Of a stretch of 40,861 bases of DNA, positions 1 through 40,861 are shown piece after piece. Origin of the DNA: a virus. Taxonomy: Duplodnaviria; Heunggongvirae; Uroviricota; Caudoviricetes. How positions within the stretch are numbered: the first letter of the stretch is position 1; every line of letters begins with the position of its first letter. Made by a program: the position numbers and the translations under genes. The notes under the pieces are model-generated. The model was given only the letters and a program-made list of their open reading frames with translations, ran no database searches and was not told the DNA's origin. The stretch is from the IMG/VR virus record IMGVR_UViG_2541047778_000015. One strand, given 5' to 3'.

Positions 1-516
1 ATGAAATTTAAAAAATGTCTTCTGCCTGTGGCAATGTTAGCGTCATTCACTCTGGCAGGATGCCAGTCAAATGCTGATGATCATGCCGCCGATGTTTATC
101 AAACCGATCAACTGAATACCAAACAAGAAACTAAAACCGTTAATATTATTTCCATTCTTCCCGCAAAAGTTGCCGTAGACAACGCCCAAAATAAACGGAA
201 CGCACAAGCCTTCGGCGCGCTTATTGGCGCTGTCGCTGGCGGTGTTATCGGCCACAACGTCGGGTCTGGCAGCAATTCCGGAACGACGGCAGGTGCAGTT
301 GGCGGCGGAGCTGTAGGCGCGGCAGCGGGTTCTATGGTGAATGATAAAACCTTAGTGGAAGGTGTTTCTTTAACATATAAGGAAGGCACCAAAGTGTATA
401 CCTCCACCCAGGTGGGTAAAGAGTGCCAGTTTACGACAGGTTTAGCCGTTGTTATTACCACGACGTATAACGAAACGCGTATTCAGCCAAATACCAAATG
501 TCCTGAAAAGAGCTAA
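1..516 (+). CDS. yfgH: Outer-membrane lipoprotein with glycine-zipper region (host gene, YfgH-like)
   Basis: Lipobox LAGC after signal peptide (MKFKKCLLPVAMLASFTLAGC); Gly/Ala-rich GALIGAVAGGVIGHNVGSG segment; the size and the pairing with the next gene match my memory of E. coli yfgH-yfgI synteny, unverified. Confidence 0.6.
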   Translation: MKFKKCLLPVAMLASFTLAGCQSNADDHAADVYQTDQLNTKQETKTVNIISILPAKVAVDNAQNKRNAQAFGALIGAVAGGVIGHNVGSGSNSGTTAGAVGGGAVGAAAGSMVNDKTLVEGVSLTYKEGTKVYTSTQVGKECQFTTGLAVVITTTYNETRIQPNTKCPEKS

Positions 517-531
517 TAATCAGGAGGAGTC

Positions 532-1071
532 ATGAAGAAAGTTTTTCTTTGCGCCATCTTAGCCTCCTTAAGCTATCCGGCTATCGCCTCATCATTGCAG
601 GATCAACTCTCGGCTGTCGCAGAAGCGGAACAGCAAGGTAAAAATGAAGAGCAAAGGCAGCATGACGAATGGGTCGCGGAGCGCAACAGGGAAATCCAGC
701 AAGAGAAGCAACGTCGCGCAAACGCCCAGGCCGCGGCTAATAAAAGAGCGGCAACGGCAGCAGCGAATAAGAAAGCTCGTCAGGATAAACTGGACGCCGA
801 AGCCACTGCGGACAAAAAACGCGATCAAAGTTATGAAGATGAGCTACGTAGCTTAGAGATTCAGAAACAAAAACTGGCGCTGGCGAAAGAAGAAGCCCGC
901 GTCAAGCGCGAAAACGAATTTATCGATCAGGAACTGAAGCACAAAGCTGCGCAAACCGATGTGGTGCAATCTGAAGCTGACGCAAACAGAAATATGACTG
1001 AAGGCGGTCGCGATCTGATGAAAAGCGTGGGTAAAGCAGAAGAGAATAAATCAGATAGCTGGTTTAACTAA
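532..1071 (+). CDS. yfgI: Signal-peptide protein with charged coiled-coil-like region (host gene, YfgI-like)
   Basis: 179-aa ORF with an N-terminal signal sequence and a strong RBS (AGGAGG) 6 nt upstream; highly charged K/E/R/A-rich body; symbol assigned from recalled synteny only. Confidence 0.6.
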   Translation: MKKVFLCAILASLSYPAIASSLQDQLSAVAEAEQQGKNEEQRQHDEWVAERNREIQQEKQRRANAQAAANKRAATAAANKKARQDKLDAEATADKKRDQSYEDELRSLEIQKQKLALAKEEARVKRENEFIDQELKHKAAQTDVVQSEADANRNMTEGGRDLMKSVGKAEENKSDSWFN

Positions 1072-1109
1072 ACGATGTTAGTAACTTCAAACCTATAATT
1101 CTTTAGGAT

Positions 1110-1140
1110 AAAAAAACCCTCTGTAGTAACAGAGGGTTTT
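1110..1140. terminator. Bidirectional intrinsic terminator between host yfgI and the prophage lysis cassette
   Basis: A-run, then hairpin CCCTCTGT-agta-ACAGAGGG, then TTTTGTT; sits between convergent genes. Confidence 0.6.
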
Positions 1141-1289
1141 GTTCATTCATAGTGCAGGGTCAAATCATTCCCACTCAATTATTTACGACAATCATAACCA
1201 ATTGAGTGATAACATTTTTCCAAAGTTCAACTTTTCCCGTACCGTTTTATATACCGTCACCGGAAATCAGTGCCATGAAAAATACCATG

Positions 1290-1772
1290 CTATCTGGTCA
1301 GGGTGTCGTACTGTTTTTCGCAGACTCTTCCGGCTTCGGCTGCCCGGTCAGCATACTCTGCCAGTTGTCTGTTTCTCTCGAGAGATTTGCTGAGCACGTC
1401 GGCAAGCAAAACTCCGGTGTCTGCGGCTGACGACCCAGCGCCGACAATGGCGTTATACTGCCTGAGCTGCTCACGGATGGCAACGAGCTGTTGCTGCAAC
1501 CTGCCAGCGCGAGCGGCAGCATCAAGAGCATCGCTGCGCGCCTGATCGATCCTCTGCTGCGCTTCACGTTCATTGGTCGCTTTCTCCTGTTCGTAGTACT
1601 GACGAACTTTTTCTTCTTCGGCTTTGCGGTCTTCTTCCGCCTGCGCATACCCGGCATCGTACTGGCGACTGCCGTGTGCATTCCAGGCTACAACTCCTGA
1701 TATGACCAGAACAGCAAGCATCGCCATGATAACCAACTGTTTCCAGTATGCTTTTGCGAATGCCCAGATCAT
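1290..1772 (-). CDS. Rz-like i-spanin
   Basis: N-terminal transmembrane segment followed by a long charged coiled-coil-like region; immediately downstream of the endolysin with a 4-bp overlap; contains an embedded out-of-frame lipoprotein ORF. Confidence 0.7.
1298..1573 (-). CDS. Rz1-like o-spanin (lipoprotein) embedded in the +1 frame of Rz
   Basis: Frame embedded in Rz encodes [26 protein letters not shown] (signal peptide plus lipobox LAGC) followed by a Pro/Ser-rich short body; an alternative start is the ATG at 1531. Confidence 0.55.
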   Translation of the reverse strand: MNVKRSRGSIRRAAMLLMLPLALAGCSNSSLPSVSSSGSITPLSALGRQPQTPEFCLPTCSANLSRETDNWQSMLTGQPKPEESAKNSTTP

Positions 1773-2398
1773 ACCGCCAGCACCTTACTGGCAGTGATGT
1801 ATCGCGCGCGCCGGTCATCAATGCCGTTCCGGCCACCATTGATAAGCAGAGTTACACGTGCAATATCTCCGGTATACTTCATGCAGCCTTTGCTGGCGAA
1901 GAACCACGCCGCGCTACGAGCCGCATATTCGTCCTGCGCCAGCAGTTCAGGGCTCTCCAGCAGGTCAACCTTCAGACCGTTTCCGCAATCACGATAGTTA
2001 TTCAAACCGGTAATCTGGATAAGTCCGCGCCCTCGGTAATTCCAGCCATCACCAGGGGCATTGTTCCCCATGCGTTTGCTGTACACCAGATTGGCAATCG
2101 CTCTCTGGCGCTCAGGTGGCAATGGTGGTTCGCCTGCGCGTCGCCCCAATGCGTTGGCCTGTCCCTGAGTGAGACGCCCAGCCCGAACAAAGTTAGCCAG
2201 TCCGCTGACGCTGTAGTTGAAATTCTCCTGCAACCGGGTGAAGCCTCCAGACTCATGCCCGACCTGAGCAATAAACATAGCCTGATCTTCTGGTTTGCTG
2301 ATACCAAACTCTTTCATCGCAGAAGTTATATGCGAGAACCAGCGTGCGGCCAGTGCCTCGCTGATACCAGCAGCTCGCTGGAATTGTTTAATCTCCAT
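1769..2398 (-). CDS. Endolysin, glycoside hydrolase family 19 (chitinase-like) type
   Basis: Start taken at [11 protein letters not shown] (ATG at 2398) rather than the ORF-track upstream start; the translation reads like a GH19-type phage endolysin (called from recalled family resemblance). Confidence 0.75.
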
Positions 2399-2696
2399 GT
2401 TTAGACCTCGATACTTTGAAAATTTGAACGACGTTACCGCGCGTTTTAATAACCGCAGCAAGCATGACAGCGTTGATAATGACCTCGGATAAATCCACAG
2501 CCATTGGCGTACGTAACCAGATTGCATAGGCGACTCGAACAGGAATACTGGCCGCAGCAACAATCAGGAAATAAGCAAGCCATCCTCCCCACCTTCGGTG
2601 TTGAGAGCCGTTACGCCGGAATGTGACAACGCGAATTGCTATGCCAGTGCAAATAACTGCATTGGTGATAAGCAAAAAAAACTCATGCGTTACCAT
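2388..2696 (-). CDS. Holin-like small membrane protein
   Basis: 102 aa with about three hydrophobic helices and a charged C-terminus; overlaps the endolysin start by 11 bp. Confidence 0.55.
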
Positions 2697-3087
2697 CGTC
2701 TTTTCTCCCCGGAATTAACTCGCGTGGATTATCGGAACGGTGATAGAGCCATATACCAATACGCACAGCGACAATTGCTGACACGAATGCGCCTGCAGAG
2801 AAAACAATCCCTTTTTCAAAAGAGTCCTGCGTGATGGTAGGGATCAGGCTAGCTATGCCGATAAGAATTGATGCTGCTGGTTTGTAAAAGAGAAGGCCGC
2901 AAAGAAAGCTGAGCATCGACAGGAGCACCCGGCGACGGATGGGGTACTCTACTGCAGAGGTAACAAAAATCACCGCCCCAGCCAAAGCCCCTAAAGCAAC
3001 CTCCGGAGGGACACCTGCAATAACCGCAGCAAGAGAACCAAAACTAAGCAACTGATTTAATTGCTCACTTGTTACTTGAGCAGACAT
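2683..3087 (-). CDS. Holin/antiholin-like membrane protein
   Basis: 134 aa with several hydrophobic segments; first gene of the lysis cassette, overlapping the next gene. Confidence 0.5.
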   Translation of the reverse strand: MSAQVTSEQLNQLLSFGSLAAVIAGVPPEVALGALAGAVIFVTSAVEYPIRRRVLLSMLSFLCGLLFYKPAASILIGIASLIPTITQDSFEKGIVFSAGAFVSAIVAVRIGIWLYHRSDNPRELIPGRKDDGNA

Positions 3088-3368
3088 ACTTTCTCCTGTT
3101 TACTATCTATAAGCCAGTCAATTATTGATGACTAAACCCGCATAGTAAACCATATATGAATCATTATTGTTCCATATCATATATCTCAATAAAAGTACTA
3201 ATGATTTTACAGAACGAGCCAGCAGAGTGGGGGCAGTTGTACAGGAACCATAGACTTAATTTTGTATTTAATAATGCTATGGTGTAATAAACCTGAACAT
3301 GTATTTAAAATACGTACTGATTCATGATAGAATTCAAAGATAACTTTTCACCAACTCCGTTTTTGATA

Positions 3369-3395
3369 CCCGCAAAATATTGCGGGCTTTTTTTT
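3369..3395 (+). terminator. Plus-strand intrinsic terminator (hairpin plus T8) overlapping the tailspike stop codon
   Basis: CCCGCAA-aata-TTGCGGG followed by TTTTTTTT on the plus strand; the minus-strand reading lacks a U-tract, so it does not terminate the tailspike transcript. Confidence 0.6.
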
Positions 3396-6300
3396 AACGT
3401 TCTTCCAGAGACTGAATCCGCTCTTTTATCTTATCCATTTCTCTGCGCTGCCATGCTGCCTCGATATAGAATAAGAGATCAGGTCTGACCCCCCATCTAG
3501 ATCCTGCTGGCGTTATTTCAACGCGCTCAATGATGTCTTCCATTACCATCACTGGATTATCATCCTCATCAACAATGATGCTCCCGTCATTATCAGTCAG
3601 CGGAATTTCCCTTTGGCCAGTAATGACGTCATCATATACTGCGGGATAATCGTCATAGCAAAGAAAGGCATAGCGGCATGTTGTGCTTTCTTCTTCCATG
3701 AGTCCGTGAGAAATAAGAACATCACGAAGTTGCTGCGCGATTACACCATGATGTATCCTCGCCCCTTCTTCCCCCTTTATAGCGACAGCGTTCAGCCATT
3801 TATAAGCGATATACCTGACGTCACCCCAGGCATCCAGCAATGCTTCGTCAGGAGAGACCGGCTCTGTCTTTAATGTTCCGTCACTGGTAACCACAGGATT
3901 GGAGCCAAGATAAACTGTCGAGAACCTGTTTCCCGGACCACCAAGAGCATTTACATTATCAAGATAAGGTTTAACATCTCCGTTCTCAAAAAGATGTTCG
4001 AGTGCGTTATATACCGCGCGACGTGGAGTACTGCTTCTGGAACCATGCAACGTTATCATTGCACCATCTGCTGAAGACGTTGTTTCACCGCCGCTAACGA
4101 TTAATCTCTGAGCGGTAACATCATCAGACGGTACTTTCTTCGCAATAATGGCGTAATTACCCTCAAGTTTGACTTCCGCGCGAACTTGTCCTGATGTACC
4201 TGCATGGACAGTCAGTGACTGGACGGCAACATCATCTGTGAAATCAACGGGTACAGGAACCGTCCTCACGCCTGACGTCGACATAAAAGTAGGAAGCGTT
4301 CTGTTAGGAGTGGCTCCGTAGACAAAATCCCTTGAAACAAATTCTTCCTGTTTAATTTTCACCCTGAAACAATACAAATCAGCCGGGTGACCATCGTGAA
4401 CATAAGGATATTTTCTGTTGTTATCCCCTATGCTCCATGGGTTTAGAAAGTCTTCCCCACCGAAAATGTAGTACAGCCAGTTGTCTTTGATACAAACTGA
4501 ACCAACACCAACCGCAGAGTTAACTATTCCGCCCTGATAAATCTGATCAGTAACATTAACCCACTCTACATTATCCAGACTCCACTCATTGACGTTAACT
4601 CTGGTCATAAATGTTCTTGGATAATTTCCTGCATAACGGTTATCAGGTTCTCCTCCTTCCCACTCACCAAATGCGCGCTCACTGCCAAAAATAATCAGCT
4701 CATCGCCAACTTTGGCAAAAGGAAGGTTTGAGTGATGAACATTATTTGGGAAGCGAAGAGAATTCCATGATGTACCTAAATCAGAGCTTCTGTGCAATGA
4801 ACTACCGGGTTGAGTACTTAATGTCCCCCTGGTCGTCAGATACAGAATGCCATCATAATATTTTACACATGGCTCAGATGCATTCGCCTCATATTCTGCA
4901 GGTATGCGTCTGCGAACAAAGCTACCAGGAGAACCGAAAGCATCAGAGAAATAGAGTATCCCAAGCTCGCGTGGACCAATATCACCATTATGGTAGCCAA
5001 CAGCAAAACTGTTATCGCTAATCGTCGCAAAACTGTGAATCTCAGTAACAGGAGTGCTTCCGTCAACAAAAGAAGGAATAGTTCCAAGACTGGTTTTTCT
5101 CCATGGTGACGAGTGAAATGATGTACCAAAACTCCAGTATCTACCCTCGTTATTCTGATCCACATCCTGGGTATTTTGCGTCGTAACTGTAAAAGTATTT
5201 TTATCAATAACAGTAGTCACCGTCATATTCCCGGTAACACCTGTAACACCAGAGTTTGAGAAGTTGACAAAATCACCAGCAAATAATCCGTGATCAGTAA
5301 TGCGAATATAAGCGACTTGCTGATTTGCTGCTTTCGTTATACCACCATAAACGCGAAGGCTGCGACTCATTGGGCGATCCCACAACTCTGCAACCTGCAG
5401 TTTATTTCCGCTCACGGTCCGCGTCTCAATTACAGCAAAAAGGCGATTTCTGACAACCCCCATACTCATGCAGTGATAGTTAACTGTGGGATAGTTTTCA
5501 TGTAAATCTGTAAGCCATTCCGGCGTTGTCCAGGTCTTCCCGTCATCTCCTGAGCGAACCCATGCAACATGGAGGTTATTTACACCATGGCGGTCTCCAG
5601 CCATAAAAGGCGCATAGATGACATTGTCATATACAAACGTTTTATCCTGCGTCCAGGCGTTGTACCACGGTGTATCTGTAATTTTAAATAACTCTCCCTG
5701 GATAAAATCTTCAGAAGCATAAAAAAGAGGCTGACCCGGTATTCTCTCAAATAAAAAACGAGCATTTTTAAATCGGCTGACATCCGGAAGAGTTGATACT
5801 TTAAAAGTAAGCCCTAATCCGTCAATTTTATAACCTGGAGATGAGGCTTCAAGGCACGCGCTTATTGCAGTGGAATCGTCATTTATACCATCACCAACAG
5901 CTCCAAAATCTTTGGGGCTAATAGCATCACGCATTTTATCCTGGAACGTTCGGTACACAGCCCCAGAACCATACTGAATAAACCAACCAAAACCACCAAC
6001 AACCCCGGCGATTGCAGCATCGACATAATTACGCATTGAGCGATTATTTACAGCGTCCTGTTCAAGTGATGGATCTGCAAGGTTAGAAATTTTGTTTTGC
6101 TTTGCATCGTAATATTTTGCAAGCAAAGATGGTTTCATCAATGCACGTCTGAACCACCCAAAACATTGCTGGATCAGCATCGTCAGGTAGTCAAAAGCAT
6201 CTTCATGCACTTCGGGGAAAAATTTTCCCTGATTGCGAAGGTCTGTCTCCTGCACTACATCAAGCACACGATCTATCGTAATTCGCCATCCAGCAGCAAG

Positions 6301-6513
6301 CGGCGACGGAAGAACAACAGAACCGCCACTATAAGTGCCCGCCCCAGTTACCGTATAACCGGTATCCAGTACTAGTTCTGTTACGTTACCGTTAAGGTCA
6401 GACACCTGAACAACCAGGTCGGATTTTTTGAAAATACGGAAGGTATACGGAAATGATGTCGTAACGCCGTTACCAGTGTATTCGTTGTGGTCAACTTCGG
6501 TTGAGACCGTCAT
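3394..6513 (-). CDS. Tailspike / tail fibre with predicted C-terminal intramolecular chaperone domain
   Basis: 1039 aa; N-terminus resembles the T7 gp17-type adaptor domain; two Asp-box-like motifs (SGDDGKTW, SSDLGTSW); C-terminal ~160 aa resemble the peptidase S74 chaperone domain, with S-x4-K at VVTSDGTLK. Confidence 0.8.
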   Translation of the reverse strand: MTVSTEVDHNEYTGNGVTTSFPYTFRIFKKSDLVVQVSDLNGNVTELVLDTGYTVTGAGTYSGGSVVLPSPLAAGWRITIDRVLDVVQETDLRNQGKFFPEVHEDAFDYLTMLIQQCFGWFRRALMKPSLLAKYYDAKQNKISNLADPSLEQDAVNNRSMRNYVDAAIAGVVGGFGWFIQYGSGAVYRTFQDKMRDAISPKDFGAVGDGINDDSTAISACLEASSPGYKIDGLGLTFKVSTLPDVSRFKNARFLFERIPGQPLFYASEDFIQGELFKITDTPWYNAWTQDKTFVYDNVIYAPFMAGDRHGVNNLHVAWVRSGDDGKTWTTPEWLTDLHENYPTVNYHCMSMGVVRNRLFAVIETRTVSGNKLQVAELWDRPMSRSLRVYGGITKAANQQVAYIRITDHGLFAGDFVNFSNSGVTGVTGNMTVTTVIDKNTFTVTTQNTQDVDQNNEGRYWSFGTSFHSSPWRKTSLGTIPSFVDGSTPVTEIHSFATISDNSFAVGYHNGDIGPRELGILYFSDAFGSPGSFVRRRIPAEYEANASEPCVKYYDGILYLTTRGTLSTQPGSSLHRSSDLGTSWNSLRFPNNVHHSNLPFAKVGDELIIFGSERAFGEWEGGEPDNRYAGNYPRTFMTRVNVNEWSLDNVEWVNVTDQIYQGGIVNSAVGVGSVCIKDNWLYYIFGGEDFLNPWSIGDNNRKYPYVHDGHPADLYCFRVKIKQEEFVSRDFVYGATPNRTLPTFMSTSGVRTVPVPVDFTDDVAVQSLTVHAGTSGQVRAEVKLEGNYAIIAKKVPSDDVTAQRLIVSGGETTSSADGAMITLHGSRSSTPRRAVYNALEHLFENGDVKPYLDNVNALGGPGNRFSTVYLGSNPVVTSDGTLKTEPVSPDEALLDAWGDVRYIAYKWLNAVAIKGEEGARIHHGVIAQQLRDVLISHGLMEEESTTCRYAFLCYDDYPAVYDDVITGQREIPLTDNDGSIIVDEDDNPVMVMEDIIERVEITPAGSRWGVRPDLLFYIEAAWQRREMDKIKERIQSLEER

Positions 6514-6616
6514 GTTAAATCTCCAGATAGTCGCAGCACCCGTTGCGCCGCATATCTGGTTATTCTATTACCTGAAAAACCACATATGGATAGAAAGACT
6601 GTGAATACGAATAGAT

Positions 6617-6633
6617 ATTACCTTTCGGGTAAT
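6617..6633. promoter_or_regulatory. Operator-like site ATTACC-tttcg-GGTAAT
   Basis: 17-bp palindrome of the recurring family; intergenic, between the tailspike start and the LexA box. Confidence 0.5.
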
Positions 6634-6669
6634 TTGCAAAACGTGCTGGATAGCAAACAAATTATTTGA

Positions 6670-6689
6670 TACTGTATAAATATACAGTT
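6670..6689. promoter_or_regulatory. LexA (SOS) box
   Basis: TACTGTATAAATATACAGTT: CTGT-N8-ACAG with an AT-rich spacer, close to the consensus TACTGTATATATATACAGTA; lies 20 bp upstream of the 6709 start and overlaps a TATAAAT -10-like hexamer. Confidence 0.7.
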
Positions 6690-6708
6690 ATTGCATGGAG
6701 AAGATAAG

Positions 6709-6966
6709 ATGCAGCAGTATCACTATCCACTGGAAGACGGATTTACCGAAAGGATTCACACGCCGGGAGGCGTCAGATCACTGGTGGAGGGATCGCACTT
6801 GATGAAATTACTCCGGGATCTCGATAAGGATGGATTTAATGTCGATGGCCCACTTGCCGAACTGACTGCACTGATTAACTACGTCACCAGCTCACAGATG
6901 TCTATGCAGGATCTGCAAACACATCTCGACTATTGTGCCGAACAATTACGAAAACAAACCACATAA
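6709..6966 (+). CDS. Small protein homologous to the shared antirepressor C-terminal module (candidate SOS-inducible antirepressor)
   Basis: ATG at 6709 with GGAG 8 nt upstream (ORF track used TTG at 6691); the 85-aa product aligns with the C-termini of the 8112 and 10849 genes. Confidence 0.55.
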   Translation: MQQYHYPLEDGFTERIHTPGGVRSLVEGSHLMKLLRDLDKDGFNVDGPLAELTALINYVTSSQMSMQDLQTHLDYCAEQLRKQTT

Positions 6967-6990
6967 AGAAAAGGCCGCTCTAGCGGCCTA
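6967..6990. terminator. Hairpin between convergent genes (bidirectional terminator candidate)
   Basis: GGCCGC-tcta-GCGGCC with an A-run upstream (U-run for the minus-strand transcript). Confidence 0.45.
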
Positions 6991-7716
6991 TCGTTTCGCT
7001 TTGTGCTCGTCCCAGCACGTTTTGCACCATGCCATTAAGCCGTCCGCATTTTGATTATTAGGGTAAAAGCTAGTTCGTTTTCTGCGGACATTACAAATTG
7101 GGCACCACTTCATATGGCGTGTATTCTTTGGGCCATCGAGACACCTTGCACACCACTTAGTCAATCCATCTGGATTTTTTGACGATTTCCTGAATTTTTC
7201 ATATGGAAGGTTTATTCTGCATCGCAAGCACTGCTTGCTACCACTTGAAACTCTGTTAGCTGATTCTTCTTTTGGCGGCGATACAGAAGGTATTCTTGCT
7301 GGCTCTGATACTGCCTGAGGTGCTTTTTTAGATGACTGAGACGATATGTCATCACCAGGGAATCTTCCATGATATGCCGGACGCGTTGACACTCCGGGTG
7401 GAAGCTCAGCTGTAAACGGCTTTGGCTGAATCAGTTGCCTCTCTTTTGCTAACTCCTGCTGTTTATAATATGTCTGGATTACCGCGCTATCATAAGCAGG
7501 AGGTACGGAAATATTAGGCGCATTATCTCCCGTTTTTTGAAACTGAGTGGAGGTGTGTTCTATCACCTGTGTACGATTAATCGTTATCTCCCCATCTTCA
7601 GTCTTTATCGTTTTGTTATGATTAACGACCGTACGATCAGAGATCTTAGTCTTGTTCTGGTTGATAACGTAAATAATCACCGCAACCACACCAACAACTA
7701 CCCAGAAAACTTCCAT
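6988..7716 (-). CDS. Membrane-anchored protein with tandem Cys-rich (zinc-ribbon-like) repeats, unknown function
   Basis: N-terminal TM helix (MEVFWVVVGVVAVIIYVI); C-terminal repeats SKNPDGLTKWCARC and NQNADGLMAWCKTC plus further CxxC pairs. Confidence 0.55.
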   Translation of the reverse strand: MEVFWVVVGVVAVIIYVINQNKTKISDRTVVNHNKTIKTEDGEITINRTQVIEHTSTQFQKTGDNAPNISVPPAYDSAVIQTYYKQQELAKERQLIQPKPFTAELPPGVSTRPAYHGRFPGDDISSQSSKKAPQAVSEPARIPSVSPPKEESANRVSSGSKQCLRCRINLPYEKFRKSSKNPDGLTKWCARCLDGPKNTRHMKWCPICNVRRKRTSFYPNNQNADGLMAWCKTCWDEHKAKR

Positions 7717-7735
7717 TGCCTTTCCTCACAATAAC

Positions 7736-7752
7736 ATTACCTTAAAGGTAAT
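7736..7752. promoter_or_regulatory. Operator-like site ATTACC-ttaaa-GGTAAT
   Basis: Perfect 6-bp arms; 20 bp upstream of the start of the 6988..7716 gene. Confidence 0.5.
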
Positions 7753-7800
7753 ATCTTGCTTTCAGGTGATCAAGCGTTAAACGCAATCAACCAAATACGG

Positions 7801-7845
7801 TTGATTTTAATATTTCTTCGCGTTTATCATTACCTTTGCGGTAAA
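7801..7845 (+). promoter_or_regulatory. Sigma70-like promoter with overlapping operator-like site
   Basis: TTGATT, 18-bp spacer, TATCAT, with ATTACC-tttgc-GGTAAA (7829..7845) overlapping the -10/+1 region. Confidence 0.5.
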
Positions 7846-7960
7846 TTTACATCGCACTCCTCTTGTGCCATAGTAATCGGGCACTGGCAAAATCCAGTGC
7901 CGGGATTGGTCTCCCGGATTACTACAGAGGCACATATGCCGCATAAGCGGTTTTTTTATG
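7838..7960 (+). ncRNA. Candidate structured small RNA or leader/attenuator upstream of the Bro-N antirepressor
   Basis: Outer helix AGTAATC/GATTACT encloses hairpins GGCACTGG-caaaat-CCAGTGCC and GGGA-ttggtc-TCCC; followed by GCCGC-ataa-GCGG plus T7. Confidence 0.4.
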
Positions 7961-8111
7961 TGTAAAGCGCACCTATTCTATGGTGGGCTGTGTGGGGGCA
8001 CCGAAAGGTGCGCCGGGTTCCTTTGTAGCCGGTAAGACCAACTCTGCACAGTTCACCACCATCTGATTGGTCTCAGCGGTGGTGATTAACCTAACTACAA
8101 AGGTGATCGCC

Positions 8112-8804
8112 ATGAATACCAAACCTTCCATCTTTTCCTTTGAGTCATCCTGCCAGATCCGTATGTTCATGATTGACGGAGAACCTTGGTTTGTCACCAA
8201 AGATGTGTGCAATGCTTTGAATATTGATGTTACACAAGCGAGAAAACTTGATAAAAAAGGCTGGAACAAAAAGGGGCTGTATTCAATACAGACCCCTGGT
8301 GGAATACAAGAACTATCCATCGTTTCAGAATCAGGTCTCTACATCCTTATTCTGCGTTGCAAAGAGGCAATGACTGAGGGAACGAGAGCATTCAGATTTC
8401 TTGAATGGGTTACAGGTGAGGTTCTTCCTCAGATCCGCCGCACCGGAAGTTACATTAAAAACTCGCTCCCGCAGGAAGAACGCATAAAGATGGTTGCCGA
8501 CCAGGTAGCCAACGCCACAGCATCAGCAGTGATGCAGGCAATGAAGATAGAGAACAAAACCTACAGTGCCCCACTGAAGCCCGGCTACCGCAGCCTGATT
8601 CATTCTCCGTCTGGTGTTCTCGGCCTGACGGAGAACTCATTGCTTATGAATCTGCTAAACCAGTTACAGGAAGACGGGCACGACGTATCGGGCGCGGCGG
8701 CGGAGCTGACCACCATGTTCTGCTACATCGTCGGTGTGAGCAAATGCCTGCGTGATATCCAGACCCACGCGGAGTACATCAACGACAAGGCAGGGTTCTT
8801 CTGA
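8112..8804 (+). CDS. Antirepressor with Bro-N/KilA-N-type N-domain and shared C-terminal module
   Basis: Start at MNTKPSIFSF (ATG 8112); the N-terminal segment IRMFMIDGEPWFVTKDVCNALNI is Bro-N-like; the last 77 aa are identical to the C-terminus of the 9911..10849 product. Confidence 0.7.
   Translation: MNTKPSIFSFESSCQIRMFMIDGEPWFVTKDVCNALNIDVTQARKLDKKGWNKKGLYSIQTPGGIQELSIVSESGLYILILRCKEAMTEGTRAFRFLEWVTGEVLPQIRRTGSYIKNSLPQEERIKMVADQVANATASAVMQAMKIENKTYSAPLKPGYRSLIHSPSGVLGLTENSLLMNLLNQLQEDGHDVSGAAAELTTMFCYIVGVSKCLRDIQTHAEYINDKAGFF
8571..8804 (+). repeat. Inverted-repeat copy A (codes the shared 77-aa C-terminal module)
   Basis: Reverse complement matches 9911..10144 with about a dozen single-base differences by hand alignment, all synonymous. 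Confidence 0.8.
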
Positions 8805-8841
8805 CGGGCGGTGGCACAGGGATGTGCCTTTAAAATAATCA

Positions 8842-8886
8842 TTGGCGATGTGATGTAGATTCGCGTAATATTACCTTACGGGTAAG
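8842..8886 (+). promoter_or_regulatory. Promoter-like hexamers with operator-like site ATTACC-ttacg-GGTAAG
   Basis: TTGGCG, ~17-18 bp spacer, TAATAT, then the 17-bp palindrome at 8870..8886; upstream of the 8945 gene. Confidence 0.45.
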
Positions 8887-8944
8887 AAAGCGTTTTTAAT
8901 CTTCCCTTCAAAACGCGTCCTGTAGCCAAACATGGGAGGACGAA

Positions 8945-9577
8945 ATGAAAACAAATACAACAAGAAAAGCGATGCCATACATTATCCCAGAAGCAGATTT
9001 CGACAGAAAACTGAACATGTCTGAGAAGAACACTAGTCACACCGAAAGCTACTTAGCGAAAGGTGTGGTTGATTTCGTTCTTCCGGGATTCACAACACCT
9101 TATGGTTATCGCCTTGTAAAATCTTGTAATGGCGATCATTACAGAATGATTACTACCAGCGATACTCCAGAAACGGTGTATGCGGTTAAGTTAATCTTTC
9201 GGGAAGATATCGTCGAAGCTAAAAGAACATGTACGCAGATCATGGTATGGCGTACGCCTAATGTTATTCATGACCGTGCTGTTCATGGTTTGCCTCAGAT
9301 TTTTTTTCAGTTCTTTCTAGAGCAATATGCGATCGTTGTATCTGATGAGCAACAAACAATCGATGGGAGAAGATTCTGGGAAAGAATGATTTCTTGGGCT
9401 ATAAACACCCCGGGATATAATGTATACGTTTCAGATGGCTCTGAAGAAGATAGACCTCTTAGCTTCATGACATCATGGGATGATTTCTATAGCCAGTGGG
9501 CTGATTTCTGTTGGGGCAGTGATAAAGATGTGCATACCCACAGACTACTGGTTATAAGCAAAGATAAACTGCATTAA
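8945..9577 (+). CDS. Hypothetical protein, accessory cargo
   Basis: 210-aa ORF with its own promoter-like region and downstream terminator; no family recognised. Confidence 0.55.
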   Translation: MKTNTTRKAMPYIIPEADFDRKLNMSEKNTSHTESYLAKGVVDFVLPGFTTPYGYRLVKSCNGDHYRMITTSDTPETVYAVKLIFREDIVEAKRTCTQIMVWRTPNVIHDRAVHGLPQIFFQFFLEQYAIVVSDEQQTIDGRRFWERMISWAINTPGYNVYVSDGSEEDRPLSFMTSWDDFYSQWADFCWGSDKDVHTHRLLVISKDKLH

Positions 9578-9581
9578 TAGA

Positions 9582-9603
9582 AGCCCGCAGCGCGGGCTTT
9601 TTT
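9582..9603 (+). terminator. Intrinsic terminator
   Basis: GCCCGC-agc-GCGGGC followed by TTTTTT. Confidence 0.65.
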
Positions 9604-9675
9604 GTGGACGAAACAAAAGTCAGTGCTACACTCATTGACGCCACATTGAGGTGGCTTATAGATGGAAATTTCACA

Positions 9676-9837
9676 ATGAAAAAAGCATTTGCTGCACTGT
9701 TCGTTTTGTTGTCTCTGGTAGCTTCAACTCAGGCCTTTGCCGGTCGTTGTCAGCACGACAGCGATACTGCCGCTGACGGCTCCCGCTGCGGTGGGCGTTC
9801 TGCGGATTCCCGCCCGGGCGGCGGTGGCATTCGTTAA
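9676..9837 (+). CDS. Small secreted Gly/Cys-containing peptide (candidate)
   Basis: MKKAFAALFVLLSLVASTQAFA signal peptide, then a ~31-aa Gly/Asp/Arg-rich body with two Cys; start is the ATG at 9676 inside the longer ORF-track frame. Confidence 0.4.
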   Translation: MKKAFAALFVLLSLVASTQAFAGRCQHDSDTAADGSRCGGRSADSRPGGGGIR

Positions 9838-9860
9838 AAACAAGGCCGCGAAAGCGGCCT
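9836..9860. terminator. Hairpin terminator serving the minus-strand antirepressor gene (possibly bidirectional)
   Basis: A-run, then AGGCCGC-gaaa-GCGGCCT; read on the minus strand the hairpin is followed by a U-run. Confidence 0.5.
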
Positions 9861-9910
9861 GTGACATGTCACGCTAGTTTCGTTTTGCACGTCCCTGTGC
9901 CGCCGTTCTG

Positions 9911-10144
9911 TCAGAAGAACCCTGCCTTGTCGTTGATGTATTCCGCGTGCGTCTGGATATCACGCAGGCATTTGCTCACACCAACGATGTAGCAGAACAT
10001 GGTGGTCAGCTCCGCCGCCGCGCCCGATACATCGTGCCCGTCTTCCTGTAACTGGTTCAGCAGATTCATCAGCAGTGAGTTCTCCGTCAGGCCGAGAACA
10101 CCCGACGGCGAATGAATCAGACTGCGGTAGCCTGGCTTCAATGG
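9911..10144 (-). repeat. Inverted-repeat copy B (codes the shared 77-aa C-terminal module)
   Basis: See copy A at 8571..8804. Confidence 0.8.
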
Positions 10145-10849
10145 ATAACCATAACATTTTGTCTGTGTTTTAATTGCCTCACGAAGCGCATCTAACATCT
10201 TGACTGCCACTTCATCATTCTCTGATGCAGATCCAGCAGGGAGATACTCCCCTTCAAGCGGAACCCGAGCAACAAGAGACAACGCTTCGGCAAATTGATC
10301 TTCACCAATTTCTTTGTACGAACAGCCAAAATGAGATTTCAGTGACGACCACATGGTGATCATCGCCTTAGCCTGTTTTTCTTTTGGCAGAGACTGACCG
10401 CGACTCATGACGAGTTGTTTAATGGCTTCCTGCTGTTCAGTTGTTATTTTACCCGGCAACGCCTTTTTAGCTTTGCGTGGGTTAACCACATGGCCTTTAG
10501 TCCAGTACTCGTAGAGCACATCGTCACACTCTTCCTGATACTGGATTACCTTGTCGCGGATTTCAGGGCGGACTTTGTTAGGGCTGATGCTGTTCAACCA
10601 AGCTGCCAATTTTCGTAAAGCCATACAAATCATGGCTTGCACCCCACCGGCAGAAGGTATGGTGATTTCCACCATACCCTTCGAGAAGCGTTGAGAAATC
10701 TTCTTATGTTGAGATTTCCAGTCTAGCCCCATTCCCTCAACGATAGGTTTCATTGGGGTATACGGTTCGCCGTTGTGATTGACAACATAAAGCTCTGCGC
10801 CGTGGAATGGCACGTTGATAGTAGATACTGCTGTTGCTATACTCGTCAT
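9911..10849 (-). CDS. Antirepressor with P22 Ant-type N-domain and shared C-terminal module
   Basis: N-terminus YVVNHNGEPYTPMKPIVEGMGLDWKSQHKKI resembles the P22-type antirepressor N-domain; last 77 aa identical to the 8112..8804 product; sits downstream of an Arc-like gene as in P22 immI. Confidence 0.7.
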   Translation of the reverse strand: MTSIATAVSTINVPFHGAELYVVNHNGEPYTPMKPIVEGMGLDWKSQHKKISQRFSKGMVEITIPSAGGVQAMICMALRKLAAWLNSISPNKVRPEIRDKVIQYQEECDDVLYEYWTKGHVVNPRKAKKALPGKITTEQQEAIKQLVMSRGQSLPKEKQAKAMITMWSSLKSHFGCSYKEIGEDQFAEALSLVARVPLEGEYLPAGSASENDEVAVKMLDALREAIKTQTKCYGYPLKPGYRSLIHSPSGVLGLTENSLLMNLLNQLQEDGHDVSGAAAELTTMFCYIVGVSKCLRDIQTHAEYINDKAGFF

Positions 10850-10898
10850 GTCGTTAATTCCTATACGTAGTTTTACGATACTGAAGCCCTGACGGTCT

Positions 10899-10912
10899 GG
10901 CCACCGTGGGGC
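10899..10912. promoter_or_regulatory. Mnt-operator-like near-palindrome (GGCCACCGTGGGGC)
   Basis: Contains CCACGGTGG on the opposite strand, the core I recall from the P22 mnt operator; second copy at 11104..11118. Confidence 0.4.
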
Positions 10913-10921
10913 TTCGCTGTT

Positions 10922-11089
10922 TTATGCCACGCTATTCTTCTCACCAGTGAGTCCATACACTTTCCTCAGCTGATAGATAATCTCTGTATTGAACTTTCGG
11001 CATTCTTTTTCGCCATTTCTTTCAATAGCTAACTTCACATCGTCCGGAAAACGAACTCGTCGTTGACACATCTCTTTTGCTTTTTGCAT
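10922..11089 (-). CDS. Arc-like ribbon-helix-helix repressor
   Basis: Start at MQKAKEM with AGGAG 7 nt upstream (ORF track used GTG at 11110); RVRFPDDVKLAIERNGEKECRKFNTEIIYQL parallels the P22 Arc RHH region. Confidence 0.6.
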   Translation of the reverse strand: MQKAKEMCQRRVRFPDDVKLAIERNGEKECRKFNTEIIYQLRKVYGLTGEKNSVA

Positions 11090-11103
11090 TTCATATCTCC
11101 TTA

Positions 11104-11118
11104 GCCCCACCGTGGGGC
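11104..11118. promoter_or_regulatory. Mnt-operator-like near-palindrome (GCCCCACCGTGGGGC) in the arc/ant promoter region
   Basis: Perfect outer arms GCCCCA/TGGGGC; lies between the divergent mnt-like and arc-like genes; related CACACCGTG and CACACGGTG elements at 11130..11163. Confidence 0.45.
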
Positions 11119-11209
11119 AAAATAATTGTCACACCGTGCGTCATTGATGTCAAGCACACGGTGAGGCATACTTCAATCATTGCAAGTAACTCAATATTTG
11201 GTGAAGAAC

Positions 11210-11641
11210 ATGAGCAGAGAAGATCCACAACTAAGGATCAGACTTCCCGTCGAAGTAAAAGAAAAAATAGAAATTTCTGCAAAAGCCAATAAGCGATCAA
11301 TGAACGCTGAAATAGTACAACGTCTTGACACCAGCTTTCTGAAAGATATTCATGAAGATGACGTAATTTCTGCTTATGAAGCAAAAATCATTGCAAACAA
11401 TGCACGACATGAAATATCAAATATTATTTTCAAAAGAACCTTTAATGAAATTAATAAGAAAATAACACTTGGACATACAAGTTTTTATATAAACCTTAAT
11501 GACCTTGAACTGGAATCACTTGCAGATAATGATTACCAGATCATCTTTGAAAAAACATTTAATAGGCTCAATGAACTAGGTTACATCATCTGTGAAAACT
11601 CATGGGATGCAGATGGTTTTGGAATTGAAATACCTGAATAG
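11210..11641 (+). CDS. Mnt-like ribbon-helix-helix repressor with C-terminal extension
   Basis: MSREDPQLRIRLPVEVKEKIEISAKANKRSMNAEIVQRL parallels the P22 Mnt N-terminus as recalled; 143 aa, longer than the Mnt I recall. Confidence 0.65.
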   Translation: MSREDPQLRIRLPVEVKEKIEISAKANKRSMNAEIVQRLDTSFLKDIHEDDVISAYEAKIIANNARHEISNIIFKRTFNEINKKITLGHTSFYINLNDLELESLADNDYQIIFEKTFNRLNELGYIICENSWDADGFGIEIPE

Positions 11642-11731
11642 GAAGAACAAAAGGCGTGTACATATTACACGTCTTTAATACAATTGAAAAACGCCACATT
11701 ACTGATGTATGTTACAACAAGGAGCGATATT

Positions 11732-12295
11732 TTGAAAACCATATCTATATTAAAGGTTGCATTAGGCGTCGCTATTATTTTGACTCTCTCAATATTGTTT
11801 TATTTTTACCACAAACAAACTGCTATTGCTCTTGATAGTCACGCGGCAAACTCATTTTTCTCAGAGTACATAGTGCCGCTATCAGGAAGCGGTATAACAA
11901 ATAAATATACTGACTATGACATCAAATATGGAATTGATGATGGGGAGACTATTGTATTACATGTAATCATTAAAAACCTAATGACAGTAAATAAAAATAC
12001 AGACTTCAACGATAAAAATACAATACATCACAACAACAGCAAAACATTAATTTCTTATAGTAGCAACATCTATACGGATAAATACCTAAAATACATATCA
12101 GAAGATACAATAAAAGAAACCCGCGAAAAGTTAAAAAACATATATTGTGCATCCGGCAGTTTTCACAAATTATCGCCGCAAGAGCGTTTATTCTACGAAG
12201 CAAGAAAACAACGTAAGTCAATAATATTACATTATTATGCTGATTCAGGGGAGACACTCATATTTAATATTGGGGTTTCCCCTGAATCATGCTAA
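11732..12295 (+). CDS. AT-rich accessory gene, membrane-anchored protein of unknown function
   Basis: TTG start with AGGAG 8 nt upstream gives MKTISILKVALGVAIILTLSILFYFY (signal anchor); AT-rich by eye compared with the flanking genes; ORF track begins at 11684. Confidence 0.5.
   Translation: MKTISILKVALGVAIILTLSILFYFYHKQTAIALDSHAANSFFSEYIVPLSGSGITNKYTDYDIKYGIDDGETIVLHVIIKNLMTVNKNTDFNDKNTIHHNNSKTLISYSSNIYTDKYLKYISEDTIKETREKLKNIYCASGSFHKLSPQERLFYEARKQRKSIILHYYADSGETLIFNIGVSPESC
12241..12289. repeat. Perfect 12-bp inverted repeat with 25-nt spacer at a convergent gene junction
   Basis: TGATTCAGGGGA ... TCCCCTGAATCA. Confidence 0.5.
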
Positions 12296-12306
12296 AGGTG
12301 TTTAAC

Positions 12307-15300
12307 TCACCGCATCACCGGATCCACTTGGTTTATTAGTGGCGCAATCCAGAACAGGTTATTGCCGGGTATCAGGGTTCGGACATTATGCACAATACGA
12401 TCACCGGCATCACCATTCAACACTCCTGAGGTCACATCAATGATGCTATCCGCAAGACCAAATGACGGTCCGAATAGAGATCCTACGAATCCACGACTGG
12501 CATACCTGGACTGTGTGCCAGTGCCAAATAAAGCCCCCAGCCCAACAGCACCACCAGTCGCCTTTTCAGCCATGTTGTTATATTCCATCAATGGCCCAAG
12601 AATACCGGATCTATCTATACCCTCAAGCACCAGCTTCTCTGGTGACCAGTCAACATTTTTCCCTTTCGATGCTTCTTTAAGCGCATAGACCAGTGAGCCA
12701 AGAGCAATCTGAAATGCAGTGCCATAATAAAATTGCGCAGTTCCTTCCTGTAACCCACCAAGTAGCGCACGGTTGTATGAAGCCGTTGTGAATGATTTAA
12801 ACTGAAATATCGTTCGCCCCATTGGAGTACTCGCCCATAAAGGTGTGTCACCAATACCGGGGGTGATGATAGTGTTATTAACGTCTTTCAGAACCGCTGA
12901 CTGGAATACTCCGGCAACGTACTGATCGTCCCATTTATCAAAGTTACCAATGTGCCATCCATCAATTACCTCACCATGTTTCTCGAACTCACTGCGAATA
13001 CGCGCAGCCATATTGTCGTTGATACCGAGTTTTGCCATGCGACGTGCAGAAAACGCACCAGACAAAATACCGTCTGACGTGAGCATTCCGTTCATGGATT
13101 TGTTTATGTCATTAAATCGATCCATGAGTGTCAGCTTGCCGAAGGCATCAGTAATTCGCTCCATTCCTGCTTCGACTGCTGTTGTCCTGGAAGAACTGTC
13201 AACAAGATCACCAATTGCACGAGAACGTGAATGTAGTACAGTTTCCAATCCAATCCCCATCTTCAACATCTCTTCTTTGCTGGCCTTAAATGCCGGTGAT
13301 TGGGATATCTGAGAAGCATAGCCTTTCATGGAGTTACGGAAACCATTAACCATAACCCCTCTGGCCAGATCTGGAATAGCTGATACTGTCATTCCACCGA
13401 GTTTGGTCGTGAAGTTCACATCCCGCAGAAAAGCGCCAGCACGAACAAAAAACGAAGACGGGTCATCAGGCATACCATATGTACCAACAAGACGATCGCG
13501 TAATGCTGTTATGTCTCTGAGATCATTTGCTCTTGATTTTGAAAGTCTGGACTGTTCTTTCCGTAATTCCTTTTCGTACTTTCGCATTAATGAATCGAGT
13601 TTACCCTGAGGAACAACTTCACCATTGCTCTCATAACGTGCTTTCAGATTTGCCACACTTTCGTCATATTTCGCCTTTATTTTTTCAGGCACTTCCCGTA
13701 ACAGACTGTCATATTCGTCCTCAATTAATTGCAGACGCTCTGTCATAGTTCGTTTGCCAAATGTTCTCGTCAACTCAATTTCTGCTGCCGCTTCACGGAT
13801 ATGACGTTGTAGAACGTAATTCACATCACTTTCGAGATAATCCCTGATAAGACTATCAGGCACATTTAATGTTCTTTCTTTCGTACTACCTGCGGCTTTT
13901 ACAGAAAATACGCTGACAAAATCCTGTGGAACCTTAGCACCAGTAATTTTATTAATTACGATATCCGCTGCAATTTCAGCATCCTCAGGATCCAGTGTTT
14001 TATTGCCTCTCGACCACCAGTCAACCAAAATACGTCGAAATTTATCGCGTTCACTGATTATTTTTCCAACTTTATATATACGTGGGAAATAGCTTGCCTG
14101 GCCTAATGCTTTCAGTTCTTCATCTGGCGGCAATAAACCAAGCTTTTGCATTTCAACCTTCACCCGATTTAATACAGTTCGCATCGCCTGCGCCGTTTCC
14201 TGAACAACAGGATTAGCATGCACATCACCGCTTCGCATAGCATTCCCAACCTGCTGACGAAATGAATCAAAACTCATGTCACCACCATCAGCTTTATACT
14301 TTGCGTATGCCTGTTTATTTCCGACAACAACAGCAGCTTCTTCACGCTGCCATCCACGTGTACGGGTTTCTACAGCTACCGGTGTTTCAATCCCCCTTTC
14401 ATTTCCTTTAAGGGTGAAATTATTTTCGGCTAACTCCAGCGTTGTTTTTCGCACTGTCTTGGACGGAGACTCCATTAACCTTGTCAAAGGAGTAAGATAG
14501 CTCCCTGCTTTCCATGCAGCCTTTCCAACCACCCCACCGGAAACAGGGGTTAAATCATCCAGAGTCGCTGTATCAATTTTCATAGCACCAACACTACCAC
14601 CATCAGAAAGCGAAGCGGCAGCCCTGTCAGTCGCTGATGTAATGCTCATATTATCAAGAGCATCAGCAACCTCACGCGTGGCTGCAGCCCGGACGGATGG
14701 CGAAAGCGCAACACCAGCACTGGCAAACACGCCGCTCATCATCGCACCCGCTGCAATGTGAGCGGCACTTTCACCCCATGAGCGTGTTATTTGCTGATTA
14801 TTCAGCACAACCTCGCTTAATGCTGTACCGGCTGCACCAATCGCAATCTGTGAGCCAATACGCGCCAGTGCCCCTCCTTGAGCACCGGGGATAAACATTG
14901 ACGCAACAGTAACCGGATCCATTCCCGCAGCAATACTGGCAAGGGTTCCAACTACGCCAGCATCAGACAATAAACGTCTGTCTTCATTTTCATCATCTAT
15001 CTGCTGCTTAATCCACGCCGTTTCCTCTGGCGATCGGGAATCTGCAAATTTCGCCCCCCAGTATTCATAACCGTGCAACTCATTTTTATCAGCATATGGG
15101 TTATAACCTTCGACCGGTTCAAACTGTCTGGCTGGTCGGAAAAAACCAGCCAGAATATTGTTCTGTCGCATTGCAGCCCCCCATACGGAAGGCTCCGGTG
15201 GCAATGGCTCAGGATTAGCCCCTTCCGGAAGGGCAACATCAAACCCAGTTTGTTCCGGCAAAACATTACCTGACGGGATCAGTCCGTTATTAAGATCTTC

Positions 15301-15321
15301 AGCTTGTGCATAAACTGGCAT
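12307..15321 (-). CDS. Large internal virion / ejection protein (podovirus-type)
   Basis: 1004 aa, Gly/Ala-rich hydrophobic stretches and long charged helical regions; last of three consecutive large virion genes. Confidence 0.6.
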   Translation of the reverse strand: MPVYAQAEDLNNGLIPSGNVLPEQTGFDVALPEGANPEPLPPEPSVWGAAMRQNNILAGFFRPARQFEPVEGYNPYADKNELHGYEYWGAKFADSRSPEETAWIKQQIDDENEDRRLLSDAGVVGTLASIAAGMDPVTVASMFIPGAQGGALARIGSQIAIGAAGTALSEVVLNNQQITRSWGESAAHIAAGAMMSGVFASAGVALSPSVRAAATREVADALDNMSITSATDRAAASLSDGGSVGAMKIDTATLDDLTPVSGGVVGKAAWKAGSYLTPLTRLMESPSKTVRKTTLELAENNFTLKGNERGIETPVAVETRTRGWQREEAAVVVGNKQAYAKYKADGGDMSFDSFRQQVGNAMRSGDVHANPVVQETAQAMRTVLNRVKVEMQKLGLLPPDEELKALGQASYFPRIYKVGKIISERDKFRRILVDWWSRGNKTLDPEDAEIAADIVINKITGAKVPQDFVSVFSVKAAGSTKERTLNVPDSLIRDYLESDVNYVLQRHIREAAAEIELTRTFGKRTMTERLQLIEDEYDSLLREVPEKIKAKYDESVANLKARYESNGEVVPQGKLDSLMRKYEKELRKEQSRLSKSRANDLRDITALRDRLVGTYGMPDDPSSFFVRAGAFLRDVNFTTKLGGMTVSAIPDLARGVMVNGFRNSMKGYASQISQSPAFKASKEEMLKMGIGLETVLHSRSRAIGDLVDSSSRTTAVEAGMERITDAFGKLTLMDRFNDINKSMNGMLTSDGILSGAFSARRMAKLGINDNMAARIRSEFEKHGEVIDGWHIGNFDKWDDQYVAGVFQSAVLKDVNNTIITPGIGDTPLWASTPMGRTIFQFKSFTTASYNRALLGGLQEGTAQFYYGTAFQIALGSLVYALKEASKGKNVDWSPEKLVLEGIDRSGILGPLMEYNNMAEKATGGAVGLGALFGTGTQSRYASRGFVGSLFGPSFGLADSIIDVTSGVLNGDAGDRIVHNVRTLIPGNNLFWIAPLINQVDPVMR

Positions 15322-18038
15322 TATTTAGATCCCCACGAAAAGTAATCTTTAAATTTGTCCATACGTTCGTTATGCAGGCGCTGATACTGCTCATCCAGAG
15401 CGCGATGCTTGTCTTTGAAGTTTCGTATAGCCTGTCCACGCATAATTTCTTCCTGCTCGTACTGCTCCCGTTCCTGCTGCATTTTCTTATAAGGTTCCCA
15501 ATCTTCTAGTGATGGTTCCCAACGCATAGGACGCCCATGTTTGTTATAAAACGGCTGGACCCGATCGATGCCATTTTCATCCTTAGTTCTTACCATAATG
15601 GCGTAATCACCATTACGAGGTGTTAACACGTCAGGGGTTATGAATAATTCTCCATTAATACGACTCTCAGGGGTTTTTGTCTCAACTACAGGAGCATTAC
15701 CTGACGTGATCCCAAGCAACGTCGGACTGGTTGTTATAATCTCTTTGCGCTCACCGTACATCAGCCGTTCTTTTTCAGCTTTCCACTGCGCCGCCTGCCA
15801 GCCTGACGGCCCATATTGATAAAGCGCCTCCGGTGCATATTTCATAAACTGCGCTTCTCCGTTAACCTCGCTGATACTCCAGGTGCGGGCTATCTGCTGG
15901 TTGGTCATTTGCTTCGCTACGTCAGCGTTACCACCAGCAACGCGGTAGTTAATGTCATACAGCGTCTGATAGTCATTACGGAATCTAGCTGCTTCCGGCG
16001 TCTGGTCATCCGCAGACGGATCCCAACGGAACCACTGCGCCATATTGCTGACAGCAGAATTCATCGCCTTGCTGCGATTATTTTTGTACTCTTTTGAACT
16101 CTGCGTTGATGCCAATTGAGCTTTAAGAGCATCGGTCTGGTTGTACGTCAGGTTCTGCGCCTGCTCGATAGCCGCATCAGCAGACATGCCAGAATCTGTT
16201 AGTTGCTTAACAGTCAGATAAAAACCCTGCATATCCTTCGGCATATTTCCAATAGATGCATTGTCTGTTTCATATAACCGACTAAACAAATTCGCTGCAT
16301 TTTTAACCACTTCCTGATTGCTGGATCTGGATACTGCTGAAAGCTGCGTGATGACCTGCGAAGGCATGATGCCAGTCTGAGCCACAAGCCGAACAACCCC
16401 ATCATGAGTGGAGGCATCATTAATACGAAAGTTCTGCGCCATTTCTGTGTAATCAGCAGCTTTCTGCATTGATTTGTTGCTTGGGTCTAATTTTTCACCT
16501 ATTGTCAGCGCCTCATTGAATCTGCGTGAATCACGTTGCGCCTGAATTGCTTCATTTGATCGCTGAAGCAATGCAGACAATTTTCCGTAAGCATCGAGTT
16601 TTAACGCATAGTGAGGATCGTTAACCTCAGGCTTCACTTTCTGCATTTCTTCTTGCTGCTGAGAAGGAGGTAAATACTGAATTGCCTGGAATATTCTCGC
16701 GTTATCAATCGCTATATCCAGTTGATTGATTATTTTATCTGCATTTTTTCCATACCCCCTGATGATAGTCTCCTGAGCCGGTATATAATCTGGAACCTCA
16801 CCGTTATATAGCTGGGCCATGGTGTTATTAATAGCTGGCTCAAGCTGTTCTAATATTAACTTCCTTTGCTTTTCTATCTGACTATTAGCAAGGTTATCTA
16901 TTTGATAAATAGTCAGCGGATCCATTCCAGTTTTATTTTTTCTATATCGGGAAAGCCACCCTTGTGTTTCTGATGGAAGATTTCGGATAAATTCTTCTTC
17001 TGATATTTCACCTTTACGTGGATCACCGACTTTGGCGATCAGTTTATCCACGTTACCCATCCCCCAGTTATATGCTGCTCCGGTCAATATTTCGGAGCCG
17101 TACTTACCATACAGTTGATTTACATAGTCACTGGCGAGCATTTCATGCTGTTGTTCGTCCGTAGGGTTGTATTTAACGCCACGCTTGGCCGCCAGTTCTT
17201 TCCCTGTGCCCGGCATTAACTGGTATTTCCCCTGGGCTCTCTCTCCAGAAGATGTTATCGGTCCTTCAAGAAGACTACCATCAGGATTAAAATGTCGATC
17301 ACCTGATTCAACAAGGCGTATGGCACGCATGTCCATGCCTCCAGAATCATTTTTCTGAAACAGACCATTTAGCCATCCTTCTGGATTGGCAGCGGCATAA
17401 TTCTTCGCCCGCATTTCTGTGGCACGGCGATCATCACTTTCTATTTCTTCCAGAATGCGTTCTTGTGACCATCCCCTGGCAGCTCCATATCTAGCAATGG
17501 CTACCATTCTGGAATTTCTGGCTAAAGTGGCAGTTTGCGGGTCATTCCAGGCATCCGCTTCATTTTGTATCCATAATTTTCTCGTTGCCTGATATTGCTC
17601 ATCTTCATAGGCATTTGTCTGCCCTATCTCATGTCTGAGAACTCCAGTACTGAACTGAATTTTCTGTGTTCTGGCTTGTTGCAAAAACATATTTCTTGCT
17701 GCTTCATCAGTCAATGAAGCAGCTATTTCTTCCACATCCTGATCAAATCCAGATATGTACTCTTGCCCCTTACCAATCGCATTTTTGCCTTGTTGTGCAT
17801 AAAAACCGGTTTGAGGGTTATAAAGACGTTCATTGCTGCGCTGATTAAGCTGAAGGATGGCATCCTGAGACAATGCAACATTCGCTTTCTGCCTGGCTTC
17901 ACCATATGCCACCGCATACTGATCTGCGACATTCGCCAGCACCTGACCTGCTTGAGGAACATCGAAGATCTGAAAACCACCGGTTTGCACACCACGACTT
18001 TGCACCTGGCGTCCGGATGTAGTAGGAACAACAGGCAT
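15321..18038 (-). CDS. Internal virion protein with lytic transglycosylase (SLT) domain
   Basis: Segment VESGDRHF...AQGKYQLMPGT...AAYNWGMGN fits the SLT-domain signature; 905 aa. Confidence 0.7.
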   Translation of the reverse strand: MPVVPTTSGRQVQSRGVQTGGFQIFDVPQAGQVLANVADQYAVAYGEARQKANVALSQDAILQLNQRSNERLYNPQTGFYAQQGKNAIGKGQEYISGFDQDVEEIAASLTDEAARNMFLQQARTQKIQFSTGVLRHEIGQTNAYEDEQYQATRKLWIQNEADAWNDPQTATLARNSRMVAIARYGAARGWSQERILEEIESDDRRATEMRAKNYAAANPEGWLNGLFQKNDSGGMDMRAIRLVESGDRHFNPDGSLLEGPITSSGERAQGKYQLMPGTGKELAAKRGVKYNPTDEQQHEMLASDYVNQLYGKYGSEILTGAAYNWGMGNVDKLIAKVGDPRKGEISEEEFIRNLPSETQGWLSRYRKNKTGMDPLTIYQIDNLANSQIEKQRKLILEQLEPAINNTMAQLYNGEVPDYIPAQETIIRGYGKNADKIINQLDIAIDNARIFQAIQYLPPSQQQEEMQKVKPEVNDPHYALKLDAYGKLSALLQRSNEAIQAQRDSRRFNEALTIGEKLDPSNKSMQKAADYTEMAQNFRINDASTHDGVVRLVAQTGIMPSQVITQLSAVSRSSNQEVVKNAANLFSRLYETDNASIGNMPKDMQGFYLTVKQLTDSGMSADAAIEQAQNLTYNQTDALKAQLASTQSSKEYKNNRSKAMNSAVSNMAQWFRWDPSADDQTPEAARFRNDYQTLYDINYRVAGGNADVAKQMTNQQIARTWSISEVNGEAQFMKYAPEALYQYGPSGWQAAQWKAEKERLMYGERKEIITTSPTLLGITSGNAPVVETKTPESRINGELFITPDVLTPRNGDYAIMVRTKDENGIDRVQPFYNKHGRPMRWEPSLEDWEPYKKMQQEREQYEQEEIMRGQAIRNFKDKHRALDEQYQRLHNERMDKFKDYFSWGSK

Positions 18039-18604
18039 CAGTAACCTCCTATTTTGAATCGGGAGTCAGAATTCATAAAACCTGAGTTAGATAACATTGG
18101 CGTGTTTCCTTGCTTACTAATCGGATTGATACTTCCGCCACCCAACTTATATGCACCGTACGCTTTTAGTGGTGCCGTTAACAAAGTGCTGGTCATCGAT
18201 GATTTAGCAGCCGACTGAGCAGCAGCCCCCTGTGCCTGAGCATTCATTCCCTGAACCTGATACCCATATGCCTCACGCTGAGCGTTATTCACTGTCGTTA
18301 ACGCATCAAGAGTGCCGAACTGAGCATTATCCGCAAAAACGTCAAGAGCTGTTCCGCTACTTAATTCCGCACCGGTAGCCCCCATAGTGGCCGCCGCAGT
18401 GCCTGAGCGTTGACGCATTTCACGACGACGCTGATCCGCTTCAATATTCCCACGATTGATTGAATCCTGTGCCTGAGCTTCAGCAATTTCAGCATTCCGA
18501 TCAGCTACGGCTGACTGGTATTTTGCCTGCTTGCTCTGGCTGTACATTGATGCGGCTGTGGATGCCACTGTGACGGCAACCAAAGCGATGGCTGGGTTAC
18601 ACAT
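18038..18604 (-). CDS. Internal virion protein (small), Ala/Gln-rich
   Basis: 188 aa; N-terminal hydrophobic segment; position before the large internal virion proteins. Confidence 0.5.
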   Translation of the reverse strand: MCNPAIALVAVTVASTAASMYSQSKQAKYQSAVADRNAEIAEAQAQDSINRGNIEADQRRREMRQRSGTAAATMGATGAELSSGTALDVFADNAQFGTLDALTTVNNAQREAYGYQVQGMNAQAQGAAAQSAAKSSMTSTLLTAPLKAYGAYKLGGGSINPISKQGNTPMLSNSGFMNSDSRFKIGGY

Positions 18605-19068
18605 TATTTTCTCTCCATGTGAAATCTGTGGAAATTAAGACCAAGAGCACCATAAGGCGCGGCTTCTTCAAGCCTGAATCCAAGCCAGTGCAGCCATGCT
18701 TTGGCAACATGGTTTCGCTCGTCGACGTAGTTTTCCAGGCGCGGATAAACTGCCAGCATCTGCTGCAATACAGGGCGGCAGTGGCGAAGAAATGTCTTCT
18801 GATATTTTTCAATACGGCTGGTCCCGACCAGCCAGGGCGTACCATTGCCACCGATCATTGACGCCGGAGATACACCAAACATGGTTACCAGTTCTCCGTT
18901 CGCGAACCCTGACCAGGCCATAGTCGCAGTGCGAAGACCAACACGCAGCGCATCTTCGGTAGTCATCAGCGATACCGCATACAGTTCGTCAATATCAGCC
19001 TGACGAACATCCGGCAAAATCATCTGAAGATGCTCTTCGGTAGCGGGAATAATTCGAACATCGATCAT
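18604..19068 (-). CDS. Virion-associated hypothetical protein
   Basis: 154-aa ORF tightly packed between the tail and internal virion genes. Confidence 0.5.
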   Translation of the reverse strand: MIDVRIIPATEEHLQMILPDVRQADIDELYAVSLMTTEDALRVGLRTATMAWSGFANGELVTMFGVSPASMIGGNGTPWLVGTSRIEKYQKTFLRHCRPVLQQMLAVYPRLENYVDERNHVAKAWLHWLGFRLEEAAPYGALGLNFHRFHMERK

Positions 19069-21539
19069 CAGAATCCCCCAACAGTAAGGCGAGGAATAAC
19101 GGCAAGAACAGACAGTGGCAACGGGTCAAGCTGACGGATTCTTACACGTCCGTTTTTGCCCCAGTTACTGTCCAGTTTCACTTCTACTTTTCCGGTAGCA
19201 TCATCAACAGGATCATCGTAGAACTCGAATTCACGCTGTGGATATTCGTACCATTTACCGCCGGGCGTAGTCGCCCAGATGCCGCGACTGGCATTCACAA
19301 CCAGAGTAACGGACGGGATCACCTGTTTTTTGTCCAGCAGCGTTTCCTGTCCGTTAATGTTGATATCCAGTGTTTCGAATTCAGCAGTTATTGGCAGGCC
19401 GATGTGCACAACAGCCCCAGGTGATTCCAGCGTGACGGCACCTCCGGAAACCACTTTCTGTGGTTCCACGTTCGCATCAGAGAGAATGTTTACGGTCTGG
19501 CCTTCAAGATGAGACAGGCCTCCAAATGTCCGGCGCGCCATCTGCCAGTTCGTGGTGGCCACATTCCTGAGGGATGGCGGGACGTTCCTGTTAGCACGAA
19601 CCACTACAGCGGTGTTGCTGGTTACAGAAATAATGTCGCAACGTAATTCTTTTGACACCTCATCGCCAGTATCAGGATCAGTTCCGGTATAAGGGAACTG
19701 TAGTTGCGCGCCGACATCACTACTGGTGAAGTACGCACCACCAGAAACACTGATTGTATATTCCGCGCGGTAATCCCATTCGCCAGAACCACCAGTGATG
19801 ATCATCGTTCTGTCAGACGTATTTCTTCCATCATAGCTAAGGCCAGAATCAACAAAGAAAGCATCTTCATCGCTGGTAAATAAACGGCTGGACAGTCGCT
19901 CGATGTATCTCACTGTTTGCCCGTTAACGGTTCGGTTAACGACGAAATACACCGCATCTTCATTGCCTTCGCTGATACTGCATGTGCTTTCATATTTTCC
20001 GGTACTGGATTGTGGTGCCCATGCAAAAACCTGCTGATCACGCAAATAGGTCATCACCAGTAATTTACCGTCATCACGAATGCAGAAGGCACTGGAGTAA
20101 GGGACAATCGAGAAGCACCAGTCAACAATGCTGTGCTTCTGAAAAAGATGATTGGCAAGGATGGTCAGGTCGTTCCCCTGATAGCCGTCAACATCGAATG
20201 AGTAGGCCAGATCACGGACAACACTGCCTTTCTCCTGGACGAACAGAGCAATATTCGCCACGGCAATTGGTGGGACATTGCTCGAGCCATTTGATCCCTG
20301 AGAGCTGAATGCAAATGATGATGGGGTAAGCACTTTGTTCTGGTCGCCAGTGATGACGTACTCACCTCCGGAAGTCAGCGCCACCAGCGAACCAACATCA
20401 ATCAGGTGACGGATCTCATTAACCTGACGCCCGGCATAGGTGTAGATAATTCTGTCGTCATCCTGCGTAGGATTGCTTTTGCCAAAATCCTTATAATCCC
20501 CGGTACGGCTGGCCCAGATAGTCTGAGGGAACGCAGTCGATGCGGCGAAGTAAAGACGCTGTTGATAATAAACAACAGTGCCAGGATAACCATTAACACT
20601 GTTCCAGGCATATTTAGCCCATTTATAGCTGGCATTATCCTCGCCCACGACCTGCGAAGGGATATAGGAAATCACCTCGGCAGTTGCAGTAGTTCCATTT
20701 GCAGCAGTGATACGGGCAATGCCAAAACCACTGTGCAGATATTCCCACTCAATGCCGGTATCATCATCACCGGATCCGCCCCAGCCATCCCATGATGTGC
20801 CTTCTGTATGCGAAGGGCGCAAAGTGCCTGTTTTGCCTACTGTAACGGCGCGATAGTAGTTACTGTCTGCACGGCGAATATCGCCAATTGACGTACTCTT
20901 ACTGGTTTCCCATACCGGCACAGAATCCACTGCAGGCTGTTCCAGATAGAACAATTTGCCTACCTGCTCCGCGCCAAAAATAGAGGCGCTTGCCGTTAAC
21001 GTAATTGTCCCGGTGCTGGCGCTGGCATAAACCGTCACTGACTCGTCAATATTGATATCTTCAAATGGCCCGTTCTTCGTTACCACATCAACCAGTTGCC
21101 AGTTGTCATGCGCGTAGCGGCGCAACTCTTTCGGCGGGTATGCCGGGTGAACAAGCGTAAGCACGTCGGCGCTTTGCGTGAATTTAATTCGGAACAGATC
21201 GGCTTCAGTATATGGCGTGGCAATTTCATAAATAACATTGCTGCTGTTCAGCACCAACGCACCATCTTTGATAACGCGCATGTACTGGTGCCCGAACTCC
21301 AGAGCATAGGTCTGAACCGTCGAGAACTGGAACGGGATCAGGCGGCATTTCCGATTTGGGTATTTGGCGGCACCGACAAAACGCGTACCAGGTCGATTCT
21401 CAACTCCGCCATACTGCCGCACGATAAAGTTATCGCACTTGCGCAATGCCACCTGGTACTTCGCCATGTCAATACGACCGTACAACGACGGTCCAATCTC
21501 ACCACCGGCAAAGCTGGGCTGGATCCAACTGATAGCCAT
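19068..21539 (-). CDS. Tail nozzle / tail tubular protein B-like structural protein
   Basis: 823 aa; size and position after a ~200-aa adaptor gene match the podovirus tail-tube pair; assignment is by position and size only. Confidence 0.55.
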   Translation of the reverse strand: MAISWIQPSFAGGEIGPSLYGRIDMAKYQVALRKCDNFIVRQYGGVENRPGTRFVGAAKYPNRKCRLIPFQFSTVQTYALEFGHQYMRVIKDGALVLNSSNVIYEIATPYTEADLFRIKFTQSADVLTLVHPAYPPKELRRYAHDNWQLVDVVTKNGPFEDINIDESVTVYASASTGTITLTASASIFGAEQVGKLFYLEQPAVDSVPVWETSKSTSIGDIRRADSNYYRAVTVGKTGTLRPSHTEGTSWDGWGGSGDDDTGIEWEYLHSGFGIARITAANGTTATAEVISYIPSQVVGEDNASYKWAKYAWNSVNGYPGTVVYYQQRLYFAASTAFPQTIWASRTGDYKDFGKSNPTQDDDRIIYTYAGRQVNEIRHLIDVGSLVALTSGGEYVITGDQNKVLTPSSFAFSSQGSNGSSNVPPIAVANIALFVQEKGSVVRDLAYSFDVDGYQGNDLTILANHLFQKHSIVDWCFSIVPYSSAFCIRDDGKLLVMTYLRDQQVFAWAPQSSTGKYESTCSISEGNEDAVYFVVNRTVNGQTVRYIERLSSRLFTSDEDAFFVDSGLSYDGRNTSDRTMIITGGSGEWDYRAEYTISVSGGAYFTSSDVGAQLQFPYTGTDPDTGDEVSKELRCDIISVTSNTAVVVRANRNVPPSLRNVATTNWQMARRTFGGLSHLEGQTVNILSDANVEPQKVVSGGAVTLESPGAVVHIGLPITAEFETLDININGQETLLDKKQVIPSVTLVVNASRGIWATTPGGKWYEYPQREFEFYDDPVDDATGKVEVKLDSNWGKNGRVRIRQLDPLPLSVLAVIPRLTVGGF

Positions 21540-22144
21540 CAGGACAACCTCGCAATGGCAAACTCGTCAACCGGTGGCAGTGGTTCCTGTGATTCATTCT
21601 GGCTATGCGAGCCAGCACTAAGAATCACGCGATTGTACATATTGAGGGCAAACGTACCGAGGTCTGCATTCCCAGTCAGCGCCATGTTAATAGCTGCCGC
21701 AAGACGCCAGGCCAACGCCTCCATAAAAATGGCATCAAACATGTTCACATCTGTAACGCGAGATACATACTTGAGCCATGCCTGCGGCTGGTCTGTGTAG
21801 ATCAACTTTCCTGTTCCGTTGGTGTCTGCACCAACTTCGTACTGAACGCGCATTGCTGCTGTTGGATTGCGTACACCAGGAAGCATAATTTCAGTAATGC
21901 GCAGACAATCGGACGGGTACTGGTACGCATATTCCCAGTCAGGCGGTGGATTGCTCGTATCTGCAAGCGCCACGCGTTTGGTAGCAAAGTTCCAGTCAAA
22001 ATCAGAAAGCACAGCATCACGGCAGGCCTCAAAGTGCAGCGAACATTCCCCCGCTTCCTTGCTGGCTTCCGTCAGGCTGTTAATACTGCGGCTGTTGCCA
22101 ATATTGGACAGCGCACGATTGCAGATCTCTACTACAGAGGCCAT
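21539..22144 (-). CDS. Tail adaptor / tail tubular protein A-like
   Basis: 201 aa, stop/start overlap with the following 823-aa gene. Confidence 0.45.
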   Translation of the reverse strand: MASVVEICNRALSNIGNSRSINSLTEASKEAGECSLHFEACRDAVLSDFDWNFATKRVALADTSNPPPDWEYAYQYPSDCLRITEIMLPGVRNPTAAMRVQYEVGADTNGTGKLIYTDQPQAWLKYVSRVTDVNMFDAIFMEALAWRLAAAINMALTGNADLGTFALNMYNRVILSAGSHSQNESQEPLPPVDEFAIARLS

Positions 22145-22200
22145 AAGTTTCTATACTCCTGCAATAAAGGGGCCGAAGCCCCTTGTCTGATTCGCGAGGC

Positions 22201-22545
22201 TTACACGCCAAGTTCTTTACGCTTATCTGCGATCTTCTCGCGTAGCGTTTCGGCTTTGGCGTTATGGTGTGGCTTCTCGTTAAAGAGCAATTCGTACTCT
22301 TCACGGAGCTTATCCAGTTCACCATCATCTGACACATCGTTGATGATTTTGGTGCTGGTTGCTGCCATTAACACCTTTCCTGCAACTTTTGCTTTTGCCT
22401 GTCTGGCTGCATCGTTAACAGGTTCCAGTGCGCTACCAGGCTCACCTTCGTATTCGATTTCTGCCCCCTCCGGCCACAGAGTGTTATGGATATGAGAGAG
22501 GCGCAGAACGCGGTATCTTGGTTTCTCACCTGACATCGATATCAC
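22201..22545 (-). CDS. Hypothetical head-tail module protein
   Basis: 114-aa ORF in the operon. Confidence 0.5.
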   Translation of the reverse strand: MISMSGEKPRYRVLRLSHIHNTLWPEGAEIEYEGEPGSALEPVNDAARQAKAKVAGKVLMAATSTKIINDVSDDGELDKLREEYELLFNEKPHHNAKAETLREKIADKRKELGV

Positions 22546-22546
22546 C

Positions 22547-22984
22547 TTAACCAGTTACTTTTGAGCGGATCGGGTACGGCGTATTGGCATCAACATCCAG
22601 ACTGATACCCGCAGTGAATTTGCCAGCCGTTAGTGGGCCAGTTGCGACGGAGTAGTTAACACGCAGATATCGCTGAACACCGGCAGGCACCTTTGCAGAA
22701 ACAACTCGTTTACCTGCTGTCAGGGCGGTCTTTGCCAGTGCGCCACTATCATAAATAGTGGTCCATGAGCTGTTATTCTCACTCGTCTGCAACTGGATGT
22801 TTACAGTTGCATCACCGCTTGCCGCGGCGGCTGCGTTAACCAGCGCCCAAAACTCAAGCGGGTAACCCACGCCGATATCACGACGTTTTCCGTCAATTGG
22901 ACCGAGATCGATTACGTCAGTAGAAGCCGCGGTATTCGTAACCGCCTGAGCTTCGGAGAACATCAACAGTTTGTCGGTGATCAT
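22547..22984 (-). CDS. Hypothetical capsid-associated protein (possible decoration/cement protein)
   Basis: 145 aa, immediately downstream of the major capsid gene. Confidence 0.5.
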   Translation of the reverse strand: MITDKLLMFSEAQAVTNTAASTDVIDLGPIDGKRRDIGVGYPLEFWALVNAAAAASGDATVNIQLQTSENNSSWTTIYDSGALAKTALTAGKRVVSAKVPAGVQRYLRVNYSVATGPLTAGKFTAGISLDVDANTPYPIRSKVTG

Positions 22985-23035
22985 CTTCTTTCTCCATTAG
23001 TGGGTCTGTTACGACCCACAGGTTAATAACAGGCG

Positions 23036-24022
23036 TTACACCACGCGGGCTTCTGTTTCCAGAAGCGCATCAGTTTCACGGATTGGTACACCACGGAATG
23101 AAGTCCACCACTCGCCTTCAGTCTCTTTTACGCTGATAGCCAGAGATGTTTTCTCCAGAGATTGCAGATCAAGAGCCTGGCCTACAGTGCGGTTCATGTA
23201 GAACACCGGGCGGCCCATGCCACGGTTTGGAATGCGATGCAGTGCCTTAACCATCAACTTGGCAATATTTGCGGCAGAGGATGGTTCTGAAAGATTGCTG
23301 ACATCGATGTTTGCAATGCGAACAACATAACGCCAGTCACGCAGAGCAAGTCCGTTGTCCCATTTGTAATGGGTGCGATAACCTTCGTACTTGCCGCCAT
23401 TAGCATCTTCCAGTGTCACCTGGCCTTTATCTTCCATCTGGATGCCAGCCTTCTTCCCTTTCGGGAAGATGCCATGCACGGTGTTTTCGCCCCACACCAC
23501 TAACCAGATTGAGGTGTTATCTGTACCCGTGCCACCAGCATCAATGATGTTCTGAGCATTACCCGCAGACAGGCTGGAATAGCGGGAGGACAGTCCCATA
23601 AACTGCTGAGGGTTAACGCTGGAATCACCATAAAACAGCGTCTGCGCCATCTGCTGATTCATCGCTTCAATAAATGCGCGGTCTTCAGACAGGCGGAATT
23701 CAGCGGTATTGCCGTTCAGATCAGCCAGTGACTTATCGACTTCAGCATAGGTTTCCAGCATGCCAACGGAATCGGTTACCTGCACTGTGGTTGATTTGCT
23801 TGGCTGTACGCCATAGTTCAGCAAACGCCAGGTAGCTGAAGGTAAACCAGAACGAATGGTGGTTCGGTGTCCGGTAGGAAGGTTCCCTTCGACAAAGGGC
23901 ATATCCTGAAGGATCGGGTTAGTTTGACCGAGAAGCTCGATAATCTTATCGACTTTCCCGTTTGGATCGACGCGCTTACCCCAGTCAGCCAGCGTTAGCG
24001 CAGTTAAGCCTTTAACAGCCAT
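23036..24022 (-). CDS. Major capsid protein
   Basis: 328 aa, follows the scaffold gene; size and sequence character consistent with an HK97-fold capsid protein. Confidence 0.75.
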   Translation of the reverse strand: MAVKGLTALTLADWGKRVDPNGKVDKIIELLGQTNPILQDMPFVEGNLPTGHRTTIRSGLPSATWRLLNYGVQPSKSTTVQVTDSVGMLETYAEVDKSLADLNGNTAEFRLSEDRAFIEAMNQQMAQTLFYGDSSVNPQQFMGLSSRYSSLSAGNAQNIIDAGGTGTDNTSIWLVVWGENTVHGIFPKGKKAGIQMEDKGQVTLEDANGGKYEGYRTHYKWDNGLALRDWRYVVRIANIDVSNLSEPSSAANIAKLMVKALHRIPNRGMGRPVFYMNRTVGQALDLQSLEKTSLAISVKETEGEWWTSFRGVPIRETDALLETEARVV

Positions 24023-24036
24023 TGTTATTTCCTCTC

Positions 24037-24738
24037 TTATTTGCCATAGAGCACTTCGGCCGCACTACGCTGGCCTTCATTACCACCGGTGACCATGCCA
24101 TCCTCAGACATCGCCTTTCCGATTTTCACGAACGTTTTGACCAGATCAGGGTGATTACCCAGTCCGGTGGTGTTCAGATATTCTTTGAGCTCAGGTGTCC
24201 CGAACTGGTCAAGCGCACGCTGTGCGGCGCTAAGGTTAGAAATCAACTTGTCGCCACCGATTTCTTTGTCAGCTTTTACATCAGCAGCCCACTGCTCGGT
24301 TGTTTTCTGCCAGGCTTCTGCCTGGCGCTGCTGCACACCTGCCAGAATCTTCGGATAAGCATCAACCAGCTTTTGCGCTTGCTCGTTGGTCAGGTTAAGT
24401 TCTCGCGCCACCGGCTCGAATTCCTTCAACGCTTCTGTATCCAGCTCTACGCCTTCGGCAGCCTGAAACTCGTACTTCTCAGGCGCACCCTCTGGTTTAT
24501 CGCCGTCCTTTTTTTCATCCTGCTTATCGTTTTCAGGCTTTTTGTCATCAGCAGGTTTATCGCCATCAGCAACAGGTTGTGGCTTATCACCTTCCAGTTG
24601 TGATGGATCACCAACTGGAGCAGGGTTATCACCTGCAGGCGCTGACGGTTCTGACGCAGCCGGAGCTGCTCCACCATCGACTGGTTGCTCATTGCAAAGA
24701 CGGCGATACAGCAAACGCTCAAATAAATTCATGATCAC
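24037..24738 (-). CDS. Scaffolding protein
   Basis: 233 aa, very acidic, Pro/Ala-rich N-region and helical C-region; between the portal block and the capsid gene. Confidence 0.6.
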   Translation of the reverse strand: MIMNLFERLLYRRLCNEQPVDGGAAPAASEPSAPAGDNPAPVGDPSQLEGDKPQPVADGDKPADDKKPENDKQDEKKDGDKPEGAPEKYEFQAAEGVELDTEALKEFEPVARELNLTNEQAQKLVDAYPKILAGVQQRQAEAWQKTTEQWAADVKADKEIGGDKLISNLSAAQRALDQFGTPELKEYLNTTGLGNHPDLVKTFVKIGKAMSEDGMVTGGNEGQRSAAEVLYGK

Positions 24739-25031
24739 TCCTGTTCACTGGCCTCTTTGGCCATCTTCAAATACTGTTCAGGGCAATGCGCCATAACGCG
24801 CTGAAACAGTTCCAGCGCCAGATTGCGTTGCCCCTCATTAAATGCCATTGCCATAGCATCCATCGGAGAGATAGCGGAAAACACCCGGCCTTTCTCCAGC
24901 ACCGACCAGACAACGCGACGCCCCTGTTCACTGCTCATGACAAAGCGAATGTCATCAATTTCACGCTGCGCCATGTCACGTTGCTTACGGGCGTTTTCTT
25001 CTTTCAGTTGATCGTCTTCGTAATCTGTCAT
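24735..25031 (-). CDS. Hypothetical head morphogenesis protein
   Basis: 98 aa; start and stop overlap the neighbouring genes. Confidence 0.5.
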   Translation of the reverse strand: MTDYEDDQLKEENARKQRDMAQREIDDIRFVMSSEQGRRVVWSVLEKGRVFSAISPMDAMAMAFNEGQRNLALELFQRVMAHCPEQYLKMAKEASEQE

Positions 25032-26707
25032 TGTGATTGCCCACCCTGACCACTAACTGCATTCGCCATAGCTGACAAAACACTCGGATCCGAAGTTTTA
25101 GCTTCACTTAGCGTCTTGGCACCCTGTGCCGCCGCCATCCCCATCGCCATCATTTGTTGCTGCTGTTGTTGCTGTGCCCGTTGCTGGCGAGCCTGCTCAA
25201 CCTGTTCCTGCGGAACAATGACGGTTGGAGACACTCCGGACATATCAGCGAATGCATCGATCGCCTGATCAACGTTGAGTTTGTCGAGAGCTTCTGGTTT
25301 CGCTTGCGCAAGTTGACCAATGAAGTTAACCGTGGACGCCAGACTGGACAGGCCGATAGACTTCTGCGCCTGAGCCATGACGGAAATGTATTCGACCTTC
25401 AGGGGCATGCCTTCCATCGCGTCAGGCGGTGGCGGCAGCATGTTTTTACGCACCATCATCGAGAAAGAGCGATCAATGAGAGGATTAAGACATTCGTCGT
25501 TCAGGCGCTCCAGAACCGGCCCCAACATCAGAAGTTTTTCTTCTTTCATTTCGATCACCGCTTCCACAGGCATCGAGCGGGTATTGATGTTCTGCAACAT
25601 CATGAACAGATCGACAAAGTAGGCGCTGTTAATGATTTGACGAGTGTCCTGAATGTCTGCCACCAAATCTGCTGTACTGGGGTTAACCAGATAAGCAGGC
25701 CTGAAACCATCCTGACCAGTAATCTGATCGATATACGTGATGTCGCCAGGAAGAAGGGAGGCGCGCTGATTCTTGAGGGAAGTCGGAGCAACCATCGGCG
25801 GATTGGTGGCTTTATCAATCAACTGCGACTTGCGCTTCTGGAGAAGCTGCAATGCCTTAACAGGTCCAAGCGCCAGCATACCCGGGCATGATGATCCATA
25901 AACATCTTCGCCGTTAACTTCCCAGCGCGGAGCCATAATTGGAAACTCATCGAATCCGGACTCACGCAACAACTTGTCGTTATCGCCACCAACCTCGTAA
26001 TAAACCGATTTGAATGGCTTGTTCTTGCTATCCAGCTTCGATGTATCGCGGTCAATGTTCGGGTAAACCGAATGCATCACTTCAATCCACTTCTCGTAGG
26101 TGCCGCTTTCCCACATGCTTTTTACGGATTCGCTGACGTTATTTAGCCCGAACTCCTGAACAAGCTGACGAACAGTCATAGAGAACTTGCGAAAACAGGT
26201 GTCCACACTGCCACGAGGTGAGTTAGCCAGGTAGTAACTGCCTATCGGGAATGGCATTGTGCGAATGATGTCCTCGTCATCCTCCAGCACTGCCATTGCA
26301 CCAGTGCTGTATGTGCCGAGGCTTCCGTATAACTGCGGCAGCGACTGATAGAGATTCGACTTATTGAACATATCGTTCATGCGGTTCTGCACCGCCTCAA
26401 GCCACAACTTAACAGGGCCATAATCCATCATTTCAGGATCTGGCGTAGCCAGGCGAAACCACGGACGCGCGGGGCTTGTGATGCCTGACATCATGCCGCT
26501 GGCGAGAGTGCGCGCCGCCATAGTCCCGGTCGAATCAATAATGCGTGTATTGCGTCGATCGTTACGGTTGACCTCAGAAGTCAGAAAGCGGGAACCACGC
26601 GGGTTGATGTAATCACTCAACTCGCGCCAGTGCGGCTCGAACGACTGACGCTCGCTTTCAAGTTGTGCGAACTGTTTGTTCAATCGCTCTTTAGTTGTTT
26701 CCGCCAT
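25028..26707 (-). CDS. Portal protein
   Basis: 559 aa; position after the terminase; C-terminal Gln/Ala-rich tail. Confidence 0.75.
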   Translation of the reverse strand: MAETTKERLNKQFAQLESERQSFEPHWRELSDYINPRGSRFLTSEVNRNDRRNTRIIDSTGTMAARTLASGMMSGITSPARPWFRLATPDPEMMDYGPVKLWLEAVQNRMNDMFNKSNLYQSLPQLYGSLGTYSTGAMAVLEDDEDIIRTMPFPIGSYYLANSPRGSVDTCFRKFSMTVRQLVQEFGLNNVSESVKSMWESGTYEKWIEVMHSVYPNIDRDTSKLDSKNKPFKSVYYEVGGDNDKLLRESGFDEFPIMAPRWEVNGEDVYGSSCPGMLALGPVKALQLLQKRKSQLIDKATNPPMVAPTSLKNQRASLLPGDITYIDQITGQDGFRPAYLVNPSTADLVADIQDTRQIINSAYFVDLFMMLQNINTRSMPVEAVIEMKEEKLLMLGPVLERLNDECLNPLIDRSFSMMVRKNMLPPPPDAMEGMPLKVEYISVMAQAQKSIGLSSLASTVNFIGQLAQAKPEALDKLNVDQAIDAFADMSGVSPTVIVPQEQVEQARQQRAQQQQQQQMMAMGMAAAQGAKTLSEAKTSDPSVLSAMANAVSGQGGQSQ

Positions 26708-26721
26708 TTCAATGACTCCGG

Positions 26722-26928
26722 TTACTGACCAAGCAGCGTTTTACCGCTGGTATTAGCAGTTGATGTGTCGCCCTGAGAACCGGTAAGCAGCGTAGAACTA
26801 CGACCAGCAGCAGCGCGACGGCGACGAGTTTCTTCGTCGCGGGCATCAACAACGGCGGCATCCTGCTCCTGTGGTGCTGCCTGAACTTCTGGTGTTGCAG
26901 GCACTGACGGTGAGCTACCCATGCACAT
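26722..26928 (-). CDS. Small hypothetical protein upstream of portal
   Basis: GGAG 8 nt upstream of the ATG at 26928; Ala/Thr/Glu-rich 68 aa; preferred over the overlapping 79-aa frame. Confidence 0.4.
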   Translation of the reverse strand: MCMGSSPSVPATPEVQAAPQEQDAAVVDARDEETRRRRAAAGRSSTLLTGSQGDTSTANTSGKTLLGQ

Positions 26929-27017
26929 ATCAATGACTCCGTACGCAATTAAATTATTACCAATTTAACCACATATGATTTATTTATCGTAGATAGTTGA
27001 CATTTAACGCACGAATT

Positions 27018-27034
27018 ATTACCTTTTAGGTAAG
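27018..27034. promoter_or_regulatory. Operator-like site ATTACC-tttta-GGTAAG
   Basis: TTGACA hexamer at 26997..27002 immediately upstream. Confidence 0.45.
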
Positions 27035-27355
27035 CAAATGGTTCATTCCGGTTATTAACCTGACTGGCTTGTCGTTAAATTGAACAGGTGGAGTGAGCTT
27101 TTATTTTGAGCAGTACGGCGTATGGCACATGCGCCGATAGCGGTCTGGATACGTTTAAGGGGCACCCTCCCTTGCTCGGGCAAACGAACCAGGTAGCCGG
27201 AATGTGCAAGTCGAGCGGTTTTATTCCGCGCACGGGGATTCACCATCCCGGCGATTCGGTGTGACGCCTCGGAAGAGACGAGGGTACAACGATGAGAGCA
27301 TTTATGGAGCCGCGACAAAGTGTGGTGCCTTAACAGGCTAAGTGCTCTCAGCGTT

Positions 27356-27432
27356 GTGGCATTAGCTCAGTCGGACAGAGCAACCGCCTTCTAAGCGGTT
27401 GGTCGCAGGTTCGAATCCTGCATGCCACGCCA
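27356..27432 (+). tRNA. tRNA-Arg (anticodon UCU)
   Basis: Hand-folded cloverleaf: acceptor GTGGCAT/ATGCCAC, D-stem GCTC/GAGC, anticodon stem ACCGC/GCGGT with loop CTTCTAA, T-arm GCAGG-TTCGAAT-CCTGC, 3' CCA encoded. Confidence 0.8.
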
Positions 27433-27475
27433 GAATCACGCCTAAGGACCGTGATGCCAGAAGTTCCAGGTGCTT

Positions 27476-27518
27476 GGCGGTGATGGTTTCCCTTGAAGGA
27501 CTATCACCGCCCTTTTTA
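27476..27518 (+). terminator. Hairpin plus T-run downstream of the tRNA
   Basis: GGCGGTGAT ... ATCACCGCC (9-bp stem, long loop) followed by CTTTTT. Confidence 0.45.
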
Positions 27519-27547
27519 CAGCAGGACGCCATTGCGATGACTTCATG

Positions 27548-27563
27548 CTGTAAACCAGTACAG
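27548..27563. promoter_or_regulatory. Weak LexA-box-like element
   Basis: CTGT-aaaccagt-ACAG: correct spacing but the spacer is not AT-rich. Confidence 0.25.
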
Positions 27564-27635
27564 CCACGGAAGGCATAACTCATTGCTTCCAGTTCGCCCG
27601 GTTCGCAGGGCATTTTTTTAAGGTGAGATTAGACT

Positions 27636-28007
27636 ATGAGTGAAAAAGACATTGAATCTGAAATTCAGGCTAAAGGTTTAGCCGCGCCGCGCGTTACGCC
27701 AGACCATATCGAGAGCATTATTGCTCAGGAGGCATATTTCACAGCAGAAGATGGTGCCTTTGGCGTAGCCATAAAAGCGAAACATACTGGCGGAGAGGTA
27801 AACTACCAGCCGCACGAATCACTTTCTCTGCTGACGTTCTGCGTCCTGGTGCTGCGCAACGGCTTCACCGTCACCGGAGAGAGCGCCTGTGCAAGCCCGG
27901 AAAACTTTGATGCAGAAATTGGTCGGAAGATTGCCCGACAGAATGCTGTAAACAAAATCTGGATGCTTGAAGGTTACTTGCTGAAGCAGAAGTTAAGCGA
28001 GCAATAA
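27636..28007 (+). CDS. Hypothetical protein (moron, opposite strand to the virion operon)
   Basis: 123-aa ORF preceded by AGGTGAG RBS; no family recognised. Confidence 0.55.
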   Translation: MSEKDIESEIQAKGLAAPRVTPDHIESIIAQEAYFTAEDGAFGVAIKAKHTGGEVNYQPHESLSLLTFCVLVLRNGFTVTGESACASPENFDAEIGRKIARQNAVNKIWMLEGYLLKQKLSEQ

Positions 28008-28097
28008 CACCGTGACATATCACAAACAGCCAGCCTATGAGCTGGCTTTGTTTTATCCTCATCAGAGGATATCAACAACATTATCCCCTCAAGCGGA

Positions 28098-29573
28098 TTA
28101 AGCATAGGGATCGTAATCTGTGATGGCCTTGCCTTGCTGGTTCTGCTGCCCGGGAATTCGCAGACGCTTAGACACAGGGAACGCAAACGTCAGCAGTAGC
28201 GCATCGCCTTTACCCGGTGAACGCCCAAGCCGCTCCTTGATATCTTCCTTCGGTTCGATAACGATTTTACCGTCCACTCGAACTTTGTACTCTGCCGCCG
28301 ACAGGTCGTCTGCTGTTTCCTGGTCATCCAGCATGCCGCCCAGCCTCAGCCATGTCTTGCATGAGTTGAACATCTCCCCACGCTTGTTGAGCATCTGCGG
28401 GTCAGTAGACGCGCCACCGAACGGAACAAGTTGCCATGTGCGCCCCCAACCGTCACCGATTGACTTCAGCCCGGTACCGTAACCGAAGTCGATGAACACC
28501 GCGTCAGCCTGATACTGGTCTTCAAAGTCAGCGATACGCTTCGCCATAATCAGATCGTCAGTGGTCTTGTTGCCGGTCCACAGCACCTTACTATGCAGCC
28601 CCTGCCGCAGGTATATCACAGCGTCATCAACGCCGGAGTATGCCGGGTCAACGCCGATTATCACCGGAGCATGTGCAACCTGCGCAGCGGTTACCACCCG
28701 TTTCATTGCCTCGTCAGTAAGTCCGGTAGGGATAAACTGCAATTCAGATGCATCCGGGAATATGCCGCGCACACGGATTTTAACGAAGTCGCTGTCTTCC
28801 CCGTAGTCATCAACCCATTTCTGCAACTGCTGTTTGTTAGTGCCTTCCACCGTCCGGCTGTCAATCTGCGCAGTTTTCCAGCGGTGTTTATATTTGCGGA
28901 AACATTCGCGGAAACGCCCGGTGTTACGTGTAGGGTTTCCGAACGCCACCCAGATAATCTCAGTGTCTTCGTCCGTAAGCGCACCCTCAGCAACTTCCCA
29001 CACCAGATCCGCAATGTTCGACGCTTCATCGAATACCACGATGATGCGTTTGCGCTCGTTGTGTAGTCCGGCGAATGCCTCAGTGTTGTGCTCAGACCAG
29101 GGGATTGCGTCAGCTCGCCACCGCTTGTCGTGCCCAGGATCATTGCTGTACATCGCGGTAGCGGTACAGGTAAACCAGTCTTTCGTGATAGCAAGGTTCG
29201 ACCACTTGATAATTTCCGGCCAGGTCTTCGTTCGTAGCTGGTTGTCGGTGTTGGCGGTCACCACGACCTTACAATCCTCGCAAGTGGACATGCCCCAGTT
29301 GATCAGCATTGAGATGAATGCGGATTTACCAATACCGTGACCAGAAGCGCGTGCCAGCATAAGCGGCTGATAGCGCGTCGCTGGATTCTGCAGGTGATCA
29401 CGTATCTCTCGGAACGCATCAGCCTGCCACTGACGTGGGCCGGTAGCATGTGCCAGTTCAGTCCCTTCTTCCCCCCACGGGAACGCATAGAGGGCATAGC
29501 CAAGCGGATCGTGAGTGAACCCTGCAATATCCTCGATCAACTGCTCTTCAGGAGATAACGCTGTATCTGTCAC
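28098..29573 (-). CDS. Terminase large subunit
   Basis: 491 aa; Walker A-like ASGHGIGKS; acidic nuclease-region motifs in the C-terminal half. Confidence 0.85.
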   Translation of the reverse strand: MTDTALSPEEQLIEDIAGFTHDPLGYALYAFPWGEEGTELAHATGPRQWQADAFREIRDHLQNPATRYQPLMLARASGHGIGKSAFISMLINWGMSTCEDCKVVVTANTDNQLRTKTWPEIIKWSNLAITKDWFTCTATAMYSNDPGHDKRWRADAIPWSEHNTEAFAGLHNERKRIIVVFDEASNIADLVWEVAEGALTDEDTEIIWVAFGNPTRNTGRFRECFRKYKHRWKTAQIDSRTVEGTNKQQLQKWVDDYGEDSDFVKIRVRGIFPDASELQFIPTGLTDEAMKRVVTAAQVAHAPVIIGVDPAYSGVDDAVIYLRQGLHSKVLWTGNKTTDDLIMAKRIADFEDQYQADAVFIDFGYGTGLKSIGDGWGRTWQLVPFGGASTDPQMLNKRGEMFNSCKTWLRLGGMLDDQETADDLSAAEYKVRVDGKIVIEPKEDIKERLGRSPGKGDALLLTFAFPVSKRLRIPGQQNQQGKAITDYDPYA

Positions 29574-30166
29574 TGATTACCATCCTGACGTTCTTTGAGT
29601 CGCTTCCTGGCTGCTGCTATGCGATCAGCAATTGTCACATTCACATTAACATCCAGACGTTCTTTGAACGCGTTGACATCAACATGCTTACCAATCAGCT
29701 CAAGGTTCTTCACCTTGTCAGGCCATTTAATTTTTTTGAGGATTGTCTCTATCGAATCCTCGTTCATGTTCATGATGGTCGACGACAGATCAAAGCCACT
29801 AAGCGTAGTGCGCCAGATTTTCGGCCACTCACGGATTGGTTTAAGGCTCCCATCGTCGTTGAGGATGTCGATCACGTCCATCTGGTCGATCTCCACCAGG
29901 CGCATGAGAACGTAATCAGCACTGACGCGCATTCGTTTGTTGCGCTCCTCCATCAACTCGGCAATCCGTTTCTGAATGCGTTCATCGCGCATCATGACAC
30001 TGGCTTTAACTGCCGCTGTGTTTGGGGAGAATCCTGCGTTAATCGCTGCCTGAGTCTGGTTTTCAGGCGTTTTGATGTATGACTGGCAATAAGCCTCCTG
30101 CATTGCTGTGAGCGGCTTAAATTGCGTTGATTTGCGTTTATAGGTTTTAGGTTCAGCAGGCATCAT
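29570..30166 (-). CDS. Terminase small subunit
   Basis: Start taken at MMPAEPK; the ORF-track N-terminal extension is the translation of the upstream operator-like repeat; 4-bp overlap with the large subunit gene. Confidence 0.6.
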   Translation of the reverse strand: MMPAEPKTYKRKSTQFKPLTAMQEAYCQSYIKTPENQTQAAINAGFSPNTAAVKASVMMRDERIQKRIAELMEERNKRMRVSADYVLMRLVEIDQMDVIDILNDDGSLKPIREWPKIWRTTLSGFDLSSTIMNMNEDSIETILKKIKWPDKVKNLELIGKHVDVNAFKERLDVNVNVTIADRIAAARKRLKERQDGNQ

Positions 30167-30182
30167 AACCACCGTGGTAATA

Positions 30183-30199
30183 GTTACCGTTGTGGTAAT
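30183..30199. promoter_or_regulatory. Operator-like site GTTACC-gttgt-GGTAAT
   Basis: Preceded by an extra GGTAAT half-site at 30176..30181; directly upstream of the terminase genes. Confidence 0.45.
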
Positions 30200-30284
30200 A
30201 ATACCATGCAAAATAAAGCCGCCATAGTTGGCGGCAGTATTCAAAATCCATCAAATTCATCATGCATAATCTACTCGTGACATG

Positions 30285-30632
30285 TCACACTATTAATTTC
30301 GTTTCATGCCAGCCTTTAGTCACCCAGCATTGCGAGTCACCATTACACGGGCATGAATTAACTGGAACTCTCTCGCCGCACTTACCGCAACGTTTTCTGC
30401 TGATCGATTTTATACGCCCGCGCACGCGTGCATCATCCTGGCGGATCAGTAACGCGATGTATTCGCTCATTTCATACGGCGCACGACCAGGGCGACGGGC
30501 GGCACAGTTACGCTCCAGCATTTCCTGCTCCTGCTTATCCAGCACCAGTTCAATTTTGCGCTCACCGGCGGCGGACTGCCGAGCGCGCTGCGCGGCTTTG
30601 CGTTCTGCGGGGGATTTAGCCACGAATCGCAC
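30285..30632 (-). CDS. Zinc-ribbon protein, candidate regulator
   Basis: C-terminal CGKCGERVPVNSCPCNG; basic N-terminal region; last gene before the terminase promoter region. Confidence 0.45.
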   Translation of the reverse strand: MRFVAKSPAERKAAQRARQSAAGERKIELVLDKQEQEMLERNCAARRPGRAPYEMSEYIALLIRQDDARVRGRIKSISRKRCGKCGERVPVNSCPCNGDSQCWVTKGWHETKLIV

Positions 30633-30738
30633 TCCACGCCAGATTGATTAATGACTCCCAGGCAATATAAACCCGGATACCAGCAGCCAGGCCGAAACCA
30701 ATCACCATGGCATAAAGCAGAGCGTTGCACTTGTTCAT
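30616..30738 (-). CDS. Candidate 40-aa single-pass membrane peptide (below the ORF-track length cutoff)
   Basis: MNKCNALLYAMVIGFGLAAGIRVYIAWESLINLAWSAIRG; its ATG overlaps the upstream gene's stop (TAATG). Confidence 0.3.
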   Translation of the reverse strand: MNKCNALLYAMVIGFGLAAGIRVYIAWESLINLAWSAIRG

Positions 30739-31265
30739 TACTTCACCTCCTGCGGCGGTTCCGGTAGCGGCATCCAGTGAGTTGCCTGCTCAATACCATT
30801 ACCCGGCTTAATCGTTGCTTCTCCTCGCCGGAATGTGCTTCCGGTATAGCGTGCGGAGCATATTAGCGGTTCAACCAGAGAGCTGTCGAAATTCACCGAA
30901 ATAAGCACGTTCTTGTTCTTTTCCGGCATTCGCTCACTACAGCTTATCCAACTATCCGGAGTTGCCGGATAGTTGCCAGATAGCTCGTTCAACTTGTAAG
31001 TTTGGCTTACGGGTTCGGCTTCCAGTTCCGCTATGCGCTTTTTTGCTGTTTCCAGCTCGCCCAGCAGCGCCAAGACGGTAGCCGGATTGGCTGCGGCTAT
31101 GAATCGTTTATTGGCGCGATTATCCGGTCCTGAGCATGATGCTATGTAGTAATTGGCGTTCAGTCCGGCATCGGCAATTACTCCATGGTAGTCATCAGTA
31201 CACCATTCGCCTGGTGTTGCATTTTCTGCCGCCTCACGCAGTGCCTGGTAATTAATTTCGCTCAC
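30738..31265 (-). CDS. Ea22-like N-terminus / DUF551-like C-terminus protein
   Basis: N-terminus ALREAAENATPGEWCTDD and C-terminus HWMPLPEPP match motifs I recall from lambdoid prophage proteins of these families. Confidence 0.55.
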   Translation of the reverse strand: MSEINYQALREAAENATPGEWCTDDYHGVIADAGLNANYYIASCSGPDNRANKRFIAAANPATVLALLGELETAKKRIAELEAEPVSQTYKLNELSGNYPATPDSWISCSERMPEKNKNVLISVNFDSSLVEPLICSARYTGSTFRRGEATIKPGNGIEQATHWMPLPEPPQEVK

Positions 31266-31879
31266 TGGTTGCCTCCTTTGCGAAGCTGGGCAGCAAAGTC
31301 AACTAACCACTCAGTCATTTCAACCTTCCCTACCAGGTCTGAACCAGGGTGCATACAGCAATCACTCTGCGCCGCTTTGAAATCCTTATACTCATATTCT
31401 TGGGCCACCAGATTTTTTGCAGCTTCTATAGCAGCATCCACCCCCTGCGCCCGCACTTCAGCCAGGCATTTGCGAAACTCGGAAACGTACTGTTCGACGC
31501 TCATTCCCCAGCTAAGTGGACATTCATTGAATGTTTCGCCTTCGTGCTCTTCATCAGGTAGCTCTTTGGTAAAGAACTCACGTTCAATGGCGTGGAGTGT
31601 GTCAGCAAAACGACGTAAGTTACTCAAACCTGTCGTAATGGAGAATTCAGGAGCATCACATCCGACGCCCATCTGCTGATAAACGGCGGTTTTGAAGGCC
31701 TTAAGCCCAGCATTCTCCGCTGCCAGCGCATTAGCACGCACCAGTTGCACTTCCAGTTGCGTTGCCAAATCGCTGATCAGCTTTGCCACACTGCGCATAT
31801 CAACGGCACCACATTCTGCGTTCAGTTCCGAAGCCATCTCATGCCCGGCGGCAACTAACCCTTTGATATTACTTTCCAT
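31262..31879 (-). CDS. Hypothetical protein
   Basis: 205-aa ORF overlapping the following gene by 4 bp. Confidence 0.5.
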   Translation of the reverse strand: MESNIKGLVAAGHEMASELNAECGAVDMRSVAKLISDLATQLEVQLVRANALAAENAGLKAFKTAVYQQMGVGCDAPEFSITTGLSNLRRFADTLHAIEREFFTKELPDEEHEGETFNECPLSWGMSVEQYVSEFRKCLAEVRAQGVDAAIEAAKNLVAQEYEYKDFKAAQSDCCMHPGSDLVGKVEMTEWLVDFAAQLRKGGNQ

Positions 31880-31940
31880 CTTTACCCTCGCTTATCCACA
31901 TAACTTATTGATTACATTGATAACTAAAAAGATCGTCGAT

Positions 31941-32285
31941 TCAGAACTCTTCGATGTTCCAGCCACCACCTGCTTTCTTTGGTTTAACCGTTACCCCGAT
32001 GATTCGGAACGGATACTGATCTGCGGCGACTTTGGTTTTCACCCTGGCGTCGTCGGTCCAGAAACCTTTCACTTCGTGCAGTTCCATCTCTCCGGTGGCG
32101 AGCATCACAGCGAAATCGGGCGTATAGAACGTGTTGTCAGCTAACCGCAGCTTGATACCCTCGAATCGATACCAGGCGATTTCCCCTGCACGTTTACGCT
32201 GCTCAAGGTGCTGGCAATACGCAGATTCTGTTTTGTTCATCTGGCCTGTTTTGAGTCGACCAAGAGCCTGTATCTGTTTTCTCAT
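31941..32285 (-). CDS. Small PD-(D/E)XK-type nuclease-like protein (nin-region)
   Basis: YTPDF ... ELHEVKG motif pattern typical of small phage restriction-endonuclease-fold proteins. Confidence 0.5.
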   Translation of the reverse strand: MRKQIQALGRLKTGQMNKTESAYCQHLEQRKRAGEIAWYRFEGIKLRLADNTFYTPDFAVMLATGEMELHEVKGFWTDDARVKTKVAADQYPFRIIGVTVKPKKAGGGWNIEEF

Positions 32286-32287
32286 GA

Positions 32288-32304
32288 TTTACCTCTAAGG
32301 TAAT
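32288..32304. promoter_or_regulatory. Operator-like site TTTACC-tctaa-GGTAAT
   Basis: One mismatch in the left arm; overlaps the RBS region of the 32285 gene. Confidence 0.4.
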
Positions 32305-32349
32305 TAAAAACCATATAAGACACGAAATCAATAGAGTTTAGAATATTTT

Positions 32350-32366
32350 GTTACCTTGTAGGTAAT
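32350..32366. promoter_or_regulatory. Operator-like site GTTACC-ttgta-GGTAAT
   Basis: Intergenic, between the replication genes and the nin-like block. Confidence 0.45.
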
Positions 32367-32402
32367 TGTTGAGGCGTAAAAAAATGCGCTATCGCGCTGG
32401 TA

Positions 32403-33179
32403 TTACTTGATAAATCCTGCCGCCTTTCCCCGCCTGTATTCCTCCATCAGCCACTGCGCCGGTGTTATTCCCCCAAGGGTGGCGGCGTTAGGCATGCACC
32501 CGAAACTTCGCCCTGGTGGATGGTAAACGTCTCTCCCTGTGTCCGGAGGCGTACTCATGGGTTCTGGCTTTGCCTGTATGCTGATCACCGGATCGGGTAT
32601 CTGCTGTCCGGAAGCCACCTTTTTCGCCCAATCATCGAGCAGCCTGCGCGCGTGTTTCTCAACCTCAATCTCGCTAAGCTGGCGCTGATACATTGCACGG
32701 CGGGTATCACATACGACCCAGTACATAACCGGATGCCGCCACGGGAATCTTTCGGGACCACCAGGATATAAACTTTTTTCCTTGCTGTACCGGTGAAACT
32801 CCGCCATCACATCGTCAATGGTGACGCCAAGAACCATCTTGCTGTCTTTACACCACTTGATGAATTGCCCTGGCGACGGCCAGAACGGAGACTCACTGGC
32901 GCGGGCGTGGCGCATACCAGCGTTAACCTGTTCCATTGTAGTGATCCCATTCTCCAGAAACGCAAGCATCCATTGCTTACGGAATTCATTAAGTTTGTTC
33001 TGCTCCCTTATGGTCGAAACGCTTGCAGGAAATGCAGCCTGTAACTGGACAAATAGTTCATTGAAAATTCTAGCGACCTGCTCCTTTTTGCCATTGCTGT
33101 CACGCCGCTCTTCATGCACAGCAACACCATGCTCACGTAAGCGATCGTACTCATTGAGAAGTTCTGGAGTTGATTTCAT
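32403..33179 (-). CDS. Replication protein P-like helicase loader
   Basis: AAFPASVSTIREQNKLNEFRKQWMLAFLENGITTMEQVNAGMRHA...PSPGQFIKWC parallels lambda P as recalled. Confidence 0.75.
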   Translation of the reverse strand: MKSTPELLNEYDRLREHGVAVHEERRDSNGKKEQVARIFNELFVQLQAAFPASVSTIREQNKLNEFRKQWMLAFLENGITTMEQVNAGMRHARASESPFWPSPGQFIKWCKDSKMVLGVTIDDVMAEFHRYSKEKSLYPGGPERFPWRHPVMYWVVCDTRRAMYQRQLSEIEVEKHARRLLDDWAKKVASGQQIPDPVISIQAKPEPMSTPPDTGRDVYHPPGRSFGCMPNAATLGGITPAQWLMEEYRRGKAAGFIK

Positions 33180-33981
33180 CCCACACCCCTTCTATCCAGT
33201 CAGTGTTATTCCAGTCAAGCTCATCGCTTTTCCCGACGTTTTTTGATTTTCCCCTGATATGATTTACGTGCCTGGCGAATTTTTGTTCCCACTGAACCTG
33301 CGTGAACACTTTGCCCTCAGCCATCCAGTAATCCCGGAATGCAGCAAGTTCAGCAGGTGTAAATTCCGGTTCCGGCAGGGCCGTTCCCCACAGCGCAGCA
33401 CGCCGTCGAAAATCCGGCGACGGATGCCAGCCATCGGTCATCGGAAATTTCCCAATAGGTTCACTCAGGCCATCCAGAAATGCAGGTTCTGCCACCTGCA
33501 ACGGCGTACCGTTCGCTTCACTGGTCGGATCACTCTCGCGCGCGTGTGCTATGTGTGGGGTTTTATATATATCTTCCTCTTCCTCTTCCTCTGGTAACTC
33601 CTTTTGTAACGCTGTTGGCGTTACTTTTTGCGTTACTCGTTTTCGATGCTCTGCCACTCTTCTATTCGTAAGTGCACGTTTTTTCGATGATTCTCCATTG
33701 TGTCGCTCAAAGTTTGGAAGAATTAGTTTGCCGTCATGATAAGCAAGCCATCCGACGCTAATGAGGGCGTCAGCAAATCCTGTAATAAAAGCGAGTCTAT
33801 CAAGTACTCCTTTTGTAACGCTGCCAGCGTTACCGTCTATTGTTTGCTGGTCAGCCCATGCCCATATACGAACCAGCTTTCCAAGAACAGCATCTGGATC
33901 AATACCCAGAATTTCTGCTATCTGAAAAATTTCAGGTTTATCAGGAGTGATAACTTCAACCTTAATCCAGCTGCTTGCCAT
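33151..33981 (-). CDS. Replication initiator (replisome-organiser N-domain, DnaT-like C-domain) containing the candidate origin
   Basis: Start at MASSWIKVEV (AGAGGGG RBS); internal Glu6 linker coded by a TC-rich/AT-rich tract; C-terminal FTPAELAAFRDYW region; iteron-like palindromes inside the gene. Confidence 0.7.
   Translation of the reverse strand: MASSWIKVEVITPDKPEIFQIAEILGIDPDAVLGKLVRIWAWADQQTIDGNAGSVTKGVLDRLAFITGFADALISVGWLAYHDGKLILPNFERHNGESSKKRALTNRRVAEHRKRVTQKVTPTALQKELPEEEEEEDIYKTPHIAHARESDPTSEANGTPLQVAEPAFLDGLSEPIGKFPMTDGWHPSPDFRRRAALWGTALPEPEFTPAELAAFRDYWMAEGKVFTQVQWEQKFARHVNHIRGKSKNVGKSDELDWNNTDWIEGVWDEINSRTSQ
33561..33836. other. Candidate origin of replication: pyrimidine/AT-rich tract plus GTAACGC-N5-GCGTTAC palindromes
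   Basis: TTTTATATATATCTTCCTCTTCCTCTTCCTC (33561..33592); palindromes at 33606..33624 and 33815..33833 embedded in a 28-bp direct repeat with 3 mismatches; extra GCGTTAC at 33630..33636. Confidence 0.5.
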
Positions 33982-34156
33982 AGGTTTCCCCTCTTGCACT
34001 CTTTAGTGCACAAGCAAATTCATTACGATGGCGGTTGGCGCTATTCATTGCACATTCAACACATGTTCCGTTCAGAACATACCTTTCAGAGAGATGGCCG
34101 TGACGGCACCGCTTTCCTGTGAAATAGCGATTTAACCCGGCTTTTGCGGCCTCCAT
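33962..34156 (-). CDS. Small Cys-containing protein overlapping the initiator start (doubtful)
   Basis: 64-aa frame with CRHGH ... CVEC; weak RBS; occupies the position where lambda carries cII. Confidence 0.25.
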   Translation of the reverse strand: MEAAKAGLNRYFTGKRCRHGHLSERYVLNGTCVECAMNSANRHRNEFACALKSARGETYGKQLD

Positions 34157-34251
34157 TCTGGTTACTATCTTCAATTTTTCCGCCCCTTTTTGTTATTGAT
34201 ATTGGCTATTTTGCACAATTGGAAAATTTGATCAACCAGATTTGGTTTTTT

Positions 34252-34268
34252 ATTACCTTTGAGGTACG
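34252..34268. promoter_or_regulatory. Operator-like site ATTACC-tttga-GGTACG (degenerate right arm)
   Basis: Between the cro-like gene and the replication genes. Confidence 0.35.
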
Positions 34269-34269
34269 A

Positions 34270-34301
34270 ATAGATATGAAAAGACCGCCGGATGGCGGTC
34301 T
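34270..34301 (-). terminator. tR1-like terminator candidate downstream of cro
   Basis: Perfect 8-bp hairpin AGACCGCC-ggat-GGCGGTCT; on the minus strand it is followed by UUUCAUAUCUAU. Confidence 0.4.
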
Positions 34302-34322
34302 ACAGAGGGTTGTGGATGGATA

Positions 34323-34553
34323 TCATGAGTAGAAGAAGTATGCCAGTTCTGCTTTTGAGCGCAGCCATTGTCTTGTTTTACAGGCTTTAAAAAGCCCATT
34401 CATCAATACCTTACCTGGCATTTTGCGCTTACCTGTTAAGTGAGTCTGGATATAGTGACTCGTCGTTCCGGCTTCCTGTGCGAAGGCTTCACGCTCATCC
34501 GGAGTAAGTGCAAGCCAGTGCTTTTTGAAATCGAAATGTCCGTTATCGCTCAT
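34323..34553 (-). CDS. Cro-like HTH regulator
   Basis: 76 aa; AGTTSHYIQTHLTGKR resembles the Cro-type HTH; divergent from the repressor gene. Confidence 0.6.
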   Translation of the reverse strand: MSDNGHFDFKKHWLALTPDEREAFAQEAGTTSHYIQTHLTGKRKMPGKVLMNGLFKACKTRQWLRSKAELAYFFYS

Positions 34554-34588
34554 AGCTATTGCCTGATATTTATTTCAGATAATAAATA

Positions 34589-34653
34589 TTCACCCATAAG
34601 GTAACAAAAATCAAGGATAGTTACCTATGGGGTGCATTTACCTGTTGGGTAAT
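34589..34653. promoter_or_regulatory. Immunity-region operator cluster (three adjacent operator-like sites) between cro and the repressor gene
   Basis: TTCACC-cataa-GGTAAC (34589..34605), TTACC-tatgg-GGTGC (34620..34636), TTTACC-tgttg-GGTAAT (34637..34653); resembles an OR1-OR3 layout. Confidence 0.5.
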
Positions 34654-34707
34654 ATTGCTTTAAATTGAATCATCTACTGATTCATATATGAGGCGATTTT
34701 CCAGAAA

Positions 34708-35292
34708 ATGAAAAGTATCCAGGACGTCCGCAGGCAAAATCTCAACGACTTGATCGACCGTGAATTCAATGGTGTTCAGACGCGGATGGCAGAAAAACTT
34801 GGAACTCAGGCAAATCTGGTAAACCGCTGGGCTCTTGGCAAGAAGGTTATCGGCGACCAGGTTGCGCGAAAAATTGAAGCTGCCGCCAATAAACCCCGTA
34901 ACTGGCTTGATATCGATCGCTCGCTTTCTCAGGAAGGTTTTCAGCCTGTCGGCCCAAGCGACATTGGTCAGCTGGCGGCTCACAACCTGGAACGCTGGAT
35001 GAGCGAAAGCCGCGACCTTTCAACACAGGGAAAACTTCACCGCGCATCCGGCGTCGCCCAGGTGACAATCAGCCGCCTGTTAAACAATGAGGTCAGCGTT
35101 TCCATTTCCACCCTGGAGAATGTTGCATCCGCATTCGGGCGTCACGGCTATGAATTACTGATTCACCCGCACGACCCTGCGACTATCAACTATGACCGCT
35201 CGCGCTACGCATTGTTACCCGAAACCGAGAAAGCAAAGATCGAAAGTTACATTGAATTTGTCATCAACCAGAACGAAAAAAACAAACAATAA
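34708..35292 (+). CDS. Prophage repressor with two HTH-like regions and no S24 autocleavage domain
   Basis: 194 aa; HTH-like segments near residues 24-46 and 110-145; no Ala-Gly / Ser-Lys peptidase region seen; divergent from cro. Confidence 0.65.
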   Translation: MKSIQDVRRQNLNDLIDREFNGVQTRMAEKLGTQANLVNRWALGKKVIGDQVARKIEAAANKPRNWLDIDRSLSQEGFQPVGPSDIGQLAAHNLERWMSESRDLSTQGKLHRASGVAQVTISRLLNNEVSVSISTLENVASAFGRHGYELLIHPHDPATINYDRSRYALLPETEKAKIESYIEFVINQNEKNKQ

Positions 35293-35313
35293 AACTATAG
35301 TTTTCAGCAAGTA

Positions 35314-35339
35314 AGCCGCCTCATGGCGGCTTTTTTATT
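35314..35339 (+). terminator. Intrinsic terminator after the repressor gene
   Basis: AGCCGCC-tcatg-GGCGGCT followed by TTTTTTATT. Confidence 0.65.
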
Positions 35340-35348
35340 GCCAGCAAG

Positions 35349-35427
35349 ATTACCTTGTGGGTAATTTTTTTAACTCATATCTATTGACATCAAACCAGAT
35401 ACGCATAATCATTACCTCAACGGTAAC
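35349..35427 (+). promoter_or_regulatory. Early-left promoter (PL-like) flanked by two operator-like sites
   Basis: ATTACC-ttgtg-GGTAAT (35349..35365); TTGACA (35384..35389), 17-bp spacer, AATCAT; ATTACC-tcaac-GGTAAC (35411..35427) overlapping -10/+1. Confidence 0.5.
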
Positions 35428-35445
35428 AAACCGAGGTAACAAGTT

Positions 35446-35598
35446 ATGCAGTGGAAAATCATCAACGGTTGGTACTGCGTTACTGCATGCGGATTCATGA
35501 GCTGGAAGTTCCGCACCTTACAGGAAGGTATTAAGTGGGCTTTCGTCAGCAAAGAAGCTCGCGATGTGGCCAACGATAACGAGATATGGGAGGGCTGA
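35446..35598 (+). CDS. Candidate 50-aa protein (below ORF-track cutoff), first gene of the early-left operon
   Basis: GAGGT 9 nt upstream of the ATG; its stop overlaps the next start (TGATAATG). Confidence 0.3.
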   Translation: MQWKIINGWYCVTACGFMSWKFRTLQEGIKWAFVSKEARDVANDNEIWEG

Positions 35599-35600
35599 TA

Positions 35601-35900
35601 ATGAACGTTAATCAGCAGAAAAATCTTCAAAAAATCATGCTGGCATTCGACAAGGACTACCGCCTGTCAGAACAGCTATATGACCGACAAGTTGAACTGA
35701 TTGAGAGCATCCGACTTCATCAACTGTCCTCAACTTTCGACGTTGTAACAGGCAAAGGCGTTCGTCAGGAAGTGCTGGAGGCTGCTAAAGACAGCCCTGA
35801 GTTCGAAGAACTGATGGATTCCTACCGGCGCGAGGCAATGGCAATTATAGCGCGCTGGGATCTGGCGGATCAGCTTGATGGGCAGAGGGAAGCGGCATGA
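35601..35900 (+). CDS. Hypothetical early protein
   Basis: Start at MNVNQQ; 99 aa; stop overlaps the next gene (ATGA). Confidence 0.45.
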   Translation: MNVNQQKNLQKIMLAFDKDYRLSEQLYDRQVELIESIRLHQLSSTFDVVTGKGVRQEVLEAAKDSPEFEELMDSYRREAMAIIARWDLADQLDGQREAA

Positions 35901-36718
35901 AACCGGGAATTTATTTCGACATCAGCAACGAAGACTACCACGCCGGTGACGGCGTGAGTAAGTCGCAACTGGACATGGTTGCCAAGAATCCGGCGCTTCT
36001 TAAATGGGTTCAGGCAGCACCAGAAGACGAAGAGAAAAAGTCTGCACTGGATATGGGAACCGCATTGCACTGTCTGCTTCTGGAGCCTGGAGAATTCGAC
36101 AAACGCTTCATTGTTTCACCGAAGTTCGATCGTCGGACGAAACAAGGTAAAGCTGACGAAGAGGCATTTCTTCGTGATGTGGCGGATATGGGGATTACGG
36201 TACTTGATGCCGAGCAGTGGCGGAAACTGGAGCTGATGCGTGATAGCGCAATGGCTCACCCGGCGGCACGCTGGATGTTGGAAGCACCTGGTTACTGCGA
36301 AGCGTCAATGTACTGGAACGATGAAGAAACGGGTGAGTTGTGCCGAATTCGTCCAGACAAATGGCTGAACGAGCACAACGTGATCATCGACGTGAAAAAG
36401 GTTGCAGATATGGACCGTTTTGCACGTCACATCGAGGAATTCCGCTACCACGTGCAGGACGCAATGTACCGCGAAGGCGCAATGAGGGTTACTGGTCAGC
36501 CGCATGGTTTTTTCTTTCTTGCCGTGAGCGAAAGCATTGATTGTGGTCGGTATCCGGTACGCGTGTTCGAGCTGGATGCGCCGGATGTCGATGCCGGGCA
36601 CGCTCTGTTCCGCCGGGATCTGAATACCTATCACGAATGCCGCATCAACGATGAGTGGGGCGGAGTGGAAATTATTAAACGCCCTGACTGGGCACGTAAA
36701 CAGGATATGTACGTATGA
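35897..36718 (+). CDS. PD-(D/E)XK-family nuclease (recombination exonuclease partner)
   Basis: IIDVKK motif in a restriction-endonuclease-like context; immediately upstream of, and overlapping, the annealing-protein gene. Confidence 0.6.
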   Translation: MKPGIYFDISNEDYHAGDGVSKSQLDMVAKNPALLKWVQAAPEDEEKKSALDMGTALHCLLLEPGEFDKRFIVSPKFDRRTKQGKADEEAFLRDVADMGITVLDAEQWRKLELMRDSAMAHPAARWMLEAPGYCEASMYWNDEETGELCRIRPDKWLNEHNVIIDVKKVADMDRFARHIEEFRYHVQDAMYREGAMRVTGQPHGFFFLAVSESIDCGRYPVRVFELDAPDVDAGHALFRRDLNTYHECRINDEWGGVEIIKRPDWARKQDMYV

Positions 36719-37596
36719 GCAATGATATCGCAATCACATCACAACCAGGCGCAACTGTAGGCACTGCTGCGGCAATCTTCAGCCCCGAGGGAATGAATCA
36801 ACTGGTGCGTTTCGCTGAGTTGATGTCACAAAGCAAAGCGACTGTACCGAAACATCTTGAAGGCAAACCTGCCGATTGCCTGGCGGTGACCATGCAGGCG
36901 GCACAGTGGGGAATGAACCCTTTCGCCGTGGCGCAGAAAACGCATGTGGTAAACGGAACGTTAGGCTACGAAGCACAGTTGGTAAACGCGGTCGTATCCT
37001 CGTCAAGCCTGCTGGCGACACGCCTGAATTATCGCTGGAGCGGTGACTGGTCGAATGTTAACGGCAAAACAGATAAATCACCGAATCTGACGGTAACTGT
37101 GTCAGCAGTTCTTAAAGGAGAAGCAGAACCACGTGAGCTTACCATCAGTATGGCGCAAGCCGGAGTGCGTAACTCTCCATTGTGGGAACAGGATCCTCGC
37201 CAGCAGCTTGCCTATCTTTGCACGAAACGATGGGCTCGCCTGCACGCTCCTGATGTACTTCTCGGTGTTTACACCCCTGACGAATTACAGGAAACGGCAC
37301 CGCGCGTTGAACGAGACATTACTCCGCAAACAACTACTGCTGCGGGAATGAACAGTCTGATCAACGCTAAACCAGTGAAAAAGCCTGATGAGCAAACGCG
37401 TAAAGCGGATAGCCGTGATCCAGAAGAAATGCTGATGGCCTTTACCAGCGCAGCGATGAATTACAGCACTGTCTCCGAACTGGATAAGGCTTACAAATAC
37501 ATTGCACAAAAACTTTCAGATGATGACGAACTGCTGGCAAAAGCAACCGACGTTTACAGCGTTCGTCGGGAAGAATTAAACGAAACATCTATGTAA
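36715..37596 (+). CDS. Red-beta/Bet-like single-strand annealing protein
   Basis: SPLWEQDPRQQLAYLCTKRWARLHAPDVLLGVYTPDE and RVERDITP parallel lambda Bet (GPWQSHPKRMLRHKAMIQCARLAF ... ERDITP) as recalled. Confidence 0.65.
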   Translation: MSNDIAITSQPGATVGTAAAIFSPEGMNQLVRFAELMSQSKATVPKHLEGKPADCLAVTMQAAQWGMNPFAVAQKTHVVNGTLGYEAQLVNAVVSSSSLLATRLNYRWSGDWSNVNGKTDKSPNLTVTVSAVLKGEAEPRELTISMAQAGVRNSPLWEQDPRQQLAYLCTKRWARLHAPDVLLGVYTPDELQETAPRVERDITPQTTTAAGMNSLINAKPVKKPDEQTRKADSRDPEEMLMAFTSAAMNYSTVSELDKAYKYIAQKLSDDDELLAKATDVYSVRREELNETSM

Positions 37597-37645
37597 CCAC
37601 CACCGCGGCGCCACACGCGCCGCACTGCAACCAAGAGAGGTATTT

Positions 37646-37894
37646 ATGAAAGGTGCATTAGGTAAGAAGGAACTCCTGGCGGTGGTGCCACTGTCATGGA
37701 GCACTATCGACCGTATGGAGCGCGCAGGGGAATTTCCTAAACGCTGGTATATCACTGACAAACGCTGCGCATGGAACCGTGACGAAGTTGAGCGTTGGCT
37801 TGATGAACGTCAGGCAGCAAGTCCGGCAGAGTTCCAGGGTAAAAAACCTCCTGTTCAGCAACGTGTATATCGTCCCGTGAGCAACGCTGCATGA
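37646..37894 (+). CDS. AlpA-family excisionase / small DNA-binding regulator
   Basis: VVPLSWSTIDRMERAGEFPKRWYITDKRCAWNRDEVERWL fits the AlpA-type winged-HTH pattern. Confidence 0.6.
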   Translation: MKGALGKKELLAVVPLSWSTIDRMERAGEFPKRWYITDKRCAWNRDEVERWLDERQAASPAEFQGKKPPVQQRVYRPVSNAA

Positions 37895-38003
37895 GTGCGC
37901 TGCTAAGGCACTGGAGCAAATGGTCAGGATGGTACTTATTCCTGGCCTCTGTTTCAGCATGGCTTTATCTGCTGGCATTAATTTTCAGAGAGGGTTGGAT
38001 TAA

Positions 38004-38303
38004 GTGAGAAAGTTAAGCCGACTTGAAAAATATCACATGAATAAGGTTTCAATGCGTAGTCCGTCAAAGATTGTCGCCGTTACTCCTGCGGCGATAGAGA
38101 TCGAAAAACGCGCGATTGAAAGAGAAAAAAAAGGGCAGTTCCGCATTGCCGCTCACCTTTGGCTTCAGTGTATGGATGTTGCTTCTGGTGATGTTGAGCG
38201 AGCAAGGATTGCGGTTCGCAGGGACCAATGTATCACAAAAGGTAACGGCCTTCGCCGTGGCGACTATAGCGGCATAGGATGTTGTGGGGTGGTTTATGAC
38301 TAA
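38004..38303 (+). CDS. Hypothetical protein, translationally coupled to the methyltransferase
   Basis: GTG start; stop overlaps the methyltransferase ATG (ATGA). Confidence 0.4.
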   Translation: MRKLSRLEKYHMNKVSMRSPSKIVAVTPAAIEIEKRAIEREKKGQFRIAAHLWLQCMDVASGDVERARIAVRRDQCITKGNGLRRGDYSGIGCCGVVYD

Positions 38304-38946
38304 GAAATACACACTAATCTATGCAGATCCACCCTGGGTATACCGGGACAAAGCCGCAGATGGTAATCGCGGTGCCGGTTTTAAATATCCGGTTATGAGT
38401 GTGCTTGATATCTGCCGCCTTCCTGTGTGGGATTTGGCCGATGAAAACTGTCTGTTGGCCATGTGGTGGGTGCCAACACAACCACTCGAAGCACTAAAAG
38501 TTGTTGAAGCCTGGGGATTCCGTCTGATGACCATGAAGGGCTTCACGTGGATAAAATGTGGTAGTCGACAACAAGATAAACTGGTTATGGGTATGGGTCA
38601 CATGACTCGCGCCAATAGTGAAGATTGCCTGTTTGCAGTAAAGGGAAAACTACCTCCGCGCATTAATGCAGGGATCGTTCAGTCATTTACCGCACCGCGG
38701 CTTGAGCATTCAAGAAAACCAGATGTCGTTCGTGAAAAACTTGTGCAATTGTTAGGCGATGTTTCTCGCATTGAACTGTTCGCCCGCCAGTCGTCTCATG
38801 GCTTCGATGTTTGGGGTAATCAGTGCGAAGACCCGGCAGTGCAACTACACCCTGGATACGCGTTGGCTATTGGCGGATTAACAAATGCATTCAGCAATGC
38901 TCCGCTGTCACCAACAGACAACCAGGGGCGGGAGCGTTCAGCATGA
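38296..38946 (+). CDS. MT-A70-family N6-adenine DNA methyltransferase
   Basis: Catalytic DPPW motif (IYADPPWVY) near the N-terminus; start taken at the ATG at 38296. Confidence 0.7.
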
Positions 38947-39602
38947 ACCTATATCAACGCATCAATGGCGCTGACTGGTGCAATATCTTCGTCGTCGGCG
39001 ATCTGCATGGGTGCTACACGCTGCTGATGAACGAACTCGACAAAGTTTCATTCGACCCGGCGCGCGATTTGCTTATTTCCGTTGGTGACCTTGTTGACCG
39101 CGGCGCTGAAAACGTCGAATGCCTGGATTTGATTACTATGCCGTGGTTCCGAGCTGTTCGTGGCAACCATGAGCAGATGATGCTGGATGCACTGGTCAAC
39201 GGCGGAAGTTTCGGACATTGGATGTCAAACGGCGGTGGATGGTGGCGCCAACTTGATTCTGAGCAGGATGTGCAACTCAAATACCTTCTGCCAAAGGTTA
39301 CCAACCTCCCGATGATTATCGAACTGGTTACCGGCAATAAGAAGGTCGTCATCTGCCACGCAGACTACCCCCACAACGAATACGCATTCGATAAGCCAGT
39401 ACCGGAAGAAATGGTGATATGGAATCGTGAGCGGGTTAGCGACGCGCAGGACGGTATTGTCTCGGAGATAACCGGTGCCGATTTGTTCATCTTCGGTCAT
39501 ACGCCAGCACATCACCCACTAGTGTATGCAAACCAGATGTACATCGACACCGGCGCAGTGTTCTGCGGAAATCTGACGCTTACCAAAGTCCAGGAAGGAT
39601 AG
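38943..39602 (+). CDS. Ser/Thr protein phosphatase (lambda-phosphatase-like metallophosphoesterase)
   Basis: GDLHG, GDLVDRG and GNHE motifs in order; start MNLYQRING at 38943, overlapping the methyltransferase stop by 4 bp. Confidence 0.8.
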
Positions 39603-39604
39603 AA

Positions 39605-40861
39605 TTATTTATTACTGTCTTCCATCCACTTCTCAAACTTCGACGGGGAGAACGGAATCAGATCCGTATGCTCCCCGTTAATCCAGGAATCAATCATATC
39701 GGCCCACTGCTGCAACATGTAGGCGCGCTGTCTGGCGTATTCCGCTTTGTTATATACGGCGCGCACACCTTTCTGCTCATGTGCCAGAGCCTTTTCAATC
39801 CAGTCTGAAGGATAACCAGCCTCATGCAACAACGTACTGGCTGTACGGCGCATATCATGTACAGTGAAGTCCTGAATATACTCACCATCTTCATTTATTA
39901 TTTTCACCGTTCTGTCGATCAGAGAGTTCAGTGCGGCATTAGATAATGGCTTCCGGAAATTGTAACGACCAGGAACCAGATATTCACTTCCACCAGCGCA
40001 CATCTGCAACCCAACCAATATATCCTGTGCCTGTTTTGGCAGGTAAATAACGTGCGCCCGGCTTCCCTTCATGCGGTCTGAAGGAATTGTCCATGTCCAT
40101 TTTTTAAAATCTATTTCGTCCCACGTTGCATTGGTGAATTCGCCTTTACGAACCATAGTGATAAGCACCAGTTTTAAAGCCATTTTCATAGTGCCCATAG
40201 CACCAATGGCATCCAGCGTGCGGAAGAAAAGACCAATTTCTTCTGGTGTCAGCGTTCGCTCTCGTGGTTTAAATATGGCGATAGACGAAGGCTTAATATC
40301 AGCCGCAGGATTAAACAAACCATGACCGCGGTCATTGGCGTGACGGTATACGCTGCTGATGATCTCCCTGGCCTGCACTGCTGTTGCCCGGCCACCGCGT
40401 TCGACAATCCGGTCACACAAATCACGAACCATCGATGTGGTAATTTCAGCCATCATTTTGTTGCCAAGAACCGGAAGTATGTCACGGTCGATCACCGCCT
40501 GCTTCATTGCGCGGGTACTGTCAGCCAGGATGACGTGTTTCATATAACTGTCGGTATGTACCGCAAACGTCTCGGCACCACGAATCTTTTTGATACCGTC
40601 ACGTTTAGCCGCAGCCGGCGACTGGCCTGCTTTAAGCAACTTCTTTGCAGCAATCAGTTCTTCCCGCGCTTCTGCCAGGCTGATACCGTCACGCCCATAC
40701 TGCCCGATTACCAGTGTTTCGCGGCGACCGTTGATACGGTAGTCATAGCGAAACGAGACCGTACCTGACGTAAGCACAGCTACATACAGCCCGTCACGAT
40801 CGGAGACCTTGTACAGTTTGTCCTGCGGCTTGAGGTTTTTTAATTTTGTATCGGTAAGCAC
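39605..40861 (-). CDS. Tyrosine integrase (P4-type), N-terminus at the window edge
   Basis: N-terminus LTDTKLKNLKP ... DGLYVAV (arm-binding domain); C-terminal catalytic region with HDMRRT and conserved Tyr region; the ORF runs to the last base of the window. Confidence 0.85.
   Translation of the reverse strand: MLTDTKLKNLKPQDKLYKVSDRDGLYVAVLTSGTVSFRYDYRINGRRETLVIGQYGRDGISLAEAREELIAAKKLLKAGQSPAAAKRDGIKKIRGAETFAVHTDSYMKHVILADSTRAMKQAVIDRDILPVLGNKMMAEITTSMVRDLCDRIVERGGRATAVQAREIISSVYRHANDRGHGLFNPAADIKPSSIAIFKPRERTLTPEEIGLFFRTLDAIGAMGTMKMALKLVLITMVRKGEFTNATWDEIDFKKWTWTIPSDRMKGSRAHVIYLPKQAQDILVGLQMCAGGSEYLVPGRYNFRKPLSNAALNSLIDRTVKIINEDGEYIQDFTVHDMRRTASTLLHEAGYPSDWIEKALAHEQKGVRAVYNKAEYARQRAYMLQQWADMIDSWINGEHTDLIPFSPSKFEKWMEDSNK

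Follow-up and report, generated by a model that had tools for sequence, protein, structure and literature searches.

The minus-strand gene at positions 3394..6513 of the window (the whole stretch of phage DNA that we analysed, 40,861 nt in length) very probably encodes the single tailspike of a temperate podovirus of the epsilon15-like (Uetakevirus) group, a homotrimeric endo-alpha-2,8-sialidase of family GH58 that works in four parts. In the mechanism that we propose, the beta-sandwich and helical neck formed by residues 1 to ~200 would dock the trimer at the adaptor-nozzle junction, in the manner of T7 gp17 and the Carin-1 fibre. Residues 205-721 would bind the polysialic-acid capsule of Escherichia coli K1 and cut it internally, at an active site made up of E547, R562 and R613, and cleavage of the capsule would allow the virion to tunnel to the outer membrane. 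Residues 722-876 would form an interdigitated triple-beta-helix stalk, and residues 877-1039 would be its intramolecular chaperone and nucleate the folding of the stalk into a trimer. Folding of the stalk would then bring R863, S877 and K882 together, and the protein would cut itself between T876 and S877, which would free an 18.7 kDa fragment and leave a kinetically stable 97 kDa spike.

Endosialidases are the classic capsule-degrading enzymes of phages. They set host range on neuroinvasive E. coli K1, and they serve as reagents for the removal of polysialic acid.

Reading frame, catalytic propeller and predicted substrate

The gene consists of one ATG-to-stop reading frame of 1039 codons plus the stop codon, which the ORF list and the domain and PDB matches together identify as an endosialidase with an N-terminal adaptor and a C-terminal self-cleaving chaperone. 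A Shine-Dalgarno sequence, GGAG, lies 9 nt before this start codon, and apart from the initiator there is no Met within residues 1-60. Short ORFs of 86-97 aa on the plus strand within the gene are without support, and we took them to be chance ORFs. An initial annotation of this DNA, made from its letters alone, had listed the reading frame and several motifs in it, all of which are real and lie where it placed them: the Asp-box SGDDGKTW at residues 321-328 (5530..5553), the Asp-box SSDLGTSW at residues 576-583 (4765..4788), and VVTSDGTLK at residues 874-882, which puts a serine at position 877 and a lysine at position 882. The range 3397..3885, given there for the C-terminal domain, is exactly residues 877-1039. 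A search of the protein against NCBIfam assigned no family; on a 99.8% identical gene, PGAP has placed the label 'endosialidase catalytic beta-propeller domain-containing protein'.

Judged by its sequence, the protein is a bona fide GH58 endosialidase. All four Pfam endosialidase domains, and Peptidase_S74, score above their cut-offs. The N-terminal extension domain of endosialidases occupies residues 205-271 (5701..5901; PF12218, 109.6 bits, E = 5.9e-32) and is followed by the six-bladed catalytic GH58 beta-propeller at residues 272-721 (4351..5700; PF12217, E = 1.4e-233), where the match, at 774.9 bits (cut-off 24), covers the full model from 1 to 367. Inserted in the propeller is a beta-barrel at residues 383-465 (5119..5367; PF12195, 155.7 bits, E = 3.2e-46). 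The crystal structures of endoNF (1V0E/3GVL) match residues 205-876 with E = 0, and the phi92 endosialidase (4HIZ) matches the protein with E = 1.4e-271. At the level of single residues, E547 (4873..4875), R562 (4828..4830) and R613 (4675..4677) align to Glu581, Arg596 and Arg647 of endoNF, which have been named as its active-site triad (PMC2955717). All three are conserved, as is H309, which aligns to endoNF H350.

The two Asp-boxes align column for column with SGDDGQTW and SRDIGQTW of endoNF. When the protein was shuffled 20,000 times, at least one S.D.G..W motif arose in 0.9% of the shuffles, and two or more arose in none. These motifs had been read initially as the mark of a sialidase-like beta-propeller, a reading that the PF12217 and endoNF matches bear out and extend, since what is present goes beyond 'sialidase-like' and is the endosialidase propeller itself.

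EndoNF, which is gp17 of the T7-like coliphage K1F (PDB 1V0E, 3GVJ-L, 3GW6), has the same architecture as the window spike, running from a T7-type N-domain through the extension, the propeller with its barrel and the stalk to the C-terminal chaperone. The two proteins are 70% identical in amino acids over the propeller, 56% over the stalk and 54% over the chaperone, but only about 21% in an alignment of the N-terminal 200 residues; all functional residues that we mapped are conserved. The window spike differs by two insertions, one of 7 residues (FVDGSTP) that follows S481 and one of 8 residues in the chaperone domain. EndoNF also comes from a lytic T7-like phage, whereas the window spike belongs to a temperate epsilon15-like prophage.

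Going by its characterised homologues, the enzyme would be specific for alpha-2,8-polysialic acid, the capsule of E. coli K1. The initial annotation had held that receptor specificity could not be read from the sequence, but here it can, because the propeller and barrel (residues 272-721) are 100% identical in amino acid sequence to SiaK1, the endosialidase of phage CUS-3, for which the GenBank record lists endo-alpha-sialidase activity with direct-assay evidence (PMID 16689790). Phage vB_EcoP_ZX5, the owner of a gene with 99.2% nucleotide identity, plaques on an O87:H52:K1 host, and the serotype-labelled carriers among the matches listed are K1 strains (e.g. O1:K1:H7 and O2:K1:H7 APEC). Residue Q853 of endoNF, which we take to be part of the polysialic-acid-binding site in its stalk, is replaced by Met in the window spike and in CUS-3 too.

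Virion-binding module and putative docking partners

Residues 1-196 (5926..6513) form a virion-binding module of the epsilon15-like (Uetakevirus) tailspike type, as identified by DNA identity to Uetakevirus, by a match to Carin-1, and by an AF2 model searched with Foldseek. Over this module and the 300 nt upstream of it, the DNA has 96.4-96.5% identity to the tailspike genes of HEMP4 and Phi05_1387 B (Uetakevirus), which have other receptor-binding domains behind the common N-terminal module. At the protein level, identity is 94.6% to HEMP4 over residues 1-203, and 67% to each of TL-2011b and Tyrion (by tblastn against phages). Alignments with Uetakevirus tailspikes diverge after about residue 196, and the proteins that a homologue search with the module brought up were all short (346 aa at most) and for the most part partial. 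More distantly, residues 1-211 are homologous to the D1 beta-sandwich and D2 coiled-coil of Dpo31/Dpo36 from Carin-1, a podovirus of Cobetia marina (PDB 8CK1, 28LX, 28MG; E = 1e-35 for the module against D1-D2). The receptor-binding/catalytic domain of Carin-1 Dpo31 is unrelated to the window spike, being a depolymerase for the host exopolysaccharide.

The N-terminus had been described initially as an adaptor domain of T7 type, a description that holds for the fold and is sub-threshold for the sequence. In the sequence, Phage_T7_tail (PF03906) stays below its cut-off (16.5 bits against 25.2, E = 0.0069), and an hhalign comparison of the module with the N-domains of T7 and K1F gave P = 0.007 and an HHsuite probability of 5%, although with a co-linear alignment. 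For the fold, we used an AF2 model of residues 1-204 as a monomer, which is confident only for residues 9-82 and unreliable past residue 87. The confident part belongs to a beta-sandwich (about residues 8-87, 6253..6492; pLDDT 85-92), and after it comes the helical neck, of which the monomer model gives no reading because the neck needs the trimer. When the model was searched against the PDB with Foldseek, the N-domains of podovirus fibres came out on top, with T7 gp17 among them (8dsp_E, 7.5e-5; 7ey9_a, 1.6e-4; 7boz_a, 7.7e-4; all at probability 1.0), and 9jz0_b matched at 1.2e-3, also with probability 1.0. Over the beta-sandwich, the predicted fold matches those of the N-domains of T7 gp17 and the Carin-1 fibre.

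An N-terminal domain with no relationship to the T7 gp17 adaptor, for which 'T7-type' would be a misnomer and which would attach in some other way, would agree with the PF03906 score below the gathering threshold, the hhalign probability of 5%, and the 13-18% identity to T7 gp17 in structural alignments. We consider this unlikely. The top 20 Foldseek matches are all podovirus tail-fibre N-domains or tail complexes, with six T7 entries among them at probabilities of 0.99-1.00; the sequence alignments, though weak, stay co-linear for 125 columns and have a DA..N.I.NL motif in common; the adaptor, nozzle and fibre each have their counterpart among the three partners of a single solved complex; and the tail genes of the window stand in T7 order.

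That solved complex is 8CK1 of Carin-1, and by the matches to it, the same phage encodes both of the partners that a T7-type fibre has. A tail adaptor (connector) of 201 aa is located at 21539..22144 on the minus strand (Carin-1 connector 8ck1_E, E = 3e-26) and also matches phrog_394 'tail protein' and phrog_9239 'tail tubular protein'. A tail nozzle of 823 aa is located at 19068..21539, also on the minus strand (Carin-1 nozzle 8ck1_A, E = 1.8e-217 over residues 2-822). Both are putative docking partners of the spike N-domain, with a docking geometry that may resemble that of the characterised homologues. Beside them are T7 gp14-family and SLT-containing internal virion proteins, so that the order that agrees with T7 is adaptor, nozzle, a putative 154-aa internal virion protein, a gp14-like protein and two large internal virion proteins, of which one contains the SLT and one matches a PHROG internal virion family with an endolysin domain.

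Stalk, chaperone and predicted self-cleavage

The stalk of the mature spike (triple beta-helix and beta-prism) comprises residues 722-876 (3886..4350; PF12219, 261.3 bits, E = 4.5e-78). It is followed by the C-terminal intramolecular chaperone/autoprotease domain (Peptidase S74, CIMCD) at residues 877-1039 (3397..3885; PF13884, 3GW6). Over residues 877-937 the Peptidase_S74 match (PF13884) reaches 41.4 bits, with the cut-off at 22, and residues 757-1038 match 3GW6, the structure of the stalk and chaperone of endoNF, with E = 6.9e-94, in agreement with the initial assignment of the C-terminal ~160 aa to a chaperone of endosialidase type. This chaperone domain of endosialidases is the prototype of a self-cleaving domain that is found also in the human transcription factor MYRF.

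The alignment to 1V0E stops exactly at T876, which corresponds to T910 of endoNF. Immediately after it, S877 (3883..3885) and K882 (3868..3870) align to endoNF S911 and K916, and in the stalk R863 (3925..3927) aligns to endoNF R897. In two papers on MYRF that cite the work on endoNF, S911 and K916 of endoNF are given as a catalytic dyad and R897 as a key arginine (PMC8326128, PMC3742443), with a role for R897 in self-cleavage (PMC8326128). S877 is the predicted nucleophile in the window spike and K882 the predicted general base. The two residues had been picked out initially by their Ser-x4-Lys spacing, and they are indeed in register with the endoNF dyad, but the bare spacing is uninformative because S-x4-K occurs 5 times in the protein against ~2.4 times expected by chance; it is the alignment to the dyad that counts. 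By analogy with the characterised homologues, cleavage is predicted at T876|S877 and would free 163 aa with a computed mass of 18.7 kDa, in place of the ~17 kDa first suggested, and the mature spike (residues 1-876) would have a mass of 97.0 kDa.

We also considered an endosialidase whose C-terminal domain stays on, either as a chaperone only or through inefficient cleavage. As this would allow, the last 14 residues of the window spike differ from those of CUS-3, and over the domain the identity to endoNF is no more than 54%. Yet the dyad of S877 and K882 is conserved in register, as is R863, the homology reaches residue 1038 of 1039, and self-cleavage is the rule in the family, where even the distant Carin-1 Dpo31 likewise frees an 18 kDa C-terminal domain (D4). 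Retention of the domain is therefore very unlikely, and we continue to favor its release.

Mosaic structure and distribution among K1 prophages

The gene is a mosaic, in which the Uetakevirus N-terminal module is joined to a catalytic and chaperone block of CUS-3 type (99.5% nucleotide identity). The CUS-3-like block is 2393 nt long (3423..5815, about residues 233-1030) and has 99.5-99.6% DNA identity to siaK1 of CUS-3. Between the module and this block is a junction segment (residues 197-232, 5818..5925) in which the endosialidase N-terminal extension begins and GAVGDGINDD is found. Neither donor has matching DNA there: nucleotides 589-698 of the gene have no BLASTN match in CUS-3, HEMP4 or Phi05_1387 B. 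The protein that this segment encodes is End_N_terminal-like and diverged from CUS-3. The receptor-binding/chaperone block is 99.5% identical to CUS-3, whereas for the epsilon15-like backbone the identity to the nearest relatives is only 95-97%. On balance we favor a three-part mosaic that arose when two temperate podoviruses, unrelated but often resident in the same K1 chromosome, recently exchanged DNA, and in which the 36-codon junction came from a third endosialidase lineage.

CUS-3 (CP000711) is a P22-like phage (Lederbergvirus) and, like the window phage, is found in K1 host strains. Over about residues 233-1028, its SiaK1 is 99% identical to the window spike (8 differences in 796 residues), and the stalk is 99.4% identical; the two proteins have their catalytic residues, stalk and chaperone in common. 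They differ in residues 197-232 and in the last 14 residues, and their N-terminal modules are unrelated, being of P22 gp9 type in CUS-3 and of epsilon15/T7 type in the window spike. Downstream of the spike gene, CUS-3 has neuO with heptanucleotide repeats, whereas the window has lysis genes without repeats, and no CUS-3-like neuO contingency locus (AAGACTC repeats) is present beside the spike in the window. In many K1 strains (e.g. IHE3034, APEC O18, EC69, MS20659 and N21) the two prophages occur together and each has a copy of the block, so the spike modules could keep being homogenised by recombination.

The window is a prophage in an E. coli chromosome, with an att core at 1163-1179 and an integrase at its right end, and outside the spike gene it has the full complement of Uetakevirus genes, running from lysis genes to integrase. 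The spike gene occurs full-length, at 99% or more, in 72 complete E. coli genomes, and the block is present in 181 genomes. Maintenance of the gene is not universal, because in a few genomes it is interrupted by insertion sequences (IS3-family elements in 23CRST038 and SF-088), and a few genomes have fragments of the spike block only. These interruptions and fragments might point to a decaying prophage remnant that no longer makes a functional spike, but that is extremely unlikely for a window with an intact, Shine-Dalgarno-preceded ORF, every functional residue conserved and the rest of the gene set complete, when 72 complete genomes have the gene at full length and a 99.2% identical gene serves a plaque-forming, lysogenising phage (ZX5).

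The spike is already known, from a near-identical gene that is widely annotated and described in the published phage ZX5. In vB_EcoP_ZX5 the same gene, with 99.2% nucleotide identity over its full length (~0.8% nucleotide differences), is in the same place beside holin and endolysin genes, and the neighbouring accessory genes are partly different. The ZX5 spike was described in 2022 as a T7-like tail-fibre N-domain followed by an endosialidase and an endosialidase intramolecular chaperone (PMC9782041), and the relationship to CUS-3 is not mentioned in the available text of that paper. The finding is correct but ordinary, as annotations of a virtually identical gene already exist in many genomes and in a published phage, and the window copy adds nothing new on mechanism. 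It is of modest value as a clean case in which prophages of the same K1 lineages, one epsilon15-like and one P22-like, have exchanged a receptor-binding module, which is relevant to the prediction of phage host range from modular spike genes.

Endosialidase and chaperone domains of the spike

The tailspike (spike) is encoded by a single long ORF of 1039 aa at 3394..6513 (-), with a GGAG 9 nt upstream of its ATG, from which we count residues, and no second Met in residues 1-60. The initial annotation had described a T7-type N-domain, an Asp-box propeller and a predicted self-cleaving C-terminal chaperone, and its sequence observation is confirmed: the motifs SGDDGKTW (321-328), SSDLGTSW (576-583) and VVTSDGTLK (874-882) are located where it placed them, and its numbering of Ser877 and Lys882 is correct. 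Two Asp-box matches were seen in none of 20,000 shuffles of the spike, and one match in 0.9%. The S-x4-K spacing is uninformative by itself, because it occurs 5 times in the spike (about 2.4 expected), so the S877/K882 pair counts solely because of its position in the alignment described below.

A Pfam search found the full endosialidase domain set, with all matches far over the curated cut-offs: End_N_terminal (residues 205-271, E = 5.9e-32), End_beta_propel (272-721, E = 1.4e-233), End_beta_barrel (383-465, E = 3.2e-46), End_tail_spike (722-876, E = 4.5e-78) and Peptidase_S74 (877-937, E = 1.7e-10). Among PDB sequences, endoNF, the endosialidase gp17 of coliphage K1F (1V0E, 3GVJ/K/L), matches residues 205-876 with E = 0, and the alignment stops exactly at T876, which corresponds to endoNF T910, the final residue of the mature spike in the crystal. 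A match to the phi92 endosialidase (4HIZ) has E = 1.4e-271, and 3GW6, a structure of the endoNF stalk and chaperone, matches residues 757-1038 with E = 6.9e-94. The beta-propeller and S74-type chaperone proposed initially are thus borne out.

We mapped functional residues in an alignment of the spike, the full-length endoNF encoded by the K1F genome, and SiaK1, the endosialidase tailspike of the P22-like prophage CUS-3. All seven are conserved between endoNF and the spike: H350 (H309 in the spike), the active-site triad given for K1F in PMC2955717, E581 (E547), R596 (R562) and R647 (R613), then R897 (R863), S911 (S877) and K916 (K882). The accounts of endoNF in PMC8326128 and PMC3742443 describe S911/K916 as an indispensable Ser-Lys dyad and give R897, in the triple beta-helix, a key role in cleavage, so the proposed match of Ser877/Lys882 to this dyad holds. 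Cleavage would yield a mature spike of residues 1-876 (97.0 kDa) and a fragment of 163 residues, whose computed mass of 18.7 kDa is slightly above the ~17 kDa suggested earlier. By analogy with these characterised homologues, the spike is expected to be enzymatically active and autoproteolytic. The initial interpretation is supported, with two qualifications, which concern the label of the N-domain and the specificity.

Adaptor-like N-terminal domain

The label 'T7-type' is sound at the level of fold and fails at the level of Pfam membership: the N-domain scores 16.5 bits against PF03906, below the gathering score of 25.2, so we rejected assignment to that family. In a profile-profile comparison the N-domains of T7 and K1F align weakly with it (P = 0.007), although the alignment is co-linear over 125 columns with a common DA..N.I.NL motif. 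Clear sequence relatives are the tailspikes of epsilon15-like phages (HEMP4, 94.6%; TL-2011b, 67%; Tyrion, 67%), and the domain is properly classed as the Uetakevirus spike N-module. A more distant relative is the tail fibre Dpo31/Dpo36 of the Cobetia marina podovirus Carin-1 (E = 1e-35 over residues 1-211); the Dpo31 crystal structure, as outlined in PMC13317679, has a beta-sandwich D1 (residues 8-87) touching the virion and a three-helix coiled-coil D2.

When residues 1-204 were modelled with AlphaFold2, a confident beta-sandwich was obtained at 9-82 (pLDDT 85-92); the helical part of the model is unreliable, as expected of a monomer. A Foldseek search of the PDB with the modelled N-domain placed podovirus tail-complex fibre N-domains at the top, including Carin-1 (5e-11), T7 gp17 (8dsp_E, 7.5e-5; 7ey9_a, 1.6e-4; 7boz_a, 7.7e-4), PhiM1, LME-1, Kp9, Kp7, HRP29 and P-SCSP1u, all with probability 1.0. 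Elsewhere in the window, a 201-aa protein matches the Carin-1 connector (8ck1_E, 3e-26) and an 823-aa protein matches the Carin-1 nozzle (8ck1_A, 1.8e-217); T7 gp14-family and SLT-containing internal virion proteins follow, in the order of the T7 genes. The fold matches, the connector and nozzle homologues and this gene order together argue that the N-domain works like the T7 gp17 adaptor, of which it is very probably a remote homologue. Its docking geometry would be that of the characterised homologues.

The surrounding prophage

A complete epsilon15-like prophage makes up the window. Phage homology starts at 1163-1179, the site of the published attP core ATTGAGTGGGAATGATT, and the integrase is at 39605..40861. 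Lysis genes (1290..3087) adjoin the spike gene. A GC-rich hairpin (CCCGCAAAATATTGCGGG) at 3369..3386, 8 nt past the spike stop codon, has its T-run exclusively on the plus strand; acting as a terminator, it would therefore stop transcripts from the lysis-gene side and not that of the spike. Also adjoining the spike is a 242-aa ORF (6988..7716, -), kept in related prophages, with a hydrophobic N-terminal segment and a Cys-rich C-terminus that has faint matches to endonuclease VII, Stc1 and Lar-like zinc-finger families.

Rfam places isrK (7881-7957, +) and a C4 antisense RNA (7976-8063, +) directly upstream of a BRO-N/antirepressor ORF (8067..8804), and a sar RNA (10851-10918, +) beside a P22_AR_N antirepressor ORF (9911..10849), which points to two separate antisense-controlled antirepressor modules between the spike and tail genes. 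A low-GC island at 11000..12300 (0.35 versus about 0.48 window-wide), with genes for a ribbon-helix-helix protein resembling Arc (11180..11641) and for a protein of 203 aa (11684..12295, phrog_8033), is possibly a moron. A phage-borne tRNA-Arg (anticodon TCT; 27356..27432, +) is flanked by the packaging genes and the portal gene; it is annotated too in the related FDAARGOS_1301 prophage (NZ_CP070111.1 4850470-4893589). There, the peptidase, portal and neighbouring genes occur twice, about 40.6 kb apart, flanking the spike region, with one peptidase copy frameshifted. The arrangement suggests either a tandem double lysogen or a duplication arising in the assembly.

Substrate, distribution and mosaic origin

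Contrary to the initial annotation, the sequence does reveal receptor specificity: the propeller (residues 272-721) is 100% identical to that of the CUS-3 endosialidase tailspike (stalk, 99.4%), whose GenBank record lists endo-alpha-sialidase activity with IDA evidence (PMID 16689790). Phage vB_EcoP_ZX5 also has a tail gene with 99.2% DNA identity to the full-length spike gene; according to PMC9782041, ZX5 was isolated on an O87:H52:K1 strain, where it forms plaques and lysogens. K1 is the capsule type of the complete-genome carriers with a listed serotype, including O1:K1:H7 and O2:K1:H7 APEC. Together these observations give alpha-2,8-polysialic acid (the K1 capsule) as the predicted substrate.

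The endosialidase block (2393 nt, 3423..5815, -) is present at ≥95% identity in 194 of 5426 complete E. coli genomes (≥99% in 185 of them). There are 263 places altogether, and 181 of the 194 genomes have one place covering at least 80% of the block; 72 genomes have the full epsilon15-type spike gene. IS3-family insertions split the endosialidase gene in NZ_AP045810.1 (3431618-3435323) and NZ_CP012635.1 (1490380-1494025), which suggests that the spike is occasionally inactivated in lysogens.

The spike gene itself is already known: the NCBI pipeline names it 'endosialidase catalytic beta-propeller domain-containing protein', and Li et al., in the consulted part of their ZX5 paper (PMC9782041), give the same three-part reading as the initial annotation. 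That part of their description does not state the near-identity to CUS-3 or the mosaic structure. The 300 nt upstream of the gene and codons 1 to ~196 (5926..6813) are 96.4-96.5% identical to the Uetakevirus (epsilon15-like) phages HEMP4 and Phi05_1387 B, whose spike genes run on into unrelated receptor-binding domains, and codons ~233-1030 (3423..5815) are 99.5-99.6% identical to CUS-3 siaK1. Neither CUS-3 nor the Uetakevirus donors match codons 197-232 (5818..5925), which form the start of the endosialidase N-terminal extension and encode GAVGDGINDD, or the final 29 nt of the gene. Judged by these DNA matches, the spike gene is a mosaic of three parts.

CUS-3-type and epsilon15-type copies occur on one chromosome in several strains, among them IHE3034 (copies at 2.717 Mb and 2.884 Mb), APEC O18, EC69, MS20659 and N21. 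In the two-copy chromosomes NC_017628.1 (IHE3034), NZ_CP006830.1 (APEC O18), NZ_CM128670.1, NZ_CP082073.1 (MS20659) and NZ_CM165899.1, the paired copies are about 167-169 kb apart in four of the five and about 1.87 Mb apart in MS20659. Co-resident prophages offer an obvious arena for the exchange of spike modules, and this spike is a textbook example of spike module swapping, not a new kind of system.

Follow-up and report, generated by a model that had tools for sequence, protein, structure and literature searches.

The palindrome ATTACC-N5-GGTAAT that recurs along the 40,861-nucleotide stretch of DNA analysed here (the window) is almost certainly the operator of the prophage master repressor. 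The window holds a phiV10/TL-2011b-like Uetakevirus (epsilon15-like) prophage, and 15 credible copies of the palindrome (Table 1) very probably serve as operators of a Rep protein of the epsilon15/SPC32H type, which would bind them as a tetramer. Dispersed operators of this sort are a documented feature of the whole genus, and the window is therefore an ordinary case of a known system and not a new kind.

The palindrome with up to two mismatches was found 14 times in the window against 1.17 expected, while the largest count in 100 dinucleotide shuffles of the window was 5; three copies are exact (6617, 7736 and 35349). Thirteen of the 14 matches are intergenic (binomial P ~1e-11, with a non-coding fraction of 11.7%), so the motif is not equally frequent in coding sequence, and shuffling the intergenic DNA alone gave a mean of 0.2 matches and a maximum of 3. 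An unbiased census of every hyphenated palindrome with 5-nt arms in the window placed TTACC-N5-GGTAA first, with 11 exact copies, all intergenic, whereas unrelated palindromes of this class reached two copies each at most. A scan of the lambda genome returned 0 matches. The counts against expectation, the intergenic shuffles and the lambda result together rule out chance or base composition as the source of the motif. A first-pass annotation had listed about 14 dispersed sites, all described as intergenic; 12 of these lie within two mismatches of the consensus, 34589 and 34620 are degenerate, and a site missing from that list, 30165, was added. The two degenerate sites were kept as credible because they adjoin 34637 in a three-site layout like that of epsilon15, with spacings of 17 and 30-31 bp (epsilon15 pair 33340/33357). 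The resulting 15 sites occupy nine loci between 6617 and 35427 and are all intergenic; a match at 2728, inside coding sequence, was left out as a chance match. A composite pattern, ATATGTGGTT-N6-GGTAATA, yielded nothing useful since the real gap is 5 nt. On the + strand, spacer positions 7 and 8 show an excess of T (12/15 and 9/15) in this small sample, and the symmetric positions are less biased.

Table 1. Predicted operators, candidate promoters and associated features, in positions of the window.
Feature	Position	Strand	Context and counterparts
Predicted Rep operator, exact	6617-6633		Divergent tailspike/ant intergenic region; syntenic with annotated epsilon15 site 19895-19911
Predicted LexA (SOS) box, perfect, CTGT-N8-ACAG, CTGTATAAATATACAG	6672-6687		21 bp upstream of ant
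Ant, 85-aa antirepressor	6709-6966	+	Orthologue of SPC32H Ant
orf242	6988-7716	-	
Predicted Rep operator, exact	7736-7752		20 bp upstream of orf242; 93 bp from operator 7829; TL-2011b counterpart at 34477
Candidate promoter TTGATT-18-TATCAT	7801-7830	+	Reads into isrK, C4 RNA, BroN-Ant
Predicted Rep operator	7829-7845		Fused to -10 of candidate promoter 7801-7830
Predicted Rep operator	8870-8886		Upstream of orf210; fused to -10-like TAATAT
orf210	8945-9577	+	
Predicted Rep operator	27018-27034		Between portal/structural operon (-) and tRNA-Arg/orf123 unit (+); syntenic with annotated epsilon15 site 2931-2947
Predicted Rep operator, ATAACCACCGTGGTAAT	30165-30181		Abuts TerS start codon (30163, -); 18 bp from 30183
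Predicted Rep operator	30183-30199		Upstream of TerS; fused to -10-like TATTAT (- strand); annotated epsilon15 site 12-27
Predicted proximal Rep operator, nin-like promoter	32288-32304		Geometry as at epsilon15 35968
Candidate nin-like promoter TTGATT-17-TTTAAT	32331 to 32303	-	
Predicted distal Rep operator, nin-like promoter	32350-32366		62 bp from 32288; annotated epsilon15 site 35906-35922
Predicted Rep operator	34252-34268		Just past cro terminator, upstream of replication genes; counterparts Tyrion 35364, BUCT711 6031
cro terminator	34301-34282	-	
Cro-like small regulator	34323-34553	-	Divergent from rep; phrog_35 transcriptional repressor, E = 5e-12
Candidate cro promoter TTGTTA-17-TATTAT	34607 to 34579	-	
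Degenerate predicted operator, 3 mismatches, TTCACCCATAAGGTAAC	34589-34605		Inside candidate cro promoter
Degenerate middle predicted operator, 4 mismatches, GTTACCTATGGGGTGCA	34620-34636		cro-rep intergenic region; PWM score 12.1
Predicted Rep operator	34637-34653		cro-rep intergenic region, beside rep gene
Rep, 194-aa repressor	34708-35292	+	Full-length homologue of SPC32H Rep
Predicted distal Rep operator, exact, PL-like promoter	35349-35365		
Candidate PL-like promoter TTGACA-17-AATCAT	35384-35412	+	
Predicted proximal Rep operator, PL-like promoter	35411-35427		Starts at last two bases of -10

The epsilon15 record (NC_004775.2) annotates the identical palindrome as 'protein_bind, repressor, lysogeny' at seven syntenic sites, which lie upstream of TerS, at the portal operon, in the tail fibre/ant region, and at the PL-like and nin-like promoters; positions 26000-39104 of the phiV10 GenBank record, which include the immunity region, carry no operator annotation. 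The dispersal had been regarded as unusual, but TL-2011b, epsilon15, Tyrion and BUCT711 each carry 14-18 matches (16 against 0.98 expected in Tyrion, and 14 against 0.67 in the Klebsiella phage BUCT711), and it is thus genus-wide. The window and epsilon15 share the consensus, the portal and tail fibre/ant sites, the PL and nin pairs at 62 bp, the three rep-cro sites and the TerS pair 18 bp apart, the last of which recurs at 11/29 in epsilon15, 11589/11607 in TL-2011b and 66/84 in Tyrion. In an alignment of five phages operators 6617 and 27018 are kept, both between diverging flanks, and the LexA box upstream of ant is conserved in all five. On the other hand, three additional operators of the window (7736, 7829 and 8870) sit at accessory modules that are absent from epsilon15, whereas epsilon15 has an operator before its lysis cassette (24703) that the window lacks. 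A search of the window unit by unit found no site at the lysis cassette, Arc-sar-Ant, hyp40-hyp39 or the left-end accessory genes, so that the earlier claim of a site at essentially every transcription unit applies to most of them, about 11 of some 15 assessable.

The proposal that a phage repressor binds the palindrome agrees with the epsilon15 annotation and with the homology of Rep, residues 1-190 of which align with residues 2-197 of SPC32H Rep (PDB 5D50_A; phmmer E = 4e-42). Rep is identical (100%) to the phiV10 and ZX5 repressors but only 43% identical to that of epsilon15 and 42% to that of SPC32H, while Ant (6709-6963) is ~88% identical to PDB 5D50_E (E = 1.3e-47). The domains of Rep comprise an N-terminal DNA-binding HTH, an HTH_3-like middle and a C-terminal part for tetramerisation and Ant binding; Pfam identified only HTH-type domains (HTH_3 at 106-147), with no S24 autocleavage peptidase domain. 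The first-pass annotation was right to name a repressor, but its description as a two-HTH protein needs correction, since in the order DBD-MDD-CAD the second HTH-like domain is a dimerisation module and the N-terminal HTH alone binds DNA (PMC9986798). Tetrameric Rep binds palindromic DNA, and tetrameric Ant splits Rep into dimers (PMC9638917). The window thus contains the features of the Uetakevirus Rep-operator-Ant system, namely a full-length Rep homologue, dispersed syntenic operators, an orthologue of Ant and a predicted LexA box. The antirepression system of SPC32H was reportedly described by Kim and Ryu in 2013, and the Rep-Ant structure is said to have followed from Kim et al. in PNAS in 2016; we take PDB 5D50 and 5D4Z to represent this Rep-Ant-LexA system. 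SPC32H shares with the window the LexA box before ant and a Rep without S24, but the window differs in that isrK-C4-BroN-Ant and Arc-sar-Ant are present as additional antirepressor modules.

It is possible, though rather unlikely, that the palindrome is bound by the Cro-like protein, whether at every site or, on the model of lambda, at the three immunity operators, which it would then share with Rep. This protein is a predicted transcriptional repressor whose gene is transcribed divergently across the three-operator region, and the cro-side operators 34589 and 34620 carry CACC-type half-sites (TTCACC and TGCACC), variants that could mean differential affinity for two proteins; the TTCACC half-site of 34589 is common to epsilon15, where it occurs at 33387. 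We aligned the window proteins with those of epsilon15, Tyrion and BUCT711 and found that, although Rep identity falls to 43%, the operator consensus, the putative recognition stretch NLVNRW (invariant in the four phages) and the Cro-like protein (57-84% identity, with AGTTSHYIQ.HLT invariant) are all conserved. The Cro-like protein and the operator are thus conserved together in all four phages, and since the conservation of this protein equals or exceeds that of Rep, the co-variation fits Rep and Cro alike. However, a lytic-phase regulator acting on the late promoters of terminase, portal and tailspike would counter lytic growth, and the epsilon15 record ascribes the sites to the repressor. 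Furthermore, overexpression of the identical Rep alone, in ZX5, silences lytic transcripts: free phage was abolished and the holin and endolysin mRNAs fell by 99.97-99.99% (PMC9782041).

The positions of the sites relative to candidate promoters are consistent with repression by Rep. These promoters were assigned by consensus scans, in which match counts were no higher than in shuffled sequence. In five operators the first two bases are exactly the final two of a -10 hexamer, so that these operators cover the transcription start; this agrees with the overlap of the -10/+1 region noted before, as at operator 7829, in which TTGATT-18-TATCAT ends. At the bracketed early promoters, including the TTGACA-N17-AATCAT element that does lie between 35349 and 35411 as first described, the -10 merges into the proximal operator, 18-19 nt separate the distal operator from the -35 downstream of it, and the two operators keep a fixed distance of 62-63 bp, about six helical turns. 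A second conserved element, CATATGTGGTT, occurs at the late operons ~30-40 nt downstream of the single sites 6617 and 27018. This position would suit an activator, and both the phrog_536 'transcriptional regulator' (30285-30623) and a PerC-like activator are encoded in the window; nevertheless, a role for either of these, or for a host protein, in binding the palindrome is improbable, because the sites overlapping -10 and +1 fit repression, rep and cro flank the three-site cluster, the epsilon15 annotation names the repressor, and the absence of the motif from lambda argues against a general host-factor site.

We also weighed the reading that the palindromes act as nucleic-acid structure, whether as a cruciform or as an RNA hairpin for processing or termination. 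The arms could pair into a 6-bp stem closed by a 5-nt loop, and transcribed leaders contain some of the sites (30165 and 34252). However, deviations in the arms are never compensatory (0/16 in the window and 0/8 in epsilon15, 0/24 in all), which fits half-site recognition by a protein and not a hairpin; moreover, the stems are short with A/T-rich ends, many sites precede the -35 and hence are untranscribed from the adjacent promoter, and the sites function in both orientations. Given the lack of compensatory changes, we rejected the RNA-structure reading, and a structural role of any kind appears extremely improbable.

If the sites are Rep operators, as sequence and homology predict, Rep in a lysogen would occupy the three rep-cro operators, one of them inside the cro promoter, the operator pairs bracketing the PL-like (recombination) and nin-like promoters, the two tandem sites in the promoter and leader of terminase, and single operators at the portal/structural operon, tailspike/ant, the genes for replication and three accessory units. 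The genome has many separate promoters and no single antitermination cascade, and repression therefore requires an operator at most lytic units. As an autocleavage domain is absent from Rep, induction would proceed through the LexA-controlled antirepressor: DNA damage would lead to LexA cleavage and derepression of the LexA-boxed ant, and Ant would then bind Rep and disassemble the tetramer, freeing all operators together.

We tentatively propose a joint reading in which the operators are interdependent. One Rep tetramer, having two pairs of DNA-binding domains, could clamp both flanks of the RNA polymerase footprint at a bracketed promoter. Rep would also repress a second antirepressor module (isrK-C4 RNA-BroN-Ant), so that LexA-triggered Ant would begin a feed-forward, all-or-none loss of repression, and CATATGTGGTT may mark the late operons beside single Rep operators. 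A full-text literature search for the motif together with epsilon15 returned no match; the 62-63 bp bracketing with fusion to the -10 may be undescribed so far, as may Rep operators before an isrK-C4-Ant module.

Similar arrangements are known elsewhere. In lambda the operators form two clusters (OR and OL), the remainder of the genome is under N/Q antitermination, and CI is cleaved through RecA. The window resembles lambda in its 17-bp two-fold symmetric operators, their overlap with promoters and the presence of three between the divergent repressor and cro genes, but its 15 sites are not confined to two clusters, and Rep lacks S24 and would be relieved by an antirepressor; the initial description of a lambda-style operator is therefore apt for a repressor operator clustered in the immunity region but not for the induction logic. 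The C1 protein of P1 is a single master repressor with many 17-bp operators at separate operons, including the promoter of the c4 antisense RNA-ant unit (immI), and in the window a C4-family RNA and an ant gene likewise follow operator 7829. However, P1 operators are asymmetric whereas the window sites are two-fold symmetric, and Rep, an HTH_3/XRE-type tetramer, is unrelated to C1 and gave no match so labelled (HTH_3 in Pfam, 5D50 in PDB). The gp71 stoperators of mycobacteriophage L5 are asymmetric and orientation-dependent and block elongation inside operons. These stoperators and the conserved inverted repeats of phiC31 resemble the window in that many repressor sites lie along the genome, but unlike those of L5 the window sites are palindromic and intergenic, and most of them lie on or beside promoters, only 30165 and 34252 being leader-like.

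The result is a complete operator map for an E. coli prophage of the phiV10/TL-2011b type, and the palindrome, noticed in raw sequence, correctly recovers the regulatory logic of the epsilon15-like temperate podoviruses: many separate promoters, the same repressor guarding each, and joint switch-on by a LexA-controlled antirepressor. The 62-63 bp bracket and the control of secondary antirepressor and small RNA modules by Rep are testable details, relevant to the question of how tight repression by a tetramer can be combined with release in one step.

A pattern search of the whole window returned three exact matches to ATTACC-N5-GGTAAT (at 6617, 7736 and 35349) and 14 matches with up to two mismatches, compared with 1.17 expected from dinucleotide shuffles of the window, in which the largest count was 5. 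On a gene map taken from the TL-2011b annotation, with a non-coding fraction of 11.7%, 13 of these 14 matches were intergenic (binomial P ~1e-11), and shuffling of the intergenic DNA only gave a mean of 0.2 matches. Among all hyphenated palindromes with 5-nt arms, TTACC-N5-GGTAA ranked first, with all 11 of its copies intergenic; in an unbiased count across the window no unrelated palindrome of this kind exceeded two copies, and the lambda genome held no match to ATTACC-N5-GGTAAT. The recurrence proposed in the first-pass annotation is therefore real, and the comparison of intergenic with coding sequence bears it out. Twelve of the 14 sites listed there lie within two mismatches; the other two, 34589 (three mismatches) and 34620 (four), are degenerate and adjoin 34637 within the cro-rep intergenic region, and one further operator, 30165, had been omitted. 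All 15 credible operator sites are intergenic, and T2, A4, C5 and C6 together with G12, G13 and T14 are invariant over them. A match at 2728, which sits in coding sequence, was rejected as an operator and attributed to chance. The top position weight matrix (PWM) match beyond the listed sites, GTTACCGTTAAGGTCAG (6385-6401, score 13.5), lies ~115-130 bp into the tailspike coding sequence and could be a weak additional operator or a chance occurrence.

The reading of the palindrome as a hairpin was rejected, because no arm deviation from consensus was compensated on the opposite arm, either in the window (0/16) or in epsilon15 (0/8); such uncompensated arms fit a symmetric protein that recognizes each half-site independently. 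The earlier interpretation as a repressor operator was correct, since the epsilon15 RefSeq record annotates the same palindrome: its seven features labelled 'protein_bind, repressor, lysogeny' have exactly the sequence ATTACC-N5-GGTAAT. They are found ahead of TerS, the gp3/portal operon and the nin-like genes, in the interval that separates ant (gp19) from the tail fibre gene, and at the PL-like promoter, a placement that matches the window. Palindrome matches numbered 17 in TL-2011b, 18 in epsilon15, 16 in Tyrion (0.98 expected) and 14 in Klebsiella phage BUCT711 (0.67 expected). In five-phage alignments of the tailspike/ant and portal intergenic regions, the operator is kept and the flanks diverge.

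The window is a phiV10/TL-2011b-like Uetakevirus (epsilon15-like podovirus) prophage, reversed in orientation relative to TL-2011b. Its repressor Rep (194 aa, 34708-35292) is 100% identical to the phiV10 and vB_EcoP_ZX5 repressors; identity is 75-78% with the repressors of two Enterobacter phages and 42-45% with those from Klebsiella and Salmonella relatives, epsilon15 and SPC32H among them. The alignment with SPC32H Rep (PDB 5D50) spans its full length (E = 4e-42), and no S24 peptidase domain was found in it. The NLVNRW stretch of the N-terminal domain is invariant in 4/4 phages, with overall identity down to 43%, which accounts for an operator that is unchanged between phages. Conservation is likewise high for the Cro-like protein (57-84% identity), and co-variation therefore cannot separate Rep from it. 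Overexpression of the ZX5 repressor, to which the window Rep is identical, abolished free phage and lowered holin and endolysin mRNA by 99.97-99.99% (PMC9782041). Citing papers describe SPC32H Rep as binding palindromic DNA as a tetramer, through pairs of DNA-binding domains from different dimers (PMC9638917), and Rep as having three domains, one for DNA binding, a middle one for dimerisation and a C-terminal one for tetramerisation and Ant binding, with the two middle-domain pairs ~100 Å apart (PMC9986798).

Ant (85 aa, 6709-6966) shares ~88% identity with the antirepressor Ant of SPC32H (PDB 5D50_E, E = 1.3e-47), and a perfect LexA box, CTGTATAAATATACAG, at 6672-6687 is kept in all five aligned phages. 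PMC9638917 describes the SPC32H Rep tetramer as broken by tetrameric Ant. The divergence is discordant, as Rep, the presumed target, shares only 42% identity with that of SPC32H, and one may ask by what means Ant stays specific, or whether it works across immunity types. With all of its sequence-level defining features present, the window belongs to the epsilon15/SPC32H Rep-Ant-LexA system; it departs from lambda CI in that Rep lacks an S24 domain and the operators extend beyond two clusters. The mechanism is like that of the P1 C1 repressor, which has dispersed operators, including one in front of the c4-ant operon.

Two further antirepressor modules were recognized (see table). The isrK and C4 RNAs lie directly 3′ of a putative Rep-controlled promoter (7801-7830), with the BroN-Ant gene next, and together they are predicted to form a c4-ant module like P1 immI, controlled by the master repressor. 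The segment 9911-11153, with the Arc-like repressor, the sar antisense RNA and the 312-aa Ant, is a P22 immI-like module; its tentative promoter, TTGACA-17-GACAAT, is without a Rep operator. Given these two modules, three prophage proteins (6709-6966, 8109-8804 and 9911-10849) share the Ant C-terminal domain.

Coordinates of RNAs, genes, promoters and sequence elements
Feature	Position	Strand	Remark
isrK Hfq-binding sRNA	7881-7957	+	Rfam, 74.7 bits
C4 antisense RNA	7976-8063	+	Rfam, 78.6 bits
BroN-Ant gene	8109-8804	+	after isrK and C4 RNA
312-aa Ant	9911-10849	-	
sar antisense RNA	10851-10918	+	44.8 bits
Arc-like repressor	10922-11089	-	
tRNA-Arg(TCT)	27356-27432	+	antisense to structural genes
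PL-like promoter	35384-35412		TTGACA-17-AATCAT; consensus scan, tentative
nin-like promoter	32331 to 32303	-	TTGATT-17-TTTAAT; tentative
Operator fused to -10	7829		TATCAT
Operator fused to -10	8870		TAATAT
Operator fused to -10	30183	-	TATTAT
CATATGTGGTT copies, window	26967-26977, 6578-6588, 3148-3158	-	
CATATGTGGTT copies, epsilon15	2988, 24751, 35953		

Promoter scans yielded consensus matches in numbers not above shuffles, and single promoter assignments are tentative. At the PL-like promoter, the proximal operator (35411) begins on the final two bases of the -10 hexamer and 18 nt lie between the distal operator (35349), on the 5′ side, and the -35. Operators 32288 and 32350 are arranged likewise around the nin-like promoter, and the centre-to-centre spacing is 62 bp in each pair. 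Pairs at 62 bp also occur in TL-2011b, epsilon15, Tyrion and BUCT711, one BUCT711 pair being at 63 bp. When IMG/VR was scanned for any two core operators spaced 45-75 bp, the 35 retrieved loci that were analysed gave 42 distinct pair sequences, 32 at 62 bp, six at 63 bp and four at other spacings. Nearly all of the 62-63 bp pairs read distal operator, N18-19, TTGAnn, N17 and then a -10 fused to the proximal operator, and the sequence between paired operators is diverse. From this fixed, helically phased spacing and the published tetramer geometry, we infer that one Rep tetramer may bridge both operators of a pair. In the tentative cro promoter (TTGTTA-17-TATTAT, 34607 to 34579), operator 34589 lies within the spacer. 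Its variant half-site, TTCACC, is common to epsilon15 33387, and the middle operator (34620-34636) has the related half-site TGCACC. The recurrence of TTCACC in both phages points to an operator that is conserved and tuned for low affinity, or to a half-site favoured by the Cro-like protein.

The earlier claim that one protein touches essentially every transcription unit was overstated: by gene map and PWM scan, ~11 of ~15 assessable units have one or more operators. The PWM scan found none at the lysis cassette (upstream gap 3088-3393), the Arc-sar-Ant unit or hyp40-hyp39. The left-end methyltransferase/DUF5384 genes have no operator in the window, beyond which their own upstream region lies, and no palindrome match falls in the equivalent intergenic region of TL-2011b. 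Rep tetramers would occupy operators at most lytic promoters, occluding the -10/+1 region from proximal operators and, from distal ones, the 5′ margin of the polymerase footprint; upon SOS induction, LexA cleavage would allow Ant to be made, and Ant would strip Rep off all sites simultaneously.

A second conserved element, CATATGTGGTT, is transcription-oriented; its copies precede the portal/structural operon, the tailspike gene and the lysis cassette, 40-75 nt ahead of the start codon in each case. GGTAATA follows it at the portal and tailspike copies, of which the former is invariant in five phages and the latter largely conserved, and the spacer of the nin-like promoter holds a variant. It could serve as a late-promoter element or as a binding site for a regulator. 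Near the portal operator 27018, a TTGAC at 26997, kept in 5/5 phages, stands 17 nt before TACCTT within the operator, which suggests that the tRNA and orf123 are read from a divergent promoter under Rep control. The gp24 ORF annotated in TL-2011b (27362-27613, -) may be spurious because tRNA-Arg(TCT) overlaps it. A promoter-like site (30288 to 30259, -) lies just 3′ of the phrog_536 regulator gene, whose counterpart in epsilon15, gp49, is recorded as resembling N15 gp46; a strong terminator (30235-30218) and then both TerS operators follow. The order of promoter, terminator and late gene at 30200-30290 (-) is similar to that of Q-type antitermination units.

Dispersed operators are a feature already annotated for epsilon15, the type phage of the genus, and are thus already known. 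The operator map may be new for the phiV10-type lineage as annotation, not as biology, because the phiV10 GenBank record annotates no operator sites in 26000-39104, the immunity region included. Only the 62-63 bp bracket, Rep control of the secondary antirepressor modules and the CATATGTGGTT element might be new.

Follow-up and report, generated by a model that had tools for sequence, protein, structure and literature searches.

Among described systems, the locus studied here is closest to the switch that governs induction in Salmonella phage SPC32H. The repressor of this phage, Rep, reportedly stays uncleaved upon SOS induction and is inactivated by a small antirepressor, Ant, whose gene is said to be repressed by LexA (findings attributed to Kim & Ryu 2013, J Virol 87:11775). 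A structural follow-up on the SPC32H Ant/Rep pair, with the PDB entries 5D50 and 5D4Z, was published by Kim et al. (2016, PNAS 113:E2480).

The secondary literature describes induction of the SPC32H type as running through a LexA-controlled Ant. According to it, an Ant tetramer engages two Rep dimers and thereby dismantles the Rep tetramer that binds DNA; Rep itself is described as not cleaved. Accounts of Gifsy-1 and Gifsy-3 (antirepressors GfoA and GfhA) and of phage 186 (Tum) describe a non-cleavable repressor and a small LexA-controlled antirepressor encoded outside the immunity region; in these accounts, the Gifsy antirepressors can act on heteroimmune repressors. Closer in sequence to our phage is vB_EcoP_ZX5 (ZX5), whose titer rose from 1e7 to 1e9 PFU/mL with mitomycin C (PMC9782041). 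Overexpression of its ORF4, which has a Bro-N domain, lowered lysogeny: the prophage titer fell about 1000-fold and rep mRNA by 75%. That study named ORF4 the anti-repressor and mentioned neither LexA nor the small gene that concerns us here (PMC9782041).

Here, we analyze a window, i.e., the whole 40,861-nt stretch of viral DNA under study, which is an epsilon15/phiV10-like (Uetakevirus) prophage of E. coli. We propose, with a probability of about 0.88, that it carries the induction switch of this prophage, orthologous to the Ant/Rep/LexA system of SPC32H. Such a switch is already known in kind, and ours would be the E. coli copy of it.

Results

Phage identity and the small ant gene

The ant region of the window is 96-99% identical to those of phiV10, TL-2011b, ZX5, and others. 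Phages SPC32H, epsilon15, phiV10, and TL-2011b share one gene order: the tailspike gene (minus strand), ant (plus strand), and the operon of internal proteins. The window follows it. Its ant gene is found away from the immunity region, with the tailspike gene on one side and the operon for internal/injection proteins on the other; about 5 kb of accessory genes are inserted after ant. The tailspike (3394-6513, minus strand) is a K1-capsule endosialidase (End_beta_propel, E = 1e-233, plus a Peptidase_S74 chaperone domain). It is 99% identical to that of ZX5 and has a catalytic part in common with CUS-3, which illustrates how podovirus lineages exchange their tailspikes. Beside the integrase, the window encodes a PerC-like transcriptional activator (38004-38303), an MT-A70 adenine methylase (38284-38946), and a calcineurin-like phosphoesterase (38823-39602).

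The assignment of ant follows from several matches of its 85-aa product. The protein aligns over residues 2-85 with chain E of PDB 5D50, labeled "Anti-repressor protein" (E = 1.3e-47), and is 87-88% identical to SPC32H Ant. Chains A and E of this structure are from SPC32H, whose GenBank record names its genes ant and rep. Among the PHROGs, the protein belongs to phrog_450 (E = 1e-47), with further matches to phrog_15539 and, weakly, to phrog_1760. A Pfam search of it gave no significant match, and a sub-threshold one to DUF724 alone. It is a small homologue of SPC32H Ant, of the size typical of that type (about 86 aa). The P22_AR_N and Bro-N domains that characterize the N termini of other antirepressors are not found in it; they are present in two larger paralogues, which we describe below. 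The coordinates of all features are given in Table 1.

Table 1. Features of the proposed switch and of related regulatory loci in the window
Feature	Position	Strand	Basis or remark
Putative Rep operator, ATTACC-N5-GGTAAT	6617..6633		36 nt upstream of the LexA box, tailspike/ant divergent intergenic region
Candidate ant promoter	6647..6675	+	-35-like TGGATA (6647-6652), 17-nt spacer, -10-like TACTGT (6670-6675)
LexA (SOS) box, putative	6670..6689		TACTGTATAAATATACAGTT; matrix score and positional conservation
Shine-Dalgarno GGAG	6697..6700	+	8 nt before the ATG at 6709
ant, 85-aa small antirepressor, SPC32H Ant orthologue	6709..6966	+	PDB 5D50_E, phrog_450, synteny
GC-rich hairpin	6972..6989		AGGCCGCTCTAGCGGCCT; rho-independent terminator at the equivalent place in the epsilon15 record
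Bro-N antirepressor with C-terminal Ant-type module	8112..8804	+	Pfam, phrog_450
P22_AR_N antirepressor with C-terminal Ant-type module	9911..10849	-	Pfam, phrog_450
Arc-like 62-aa ORF	10922..11110	-	Upstream of the P22_AR_N antirepressor gene; Arc-like
Arc/Mnt-like 153-aa ORF, divergent	11180..11641	+	Arc domain
Cro-like small regulator, divergent from rep	34323..34553	-	phrog_35 transcriptional repressor, E = 6e-13
rep/cro intergenic operators, putative	34589..34653		One good copy (34637-34653), two degenerate
rep, 194-aa prophage repressor	34708..35292	+	Pfam HTH; homology to 5D50_A
Two operator-like palindromes	35349..35427		Downstream of rep, ahead of the exo/recT operon

A single LexA-box-quality site precedes ant

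We scored LexA-type sites with a symmetric position weight matrix made of 26 known E. coli LexA boxes of the SOS regulon. The site upstream of ant reaches 27.4 bits, against 13.3-26.8 for the training sites. The second-best LexA-type site in the window scores 10.5 bits, below every training box. In 100 shuffles of the window scanned with the same matrix, the best site averaged 11.8 bits and at most reached 20.2. Hence, TACTGTATAAATATACAGTT is the sole site of LexA-box quality in the whole window. The bare motif CTGT-N8-ACAG is present in three copies (0.54 expected), and only this one has an AT-rich spacer and TA/TT flanks; the two others have GC-rich spacers. The initial annotation had recognized a match to the LexA consensus here and placed it directly upstream of the start of the small gene. 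Both points are borne out, since just 19 nt separate the end of the box from the ATG of ant. The tailspike ATG lies 157 nt away, on the other side of a divergent intergenic region of 195 bp.

Around the box, no gaps are needed to align the window with the corresponding upstream DNA of SPC32H, SPC32N, and epsilon15, and the window box falls exactly on the TACTGTATGTTTATACAGTG of SPC32H. Over the 166 aligned nucleotides, SPC32N differs from SPC32H at a single position, a C-to-A change that turns the right half-site from ACAG into AAAG. A single-base change in the LexA site reportedly causes the constitutive expression of Ant in SPC32N, as Kim & Ryu are said to have found in 2013.

Where is the promoter of ant? 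Consensus scans for a sigma-70 promoter returned weak matches and no strong one, so that our assignment is an inference from conservation. The element CTGGA(T/A)A and the distance that separates it from the box are kept from E. coli to the relatives in Klebsiella, and the -10-like hexamer that goes with it sits within the LexA box. The earlier claim that the box overlaps the -10 region is plausible, by way of this conserved candidate. Taken with the candidate promoter, the box is placed as in SPC32H-type systems, within or next to the promoter of ant and immediately 5' of the gene. The Shine-Dalgarno block TTGCATGGAGAAGA is conserved in SPC32H and epsilon15. The hairpin after ant is probably a bidirectional terminator that closes both the ant unit and the convergent gene at 6988-7716 (minus strand). 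The latter, which has the hairpin in common with ant and is missing at this position in SPC32H and epsilon15, encodes a protein of 242 aa that has a hydrophobic segment near its N terminus and zinc-finger-like CxxC repeats toward its C terminus; it belongs to phrog_6762, with weak matches to the endonuclease VII and Lar-like families.

The box keeps its position across genera

We compared 93 related loci: 80 viral contigs, eight species-level genomes (from Citrobacter, Erwinia, Superficieibacter, Pseudocitrobacter, Scandinavium, Kluyvera, and Klebsiella), and phage records. The 80 viral-contig loci are 99-100% identical, which is too close for a test of conservation, and the eight genome loci and the phage records were added for this reason. 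Within the 200 nt upstream of ant, the best LexA-type site lies 19-22 nt before the start codon in about 88 of the 93 loci. Those with the conserved position come from E. coli, Salmonella, Citrobacter, Erwinia, Scandinavium, Kluyvera, and Klebsiella. They include about 11 variants of the box, in which the CTGT and ACAG half-sites are kept and the spacer varies (ATAAATAT, ATAAACAT, ATATTTAT, ATGTTTAT, ACATTTAT, ACATAAAT, GTATTTAT). The left half-site is ATGT in the most distant loci, those of Kluyvera, Klebsiella, and Superficieibacter. The Kluyvera and Klebsiella boxes score 17.6 bits, inside the range of real boxes, and that of Superficieibacter 12.3 bits, just under it.

The exceptions to the conserved position are the SPC32N mutant and three contig loci. 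One of these (L026) is cut by the end of its contig. In another (L074, positions 1-54), the contig ends in a Nextera transposase adapter, AGATGTGTATAAGAGACAG, which stands in place of the left half of the box. In the third (L032, about 1380-1480), unrelated sequence precedes the right half-site, suggesting that the locus was rearranged or that an assembly junction lies here.

Rep is a diverged homologue of SPC32H Rep and lacks an S24 domain

Rep aligns over residues 1-190 of its 194 with chain A of PDB 5D50, labeled "Repressor" (E = 4e-42). By Pfam, residues 106-147 form an HTH_3 domain, and residues 21-61 match an HTH more weakly. The predicted layout is that of the SPC32H type: an N-terminal HTH domain for DNA binding, followed by a C-terminal HTH_3-like domain for oligomerization and Ant binding. 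Pfam found no Peptidase_S24 in Rep, and no S24 peptidase was found in 25 other proteins from the immunity, early, and accessory regions. The initial description of a 194-aa repressor with two HTH regions and no S24 domain was therefore accurate, both by Pfam and by the alignment with 5D50_A.

The sequence of Rep is identical to that of the phiV10 and ZX5 repressors and only 42% identical to that of SPC32H Rep (53% in the N-terminal domain, 39% in the C-terminal one). The putative recognition helix, QNLVNRW, is kept in both Rep types. Ant shows a different pattern of divergence, with 84.5-88% identity between the window and the SPC32H/epsilon15 group, against 42% for Rep. In Enterobacter phage Tyrion, the values relative to the window are 86% for Ant and 78% for Rep. 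This pattern suggests a tolerance of Ant for diverged Reps, similar to that of the Gifsy antirepressors. In the phage collection, Ant was found in 35 records and this Rep family in 36, plus one partial match in Pseudomonas. The records come from the same four host genera, and each one listed for Ant is also listed for Rep.

Operator-like palindromes are spread over the phage

The palindrome ATTACC-N5-GGTAAT occurs at 14 sites of the window with up to two mismatches, where 1.2 would be expected. These sites lie at 6617-6633, 7736-7752, 7829-7845, 8870-8886, 27018-27034, 30165-30199, 32288-32366, 34252-34268, 34637-34653, and 35349-35427. They are intergenic and stand ahead of operons throughout the phage, including the late-gene regions. 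Equivalent sites are labeled as "repressor" binding in the GenBank record of epsilon15, which has three of them at the place corresponding to the pair downstream of rep. We think that these palindromes are probably the operators of Rep. If so, Rep would directly gate many promoters. Some of the sites lie around rep itself, and the Cro-like gene on the far side of the rep/cro intergenic region heads the replication operon. The copy closest to the LexA box may provide a Rep-dependent feedback on ant, or else gate the divergent tailspike/lysis operon.

Two larger antirepressors carry the Ant module

The family phrog_450 also matches the C termini of two larger proteins, encoded at 8067-8804 and 9911-10849 (minus strand), with E values of 1e-35 to 1e-37. 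The first of these ORFs was listed with a TTG start at 8067, and its likely start is the ATG at 8112. The modules of both proteins are 37-39% identical to the 85-aa protein, which confirms the earlier view that the small protein is the free-standing version of a module also fused to two larger antirepressors. The matrix scan of the window found no LexA box for either of the large genes, and no Pfam families other than those of Table 1, the C-terminal domain of the P22 protein included, were reported for their products at E <= 0.01.

The 3' ends of these two genes form an inverted repeat of 270 bp (8536-8805 and 9910-10179) that is 90% identical. The 77 codons shared by the modules encode the same protein, with 12 synonymous and no non-synonymous differences. 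Because all 12 nucleotide changes are synonymous, both copies appear to be under purifying selection. We considered whether the repeat could delimit an invertible segment and rejected this idea, since it consists of two genes with a common conserved module that differ by synonymous changes only. The 1.1-kb segment between its arms contains the genes 8945-9577 and 9604-9837.

The two large genes have different surroundings. The regulators next to the P22_AR_N gene match Pfam Arc (E = 1e-14) and the Arc-like families phrog_228 and phrog_3178. Their layout resembles the arc-ant/mnt arrangement of P22, and they could be immI-like control genes of this antirepressor. The Bro-N protein corresponds to ORF4 of ZX5 and is identical to it from a shared block near residue 118 to the end. 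In phiV10, the Bro-N "anti-immunity" gene (6766-7445 of locus L004) is cut inside the Ant-type module and encodes 194 aa, whereas its counterparts in ZX5 and TL-2011b have 231 aa. Judging from this truncation, the large antirepressor of phiV10 is probably inactive; its small ant is intact.

Discussion

These results are best explained by a switch of the following kind. In the lysogen, a non-cleavable Rep would silence the lytic promoters, most likely as a tetramer that occupies the ATTACC-N5-GGTAAT palindromes. A dimer of the host LexA would occupy the box, overlapping the promoter of a transcription unit with ant as its single gene. Upon DNA damage, RecA would become active, LexA would cleave itself, and ant would be transcribed. 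Ant, which is a tetramer in SPC32H, would then bind the C-terminal domains of two Rep dimers. The DNA-binding Rep tetramer would be broken up, freeing the operators and turning on the lytic genes. The box with its strength and conservation, the orthology of Ant and Rep, and the absence of S24 were computed here, and we take LexA control, the uncleaved Rep, and the Ant-Rep complex from the SPC32H literature. That the same steps operate with the diverged Rep of this phage is inferred: Ant-Rep binding is an extrapolation, because of the low identity between the two repressors, notably in the Ant-binding C-terminal domain. The prediction of the initial annotation, SOS induction through a LexA-controlled small antirepressor and not through repressor cleavage, is supported: every predicted element is present and has an orthologue in the SPC32H switch, which has been characterized both by experiment and by structure. 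The reported response of ZX5 to mitomycin C lends indirect support, since this phage has the same Rep as the window and an Ant that matches in 84 of 85 residues.

Could the working antirepressor be the Bro-N fusion, with the small gene being redundant or having some other target? The effects of ORF4 overexpression in ZX5 speak for it, as the module of ORF4 is identical to that of the window protein, and so does the 39% identity of the C-terminal domain of Rep to its SPC32H counterpart. We nevertheless find this unlikely. The Bro-N gene has no LexA box and is truncated in phiV10, where the small ant is intact. The small gene and its box are kept in all relatives, including SPC32H and epsilon15, which lack the large antirepressor. 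Moreover, the ZX5 study never tested the small gene (PMC9782041), and roles for the two proteins are not mutually exclusive. The box could also control mainly the divergent tailspike/lysis operon (3394-6513 and downstream, minus strand) rather than ant, given that it is palindromic, lies between divergent genes, and is not accompanied by a strong ant promoter in the consensus scans. This is very improbable in view of the distances, 157 nt to the tailspike ATG against 19 nt to that of ant, and of the spacing of 19-22 nt to ant across genera. The sole leftward promoter-like match, a -10 TAGAAT at 6562-6567, is about 100 nt from the box. The box mutation of SPC32N is also reportedly linked to the expression of Ant (Kim & Ryu, 2013).

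Two further explanations have next to nothing in their favor. AT-rich intergenic phage DNA may produce palindromes by chance, and CTGT-N8-ACAG is present at two other places of the window. Yet, the box outscores every box used to train the matrix and all 100 shuffles, and its half-sites are kept over some 90 loci while the spacer varies, so that we regard a functionless palindrome as extremely improbable. We give just as little credit to the inactivation of Rep by RecA-stimulated self-cleavage in the style of lambda CI, for which no support was found: Rep has no S24 domain, and its full length is covered by the two domains of SPC32H Rep, a protein described as uncleaved in the secondary literature. 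An orthologue of the SPC32H switch thus remains our preferred reading of the locus.

The multiplicity of Ant modules may have additional consequences. One possible, if rather speculative, view is that the Ant fold is a portable Rep-binding module that this phage has deployed three times under three controls, integrating several signals for induction or anti-immunity. The 85-aa protein may be controlled by LexA, the P22_AR_N fusion by the Arc/Mnt-like immI genes, and the Bro-N fusion by the Rep-type palindromes upstream of it. The small Ant, or a paralogous module, could even act across Uetakeviruses with diverged Reps, which we suggest because Ant is about 86-88% identical where the Reps share 42%. 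If true, this could allow cross-induction in the manner of Gifsy phages, or an escape from superinfection immunity. An Ant that evolves independently of Rep, and whose module is used again in larger antirepressors, would extend the SPC32H model in a modest and testable way.

Since the mechanism is established, the main value of our analysis lies in annotation. An ant orthologue is present in 529 of 5,426 complete E. coli genomes, about 1 in 10, and in the records listed it is called a "hypothetical protein"; a copy also lies at 2089-2346 of MW722083.1. Recognizing a small LexA-controlled ant predicts how these prophages respond to SOS-inducing antibiotics, and K1 endosialidase tailspikes or genes for O-antigen modification are present in some of them. 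The small ant would be the gene whose removal makes them non-inducible.

How does the locus compare with known systems? The nearest one is that of SPC32H. Both phages belong to the genus Uetakevirus, and they share an Ant of 87-88% identity, a two-domain Rep without S24, the site of ant between the tailspike gene and the injection-protein operon, the position of the LexA box, and an upstream ATTACC-N5-GGTAAT palindrome. They differ in Rep, where the window has the sequence type of phiV10 and ZX5 (42% identical to SPC32H Rep), in the spacer of the box (ATAAATAT in the window, ATGTTTAT in SPC32H), and in the host, Salmonella there and E. coli here. The window also has the extra 5 kb or so after ant, with the two large antirepressors that are missing there in SPC32H. 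The phages ZX5, phiV10, and TL-2011b are closer still (98.5-100% identity for Rep, 97.6-100% for Ant). The endosialidase tailspike is shared with vB_EcoP_ZX5 and the accessory region with TL-2011b. In their records, however, the small gene is a "hypothetical protein."

The initial annotation had invoked precedents among Salmonella and E. coli prophages. The antirepressor logic was right, and the functional design of Gifsy GfoA/GfhA and 186 Tum, direct LexA control combined with a non-cleavable repressor, is indeed shared by the switch proposed here. The direct precedent is, however, SPC32H, from the same genus, and not the Gifsy/186 systems in general. The latter belong to lambdoid siphoviruses and P2-like myoviruses, unlike our phage, and the Pfam and PHROGs profile searches of the 85-aa protein revealed no sequence relationship to Tum, GfoA, or GfhA. 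SPC32H Ant is said by Kim & Ryu to be structurally distinct from the Gifsy and Tum antirepressors. Finally, the immI region of P22 has its counterpart in the gene at 9911-10849 (minus strand), which encodes a P22_AR_N domain and has adjoining Arc-like regulators. The small Ant differs from P22 Ant in having neither P22_AR_N nor Bro-N and in its predicted control by LexA instead of Arc/Mnt, and the C-terminal module of the large proteins differs from P22 Ant in being of the SPC32H-Ant type.

Follow-up and report, generated by a model that had tools for sequence, protein, structure and literature searches.

Three genes ending in one SPC32H-type module and placed in three different known control circuits, in an epsilon15/phiV10-like phage of E. 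coli

The window, the whole 40,861-nucleotide stretch of DNA analysed here (IMG/VR record IMGVR_UViG_2541047778_000015), belongs to a temperate phage of E. coli that resembles epsilon15 and phiV10 (Uetakevirus). Three of its genes end in one and the same protein module, and each of the three has its own kind of known control circuit: a LexA box, an isrK/C4 RNA pair and an Mnt/Arc/sar cassette (Table 1). These are the three input contexts that the first-pass annotation, made from the letters alone, had supposed. The free-standing copy is of one type (S), the two fused copies are of another (F).

Table 1 Features of the three module-bearing loci and of the repressor gene in the window.
Feature	Position	Strand	Basis or remark
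LexA (SOS) box CTGTATAAATATACAG	6672..6687		exact CTGT-N8-ACAG match; 21 nt upstream of small ant start
Free-standing S-type antirepressor, 85 aa, SPC32H Ant orthologue	6709..6966	+	phmmer, tblastn, phrog_450
isrK-like small RNA with a terminator of its own; opens c4-type immI cassette	7881..7957	+	Rfam RF01394
C4-type antisense RNA, directly upstream of Bro-N fusion	7976..8063	+	Rfam RF01695
Bro-N domain + linker + F-type module, 230 aa	8112..8804	+	Pfam, phrog_450
F-type module copy 1	8571..8804	+	77 identical residues + stop; homology begins near 8526
Cargo slot between convergent antirepressor genes	8945..9837	+	PHROG matches
phrog_1349 ORF, in cargo slot	8945..9577	+	PHROG match
Small membrane-associated moron, in cargo slot	9604..9837	+	PHROG match
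F-type module copy 2	9911..10144	-	inverted relative to copy 1; identical protein
P22-type antirepressor: P22_AR_N + middle region + F-type module, 312 aa	9911..10849	-	Pfam, BLASTP
sar antisense RNA, against arc-ant intergenic region	10851..10918	+	Rfam RF00262
Arc-like small repressor, first gene of arc-ant operon	10922..11110	-	phrog_228, BLASTP
Mnt-like ribbon-helix-helix repressor, divergent from arc-ant	11180..11641	+	Pfam Arc domain 1.2e-14
Prophage repressor Rep, presumed common target of the three modules	34708..35292	+	phmmer vs 5D50 chain A

Translations and alignments bear out that the two long proteins share their last 77 residues: residues 154-230 of the Bro-N protein equal residues 236-312 of the P22_AR_N protein (PLKPGYRSL...NDKAGFF). 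The underlying DNA, aligned by hand in the first pass to about a dozen synonymous differences, differs at exactly 12 of 234 nucleotides, ten at third-codon and two at first-codon Leu positions, all synonymous. By NG86 (S=54.8 and N=176.2 sites) pS is 0.22, dS ~0.26 and dN 0. Of 100,000 random draws of 12 substitutions, none proved synonymous throughout, and analytically the chance is put at ~0.237^12 = 3e-8; the copies are thus neither DNA-identical nor an assembly artefact. Their homology runs on for ~25 nt beyond the stop codon, spanning a small hairpin, and upstream for ~13-15 residues at lower identity (AVMQAMKIENKTYSA versus DALREAIKTQTKCYGY). The homologous module therefore measures ~90-95 aa, in agreement with the 88-column phrog_450 and a 95-position profile. 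The 85-aa ORF, previously taken for a third, diverged copy, aligns with the F module along its whole length (39-40% identity) and is its paralogue.

No Pfam or NCBIfam model matches the module; the earlier statement that it is not a named domain holds for these two collections, whereas the PDB has a solved structure and PHROG a family for it. Sequence searches match the module to phrog_450 (3.2e-37 for residues 147-228 of the Bro-N protein) and to PDB 5D50 chain E (phmmer, E 1.5e-13 and 39% identity for the F module). Modelled by AF2 (pLDDT 87), the F module matches 5D50_E in Foldseek with probability 1.00, TM of 0.71/0.82 and an rmsd of 1.3 Å; besides 5D50_E, no PDB entry scores below E=1. 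Only 61 cluster representatives among 1.84 billion proteins make up this tiny family, in which some F-type proteins, 95 aa long, are free-standing too.

The S copy matches 5D50 chain E, 'Anti-repressor protein', over its full length (phmmer, E 1.3e-47; phrog_450, E 1.4e-47). Like SPC32H ant, to which it is 88% identical (tblastn), it adjoins the tailspike gene, follows a LexA box and is accompanied by a repressor of the same family. The box recurs 21-22 nt upstream of 71 of the 75 small-ant copies in related loci, whereas none lies within 400 nt of the fused genes (0/106). SPC32H and epsilon15 have only the free-standing copy, in one place per genome; in the window two larger proteins without LexA control have the module as their C-terminal domain as well. 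These fused modules share the sequence family and fold of SPC32H Ant, although the F type is only ~40% identical to it. The window Rep matches 5D50 chain A, 'Repressor', over its full length (phmmer, E 4e-42), and its C-terminal domain alone matches 5D4Z (4e-20). Between E. coli and Salmonella phages S-type Ant retains 88% identity and Rep, as between the window and SPC32H, only 42%; with Ant far more conserved than Rep, their co-evolution is not simple.

The Ant-Rep antirepression system of SPC32H, an epsilon15-like phage of Salmonella (PDB 5D50/5D4Z), was reportedly described by Kim & Ryu in 2013 (J Virol) and by Kim et al. in 2016 (PNAS). Ant of SPC32H is a small helical protein. Its tetramer, as summarised in PMC9638917, binds two dimers of Rep and disrupts the DNA-bound Rep tetramer.

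The Bro-N fusion carries Pfam Bro-N at residues 16-106 (1.8e-13) and is 100% identical to cluster P0020, named 'BRO-like protein'. Upstream of it, the isrK model is matched full length at 74.7 bits (gathering score 50), with a promoter-like site at 7846..7874 and a terminator-like hairpin at 7938..7951 plus T-run, and the C4 model at 78.6 bits (gathering score 45; positions 1-87 of 87). In the manner of P1/P7 immI (c4 antisense RNA-icd-ant) and Gifsy-1 isrK-orf45-anrP (PMC4825925), these RNA matches stand directly 5' of a Bro-type 'antirepressor' gene. Enterobacter phage Tyrion, a Klebsiella phage and two distant prophages have the same isrK and C4 pair ahead of their fused gene. The RNA is overlapped by a short leader ORF, which in some loci is joined in frame with the gene that follows, as noted for S. 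dysenteriae (PMC4825925). The window departs from these systems in that the downstream protein ends in an SPC32H-type module, the leader ORF is shortened to 25 codons and, relative to P1/P7, there is no icd-like gene; the RNA regulation is a prediction.

ORF4 of the E. coli phage vB_EcoP_ZX5, an 'anti-repressor', is a homologous Bro-N fusion whose module is 100% identical to that of the window, as is ZX5 Rep to the window Rep; ZX5 lacks the P22-type copy and holds the module in two places in its record. Overexpression of ORF4 lowered lysogeny 1000-fold, with prophage counts going from 1e9 to 1e6 (PMC9782041), which is a crude overexpression phenotype, but antirepressor-like. The ZX5 paper is silent on the homology to SPC32H, on the small Ant under LexA control and on the RNA controls; 'SPC32H', 'LexA' and 'Bro-N' occur 0 times each in its text.

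The 312-aa protein (Pfam P22_AR_N, 5.9e-45) is nearly identical to Ant of CUS-3, a P22-like phage, from residue 1 to ~200, with 89% identity over a 222-residue BLASTP alignment. Beyond that the likeness falls away: where the window has the module, CUS-3 Ant has P22_AR_C (5e-29, residues 207-279). The surrounding cassette follows P22 immI in gene order, P22_AR_N, sar RNA, Arc-like gene and divergent Mnt-like gene. The sar model is matched at 44.8 bits (gathering score 43; positions 1-68 of 68), with a promoter-like site at 10815..10843 just upstream. The Arc-like protein hits phrog_228 'Arc-like repressor' (3.4e-05) and a sequence taken as P22 Arc (BLASTP E 4e-05), and its TL-2011b orthologue is annotated 'Arc-like repressor'; a promoter-like TTGACA-17-GACAAT for the arc-ant operon lies at 11153..11125. 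The Mnt-like protein matches phrog_1388 and Arc-like PHROGs, and its gene sits where P22 and CUS-3 have mnt, but it is 153 aa long against ~83 aa for P22 Mnt. The window further differs from P22 in lacking P22_AR_C, replaced by the SPC32H-type module in a natural domain swap, and in being epsilon15-like with a non-lambdoid repressor. The content of the cargo slot varies among related loci; TL-2011b has a YafO-type toxin there.

Could the F copies be identical through recent duplication, faulty assembly or continuing gene conversion between inverted repeats, instead of selection on the protein? They are indeed inverted repeats with 95% DNA identity and stretches of up to 47 nt without a difference, and inversions of the region occur in the population. 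Yet the differences are synonymous only, the three-copy layout is found in TL-2011b as well as in 14 loci of our set (13 independent viral contigs and the window), and the 106 F copies make up 90 DNA haplotypes with 56 synonymous versus 4 nonsynonymous variants. Moreover, copies from the same genome are no more alike than copies from different genomes (differences of 9.4 versus 8.5 nt overall; 10.6 versus 9.9 for antN-broN pairs). This explanation is refuted, and we give it practically no weight: the protein identity does not stem from recent duplication or gene conversion.

The first-pass argument for protein-level constraint stands. The F module has a piS of 0.149 and a piN of 0.0013, the latter biased downward since the samples were the best 80 matches chosen by protein identity; omega is ~0.01-0.03, the mark of purifying selection, and still ~0.03 in 24 copies not chosen in this way. 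Among 25 two-copy genomes the pair is identical in 14 and differs by one residue in 11, so the exact identity in the window is partly luck.

The module is always C-terminal and follows any of five N-domain families: Bro-N, AntA, P22_AR_N, ORF6N or Rha. Phage proteins of the 'antirepressor/Bro/KilA/Rha' kind, built of two domains with N- and C-domains shuffled among them, were reportedly recognised by Iyer, Koonin & Aravind in 2002, and the window fusions resemble them in joining an interchangeable set of N-domains to an interchangeable C-domain. Unlike most C-domains of this class, the module, for all its want of a Pfam or NCBIfam model, has a solved structure with its target, which gives the C-terminal half a concrete role. 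In one distant prophage the c4-controlled Bro-N domain is retained but has an unrelated C-terminal domain, which diverges right after the motif IRRTGSY/IRKTGKY, which in E. coli alleles lies within a low-diversity stretch.

It is conceivable that the fused module serves mainly for oligomerisation (tetramerisation), with the N-terminal heads active as binders of DNA or of other repressors and the C-termini no antagonists of Rep. SPC32H Ant is a homotetramer (PMC9638917). The AF2 N-domain weakly resembles Mbp1/APSES and baculovirus Orf22 N-domains, and Bro-N is hypervariable (piN 0.15-0.38), as expected if targets vary. The N-domains, as Iyer et al. (2002) are said to have linked them, belong to the KilA-N/Bro-N-like superfamily of predicted DNA-binding domains. 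A generic domain, on the other hand, is not expected to be confined to one repressor family, and Rep accompanies the module family in 34 of 34 phage records. Nor would such a domain be expected in so tiny a family, and the swap with P22_AR_C coincides exactly with the change of phage repressor type. The free-standing module alone suffices as antirepressor in SPC32H (PMC9638917; PDB 5D50 complex). We consider this reading unlikely.

The identity of the F type also tracks that of Rep: 97-100% and 98.5-100%, respectively, in E. coli phages, 78% and 78% in Tyrion, and 55% and 45% in Klebsiella. Among the 80 loci ranking best by protein identity Rep is one protein encoded by 54 DNA haplotypes (piS 0.08). 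Given its mere 39-40% identity to the S type, the F type could recognise a different surface or partner. The fused copies might instead work in trans against related repressors, those of co-resident or resident prophages, or co-assemble with S-type Ant as modulators. P22 and P1 immI antirepressors classically target the repressors of resident prophages. Antirepressors of Gifsy and Fels-2 prophages act in trans (PMC3121763, as summarised in PMC7380047). Phages of Escherichia, Enterobacter and Klebsiella have all kept the S and F types apart, implying non-redundant roles, and an S/F chimera exists (P0013). Against this, Rep is 98.5-100% identical in all E. coli phage records with the F type, so that 'own' and 'foreign' Rep are one protein there, and ZX5 ORF4 affected ZX5 itself. 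This reading, to us quite improbable, overlaps with our preferred explanation more than it excludes it.

We propose, with a probability of roughly 0.65, that all three modules are SPC32H-type Rep-binding antirepressors, each under a separate input. The shared repressor-binding effector guessed at in the first pass gains support from the homology to SPC32H Ant in sequence and fold, the Rep homologue in the window and the invariable co-occurrence; the regulatory elements, selection pattern and domain swap are consistent with it. We infer that the fused copies bind the window Rep, form tetramers and play an anti-immunity role.

In this proposal Rep would hold lysogeny, and the 'warhead' that binds it would be encoded three times, one input per copy. 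DNA damage should derepress the LexA-boxed 85-aa Ant and induce the prophage, following the logic of SPC32H, 186 Tum and Gifsy. The Bro-N fusion would be governed by the isrK/C4 antisense RNAs in the manner of P1/P7 immI and Gifsy-1 isrK-anrP, and the fusion with the P22-Ant N-terminus by the full arc-sar-ant/mnt cassette, as in P22 immI. Both immI-type circuits would be silent in the phage's own lysogen and, by analogy, most likely serve infection or superinfection (anti-immunity), or respond to non-SOS signals. The C-terminal module would decide which repressor is attacked, while the interchangeable N-domains may contribute an accessory function. Being small and having to assemble with itself as well as fit a Rep that does not vary, the module would come under very strong purifying selection, and such selection would account for the identical proteins of the fused copies. 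The parts are all known, but no earlier annotation had recorded that these circuits converge or that the two large proteins carry an identical module.

The 77-residue C-terminal module common to the Bro-N and P22-type fusion proteins (F module), together with its free-standing 85-aa relative (S copy, the product of the small ant gene), is SPC32H-type Ant by sequence and predicted fold, an identity settled by the PDB. Chain E of entry 5D50, a crystal structure of Ant from the Salmonella phage SPC32H together with its repressor, matches the S copy with E 1.3e-47 and 88% identity, and the F module, over residues 1-72, with E 1.5e-13. When the F module was modelled by itself with AF2 (pLDDT 87), Foldseek matched the model to 5D50_E with probability 1.00, TM 0.71/0.82 and rmsd 1.3 A over 67 columns, with no other credible match in the PDB. 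The full-length Bro-N fusion was modelled at a mean pLDDT of 64 (module 53-67, linker <50) and returned nothing in Foldseek at E<=0.001. The first-pass annotation had not recognised the module as a named domain: this holds for Pfam and NCBIfam, which like PADLOC contain no model for it, and does not hold for the PDB or for phrog_450, which matches all three copies (1e-34 to 1e-47) under the PHROGs label 'unknown function'.

The S copy and the F module are full-length paralogues at 39-40% identity, so that the 85-aa frame was correctly read as a diverged third copy. Homology between the two long copies continues for ~25 nt beyond the stop codon and, at lower identity, for ~13-15 residues upstream; the real module therefore spans ~90-95 aa, in the Bro-N protein residues ~139-230. 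A protein search with the 77-aa query gave 19 matches, short proteins only, and the family was revealed by the 968 matches of the full-length query. It is a small family, since a profile run against 1.84 billion representative proteins found just 61 clusters with the module. Positions invariant throughout the family alignment are Y8, G25, L29, S33, L39, G46, V49, E55, Y62 and H76. P0013, an 84-aa metagenomic protein, is a natural chimera with an S-like N-terminal half (QQYHHPLEDGFTERIHTPAGVRSLVE) and an F-like C-terminal half (DGHDVSGAAAELTTMLCYIAGVSKCLRE); its existence indicates that the S and F types are able to recombine and remain viable.

Translation and alignment bear out that the last 77 residues of the two fusions are identical and that their DNA has diverged only synonymously. 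There are 12 differences in 234 nt (dS ~0.26, dN = 0), and not one of 100,000 random sets of 12 substitutions was wholly synonymous; the DNA identity that would have meant an artefact is therefore absent. The copies could still owe their likeness to duplication or gene conversion, but pairs within a genome are no more alike than pairs between genomes (9.4 vs 8.5 differences). This excludes recent duplication as well as gene conversion or concerted evolution, leaves the artefact explanation a negligible chance, and upholds the earlier view that the pair reflects constraint. Identical pairs occur in 14 of 25 two-copy genomes, and the exact identity in the window is what strong purifying selection, helped by a measure of luck, would be expected to give. 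Selection for synonymous divergence, as a guard against recombination between inverted copies, gave no clear signal (10.6 vs 9.9 differences for antN-broN pairs).

Among 106 F-type copies we found 90 DNA haplotypes and 54 variable sites, with 56 synonymous and 4 nonsynonymous variants; piS is 0.149 and piN 0.0013, the latter biased low because the sample was chosen on protein identity. In 24 second copies free of that selection omega is ~0.03, and 11 of them are identical to the window protein. Synonymous diversity of the S gene in the E. coli population is ~10-fold lower (piS 0.016).

The gene called a repressor in the first-pass annotation, Rep, is indeed homologous to the SPC32H repressor over its full length and is the presumed target of all three module copies. 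Over 80 loci it is one protein encoded by 54 haplotypes (piS 0.08), its uniformity being partly a selection effect since these are the best 80 matches by protein identity. A frozen protein on drifting DNA is a pattern common to Rep and the F module. An SPC32H-type Rep is present in 34 of 34 deposited phage records that carry the module family. Identity of the F type tracks that of Rep (F/Rep ~100/100 within E. coli, 78/78 for Enterobacter phage Tyrion, 55/45 for a Klebsiella phage), whereas the S type is 88% identical between E. coli and Salmonella phages whose Reps share just 42%. Simple Ant-Rep co-evolution thus roughly holds for the F type and fails for the S type.

Three different input contexts had been proposed for the three copies. 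The elements found around them (LexA, c4/isrK and Mnt/Arc/sar) make these contexts three textbook antirepressor switches.

Features of the antirepressor region and of the repressor gene in the window
Feature	Position (strand)	Context	Evidence or detail
Tailspike/tail-fibre gene	3394..6513 (-)	Immediately upstream of small ant	1039 aa
LexA box, perfect	6672..6687	21 nt upstream of small-ant start	CTGTATAAATATACAG
Small ant (S copy)	6709..6966 (+)		85 aa
phrog_6762 ORF	6988..7716 (-)	Between small ant and isrK/C4 RNAs	242 aa
isrK RNA	7881..7957	Upstream of Bro-N fusion	Rfam RF01394, 74.7 bits, full-length model match
Leader ORF	7959..8036 (+)	Overlaps C4, ends 75 nt before Bro-N start codon	25 codons (MCKAHLFYGG...)
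C4 antisense RNA	7976..8063	Upstream of Bro-N fusion	Rfam RF01695, 78.6 bits, full-length model match
Bro-N fusion	8112..8804 (+)	C-terminal F module	Bro-N (PF02498) 1.8e-13, 51.4 bits vs cutoff 25.6
Bro-N domain	8112..8570	N-terminal in Bro-N fusion	
Region between module copies	8805..9910		
Cargo slot	8945..9837	Between convergent antirepressor genes	phrog_1349 ORF and small membrane-associated moron
P22-type fusion	9911..10849 (-)	C-terminal F module	P22_AR_N (PF10547) 5.9e-45, 152.6 bits
sar RNA	10851..10918	Antisense to arc-ant gap	44.8 bits vs gathering score 43
Arc-like gene	10922..11110	Upstream of ant	Weak match to P22 Arc
Mnt-like ribbon-helix-helix gene	11180..11641	Divergent	Pfam Arc 1.2e-14
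Rep	34708..35292 (+)		5D50_A, E 4e-42, full length; N-terminal domain 1-88, C-terminal domain 89-194

The S copy resembles SPC32H Ant, small (~86 aa) and LexA-repressed, in both respects; the fusions (230 and 312 aa) do so in neither. A LexA box lies at the same distance in 71 of the 75 small-ant copies from 79 related viral contigs, and within 400 nt of none of 106 fused genes. Under LexA control the small Ant would bring about SOS induction, as it has been shown to do in SPC32H. The order tailspike, small ant, large antirepressor is kept in all relatives examined, even where the tailspike differs. The phrog_6762 gene occurs in only part of the population; its product carries a transmembrane helix at the N-terminus and, at the C-terminus, a pair of CxxC zinc-ribbon repeats (Endonuclease VII-, Lar- and Stc1-like motifs).

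The Bro-N fusion follows isrK and C4 RNAs, elements known from P1/P7 immI and the Gifsy-1 isrK-orf45-anrP operon (PMC4825925), where they likewise precede the antirepressor gene. Those systems have a translationally coupled leader ORF (icd or orf45) placed between RNA and ant. The leader ORF, which in the window stops short of the Bro-N gene, runs into that gene in frame in other loci, giving 279-aa forms; in S. dysenteriae 'orf45 fused to anrP' is described in the Gifsy-1 isrK paper (PMC4825925). This suggests that the conserved element is the RNA rather than the leader peptide.

Across the window and related loci the Bro-N domain is hypervariable (piS 0.4-0.64, piN 0.15-0.38, piN/piS 0.3-0.8; alleles 62-100% identical), and the linker and module of the same gene are under strong constraint. 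The last 30 residues of the domain (FLEWVTGEVLPQIRRTGSY...) are near-invariant even at synonymous sites (piS 0.03) and look like a recombination junction for head and tail swaps. One distant prophage keeps a c4-controlled Bro-N with an unrelated C-domain, the divergence starting directly after IRRTGSY/IRKTGKY, a motif that sits in a low-diversity stretch of the E. coli alleles.

The P22-type fusion is a chimera rather than a full member of the P22 Ant family, since P22_AR_C (PF10548) has no match in it at E<=1. The Ant of the P22-like phage CUS-3 is near-identical over residues 1 to ~200 (89% over a 222-residue alignment); after this shared body it carries P22_AR_C (5e-29), whereas the window protein has the module at the same place. 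The surrounding cassette is a complete one laid out as the P22 immI, with an arc-like gene upstream, sar between arc and ant, a divergent mnt-like gene and promoter-like sites at the expected places.

Module DNA is present in 469 complete E. coli genomes out of 5,426; copies number 582 in E. coli genomes and 305 in viral contigs. Taken as a whole, the window is similar to TL-2011b and phiV10, epsilon15-like phages of E. coli. In 79 viral contigs and TL-2011b the layout is constant: tailspike (-), small ant (+) with its LexA box, isrK/C4, the fused gene and a variable cargo slot, after which an optional second, convergent cassette may follow, either P22-type or again c4-type. The N-domain of the c4-controlled fused gene is Bro-N or AntA in this set; ORF6N was added when complete E. 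coli genomes were searched separately. Synteny and RNAs match in phage Tyrion, the Klebsiella phage and two distant prophages, one of which has a Rha N-domain.

The cargo slot, seen also at locus L001 (5354..6307), is variable: it holds a YafO-type toxin in TL-2011b and HicA/HicB-like and Rap1a genes in distant relatives. Identical runs between the two module copies of the window reach 47 nt. At locus L011 a ~2.7-kb block with both c4-type cassettes has the opposite orientation to that in L022 and L013, between collinear flanks, and at L021 it is the cargo gene that is reversed with respect to the P22-type ant. Such arrangements suggest that antirepressor cassettes in inverted orientation promote inversions.

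We now propose that the phage deploys a Rep-binding, tetramer-forming warhead three times, a reading to which we give a probability of roughly 65%. Kim et al. in 2016 reportedly found SPC32H Ant to be a tetramer that binds two Rep dimers, the DNA-binding Rep tetramer being broken. A secondary summary gives the same account of tetrameric Ant, two bound Rep dimers and a disrupted Rep tetramer (PMC9638917). For the fused modules we infer the same Rep binding and tetramerisation. By analogy with the immI of P1 and P22, the c4/isrK- and Mnt/Arc/sar-controlled fusions would be silent in the lysogen and may act at infection or superinfection, or on non-SOS cues. For Rep binding by the fused modules, phage ZX5 offers an indirect experimental hint: overexpression of its ORF4 lowered lysogens ~1000-fold (PMC9782041). 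ORF4 joins Bro-N to a module 100% identical to that of the window, and the Rep proteins of ZX5 and the window are likewise 100% identical.

Natural domain swaps and the co-occurrence with Rep argue for the C-terminal module as the part that selects the repressor to be attacked. That it should serve solely to oligomerise DNA-binding heads is, beside these observations, unlikely. Action of the fusions in trans against other prophages, or modulation of the S-type Ant by them, is also improbable in our view; these roles are partly compatible with the warhead proposed here. As a protein-identical, presumably tetramerising module sits on different heads, mixed tetramers of the Bro-N-, P22_AR_N-, AntA-, ORF6N- and Rha-headed proteins may form, a speculative extension that we doubt. 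If true, several regulatory inputs would be joined in one Rep-disassembling complex from which the S type, at 40% identity, would be insulated; the hypervariable N-domains would serve an arms race as sensor or targeting heads, with an immunity group defined by the frozen pair of module and Rep. The Bro/KilA/Ant/Rha class would then follow a rule in which the C-domain sets repressor specificity and the N-domain is an accessory head.

All components are already known: SPC32H Ant-Rep, the P22 immI, the P1/Gifsy c4-isrK, and N/C domain shuffling among Bro/KilA/Ant proteins. The advance is therefore a synthesis and not a new mechanism. In the limited collection of literature searched, we found no description of the unannotated C-termini of these widespread 'BRO-like/anti-repressor' proteins as the SPC32H Ant domain, nor of a phage in which three classic circuits converge on the same repressor. 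The missing Pfam and NCBIfam models and the uninformative PHROG label, despite PDB 5D50, expose an annotation gap.

Few regulators of temperate phages are as common, or as little understood, as the antirepressor, Bro, Rha and KilA proteins, and which half does what is rarely known. Here the C-terminal half can be linked to a repressor-antirepressor complex of known crystal structure, and the swap experiment has been done by nature, with P22_AR_C or the module on a near-identical N-terminal body. That the choice of repressor lies with the C-domain is a directly testable rule, and a 40-kb phage found in ~9% of complete E. coli genomes offers a compact model system. Altogether, one repressor is apparently reachable through three well-studied switches: SOS/LexA, the c4/isrK antisense RNA and Mnt/Arc/sar.

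Follow-up and report, generated by a model that had tools for sequence, protein, structure and literature searches.

An IsrK-type small RNA and a C4 antisense RNA upstream of a Bro-N antirepressor gene as a putative RNA switch of the P1/P7 immI type

The DNA analysed here, a 40,861-nucleotide Caudoviricetes record (IMGVR_UViG_2541047778_000015, referred to below as the window), carries on its plus strand at positions 7881-7957 a structured RNA that, judged by its covariance match, is a typical member of the known prophage small-RNA family IsrK. We consider it likely, with a probability of roughly 70%, that this element is the 5' part of an RNA switch of the phage P1/P7 immI type controlling an antirepressor, in which the terminated IsrK RNA would act as a decoy for the C4 antisense RNA and the read-through RNA would supply both C4 and the ant mRNA. 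The true unit extends from 7846 to 7957, and the functional module continues to position 8112. Since the curated threshold of the Rfam isrK family was passed, the element is not novel: it is already known from a curated Rfam family, a detailed experimental paper and classical relatives in P1 and P7.

The IsrK element, its promoter and its terminator

The whole window was searched against Rfam with covariance models, the check proposed in an earlier note made from the sequence, and four matches scored above threshold. The isrK model (RF01394) matched positions 7881-7957 with 74.7 bits against a gathering score of 50 and was covered from model position 1 to 77 of 77, while the C4 antisense RNA model (RF01695) matched 7976-8063 at full length with 78.6 bits against a gathering score of 45. 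The remaining two were a tRNA (27356-27429) and a sar RNA (10851-10918). The isrK and C4 matches are adjacent, lying no more than 19 nt apart, and no isrJ was found downstream in the window with Rfam. A tRNA or tmRNA identity was rejected, as ARAGORN returned only the tRNA-Arg at 27356.

In a permissive search, the family c4-a1b1 (RF03163, "a1, b1 targets of C4 antisense RNA") was also recovered at 7868-7920 with 39.9 bits, under its threshold of 46.7. Homologous loci were then scanned with Rfam and isrK was present in all 19, with C4 directly downstream in 18; in the nineteenth, which gave no C4 call, the isrK match sits at the locus edge. Six loci passed the isrK and c4-a1b1 thresholds on the same bases, which indicates that the two models describe one element. 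An explicit equation of IsrK with a1/b1 was found in no paper of the literature searched, which is not proof of its absence.

A promoter scan over 2.2 kb returned five promoter-like sites compared with 3.4 +/- 1.9 in shuffled sequences. The earlier note had described TTGATT-N18-TATCAT as a good promoter; this sequence is indeed present on the plus strand at 7801-7830 with 9 of 12 matches, but, given the scan counts, such a match is not above chance, and its hexamers vary in 28 sequences from the same phage clade. It was thus rejected as the main promoter and would be at best a secondary, operator-overlapped one. The scan also listed TTTACA-17-CATAGT with an upstream TG at 7846-7874 of the plus strand, here taken as the putative sigma-70 promoter of the IsrK-C4-ant transcript (-35 box TTTACA at 7846-7851, TG at 7866-7867, -10 box CATAGT at 7869-7874). 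Both TTTACA (7846-7851) and TGnCATAGT (7866-7874) were kept at 90% or more in the 28 clade sequences, in which the segments retained at this level were the half-sites of a palindrome, ATTTAC, TGnGCCA-AGT and the hairpin. Among 91 homologues, the TTTACA/CATAGT pair of the window aligned with TTGACA/TATATT at a spacer of 17, and the -10 positions A2 and T6 were invariant.

The conserved extended -10 box ends 6 nt 5' of position 7881. Transcription of IsrK would start at about this position from TTTACA-17-TGnCATAGT, which is also where the Rfam isrK model and the mapped Gifsy-1 IsrK begin. No SOS box occurs near 7700-8112, the sole good one being located at 6672-6687 before another gene, and LexA control of the unit was rejected on this basis.

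The -35 box is abutted by the palindrome TTACC-N5-GGTAA, which reads TTACCTTTGCGGTAA at 7830-7844 and has its centre some 44 bp in front of the inferred start. The operator-like site of the earlier note proved to be real, as the window holds 11 perfect copies of the palindrome (15 with at most one mismatch) versus 0.49 expected. Its half-sites were conserved at 90% or more in the 28 clade relatives and its centre was variable. Copies are found upstream of a minus-strand gene ending at 7716, at the IsrK promoter and before a gene at 8945, and are paired on both flanks of an HTH_3 repressor-like gene (34708-35292). The dispersal of the 11 copies and their flanking of the HTH_3 gene suggest an operator of the prophage's main repressor, scattered like the C1 operators of P1, which occupy 22 dispersed sites (PMC8546580). 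At the IsrK promoter, either repression or activation by this candidate operator is conceivable.

The minimum-free-energy fold of 7838-7958 reached -48.5 kcal/mol (z = -5.6), which was not equalled by any of 200 shuffles, so that the comparison with shuffled controls, set beforehand, came out in favour of a structured RNA; the 78-nt RNA by itself gave z = -2.7. The fold holds an outer helix (7871-7878/7917-7924) and 8-bp, 4-bp and 5-bp GC hairpins, and in this respect all the helices described earlier are present in it. In a 91-sequence alignment, the three IsrK hairpins were 93.4% paired, with compensatory changes in six of the seven pairs of hairpin 1, whereas the outer helices were 54.9% paired across homologues compared with 52.1% in shuffles. 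Moreover, the 5' strand of the outer helix falls on the conserved -10 box and would therefore not be transcribed. The outer helix and a further GUGCC/GGCAC extension were rejected on their pair counts.

The RNA defined by the Rfam match and the covarying hairpins consists of hairpin 1 (7881-7900, loop CAAAAUC), hairpin 2 (7901-7916), a single-stranded linker and an intrinsic terminator. The GC hairpin with T7 that had been read as a terminator was confirmed as a 5-bp GC hairpin at 7938-7951 followed by U7 at 7951-7957, and the positions of the T run are invariant in the 91 sequences. A transcript of about 120 nt had been expected; the conserved promoter and the isrK model would instead give about 77 nt from about 7881. 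A lower stem, formed by CACAUA (7931-7936) and UAUGUG (7957-7962), encloses the terminator hairpin and the U tract. It reached at least 6 bp in 77 of 94 own-locus versus 588 of 1786 cross-locus comparisons, is present in the predicted fold of 7881-8125 and is visible in P7 too; it can form only once the terminator has been read through.

The loop CAAAAUC of hairpin 1 pairs with nothing found in the module. In the homologous loci it was fixed by the search pattern used to retrieve them, but it is also near-identical in the Rfam consensus and in P7 (CAAAUUC).

The C4 RNA, its complementary sites and their co-variation

The C4 RNA lies on the plus strand at 7976-8063, and by homology with the annotated P7 c4 its mature form would span about 7982-8060. 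In its predicted fold, a long closing stem carries two hairpins, a small one and one with a 12-nt loop, together with a 3' single-stranded stretch; the ends of C4 are marked by a conserved 5' junction between AU and GG and by a 3' CCACC. We named the pairing sites a1/b1 in IsrK, a'/b' in C4 and a2/b2 in the leader, following the site order of the P1 nomenclature; in the GenBank record of APSE-7 the primes are used in the reverse sense.

The C4 segment a' (AGACCAA, 8035-8041) is the exact complement of TTGGTCT at two places on the same strand, namely a1 (UUGGUCU, 7906-7912), located in the loop of hairpin 2, and a2 (UUGGUCU, 8067-8073), the putative downstream target of a'. The second antisense segment is the C4 loop b' (CCUUUGUAG, 8020-8028). 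This loop, CCTTTGTAG, is the exact complement of CTACAAAGG at 8095-8103, where b2 (CUACAAAGG) forms a perfect 9-nt match and overlaps the AAGG Shine-Dalgarno sequence of ant, 9 nt before its ATG at 8112. The same loop matches CTACAGAGG at 7922-7930 with one G.U pair, thus defining b1 (CUACAGAGG) in the IsrK linker. When 7881-8125 is folded, a1/b1 are predicted to pair with a'/b', which supports pairing in cis. A further leader motif, GGUGGUGA (8078-8085), complements UCACCACC (8053-8060), the 3' strand of the closing stem of C4, and recurs in most homologous leaders; a hairpin between the two would display a2 in its loop, presumably its function.

The gene at the end of this leader, the putative regulated output of the module, encodes a Bro-N antirepressor (8112-8804, plus strand; Pfam Bro-N E = 1.8e-13) and its start is identical to that of the RefSeq CDS. 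RefSeq shows a 395-bp gap in front of the BRO-N gene with nothing annotated in it, and no annotated gene overlaps the unit. This gap holds two RNAs that probably determine whether the antirepressor of the prophage is made. The idea that the unit upstream of Bro-N controls the antirepressor is partly supported, but the original reading had missed C4 at 7976-8063 and the four complementary sites. The window also contains the sar RNA at 10851-10918 with an ant gene at 9911-10849. A homologous leader precedes the Bro-N gene ORF4 of the related podovirus ZX5, and overexpression of ORF4 in phage ZX5 lowers lysogeny (PMC9782041).

A reading frame runs through C4 from an ATG at 7980 for 28 codons, lacks a Shine-Dalgarno sequence and has its stop codon at 8064-8066, which leaves 45 nt to the ant ATG. 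Among 97 loci, the length of this frame ranges from 3 to more than 70 codons and only in 8 does it overlap the antirepressor start. A coding role for it, as an analogue of the "orf45" of Gifsy-1, was rejected since neither its length nor its end point is conserved. Between 8064 and 8112, where P1/P7 carry icd, no frame is open, and the next gene is ant itself.

To follow the pairing sites across loci, viral sequences were searched with a pattern derived from the invariant IsrK segment; 120 viral contigs were retrieved, from which 102 unique sequences were extracted. In 98 of the 102, the 7-mer of hairpin 2 is followed after about 150 nt by its reverse complement and then, some 32 nt beyond that, by a second copy of itself. 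This 7-mer occurs in seven to eight variants, which change together at all three places; in two near-identical relatives of the window (L013 and L036), for instance, TTGGCGT replaces TTGGTCT at each of them. The C4 loop is more diverse, with 57 different sequences among 97 loci, each of which fits the b1 and b2 of its own locus but not those found elsewhere. When the C4 loop was compared with b2, uninterrupted Watson-Crick pairing over at least 7 positions was seen in 76 of 97 own-locus versus 31 of 1940 cross-locus comparisons. For b1 the corresponding values were 86 of 97 within loci, with G.U pairs allowed, and 14 of 1940 across loci, counting Watson-Crick pairs only. The short RNA is thus complementary to the downstream "orf45"/C4 region of its own read-through mRNA, and this complementarity co-varies across loci.

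Relation to Gifsy-1, P1/P7 and other antirepressor systems

The closest experimental counterpart is IsrK of the Salmonella prophage Gifsy-1 (Hershko-Shalev et al. 2016, PMC4825925). Part of the Gifsy-1 IsrK transcripts read through the terminator into "orf45", the antirepressor gene anrP and isrJ, and the element is both a terminated small RNA and the 5' part of the antirepressor mRNA. The long RNA is translationally silent, and short IsrK supplied in trans raised anrP translation 139-fold. The IsrK changes G28A and G31A were compensated by C162U and C159U in orf45, and the authors attributed activation to orf45 translation coupled to that of anrP. Co-expression of the C4 region did not relieve the toxicity of IsrK. 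The authors also reported a stable processed RNA at orf45, STnc1160, likened the system to P4 CI/seqA and called IsrK a structural homologue of P4 SeqA (PMC4825925).

The published positions were located on one of our loci, L004, a Gifsy-like locus with isrJ downstream. When the first base of hairpin 1 is counted as position 1, C18, G28 and G31 fall where expected, and the ACGCCAA of this locus occupies 158-164, so that G28:C162 and G31:C159 fall on a1:a'. The conserved AUGG of the C4 5' stem is found at 107, which is the first AUG of orf45 (A107), and a 45-codon frame starting there overlaps the next ATG. By this numbering, the published helix b-I should correspond to the a1:a' pairing and the Gifsy-1 orf45 to the C4 RNA.

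The element of the window resembles Gifsy-1 IsrK in its above-threshold full-length match, its three hairpins and its promoter-to-hairpin distance, and in what lies downstream, first a C4-like RNA (STnc1160, which had been taken for "orf45" in Gifsy-1) and then an antirepressor. The two differ in their specificity sequences, UUGGCGU with another loop in Gifsy-1 compared with UUGGUCU and CUACARAGG here. The window also lacks both isrJ and the 45-codon frame overlapping the antirepressor start; since the C4 frame ends 45 nt before the ant ATG, translational coupling is impossible here. Finally, its promoter has a putative repressor-type operator beside it and the phage is podovirus-like, not lambdoid.

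According to Citron and Schuster (1990), the immI operon of P1 and P7 reportedly has the order a1/b1 - c4 - a2/b2 - icd - ant. C4 is a repressor in P1/P7, is released there by RNase P, and has icd translation as its direct target. On the P7 record we found a C1 operator, a promoter, the a1/b1 hairpins, a terminator-like hairpin, c4, a2/b2 and the first gene in this order. The P7 promoter, TTGACC-17-TATAGT, ends 7 bases before hairpin 1, and the two hairpins score 55.5 bits with c4-a1b1 and 43.7 bits, below threshold, with isrK. The P7 c4 is annotated from the GG after AU, and UUUAGCAG and GAUUGUG are repeated before icd.

The module of the window thus shares with P1/P7 immI the order of its elements and a C4 fold with two exposed antisense segments. 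Target copies lie both up- and downstream of C4 in the two systems, the downstream one covering a ribosome-binding site; a repressor operator, in the window a candidate one, stands upstream of the promoter, and a terminator-like hairpin with the lower stem precedes c4. In contrast to P1/P7, the window has no icd, its b2 covers the Shine-Dalgarno sequence of ant itself and its Ant is a Bro-N protein. Its terminator has a full U7, whereas P7 has UAUUUUUG and gave no terminator call, and the model scores are reversed, c4-a1b1 falling below threshold in the window and isrK below threshold on P7. For the background of the C4 system we refer to PMC7313666, in which the same RNA pair is already annotated in APSE phages.

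The CI RNA of P4 is likewise a processed antisense RNA lying between complementary copies (seqA and seqC) in the same transcript; by description, it differs in acting through premature transcription termination and not by covering the ribosome-binding site of an antirepressor. The immI region of P22 (sar/arc/mnt/ant; RF00262) also places an antirepressor under RNA control, and a copy of sar is present in the window. However, sar is a true cis-antisense RNA made from the opposite strand, lacks a decoy element and belongs to an unrelated family.

Proposed mechanism, alternative explanations and significance

Taken together, these comparisons are consistent with the following mechanism. The promoter at 7846-7874, its -35 box abutted by the TTACC-N5-GGTAA-type operator, would fire from a start at about 7881. 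Part of the transcripts would stop at the hairpin and U7 (7938-7957), yielding the 77-nt IsrK-type small RNA, and the remaining ones would read through into C4 (about 7982-8060), the short leader and the Bro-N ant gene. C4 would be freed by processing, as by RNase P in P1/P7, and would pair with a2 (8067-8073) and b2 (8095-8103), covering the ant ribosome-binding site and keeping Ant off in the lysogen. Cleavage by RNase P between AU and GG would also remove the start codon of the C4 frame. IsrK may mimic both targets, through a1 in its second hairpin loop and b1 in the linker, and pair with the C4 segments both in cis, within the read-through transcript, and in trans, as the free short RNA. 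Such a decoy would withdraw C4 from the ant mRNA and so allow Ant synthesis and prophage induction, the switch being set by the balance of termination and read-through and by promoter activity.

The present data show the family membership, the complementarities with their co-variation, and the conservation of promoter, hairpins and terminator; the in vivo behaviour in this prophage, namely start, termination efficiency and C4 processing, we infer by analogy. The decoy reading is our own reinterpretation of the activation described in Gifsy-1 and would be consistent with its 139-fold magnitude. Two observations speak against this account: the c4-a1b1 score below threshold, and the failure of C4 co-expression to relieve IsrK toxicity in Gifsy-1. 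As a read-through transcript would carry decoy, C4 and target in a 1:1:1 ratio, repression would need unequal stabilities or affinities, and the model assumes that in the lysogen C4 is longer-lived than IsrK or wins the competition with it. The earlier note had left a choice between a terminator/antiterminator leader and an independent small RNA. The homologous Gifsy-1 element has experimentally been found to be both a leader and a small RNA; the part that probably does not hold is the classical terminator/antiterminator leader.

Among the alternatives, an attenuator acting only in cis survives best, although we regard it as unlikely. In a manner similar to P4 CI/seqA, binding of C4 to a1/b1 would alter termination at 7938-7957 and autoregulate read-through into c4-ant, and the short RNA would be a by-product. 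The position of b1 (7922-7930), directly 5' of the terminator and the lower stem, would suit such a feedback, the terminator and its U tract are conserved in 91 homologues, and the idea was raised by the Gifsy-1 authors with their view of IsrK as a structural homologue of P4 SeqA (PMC4825925). However, activation of anrP by IsrK in trans shows that the short RNA is active in Gifsy-1. In addition, a non-exhaustive search found no conserved antiterminator pairing, the sole candidate being the outer helix, which is not conserved, and the conserved lower stem lengthens the terminator instead of competing with it. The two ideas can coexist, and a P4-like feedback of C4 on termination, itself conceivable, is compatible with the decoy model.

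It is less probable still that the element is an Hfq-dependent prophage small RNA in its own right, directed mainly at host mRNAs and only by accident placed upstream of ant. In its favour, the Rfam family bears the name "isrK Hfq binding RNA", and the invariant hairpin-1 loop CAAAAUC is partnerless in the module. Against this, a1/b1 co-vary with C4 and the ant leader in about 100 loci and a C4 lies behind isrK in 18 of 19 loci, so this linkage is not a matter of chance, and host targets could only come in addition.

The version given in the earlier note, an RNA of about 120 nt starting near 7837 from TTGATT-N18-TATCAT with an outer helix around both hairpins, appears very improbable. The high stability of the longer fold speaks for it, as does the operator, which would sit at +1 of that promoter, and P1 is reported to have tandem immI promoters, one of them repressor-controlled. 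These points are outweighed by the lack of conservation of the hexamers, by an outer helix paired scarcely more often than in shuffled controls, with its 5' arm in the conserved -10 box, and by the Gifsy-1 start, which maps to hairpin 1. A small protein gene can practically be dismissed: a 69-codon TTG frame (7756-7965, plus strand) and a 45-codon frame (7807-7944, minus strand) are both open, but neither is in RefSeq, the former crosses promoter and terminator, and conservation follows base pairs and not codons, in agreement with the initial impression that the unit holds no convincing coding frame.

Returning to the decoy reading, a wider proposal can be put forward tentatively, at slightly less than even odds. 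IsrK would be the "a1/b1" of c4 and orf45 would be C4, with the short RNA serving as a general anti-antisense decoy in an RNA-only switch that has two co-varying specificity sequences and dozens of alleles. In the window, this switch would be wired to the main repressor through the operator at about -44, and its antirepressor would be one of three differently controlled antirepressors sharing one C-terminal domain. Related sequence was found in 225 phage records and in 482 of 5426 complete E. coli genomes, 119 of the 482 containing at least 80% of the 431-bp query.

The practical value of these results lies in the annotation of the gap upstream of the BRO-N gene that is empty in RefSeq. The regulatory RNA itself is an ordinary one that databases recognise, whereas the unity of IsrK, c4-a1b1 and orf45 as one module may be under-appreciated: the comparative data suggest that IsrK, c4-a1b1 and "orf45"/STnc1160 are parts of a P1-type c4 module. 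That its specificity sequences diversify freely is seen in the 57 loop variants and is relevant to heteroimmunity among related prophages.

Antirepressor genes and a second immunity-like module

The P1-like module, formed by the terminated small RNA IsrK, the antisense RNA C4 and the Bro-N antirepressor gene ant, is adjoined by a P22 immI-like module at 9911-11641. The latter comprises its own ant gene (9911-10849, minus strand), a sar RNA (10851-10918, plus strand; Rfam, 44.8 bits) that is antisense to the start region of this gene, an Arc-like frame of 62 residues (10922-11110, minus strand) and a Mnt-like frame (about 11210-11641, plus strand). The two antirepressor genes, of the Bro-N type (8112-8804) and the P22_AR_N type (9911-10849), are convergent and their C-terminal domains are encoded by a 270-nt inverted repeat with 90% complementary arms (8536-8805 and 9910-10179). 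These domains share 84% identity over 101 residues, whereas the N-terminal domains are unrelated.

The same C-terminal domain is common to three antirepressor-like genes inside 4 kb of the window. A 91-codon frame (6691-6966, plus strand) encodes a product showing 42% identity over 74 residues with the Bro-N antirepressor C-terminal domain, and a perfect LexA-box-like palindrome, CTGTATAAATATACAG (6672-6687), lies directly 5' of it. This frame may represent a small antirepressor under SOS control.

Operator-like palindromes and neighboring features

The palindrome TTACC-N5-GGTAA occurred in 11 perfect copies in the window (6618, 7737, 7830, 8871, 27019, 30184, 32289, 32351, 34638, 35350 and 35412), against 0.49 expected, with four further copies carrying one mismatch. 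The majority are intergenic, and pairs were found on both flanks of a HTH_3 repressor-like gene (34708-35292). Such an arrangement resembles a set of scattered operators comparable to those of C1 in phage P1. The copy at 6618 is located near the LexA-box-like palindrome and the 91-codon frame.

An 8-bp inverted repeat, AATCAACC...GGTTGATT (7785-7806), was picked up by the terminator scan between a minus-strand gene and the IsrK promoter. Its T tract is poor and it overlaps the -35 hexamer (TTGATT) of the promoter earlier proposed at 7801-7830.

Further upstream, a 1039-residue frame (3394-6513, minus strand) bears a conserved podovirus-type tail-fibre N-terminus; its product, at a guess, may resemble an endosialidase-like tailspike. 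One E. coli host with an identical region has serotype O2:K1:H7.

Phage P7 and related viral loci

In phage P7 (L123, 1476-1600), the a1/b1 element closes with a terminator-like hairpin (CCGCAG...UGCGG) carrying a lower stem CGGACA/UGUCCG and followed by UAUUUUUG. The element matched the Rfam isrK model over its full length at 43.7 bits, under threshold. Hairpin, lower stem and full-length match suggest that an IsrK-like short RNA may also be made from P7 immI.

Two Rfam matches in related viral contigs were unconnected with the IsrK-C4 module: a type II hammerhead ribozyme in L011 (7644-7710; 65.6 bits), and sRNA-Xcc1 between C4 and isrJ, which in Gifsy-1 lies downstream of the antirepressor, in the Gifsy-like locus L005 (1373-1456; 80.3 bits).

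A single viral contig, L041, contains two IsrK-C4 modules, at 3964 and 7226, 3.3 kb apart. Both share the a site TTGGCGT and differ in their C4 loops and b sites; with these differences, one genome would hold two switches, each with its own specificity.

Follow-up and report, generated by a model that had tools for sequence, protein, structure and literature searches.

The gene group between positions 9911 and 11641 raises the question of whether this phage carries an antirepressor control module of the P22 immI type and, if so, how closely its control region follows that of P22. The immI region of P22 is a textbook model for RHH-DNA recognition and for antisense control and, to our knowledge, has been studied almost only in P22. 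In the DNA analysed here (the window, the whole stretch of 40,861 nucleotides), the unit is very probably a relative of the P22 immI region, an immI-type module in which an antirepressor is silenced, and it is a variant of this already known system, not a copy of the P22 control region. Three related operator sites, a longer Mnt-type repressor and a two-module antirepressor set it apart from textbook P22. Its three ORFs lie where the sequence-only reading of this DNA had placed them:

9911..10849, minus strand: antirepressor gene (312 aa), with an N-terminal P22_AR_N domain and a middle part like P22 Ant
10922..11089, minus strand: gene for a small Arc-like RHH protein, 55 aa when read from its ATG, at the head of the ant operon
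11210..11641, plus strand: Mnt-like repressor (143 aa)

An immI-like unit with the P22 gene order had been proposed in that reading, and the window indeed resembles P22 in gene order and orientation, in its Mnt-type and probable Arc-type RHH proteins and in the P22_AR_N antirepressor domain. The Mnt-like protein matched P22 Mnt by BLASTP (E 2e-13), the Pfam family Arc (1.1e-14) and, in a profile search, PDB 1MNT (3.2e-7). The antirepressor matched Pfam P22_AR_N (5.9e-45), PHROG anti-repressor Ant families and, by BLASTP, P22 Ant, with 39% identity over 217 aa (residues 1-212, E 2e-37). An Rfam match to the sar RNA, a component that had been missed together with its promoter, adds a fourth element common to both systems, and the four components are homologous to those of P22, the Arc-like protein probably so.

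Residues 1-46 of the Mnt-like protein form an RHH domain and residues 55-87 a long helix aligning with the C-terminal region of P22 Mnt; an extra alpha/beta domain (88-143) is an addition with respect to P22 Mnt. The C-terminal extension noticed earlier in this 143-aa protein is real, and it is conserved in relatives. The 55-aa protein is probably an Arc-type RHH protein, as moderately supported by its matches to P22 Arc by BLASTP (E 4e-5) and to the PHROG Arc-like repressor (3.4e-5), by an hhalign comparison with the Mnt-like family (78.5% probability, E 1.7e-5), and by its size and position, which fit those of P22 Arc (53 aa). The protein had no Pfam match, and a PDB profile search returned Arc marginally (E 0.085-0.18), mixed with designed proteins and primase fragments. 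The Arc-like gene was present in 19/19 loci with an enterobacterial-type operator array and in every viral contig with available sequence.

The mnt-like gene diverges from the ant operon across a 120-bp gap, in which two promoters were predicted:

11125..11153, minus strand: Pant-like promoter, TTGACA-17-GACAAT with an extended -10 TG (10/12 matches in a promoter scan)
11144..11172, plus strand: predicted Pmnt, TTGATG-17-CATACT (8/12 consensus matches)

The Pant-like hexamers are conserved in all 19 loci compared. In the window, TTGACA-17-GACAAT is followed after 6 nt by a palindrome and then by the arc Shine-Dalgarno sequence; the equivalent gap in P22 is 6-7 nt. With 8/12 matches, the second promoter was not listed by the promoter scan. 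We infer that it is Pmnt; the motif TTGNNG-17-CATAAT is conserved in 19/19 loci, and the leader downstream is not. Pant and Pmnt are predicted to stand back-to-back and to have their -35 regions in common, with overlapping -35 hexamers, in contrast to P22, where the two promoters overlap with each -35 over the other's -10.

For P22, the positions of Pant, Pmnt, Oarc, Omnt and sar are annotated in its record. Three related 15-bp sites were found in the window, centred at 11111, 11135 and 11160:

11104..11118, no strand assigned: operator-like site A, GCCCCAC(G/C)GTGGGGC, the exact family consensus (24.8 bits, best in the window)
11128..11142, no strand assigned: operator-like site B, GACGCACGGTGTGAC on the minus strand (19.2 bits, second-best)
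11153..11167, no strand assigned: operator-like site C, AGCACACGGTGAGGC (12.9 bits, third-best)

Site A is the sequence GCCCCACCGTGGGGC, which the earlier reading had found and had related to the P22 mnt operator by its core. The annotated P22 operator (14822..14844) contains AGGTCCACGGTGGACCT, so that core, CCACGGTGG, was correct. By position and sequence, site A is the counterpart of P22 Omnt: the 9-bp core CCACGGTGG is common to both, and in both systems the palindromic operator carrying it lies at the Pant start point, 6 nt past the ant -10 in the window. Site A is a perfect 15-bp palindrome over that start point, spanning about +1 to +15 of the ant promoter transcript and ending just before the arc Shine-Dalgarno sequence. 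Its outer half-site bases are GCC, compared with GGT in P22, and 12 of 17 positions are identical to Omnt; the P22 Omnt itself had no match within 3 mismatches in the window.

The immI assignment stood, but the control region as first described was incomplete, since sites B and C had been overlooked, a P22-type Oarc is absent and the predicted promoter geometry is another one. P22 has one Omnt plus an unrelated 21-bp Oarc with TAGA-type half-sites between the -35 and -10 of Pant, whereas the window has three operators of the same family; a search of the window for the Oarc 21-mer gave no match within 3 mismatches. No three-site array was found in the P22-like loci examined (P22, ST64T, SE1 and L006/CUS-3), although the Mnt palindrome of ST64T and SE1, AGACCACCGTGGTCT, has the same CCAC-S-GTGG core as the window.

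Four of the eight CACSGTG heptamers of the 40.8-kb window fall within 262 bp (10902..11163). A matrix built from 51 sites in 17 other loci, the window excluded (training minimum, 14.6 bits), gave sites A, B and C as its top three matches in the 40.8 kb. In all 51 sites the half-site positions C3, C5 and A6 are invariant, and C7 is kept in 100 of 102 half-sites. When 25 loci were retrieved from species-representative genomes by the Mnt N-terminal patterns MSREDPQL / RIRLP[IV]ELK, every one of them had two or three sites centred on CACSGTG between the divergent genes. Conservation reached 1.6-2.0 bits per position in the sites and 0.1-0.7 in the adjacent spacers; for site A, the values were 1.64 against 0.56 and 0.72 in the 10-nt flanks (64 distinct regions). 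Site B hardly varies across 19 loci; it takes up the 3' part of the Pant spacer together with the first 3 nt of the -10, at the place of Oarc in P22. Site C abuts the -35 of Pant, within the spacer of the predicted mnt promoter. It has about 2 bits per position in relatives, even though the search pattern did not require it, with CCCCAC(S)GTGGGGC as the consensus elsewhere; in this phage it is degenerate. As it scores below every training site, autoregulation may be weak or absent here. The C-to-B spacing is fixed at 25 bp in Enterobacterales, and the B-to-A spacing ranges from 24 to 27 bp, which argues against a rigid cooperative complex across A and B.

Since site A immediately precedes the Shine-Dalgarno sequence (about +1 to +15 of the predicted transcript) and could form a 6-bp GC-rich stem, it might be thought to act mainly as RNA, as a 5' stem-loop affecting stability or translation of the arc-ant mRNA, and not as a protein-binding operator. 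This is improbable. The same sequence family recurs at B and C, in promoter spacers outside that leader, and the homologous P22 element is annotated as a protein-binding operator. Moreover, the substitutions in site A of relatives are often asymmetric and break the pairing while keeping the half-site invariants (GCCCCACAGTGAGGC, GCCTCACGGTGGGGC).

As operators, the three sites are assigned to Mnt, and we infer this from two features of the compared sequences. The first is that all three are kept in Xenorhabdus and Serratia loci without an Arc-like RHH protein (L029, L032, L033, L036 and L038). The second is that the site flanks change with the Mnt lineage, with half-sites GCCCCAC for proteins with QLRIR, CTCAC for QLRVRIP and ACCAC for QLK(I/V)R and, among P22-like lineages, GGTCCAC for P22 and AGACCAC for ST64T. 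The residues involved can be compared with those that contact DNA in P22, namely His6/Asn8/Arg10 in Mnt and Gln9/Asn11/Arg13 in Arc. The beta-strand of the Arc-like protein is Q9-R10-R11-V12-R13-F14-P15 and, by alignment, both RHH proteins of the window have identical DNA-facing residues, Gln/Arg/Arg (Gln/Arg(Lys)/Arg in the family), unlike P22, where the triads are His/Asn/Arg in Mnt and Gln/Asn/Arg in Arc. This points to a possible sharing of operators between the Arc-type and the Mnt-type protein of this variant. A simple residue-to-base code was considered and rejected, as one beta-strand triad can go with more than one half-site: Gln/Asn/Arg is found in L005 as well as in ST64T, and their operators differ.

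A division of labour like that of P22, with the Mnt-like protein binding A and C only and the Arc-like protein having B as its own operator, is possible but doubtful. Site B is placed exactly at the position of P22 Oarc and is nearly invariant. Where an Arc-like gene is present, half-site positions 2 and 4 distinguish B from A and C (GACGCAC/GTCACAC vs GC/TCC/TCAC); in those Xenorhabdus and Serratia loci that lack an Arc-like RHH protein, B has CTCAC..GTGAG flanks like those of A and C. Against this, the invariant positions given above hold across all 51 sites, the DNA-facing triad is common to both proteins, and part of the distinct flank of B is forced by the overlapping -10 hexamer (GAC).

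The control elements on the other side of arc belong to the antisense RNA:

10815..10843, plus strand: Psar-like promoter, TTGATA-17-TATACT with an upstream TG (10/12 matches in the promoter scan)
10851..10918, plus strand: sar-type antisense RNA, full-length match to the Rfam model RF00262
10882..10916, plus strand: sar terminator hairpin, with GCTGTTTTAT directly after it and 10899..10912 as its 3' arm

The sar match scored 44.8 bits, above the Rfam gathering score of 43, and is syntenic with the annotated P22 sar (15021..15090). The sequence of the predicted RNA is the complement of the ant ribosome-binding site and of the arc-ant spacer; as in P22, its start adjoins the ant ATG and it ends at a hairpin in that spacer. 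Among 20 related loci, RF00262 at the gathering threshold matched two, L006 (76.6 bits) and L007 (59.4 bits); in the remaining ones, the homologous hairpin and spacer are kept, as judged by eye. The Psar-like promoter is found at the annotated position of P22 Psar, inside ant codons 3-12, where its -10 hexamer is encoded by conserved Ser-Ile-Ala codons; TATACT/TACAAT is conserved among relatives. The terminator hairpin has a minimum free energy of -23.5 kcal/mol (z -2.4), and the sequences of 12/12 homologous loci, each folded separately, gave hairpins of -21 to -24 kcal/mol. In these 12 loci the outer stem GAAGCCC/GGGCTTC is conserved and the inner stems vary with compensating changes. RNAalifold on a MAFFT alignment of the 12 sar regions recovered the outer stem alone, because the inner stems were misaligned.

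The sequence GGCCACCGTGGGGC is present at 10899..10912, where the earlier reading had taken it for a second copy of the operator, but it falls within the Rfam sar match as the 3' arm of the terminator hairpin. As an operator it fails the family site model, and the inner stem of which it is part varies in relatives with the same operators. It is very unlikely that it works as a second Mnt-type operator between arc and ant, for instance as a roadblock. It does have 12 of 15 bases in common with site A, including one perfect half-site and the core, and weak binding of an RHH dimer to one half-site is conceivable. However, it lacks the invariant C3, and its score does not exceed 5.8 bits, less than the background of shuffled windows, in which the best match averages about 11 bits. 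In L004, L007, L011 and other relatives that have the same operators, the inner stems are unrelated; locus L005 is the reverse case, with a different operator, GGTATAACGGTTATACC, and a hairpin nearly the same as that of the window. A terminator arm of this kind is tempting to misread as an operator, and the annotation is corrected here.

The C-terminal third of the antirepressor has no homology to P22 Ant, and its module is not the P22_AR_C found there. By phmmer, residues about 231-307 (nt 9914..10159) matched chain 5D50_E (E 6.8e-14), the 'Anti-repressor protein' of PDB 5D50, with homology to this 86-aa chain as a whole; 5D50 is a structure that we take to be the LexA-controlled Rep-Ant of Salmonella phage SPC32H. 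A homologue of the 5D50 repressor is encoded at 34708..35292 (E 4e-42 against 5D50_A). For this pair, PMC7380047 cites Kim and Ryu 2013. The C-terminus said earlier to be common to two antirepressors was confirmed, as the antirepressor and the Bro-N protein at 8112..8804 have the same last 78 aa. A near-identical stand-alone Ant (85-aa gene, 6709..6966) follows directly behind a perfect LexA box (6672..6687). The 5D50 anti-repressor is a stand-alone protein under LexA control, whereas the module studied here is fused to P22_AR_N and placed under Mnt, Arc and sar.

The view that this unit is an independent layer of control holds at the sequence level, as neither a LexA box nor any copy of the phage's enriched ATTACC-N5-GGTAAT palindrome occurs inside 9911..11641. 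No LexA box (CTGT-N8-ACAG, at most 1 mismatch) was found between 9543 and 16265, and the box at 6672..6687 belongs to the gene at 6709..6966 and not to the P22_AR_N antirepressor. The Bro-N antirepressor is directly preceded by an Rfam C4 antisense RNA (78.6 bits). For this neighbour alone, the closest known system is the immI of P1/P7 (c4 antisense RNA - icd - ant), which differs from the Mnt/Arc/sar unit in control logic and in proteins; the comparison is relevant because the same effector module is wired to several circuits. One further element lies downstream of ant:

9843..9860, minus strand: terminator-like hairpin with a T-run, from a consensus scan, 50 nt past the ant stop codon

This hairpin is probably the end of the arc-ant transcript.

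From these elements a mechanism can be proposed. In the lysogen, the Mnt-like RHH repressor would be made from Pmnt, probably as a tetramer by analogy with P22 Mnt, and would occupy 15-bp palindromes of the form G-N-C-N-C-A-C-(S)-G-T-G-N-G-N-C. Sites A, at the Pant start point, and B, at the spacer and -10, would jointly keep arc-ant silent, and site C, in the Pmnt spacer, would provide autoregulation, with A a perfect consensus and C weakened in this phage. When Mnt is absent, on infection of a naive cell or after Mnt loss, Pant would fire and the Arc-like protein and Ant would be made. The Arc-like protein, with the same Gln/Arg/Arg triad as the Mnt-like one, would probably bind the same site family and end the burst. 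The sar RNA would pair with the ant ribosome-binding site and block Ant translation, ending at the hairpin that contains the supposed second palindrome, and Ant would act through its 5D50-like C-terminal module on the phage repressor encoded at 34708..35292.

A tentative extension of this proposal, one that we would not yet favour, is that the two RHH regulators compete for three operators of the same family (A and B on Pant, C on Pmnt), as in a differential-occupancy switch like that of lambda CI/Cro at OR1-3, and not as two repressors with two operators. Together with a portable repressor-binding module on three inputs (the LexA box, the C4/isrK antisense RNA and Mnt/Arc/sar), this would amount to a three-input induction decision. 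That a single phage has one repressor-binding antirepressor module under three control circuits is relevant to cross-talk and to the way in which prophages integrate induction signals.

The cassette is inserted as a 'moron' in an epsilon15/phiV10-like E. coli phage, with the tailspike gene on one side and internal-virion-protein genes on the other. In P22-like phages, the 'ant moron' has been described as an exchangeable mosaic cassette that occupies the same genomic position and varies in mnt/arc/ant content (PMC2629481), and the P22 immI moron is likewise located between virion-protein genes and the tailspike gene. However, the ant morons of epsilon34, L, ST64T, SE1, CUS-3 and HK620 are in Lederbergvirus genomes, whereas the window is an epsilon15/phiV10-like podovirus, and the closest relatives of its cassette lie, unlike Lederbergvirus ant morons, among the tail genes of siphovirus prophages. 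Prophages of Enterobacter and Yersinia pestis have the same arrangement among their tail genes: a long mnt opposite a gene for a 55-aa Arc-like protein, with an antirepressor gene behind the latter.

There is only a slim chance that this phage carries the cassette as a decaying, functionless remnant. Site C is degenerate here, and in TL-2011b, the only free-phage record with the cassette, mnt has a +1 frameshift. On the other hand, the window has the three ORFs intact, its promoters, sar and site A agree with the family consensus, and the cassette was present in 36 of 5426 complete E. coli genomes with at least 97% identity.

A literature search found no published binding, transcript or genetic data on the long-Mnt immI family. 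This variant is a much commoner relative of P22 immI, with the composite C/-35/B/-10 pattern in 104 IMG/VR contigs, and occurs in many Enterobacterales, including Yersinia pestis. Its cis-architecture of three 15-bp sites, two promoters and sar is sharply conserved, and the natural covariation between Mnt N-termini and operator half-sites is usable for studying RHH specificity. When 80 of the 104 contigs were read, the family site A was present in 78 and the Mnt N-terminus in 79, and related forms of the variant were also found in Acinetobacter and in betaproteobacteria.

The sequence-only reading had described a P22 immI-type unit at 9911..11641, and its three open reading frames were present as described:

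9911..10849, minus strand, Ant antirepressor (312 aa)
10922..11089, minus strand, Arc-like protein (55 aa)
11210..11641, plus strand, Mnt-like protein (143 aa)

Ant carried a P22_AR_N domain (Pfam, 5.9e-45) and was 39% identical to P22 Ant across the first 217 residues (BLASTP, E 2e-37). The Mnt-like protein contained an Arc domain at residues 2-46 (Pfam, 1.1e-14) and aligned with P22 Mnt along the entire length of the latter (E 2e-13), and the profile of its family matched PDB 1MNT (3.2e-7). For the 55-aa Arc-like protein no Pfam match was obtained and a profile search gave an E of only ~0.1 against PDB Arc chains; its matches were to P22 Arc by BLASTP (4e-5), to the PHROG Arc-like family (3.4e-5) and to the Mnt-like ribbon-helix-helix (RHH) domain by hhalign (78.5% probability). 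An RHH fold is likely for this protein because of its size, its position and its beta-strand, Pro, helix and 'R-x-F-N-T-E' pattern, although the assignment is less secure than the other two. More than 260 full-length homologues of the Mnt-like protein (59-70% identity, invariant N-terminus MSREDPQLRIRLP) were found across Enterobacterales, and their genomic contexts in Enterobacter and Yersinia pestis showed this cassette again (a long Mnt with a 55-aa Arc-like protein and an antirepressor), placed among siphovirus tail genes.

Both palindromes noted earlier, at 11104..11118 and 10899..10912, were found, and the P22 operator core that had been given, CCACGGTGG, was correct, as the mnt operator (Omnt) in the P22 RefSeq record (14822..14844) contains AGGTCCACGGTGGACCT. 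The minus strand of the window reads, in order, TTGACA, 17 nt, GACAAT, TATTTT, GCCCCACGGTGGGGC, TAAGGAG and the arc-like ATG, and P22 reads TTGACA, 17 nt, TATATT, CTCAAT, AGGTCCACGGTGGACCT and the arc gene. Therefore, from this arrangement of promoter, palindrome and arc, 11104..11118 occupies the place of Omnt, at the start point of the predicted ant promoter (Pant). It was identical to Omnt at 12/17 positions, the central 9 bp being shared and the outer bases not, and a search of the window with Omnt gave no match within 3 mismatches.

The heptamer CACSGTG was clustered, four of the eight copies in the window lying within 262 bp, and three operator-like 15-bp sites were defined:

11104..11118, site A
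11128..11142, site B
11153..11167, site C

Three related 15-bp sites were present in L004, where a lambdoid prophage of E. coli carries a cassette with 76% identity. Conservation was followed in a comparative set of 25 loci from species-representative genomes and in 104 IMG/VR contigs matched by a composite pattern of site C, -35, site B and -10. In every enterobacterial locus of the comparative set, site C (consensus GCCCCAC-S-GTGGGG) abutted the Pant -35, site B (GACGCACGGTGTGAC) occupied the spacer of Pant together with the first three -10 bases, and site A lay 6-9 nt after the -10; the C-to-B spacing was fixed at 25 bp and that of B to A was 24-27 bp. On the opposite strand, TTGNNG-17-CATAAT, the spacer of which contains site C, was conserved, and the leader beyond was not. 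Across 64 distinct regulatory regions, site A reached 1.64 bits per position, compared to 0.56 and 0.72 for the 10 nt on either side, and site C ~2 bits per position, though it was not required by the search pattern. When a position matrix built with 51 sites from 17 other loci was run on the 40.8-kb window, the top three matches were A at 24.8 bits, B at 19.2 bits and C at 12.9 bits. Half-site positions G1, C3, C5, A6 and C7 were invariant; in the window phage, site A is the exact consensus and site C is weaker than every training site. In three Xenorhabdus loci (L018, L024 and L025), GACAAT follows site A, duplicating site B plus the -10 hexamer (e.g. GCCTCACGGTGTGACAAT), which points to a local duplication or to a second promoter in tandem.

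The palindrome at 10899..10912, between arc and ant, had been read as a second copy of the operator, and it belongs instead to the antisense RNA of immI:

10851..10918, plus strand, sar RNA (full-length Rfam match scoring 44.8 bits, the gathering score being 43)

A strong predicted promoter (TTGATA-17-TATACT) ends 7 nt upstream of this match, and a long hairpin that forms in the 3' part, with GCUGUUUUAU after it, has the 10899..10912 motif as its 3' arm; in P22, sar, its promoter and its terminator are annotated in the corresponding places. All 12 homologous arc-ant spacers folded to hairpins (-21 to -24 kcal/mol), with a conserved outer stem (GAAGCCC/GGGCTTC) and inner stems that vary with compensation (ACGGU/ACCGU, CUGU/GCAG, GUGU/GCAC, CUAU/GUAG and GAUGG/CCAUC). 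CCACGGTGG was absent from the hairpin in relatives with the same operators, and locus L005 has the operator GGTATAACGGTTATACC, yet a hairpin almost that of the window. On the operator matrix the motif scored <=5.8 bits, below the shuffle background. A role as an operator is rejected, and the motif is one inner-stem variant with a chance resemblance to a half-operator.

Across the lineages compared, the N-terminus of the Mnt-like protein and the sites varied together. Xenorhabdus and Serratia loci, in which the Mnt is of 107-109 aa (QLRVRIP) and an Arc-like RHH protein is absent downstream, kept all three sites, flanked by CTCAC..GTGAG; the corresponding sequences were ACCAC..GTGGT in loci of Acinetobacter and betaproteobacteria (QLK(I/V)R), GGTCCAC in P22 (HFNFR) and AGACCAC in ST64T/SE1 (QFNLR). 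Therefore, a CCAC-S-GTGG core is common to several Mnt lineages, and the outer bases vary. By alignment and hhalign, the beta-strand positions that face the DNA in Arc and Mnt were Gln/Arg/Arg in both the Mnt-like and the Arc-like window proteins and Gln/Lys/Arg in most Arc-like relatives; in P22, Mnt has His/Asn/Arg and Arc has Gln/Asn/Arg. Site B could alternatively be the Arc-like protein's own operator, in line with its distinct purines at half-site position 4, which occur only in Arc-containing loci; as the sites track the Mnt N-terminus and the triad is common to both proteins, we favour a model in which both regulators would read one site family. General RHH recognition and Mnt tetramerisation through the C-terminal domain are summarised in PMC3325190, and an N-terminal specificity swap is cited in PMC3413123.

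Unrelated C-terminal regions were also seen joined to this Mnt RHH domain, together with the three-site array, in L004, L031 and ~20 IMG/VR loci (L041-L120), the proteins being of 86-91, 117 or 124 aa and the L004 tail coiled-coil-like; therefore, Mnt has a modular C-terminal domain. In phage TL-2011b (L001, NC_019445), an extra G at ~7640 (window ~11236) changes CTAAGGATC to CTAAGGGATC at codon 8/9 of the mnt-like gene, a +1 frameshift within the DNA-binding beta-strand, because of which RefSeq annotates only a shorter 'hypothetical protein'. Either the extra base is an error of sequencing or TL-2011b is truly mutant in mnt, in which case ant would be derepressed. P22 mnt (NC_002371, 14519..14770) is named 'partition protein ATPase' by RefSeq, a label that has spread to PHROG 795, PHROG 2685 and many P22-like phage records and that, for a well-characterised repressor, is an annotation error.

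The unit and P22 immI have four components in common, homologous in three cases and probably so for the Arc-like protein, and, judging from its sequence, the unit would work like P22 immI. It lacks the separate arc operator (Oarc) and, as far as the predicted promoters show, the overlapping promoter geometry of the P22 prototype. Its additions are three operators of a single family, a Mnt of greater length and an Ant that is chimeric. It is a variant of the P22 immI type, common in nature, of which no description was found in the literature retrieved. Phage biologists would not be surprised by the basic identification; what departs from the classic model system, in concrete and testable ways, is the three-operator design, which is conserved, and the common recognition residues.

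The window is an epsilon15/phiV10-like podophage genome, with ~97% identity to Escherichia phage TL-2011b across 80% of its first 25 kb. The unit lies within an accessory-gene block, with a tailspike-like gene (3394..6513, minus strand) on one side and large internal-virion-protein genes (12307..15321, minus strand, and onward) on the other; P22-like phages carry an 'ant moron' at the matching genomic place (PMC2629481). Downstream of the mnt-like gene and on the same strand, 11705..12295 encodes a protein of 196 aa (PHROG 8033, unknown function) that has a transmembrane segment at its N-terminus, with promoter-like sites nearby at 11657..11713. Its position is reminiscent of the genes downstream of P22 mnt (orf59a, sieA), and the gene might serve exclusion or conversion, expressed from the prophage. 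The genome also contains a tRNA gene at 27356..27429 (Rfam tRNA, 73.3 bits).

Residues 231-307 of Ant matched the entire 86-aa 'Anti-repressor protein' of PDB 5D50 (6.8e-14), and a homologue of the 5D50 repressor is encoded at 34708..35292 (4e-42). A stand-alone antirepressor (6709..6966, 85 aa) was ~90% identical to the same PDB chain (E 1.3e-47), and its identity to Ant's C-terminal module was 42%; with a perfect LexA box, CTGTATAAATATACAG (6672..6687), directly upstream, it is probably the 'SOS-controlled' antirepressor mentioned earlier. The last 78 aa of a Bro-N antirepressor (8112..8804) were identical to those of Ant, and two RNAs precede its gene:

7881..7957, isrK RNA (Rfam, 74.7 bits), upstream of the Bro-N gene
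7976..8063, C4 antisense RNA (Rfam, 78.6 bits), immediately upstream of the Bro-N gene

The arrangement resembles the RNA control seen in P1/P7 immI, here of a third copy of this effector module. The module shared between antirepressors, as had been proposed, was found, and the copy under the immI-type unit is really a third one, not a second.

The palindrome ATTACC-N5-GGTAAT was strongly enriched in the window (14 sites vs 1.17 expected; e.g. 6617, 7736, 7829, 8870, 34637, 35349 and 35411) and clustered around the repressor gene; it flanks that gene, is also found ahead of the LexA-controlled ant, of the isrK/C4 unit and of an ORF at 8945, and is possibly the operator of the main repressor (34708..35292). 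Neither a LexA box nor a copy of this palindrome was found in 9911..11641, so that the independent control layer on the effector module, as previously suggested, is borne out at the level of sequence.

The two antirepressor C-terminal modules form a 270-nt inverted repeat (8536..8805 and 9910..10179, 90% complementary), at which homologous recombination might produce an inversion. The 1.1-kb segment between the repeats contains two ORFs, one of 210 aa (8945..9577, PHROG 1349, unknown function) and a small one that is lipoprotein-like (9673..9837).
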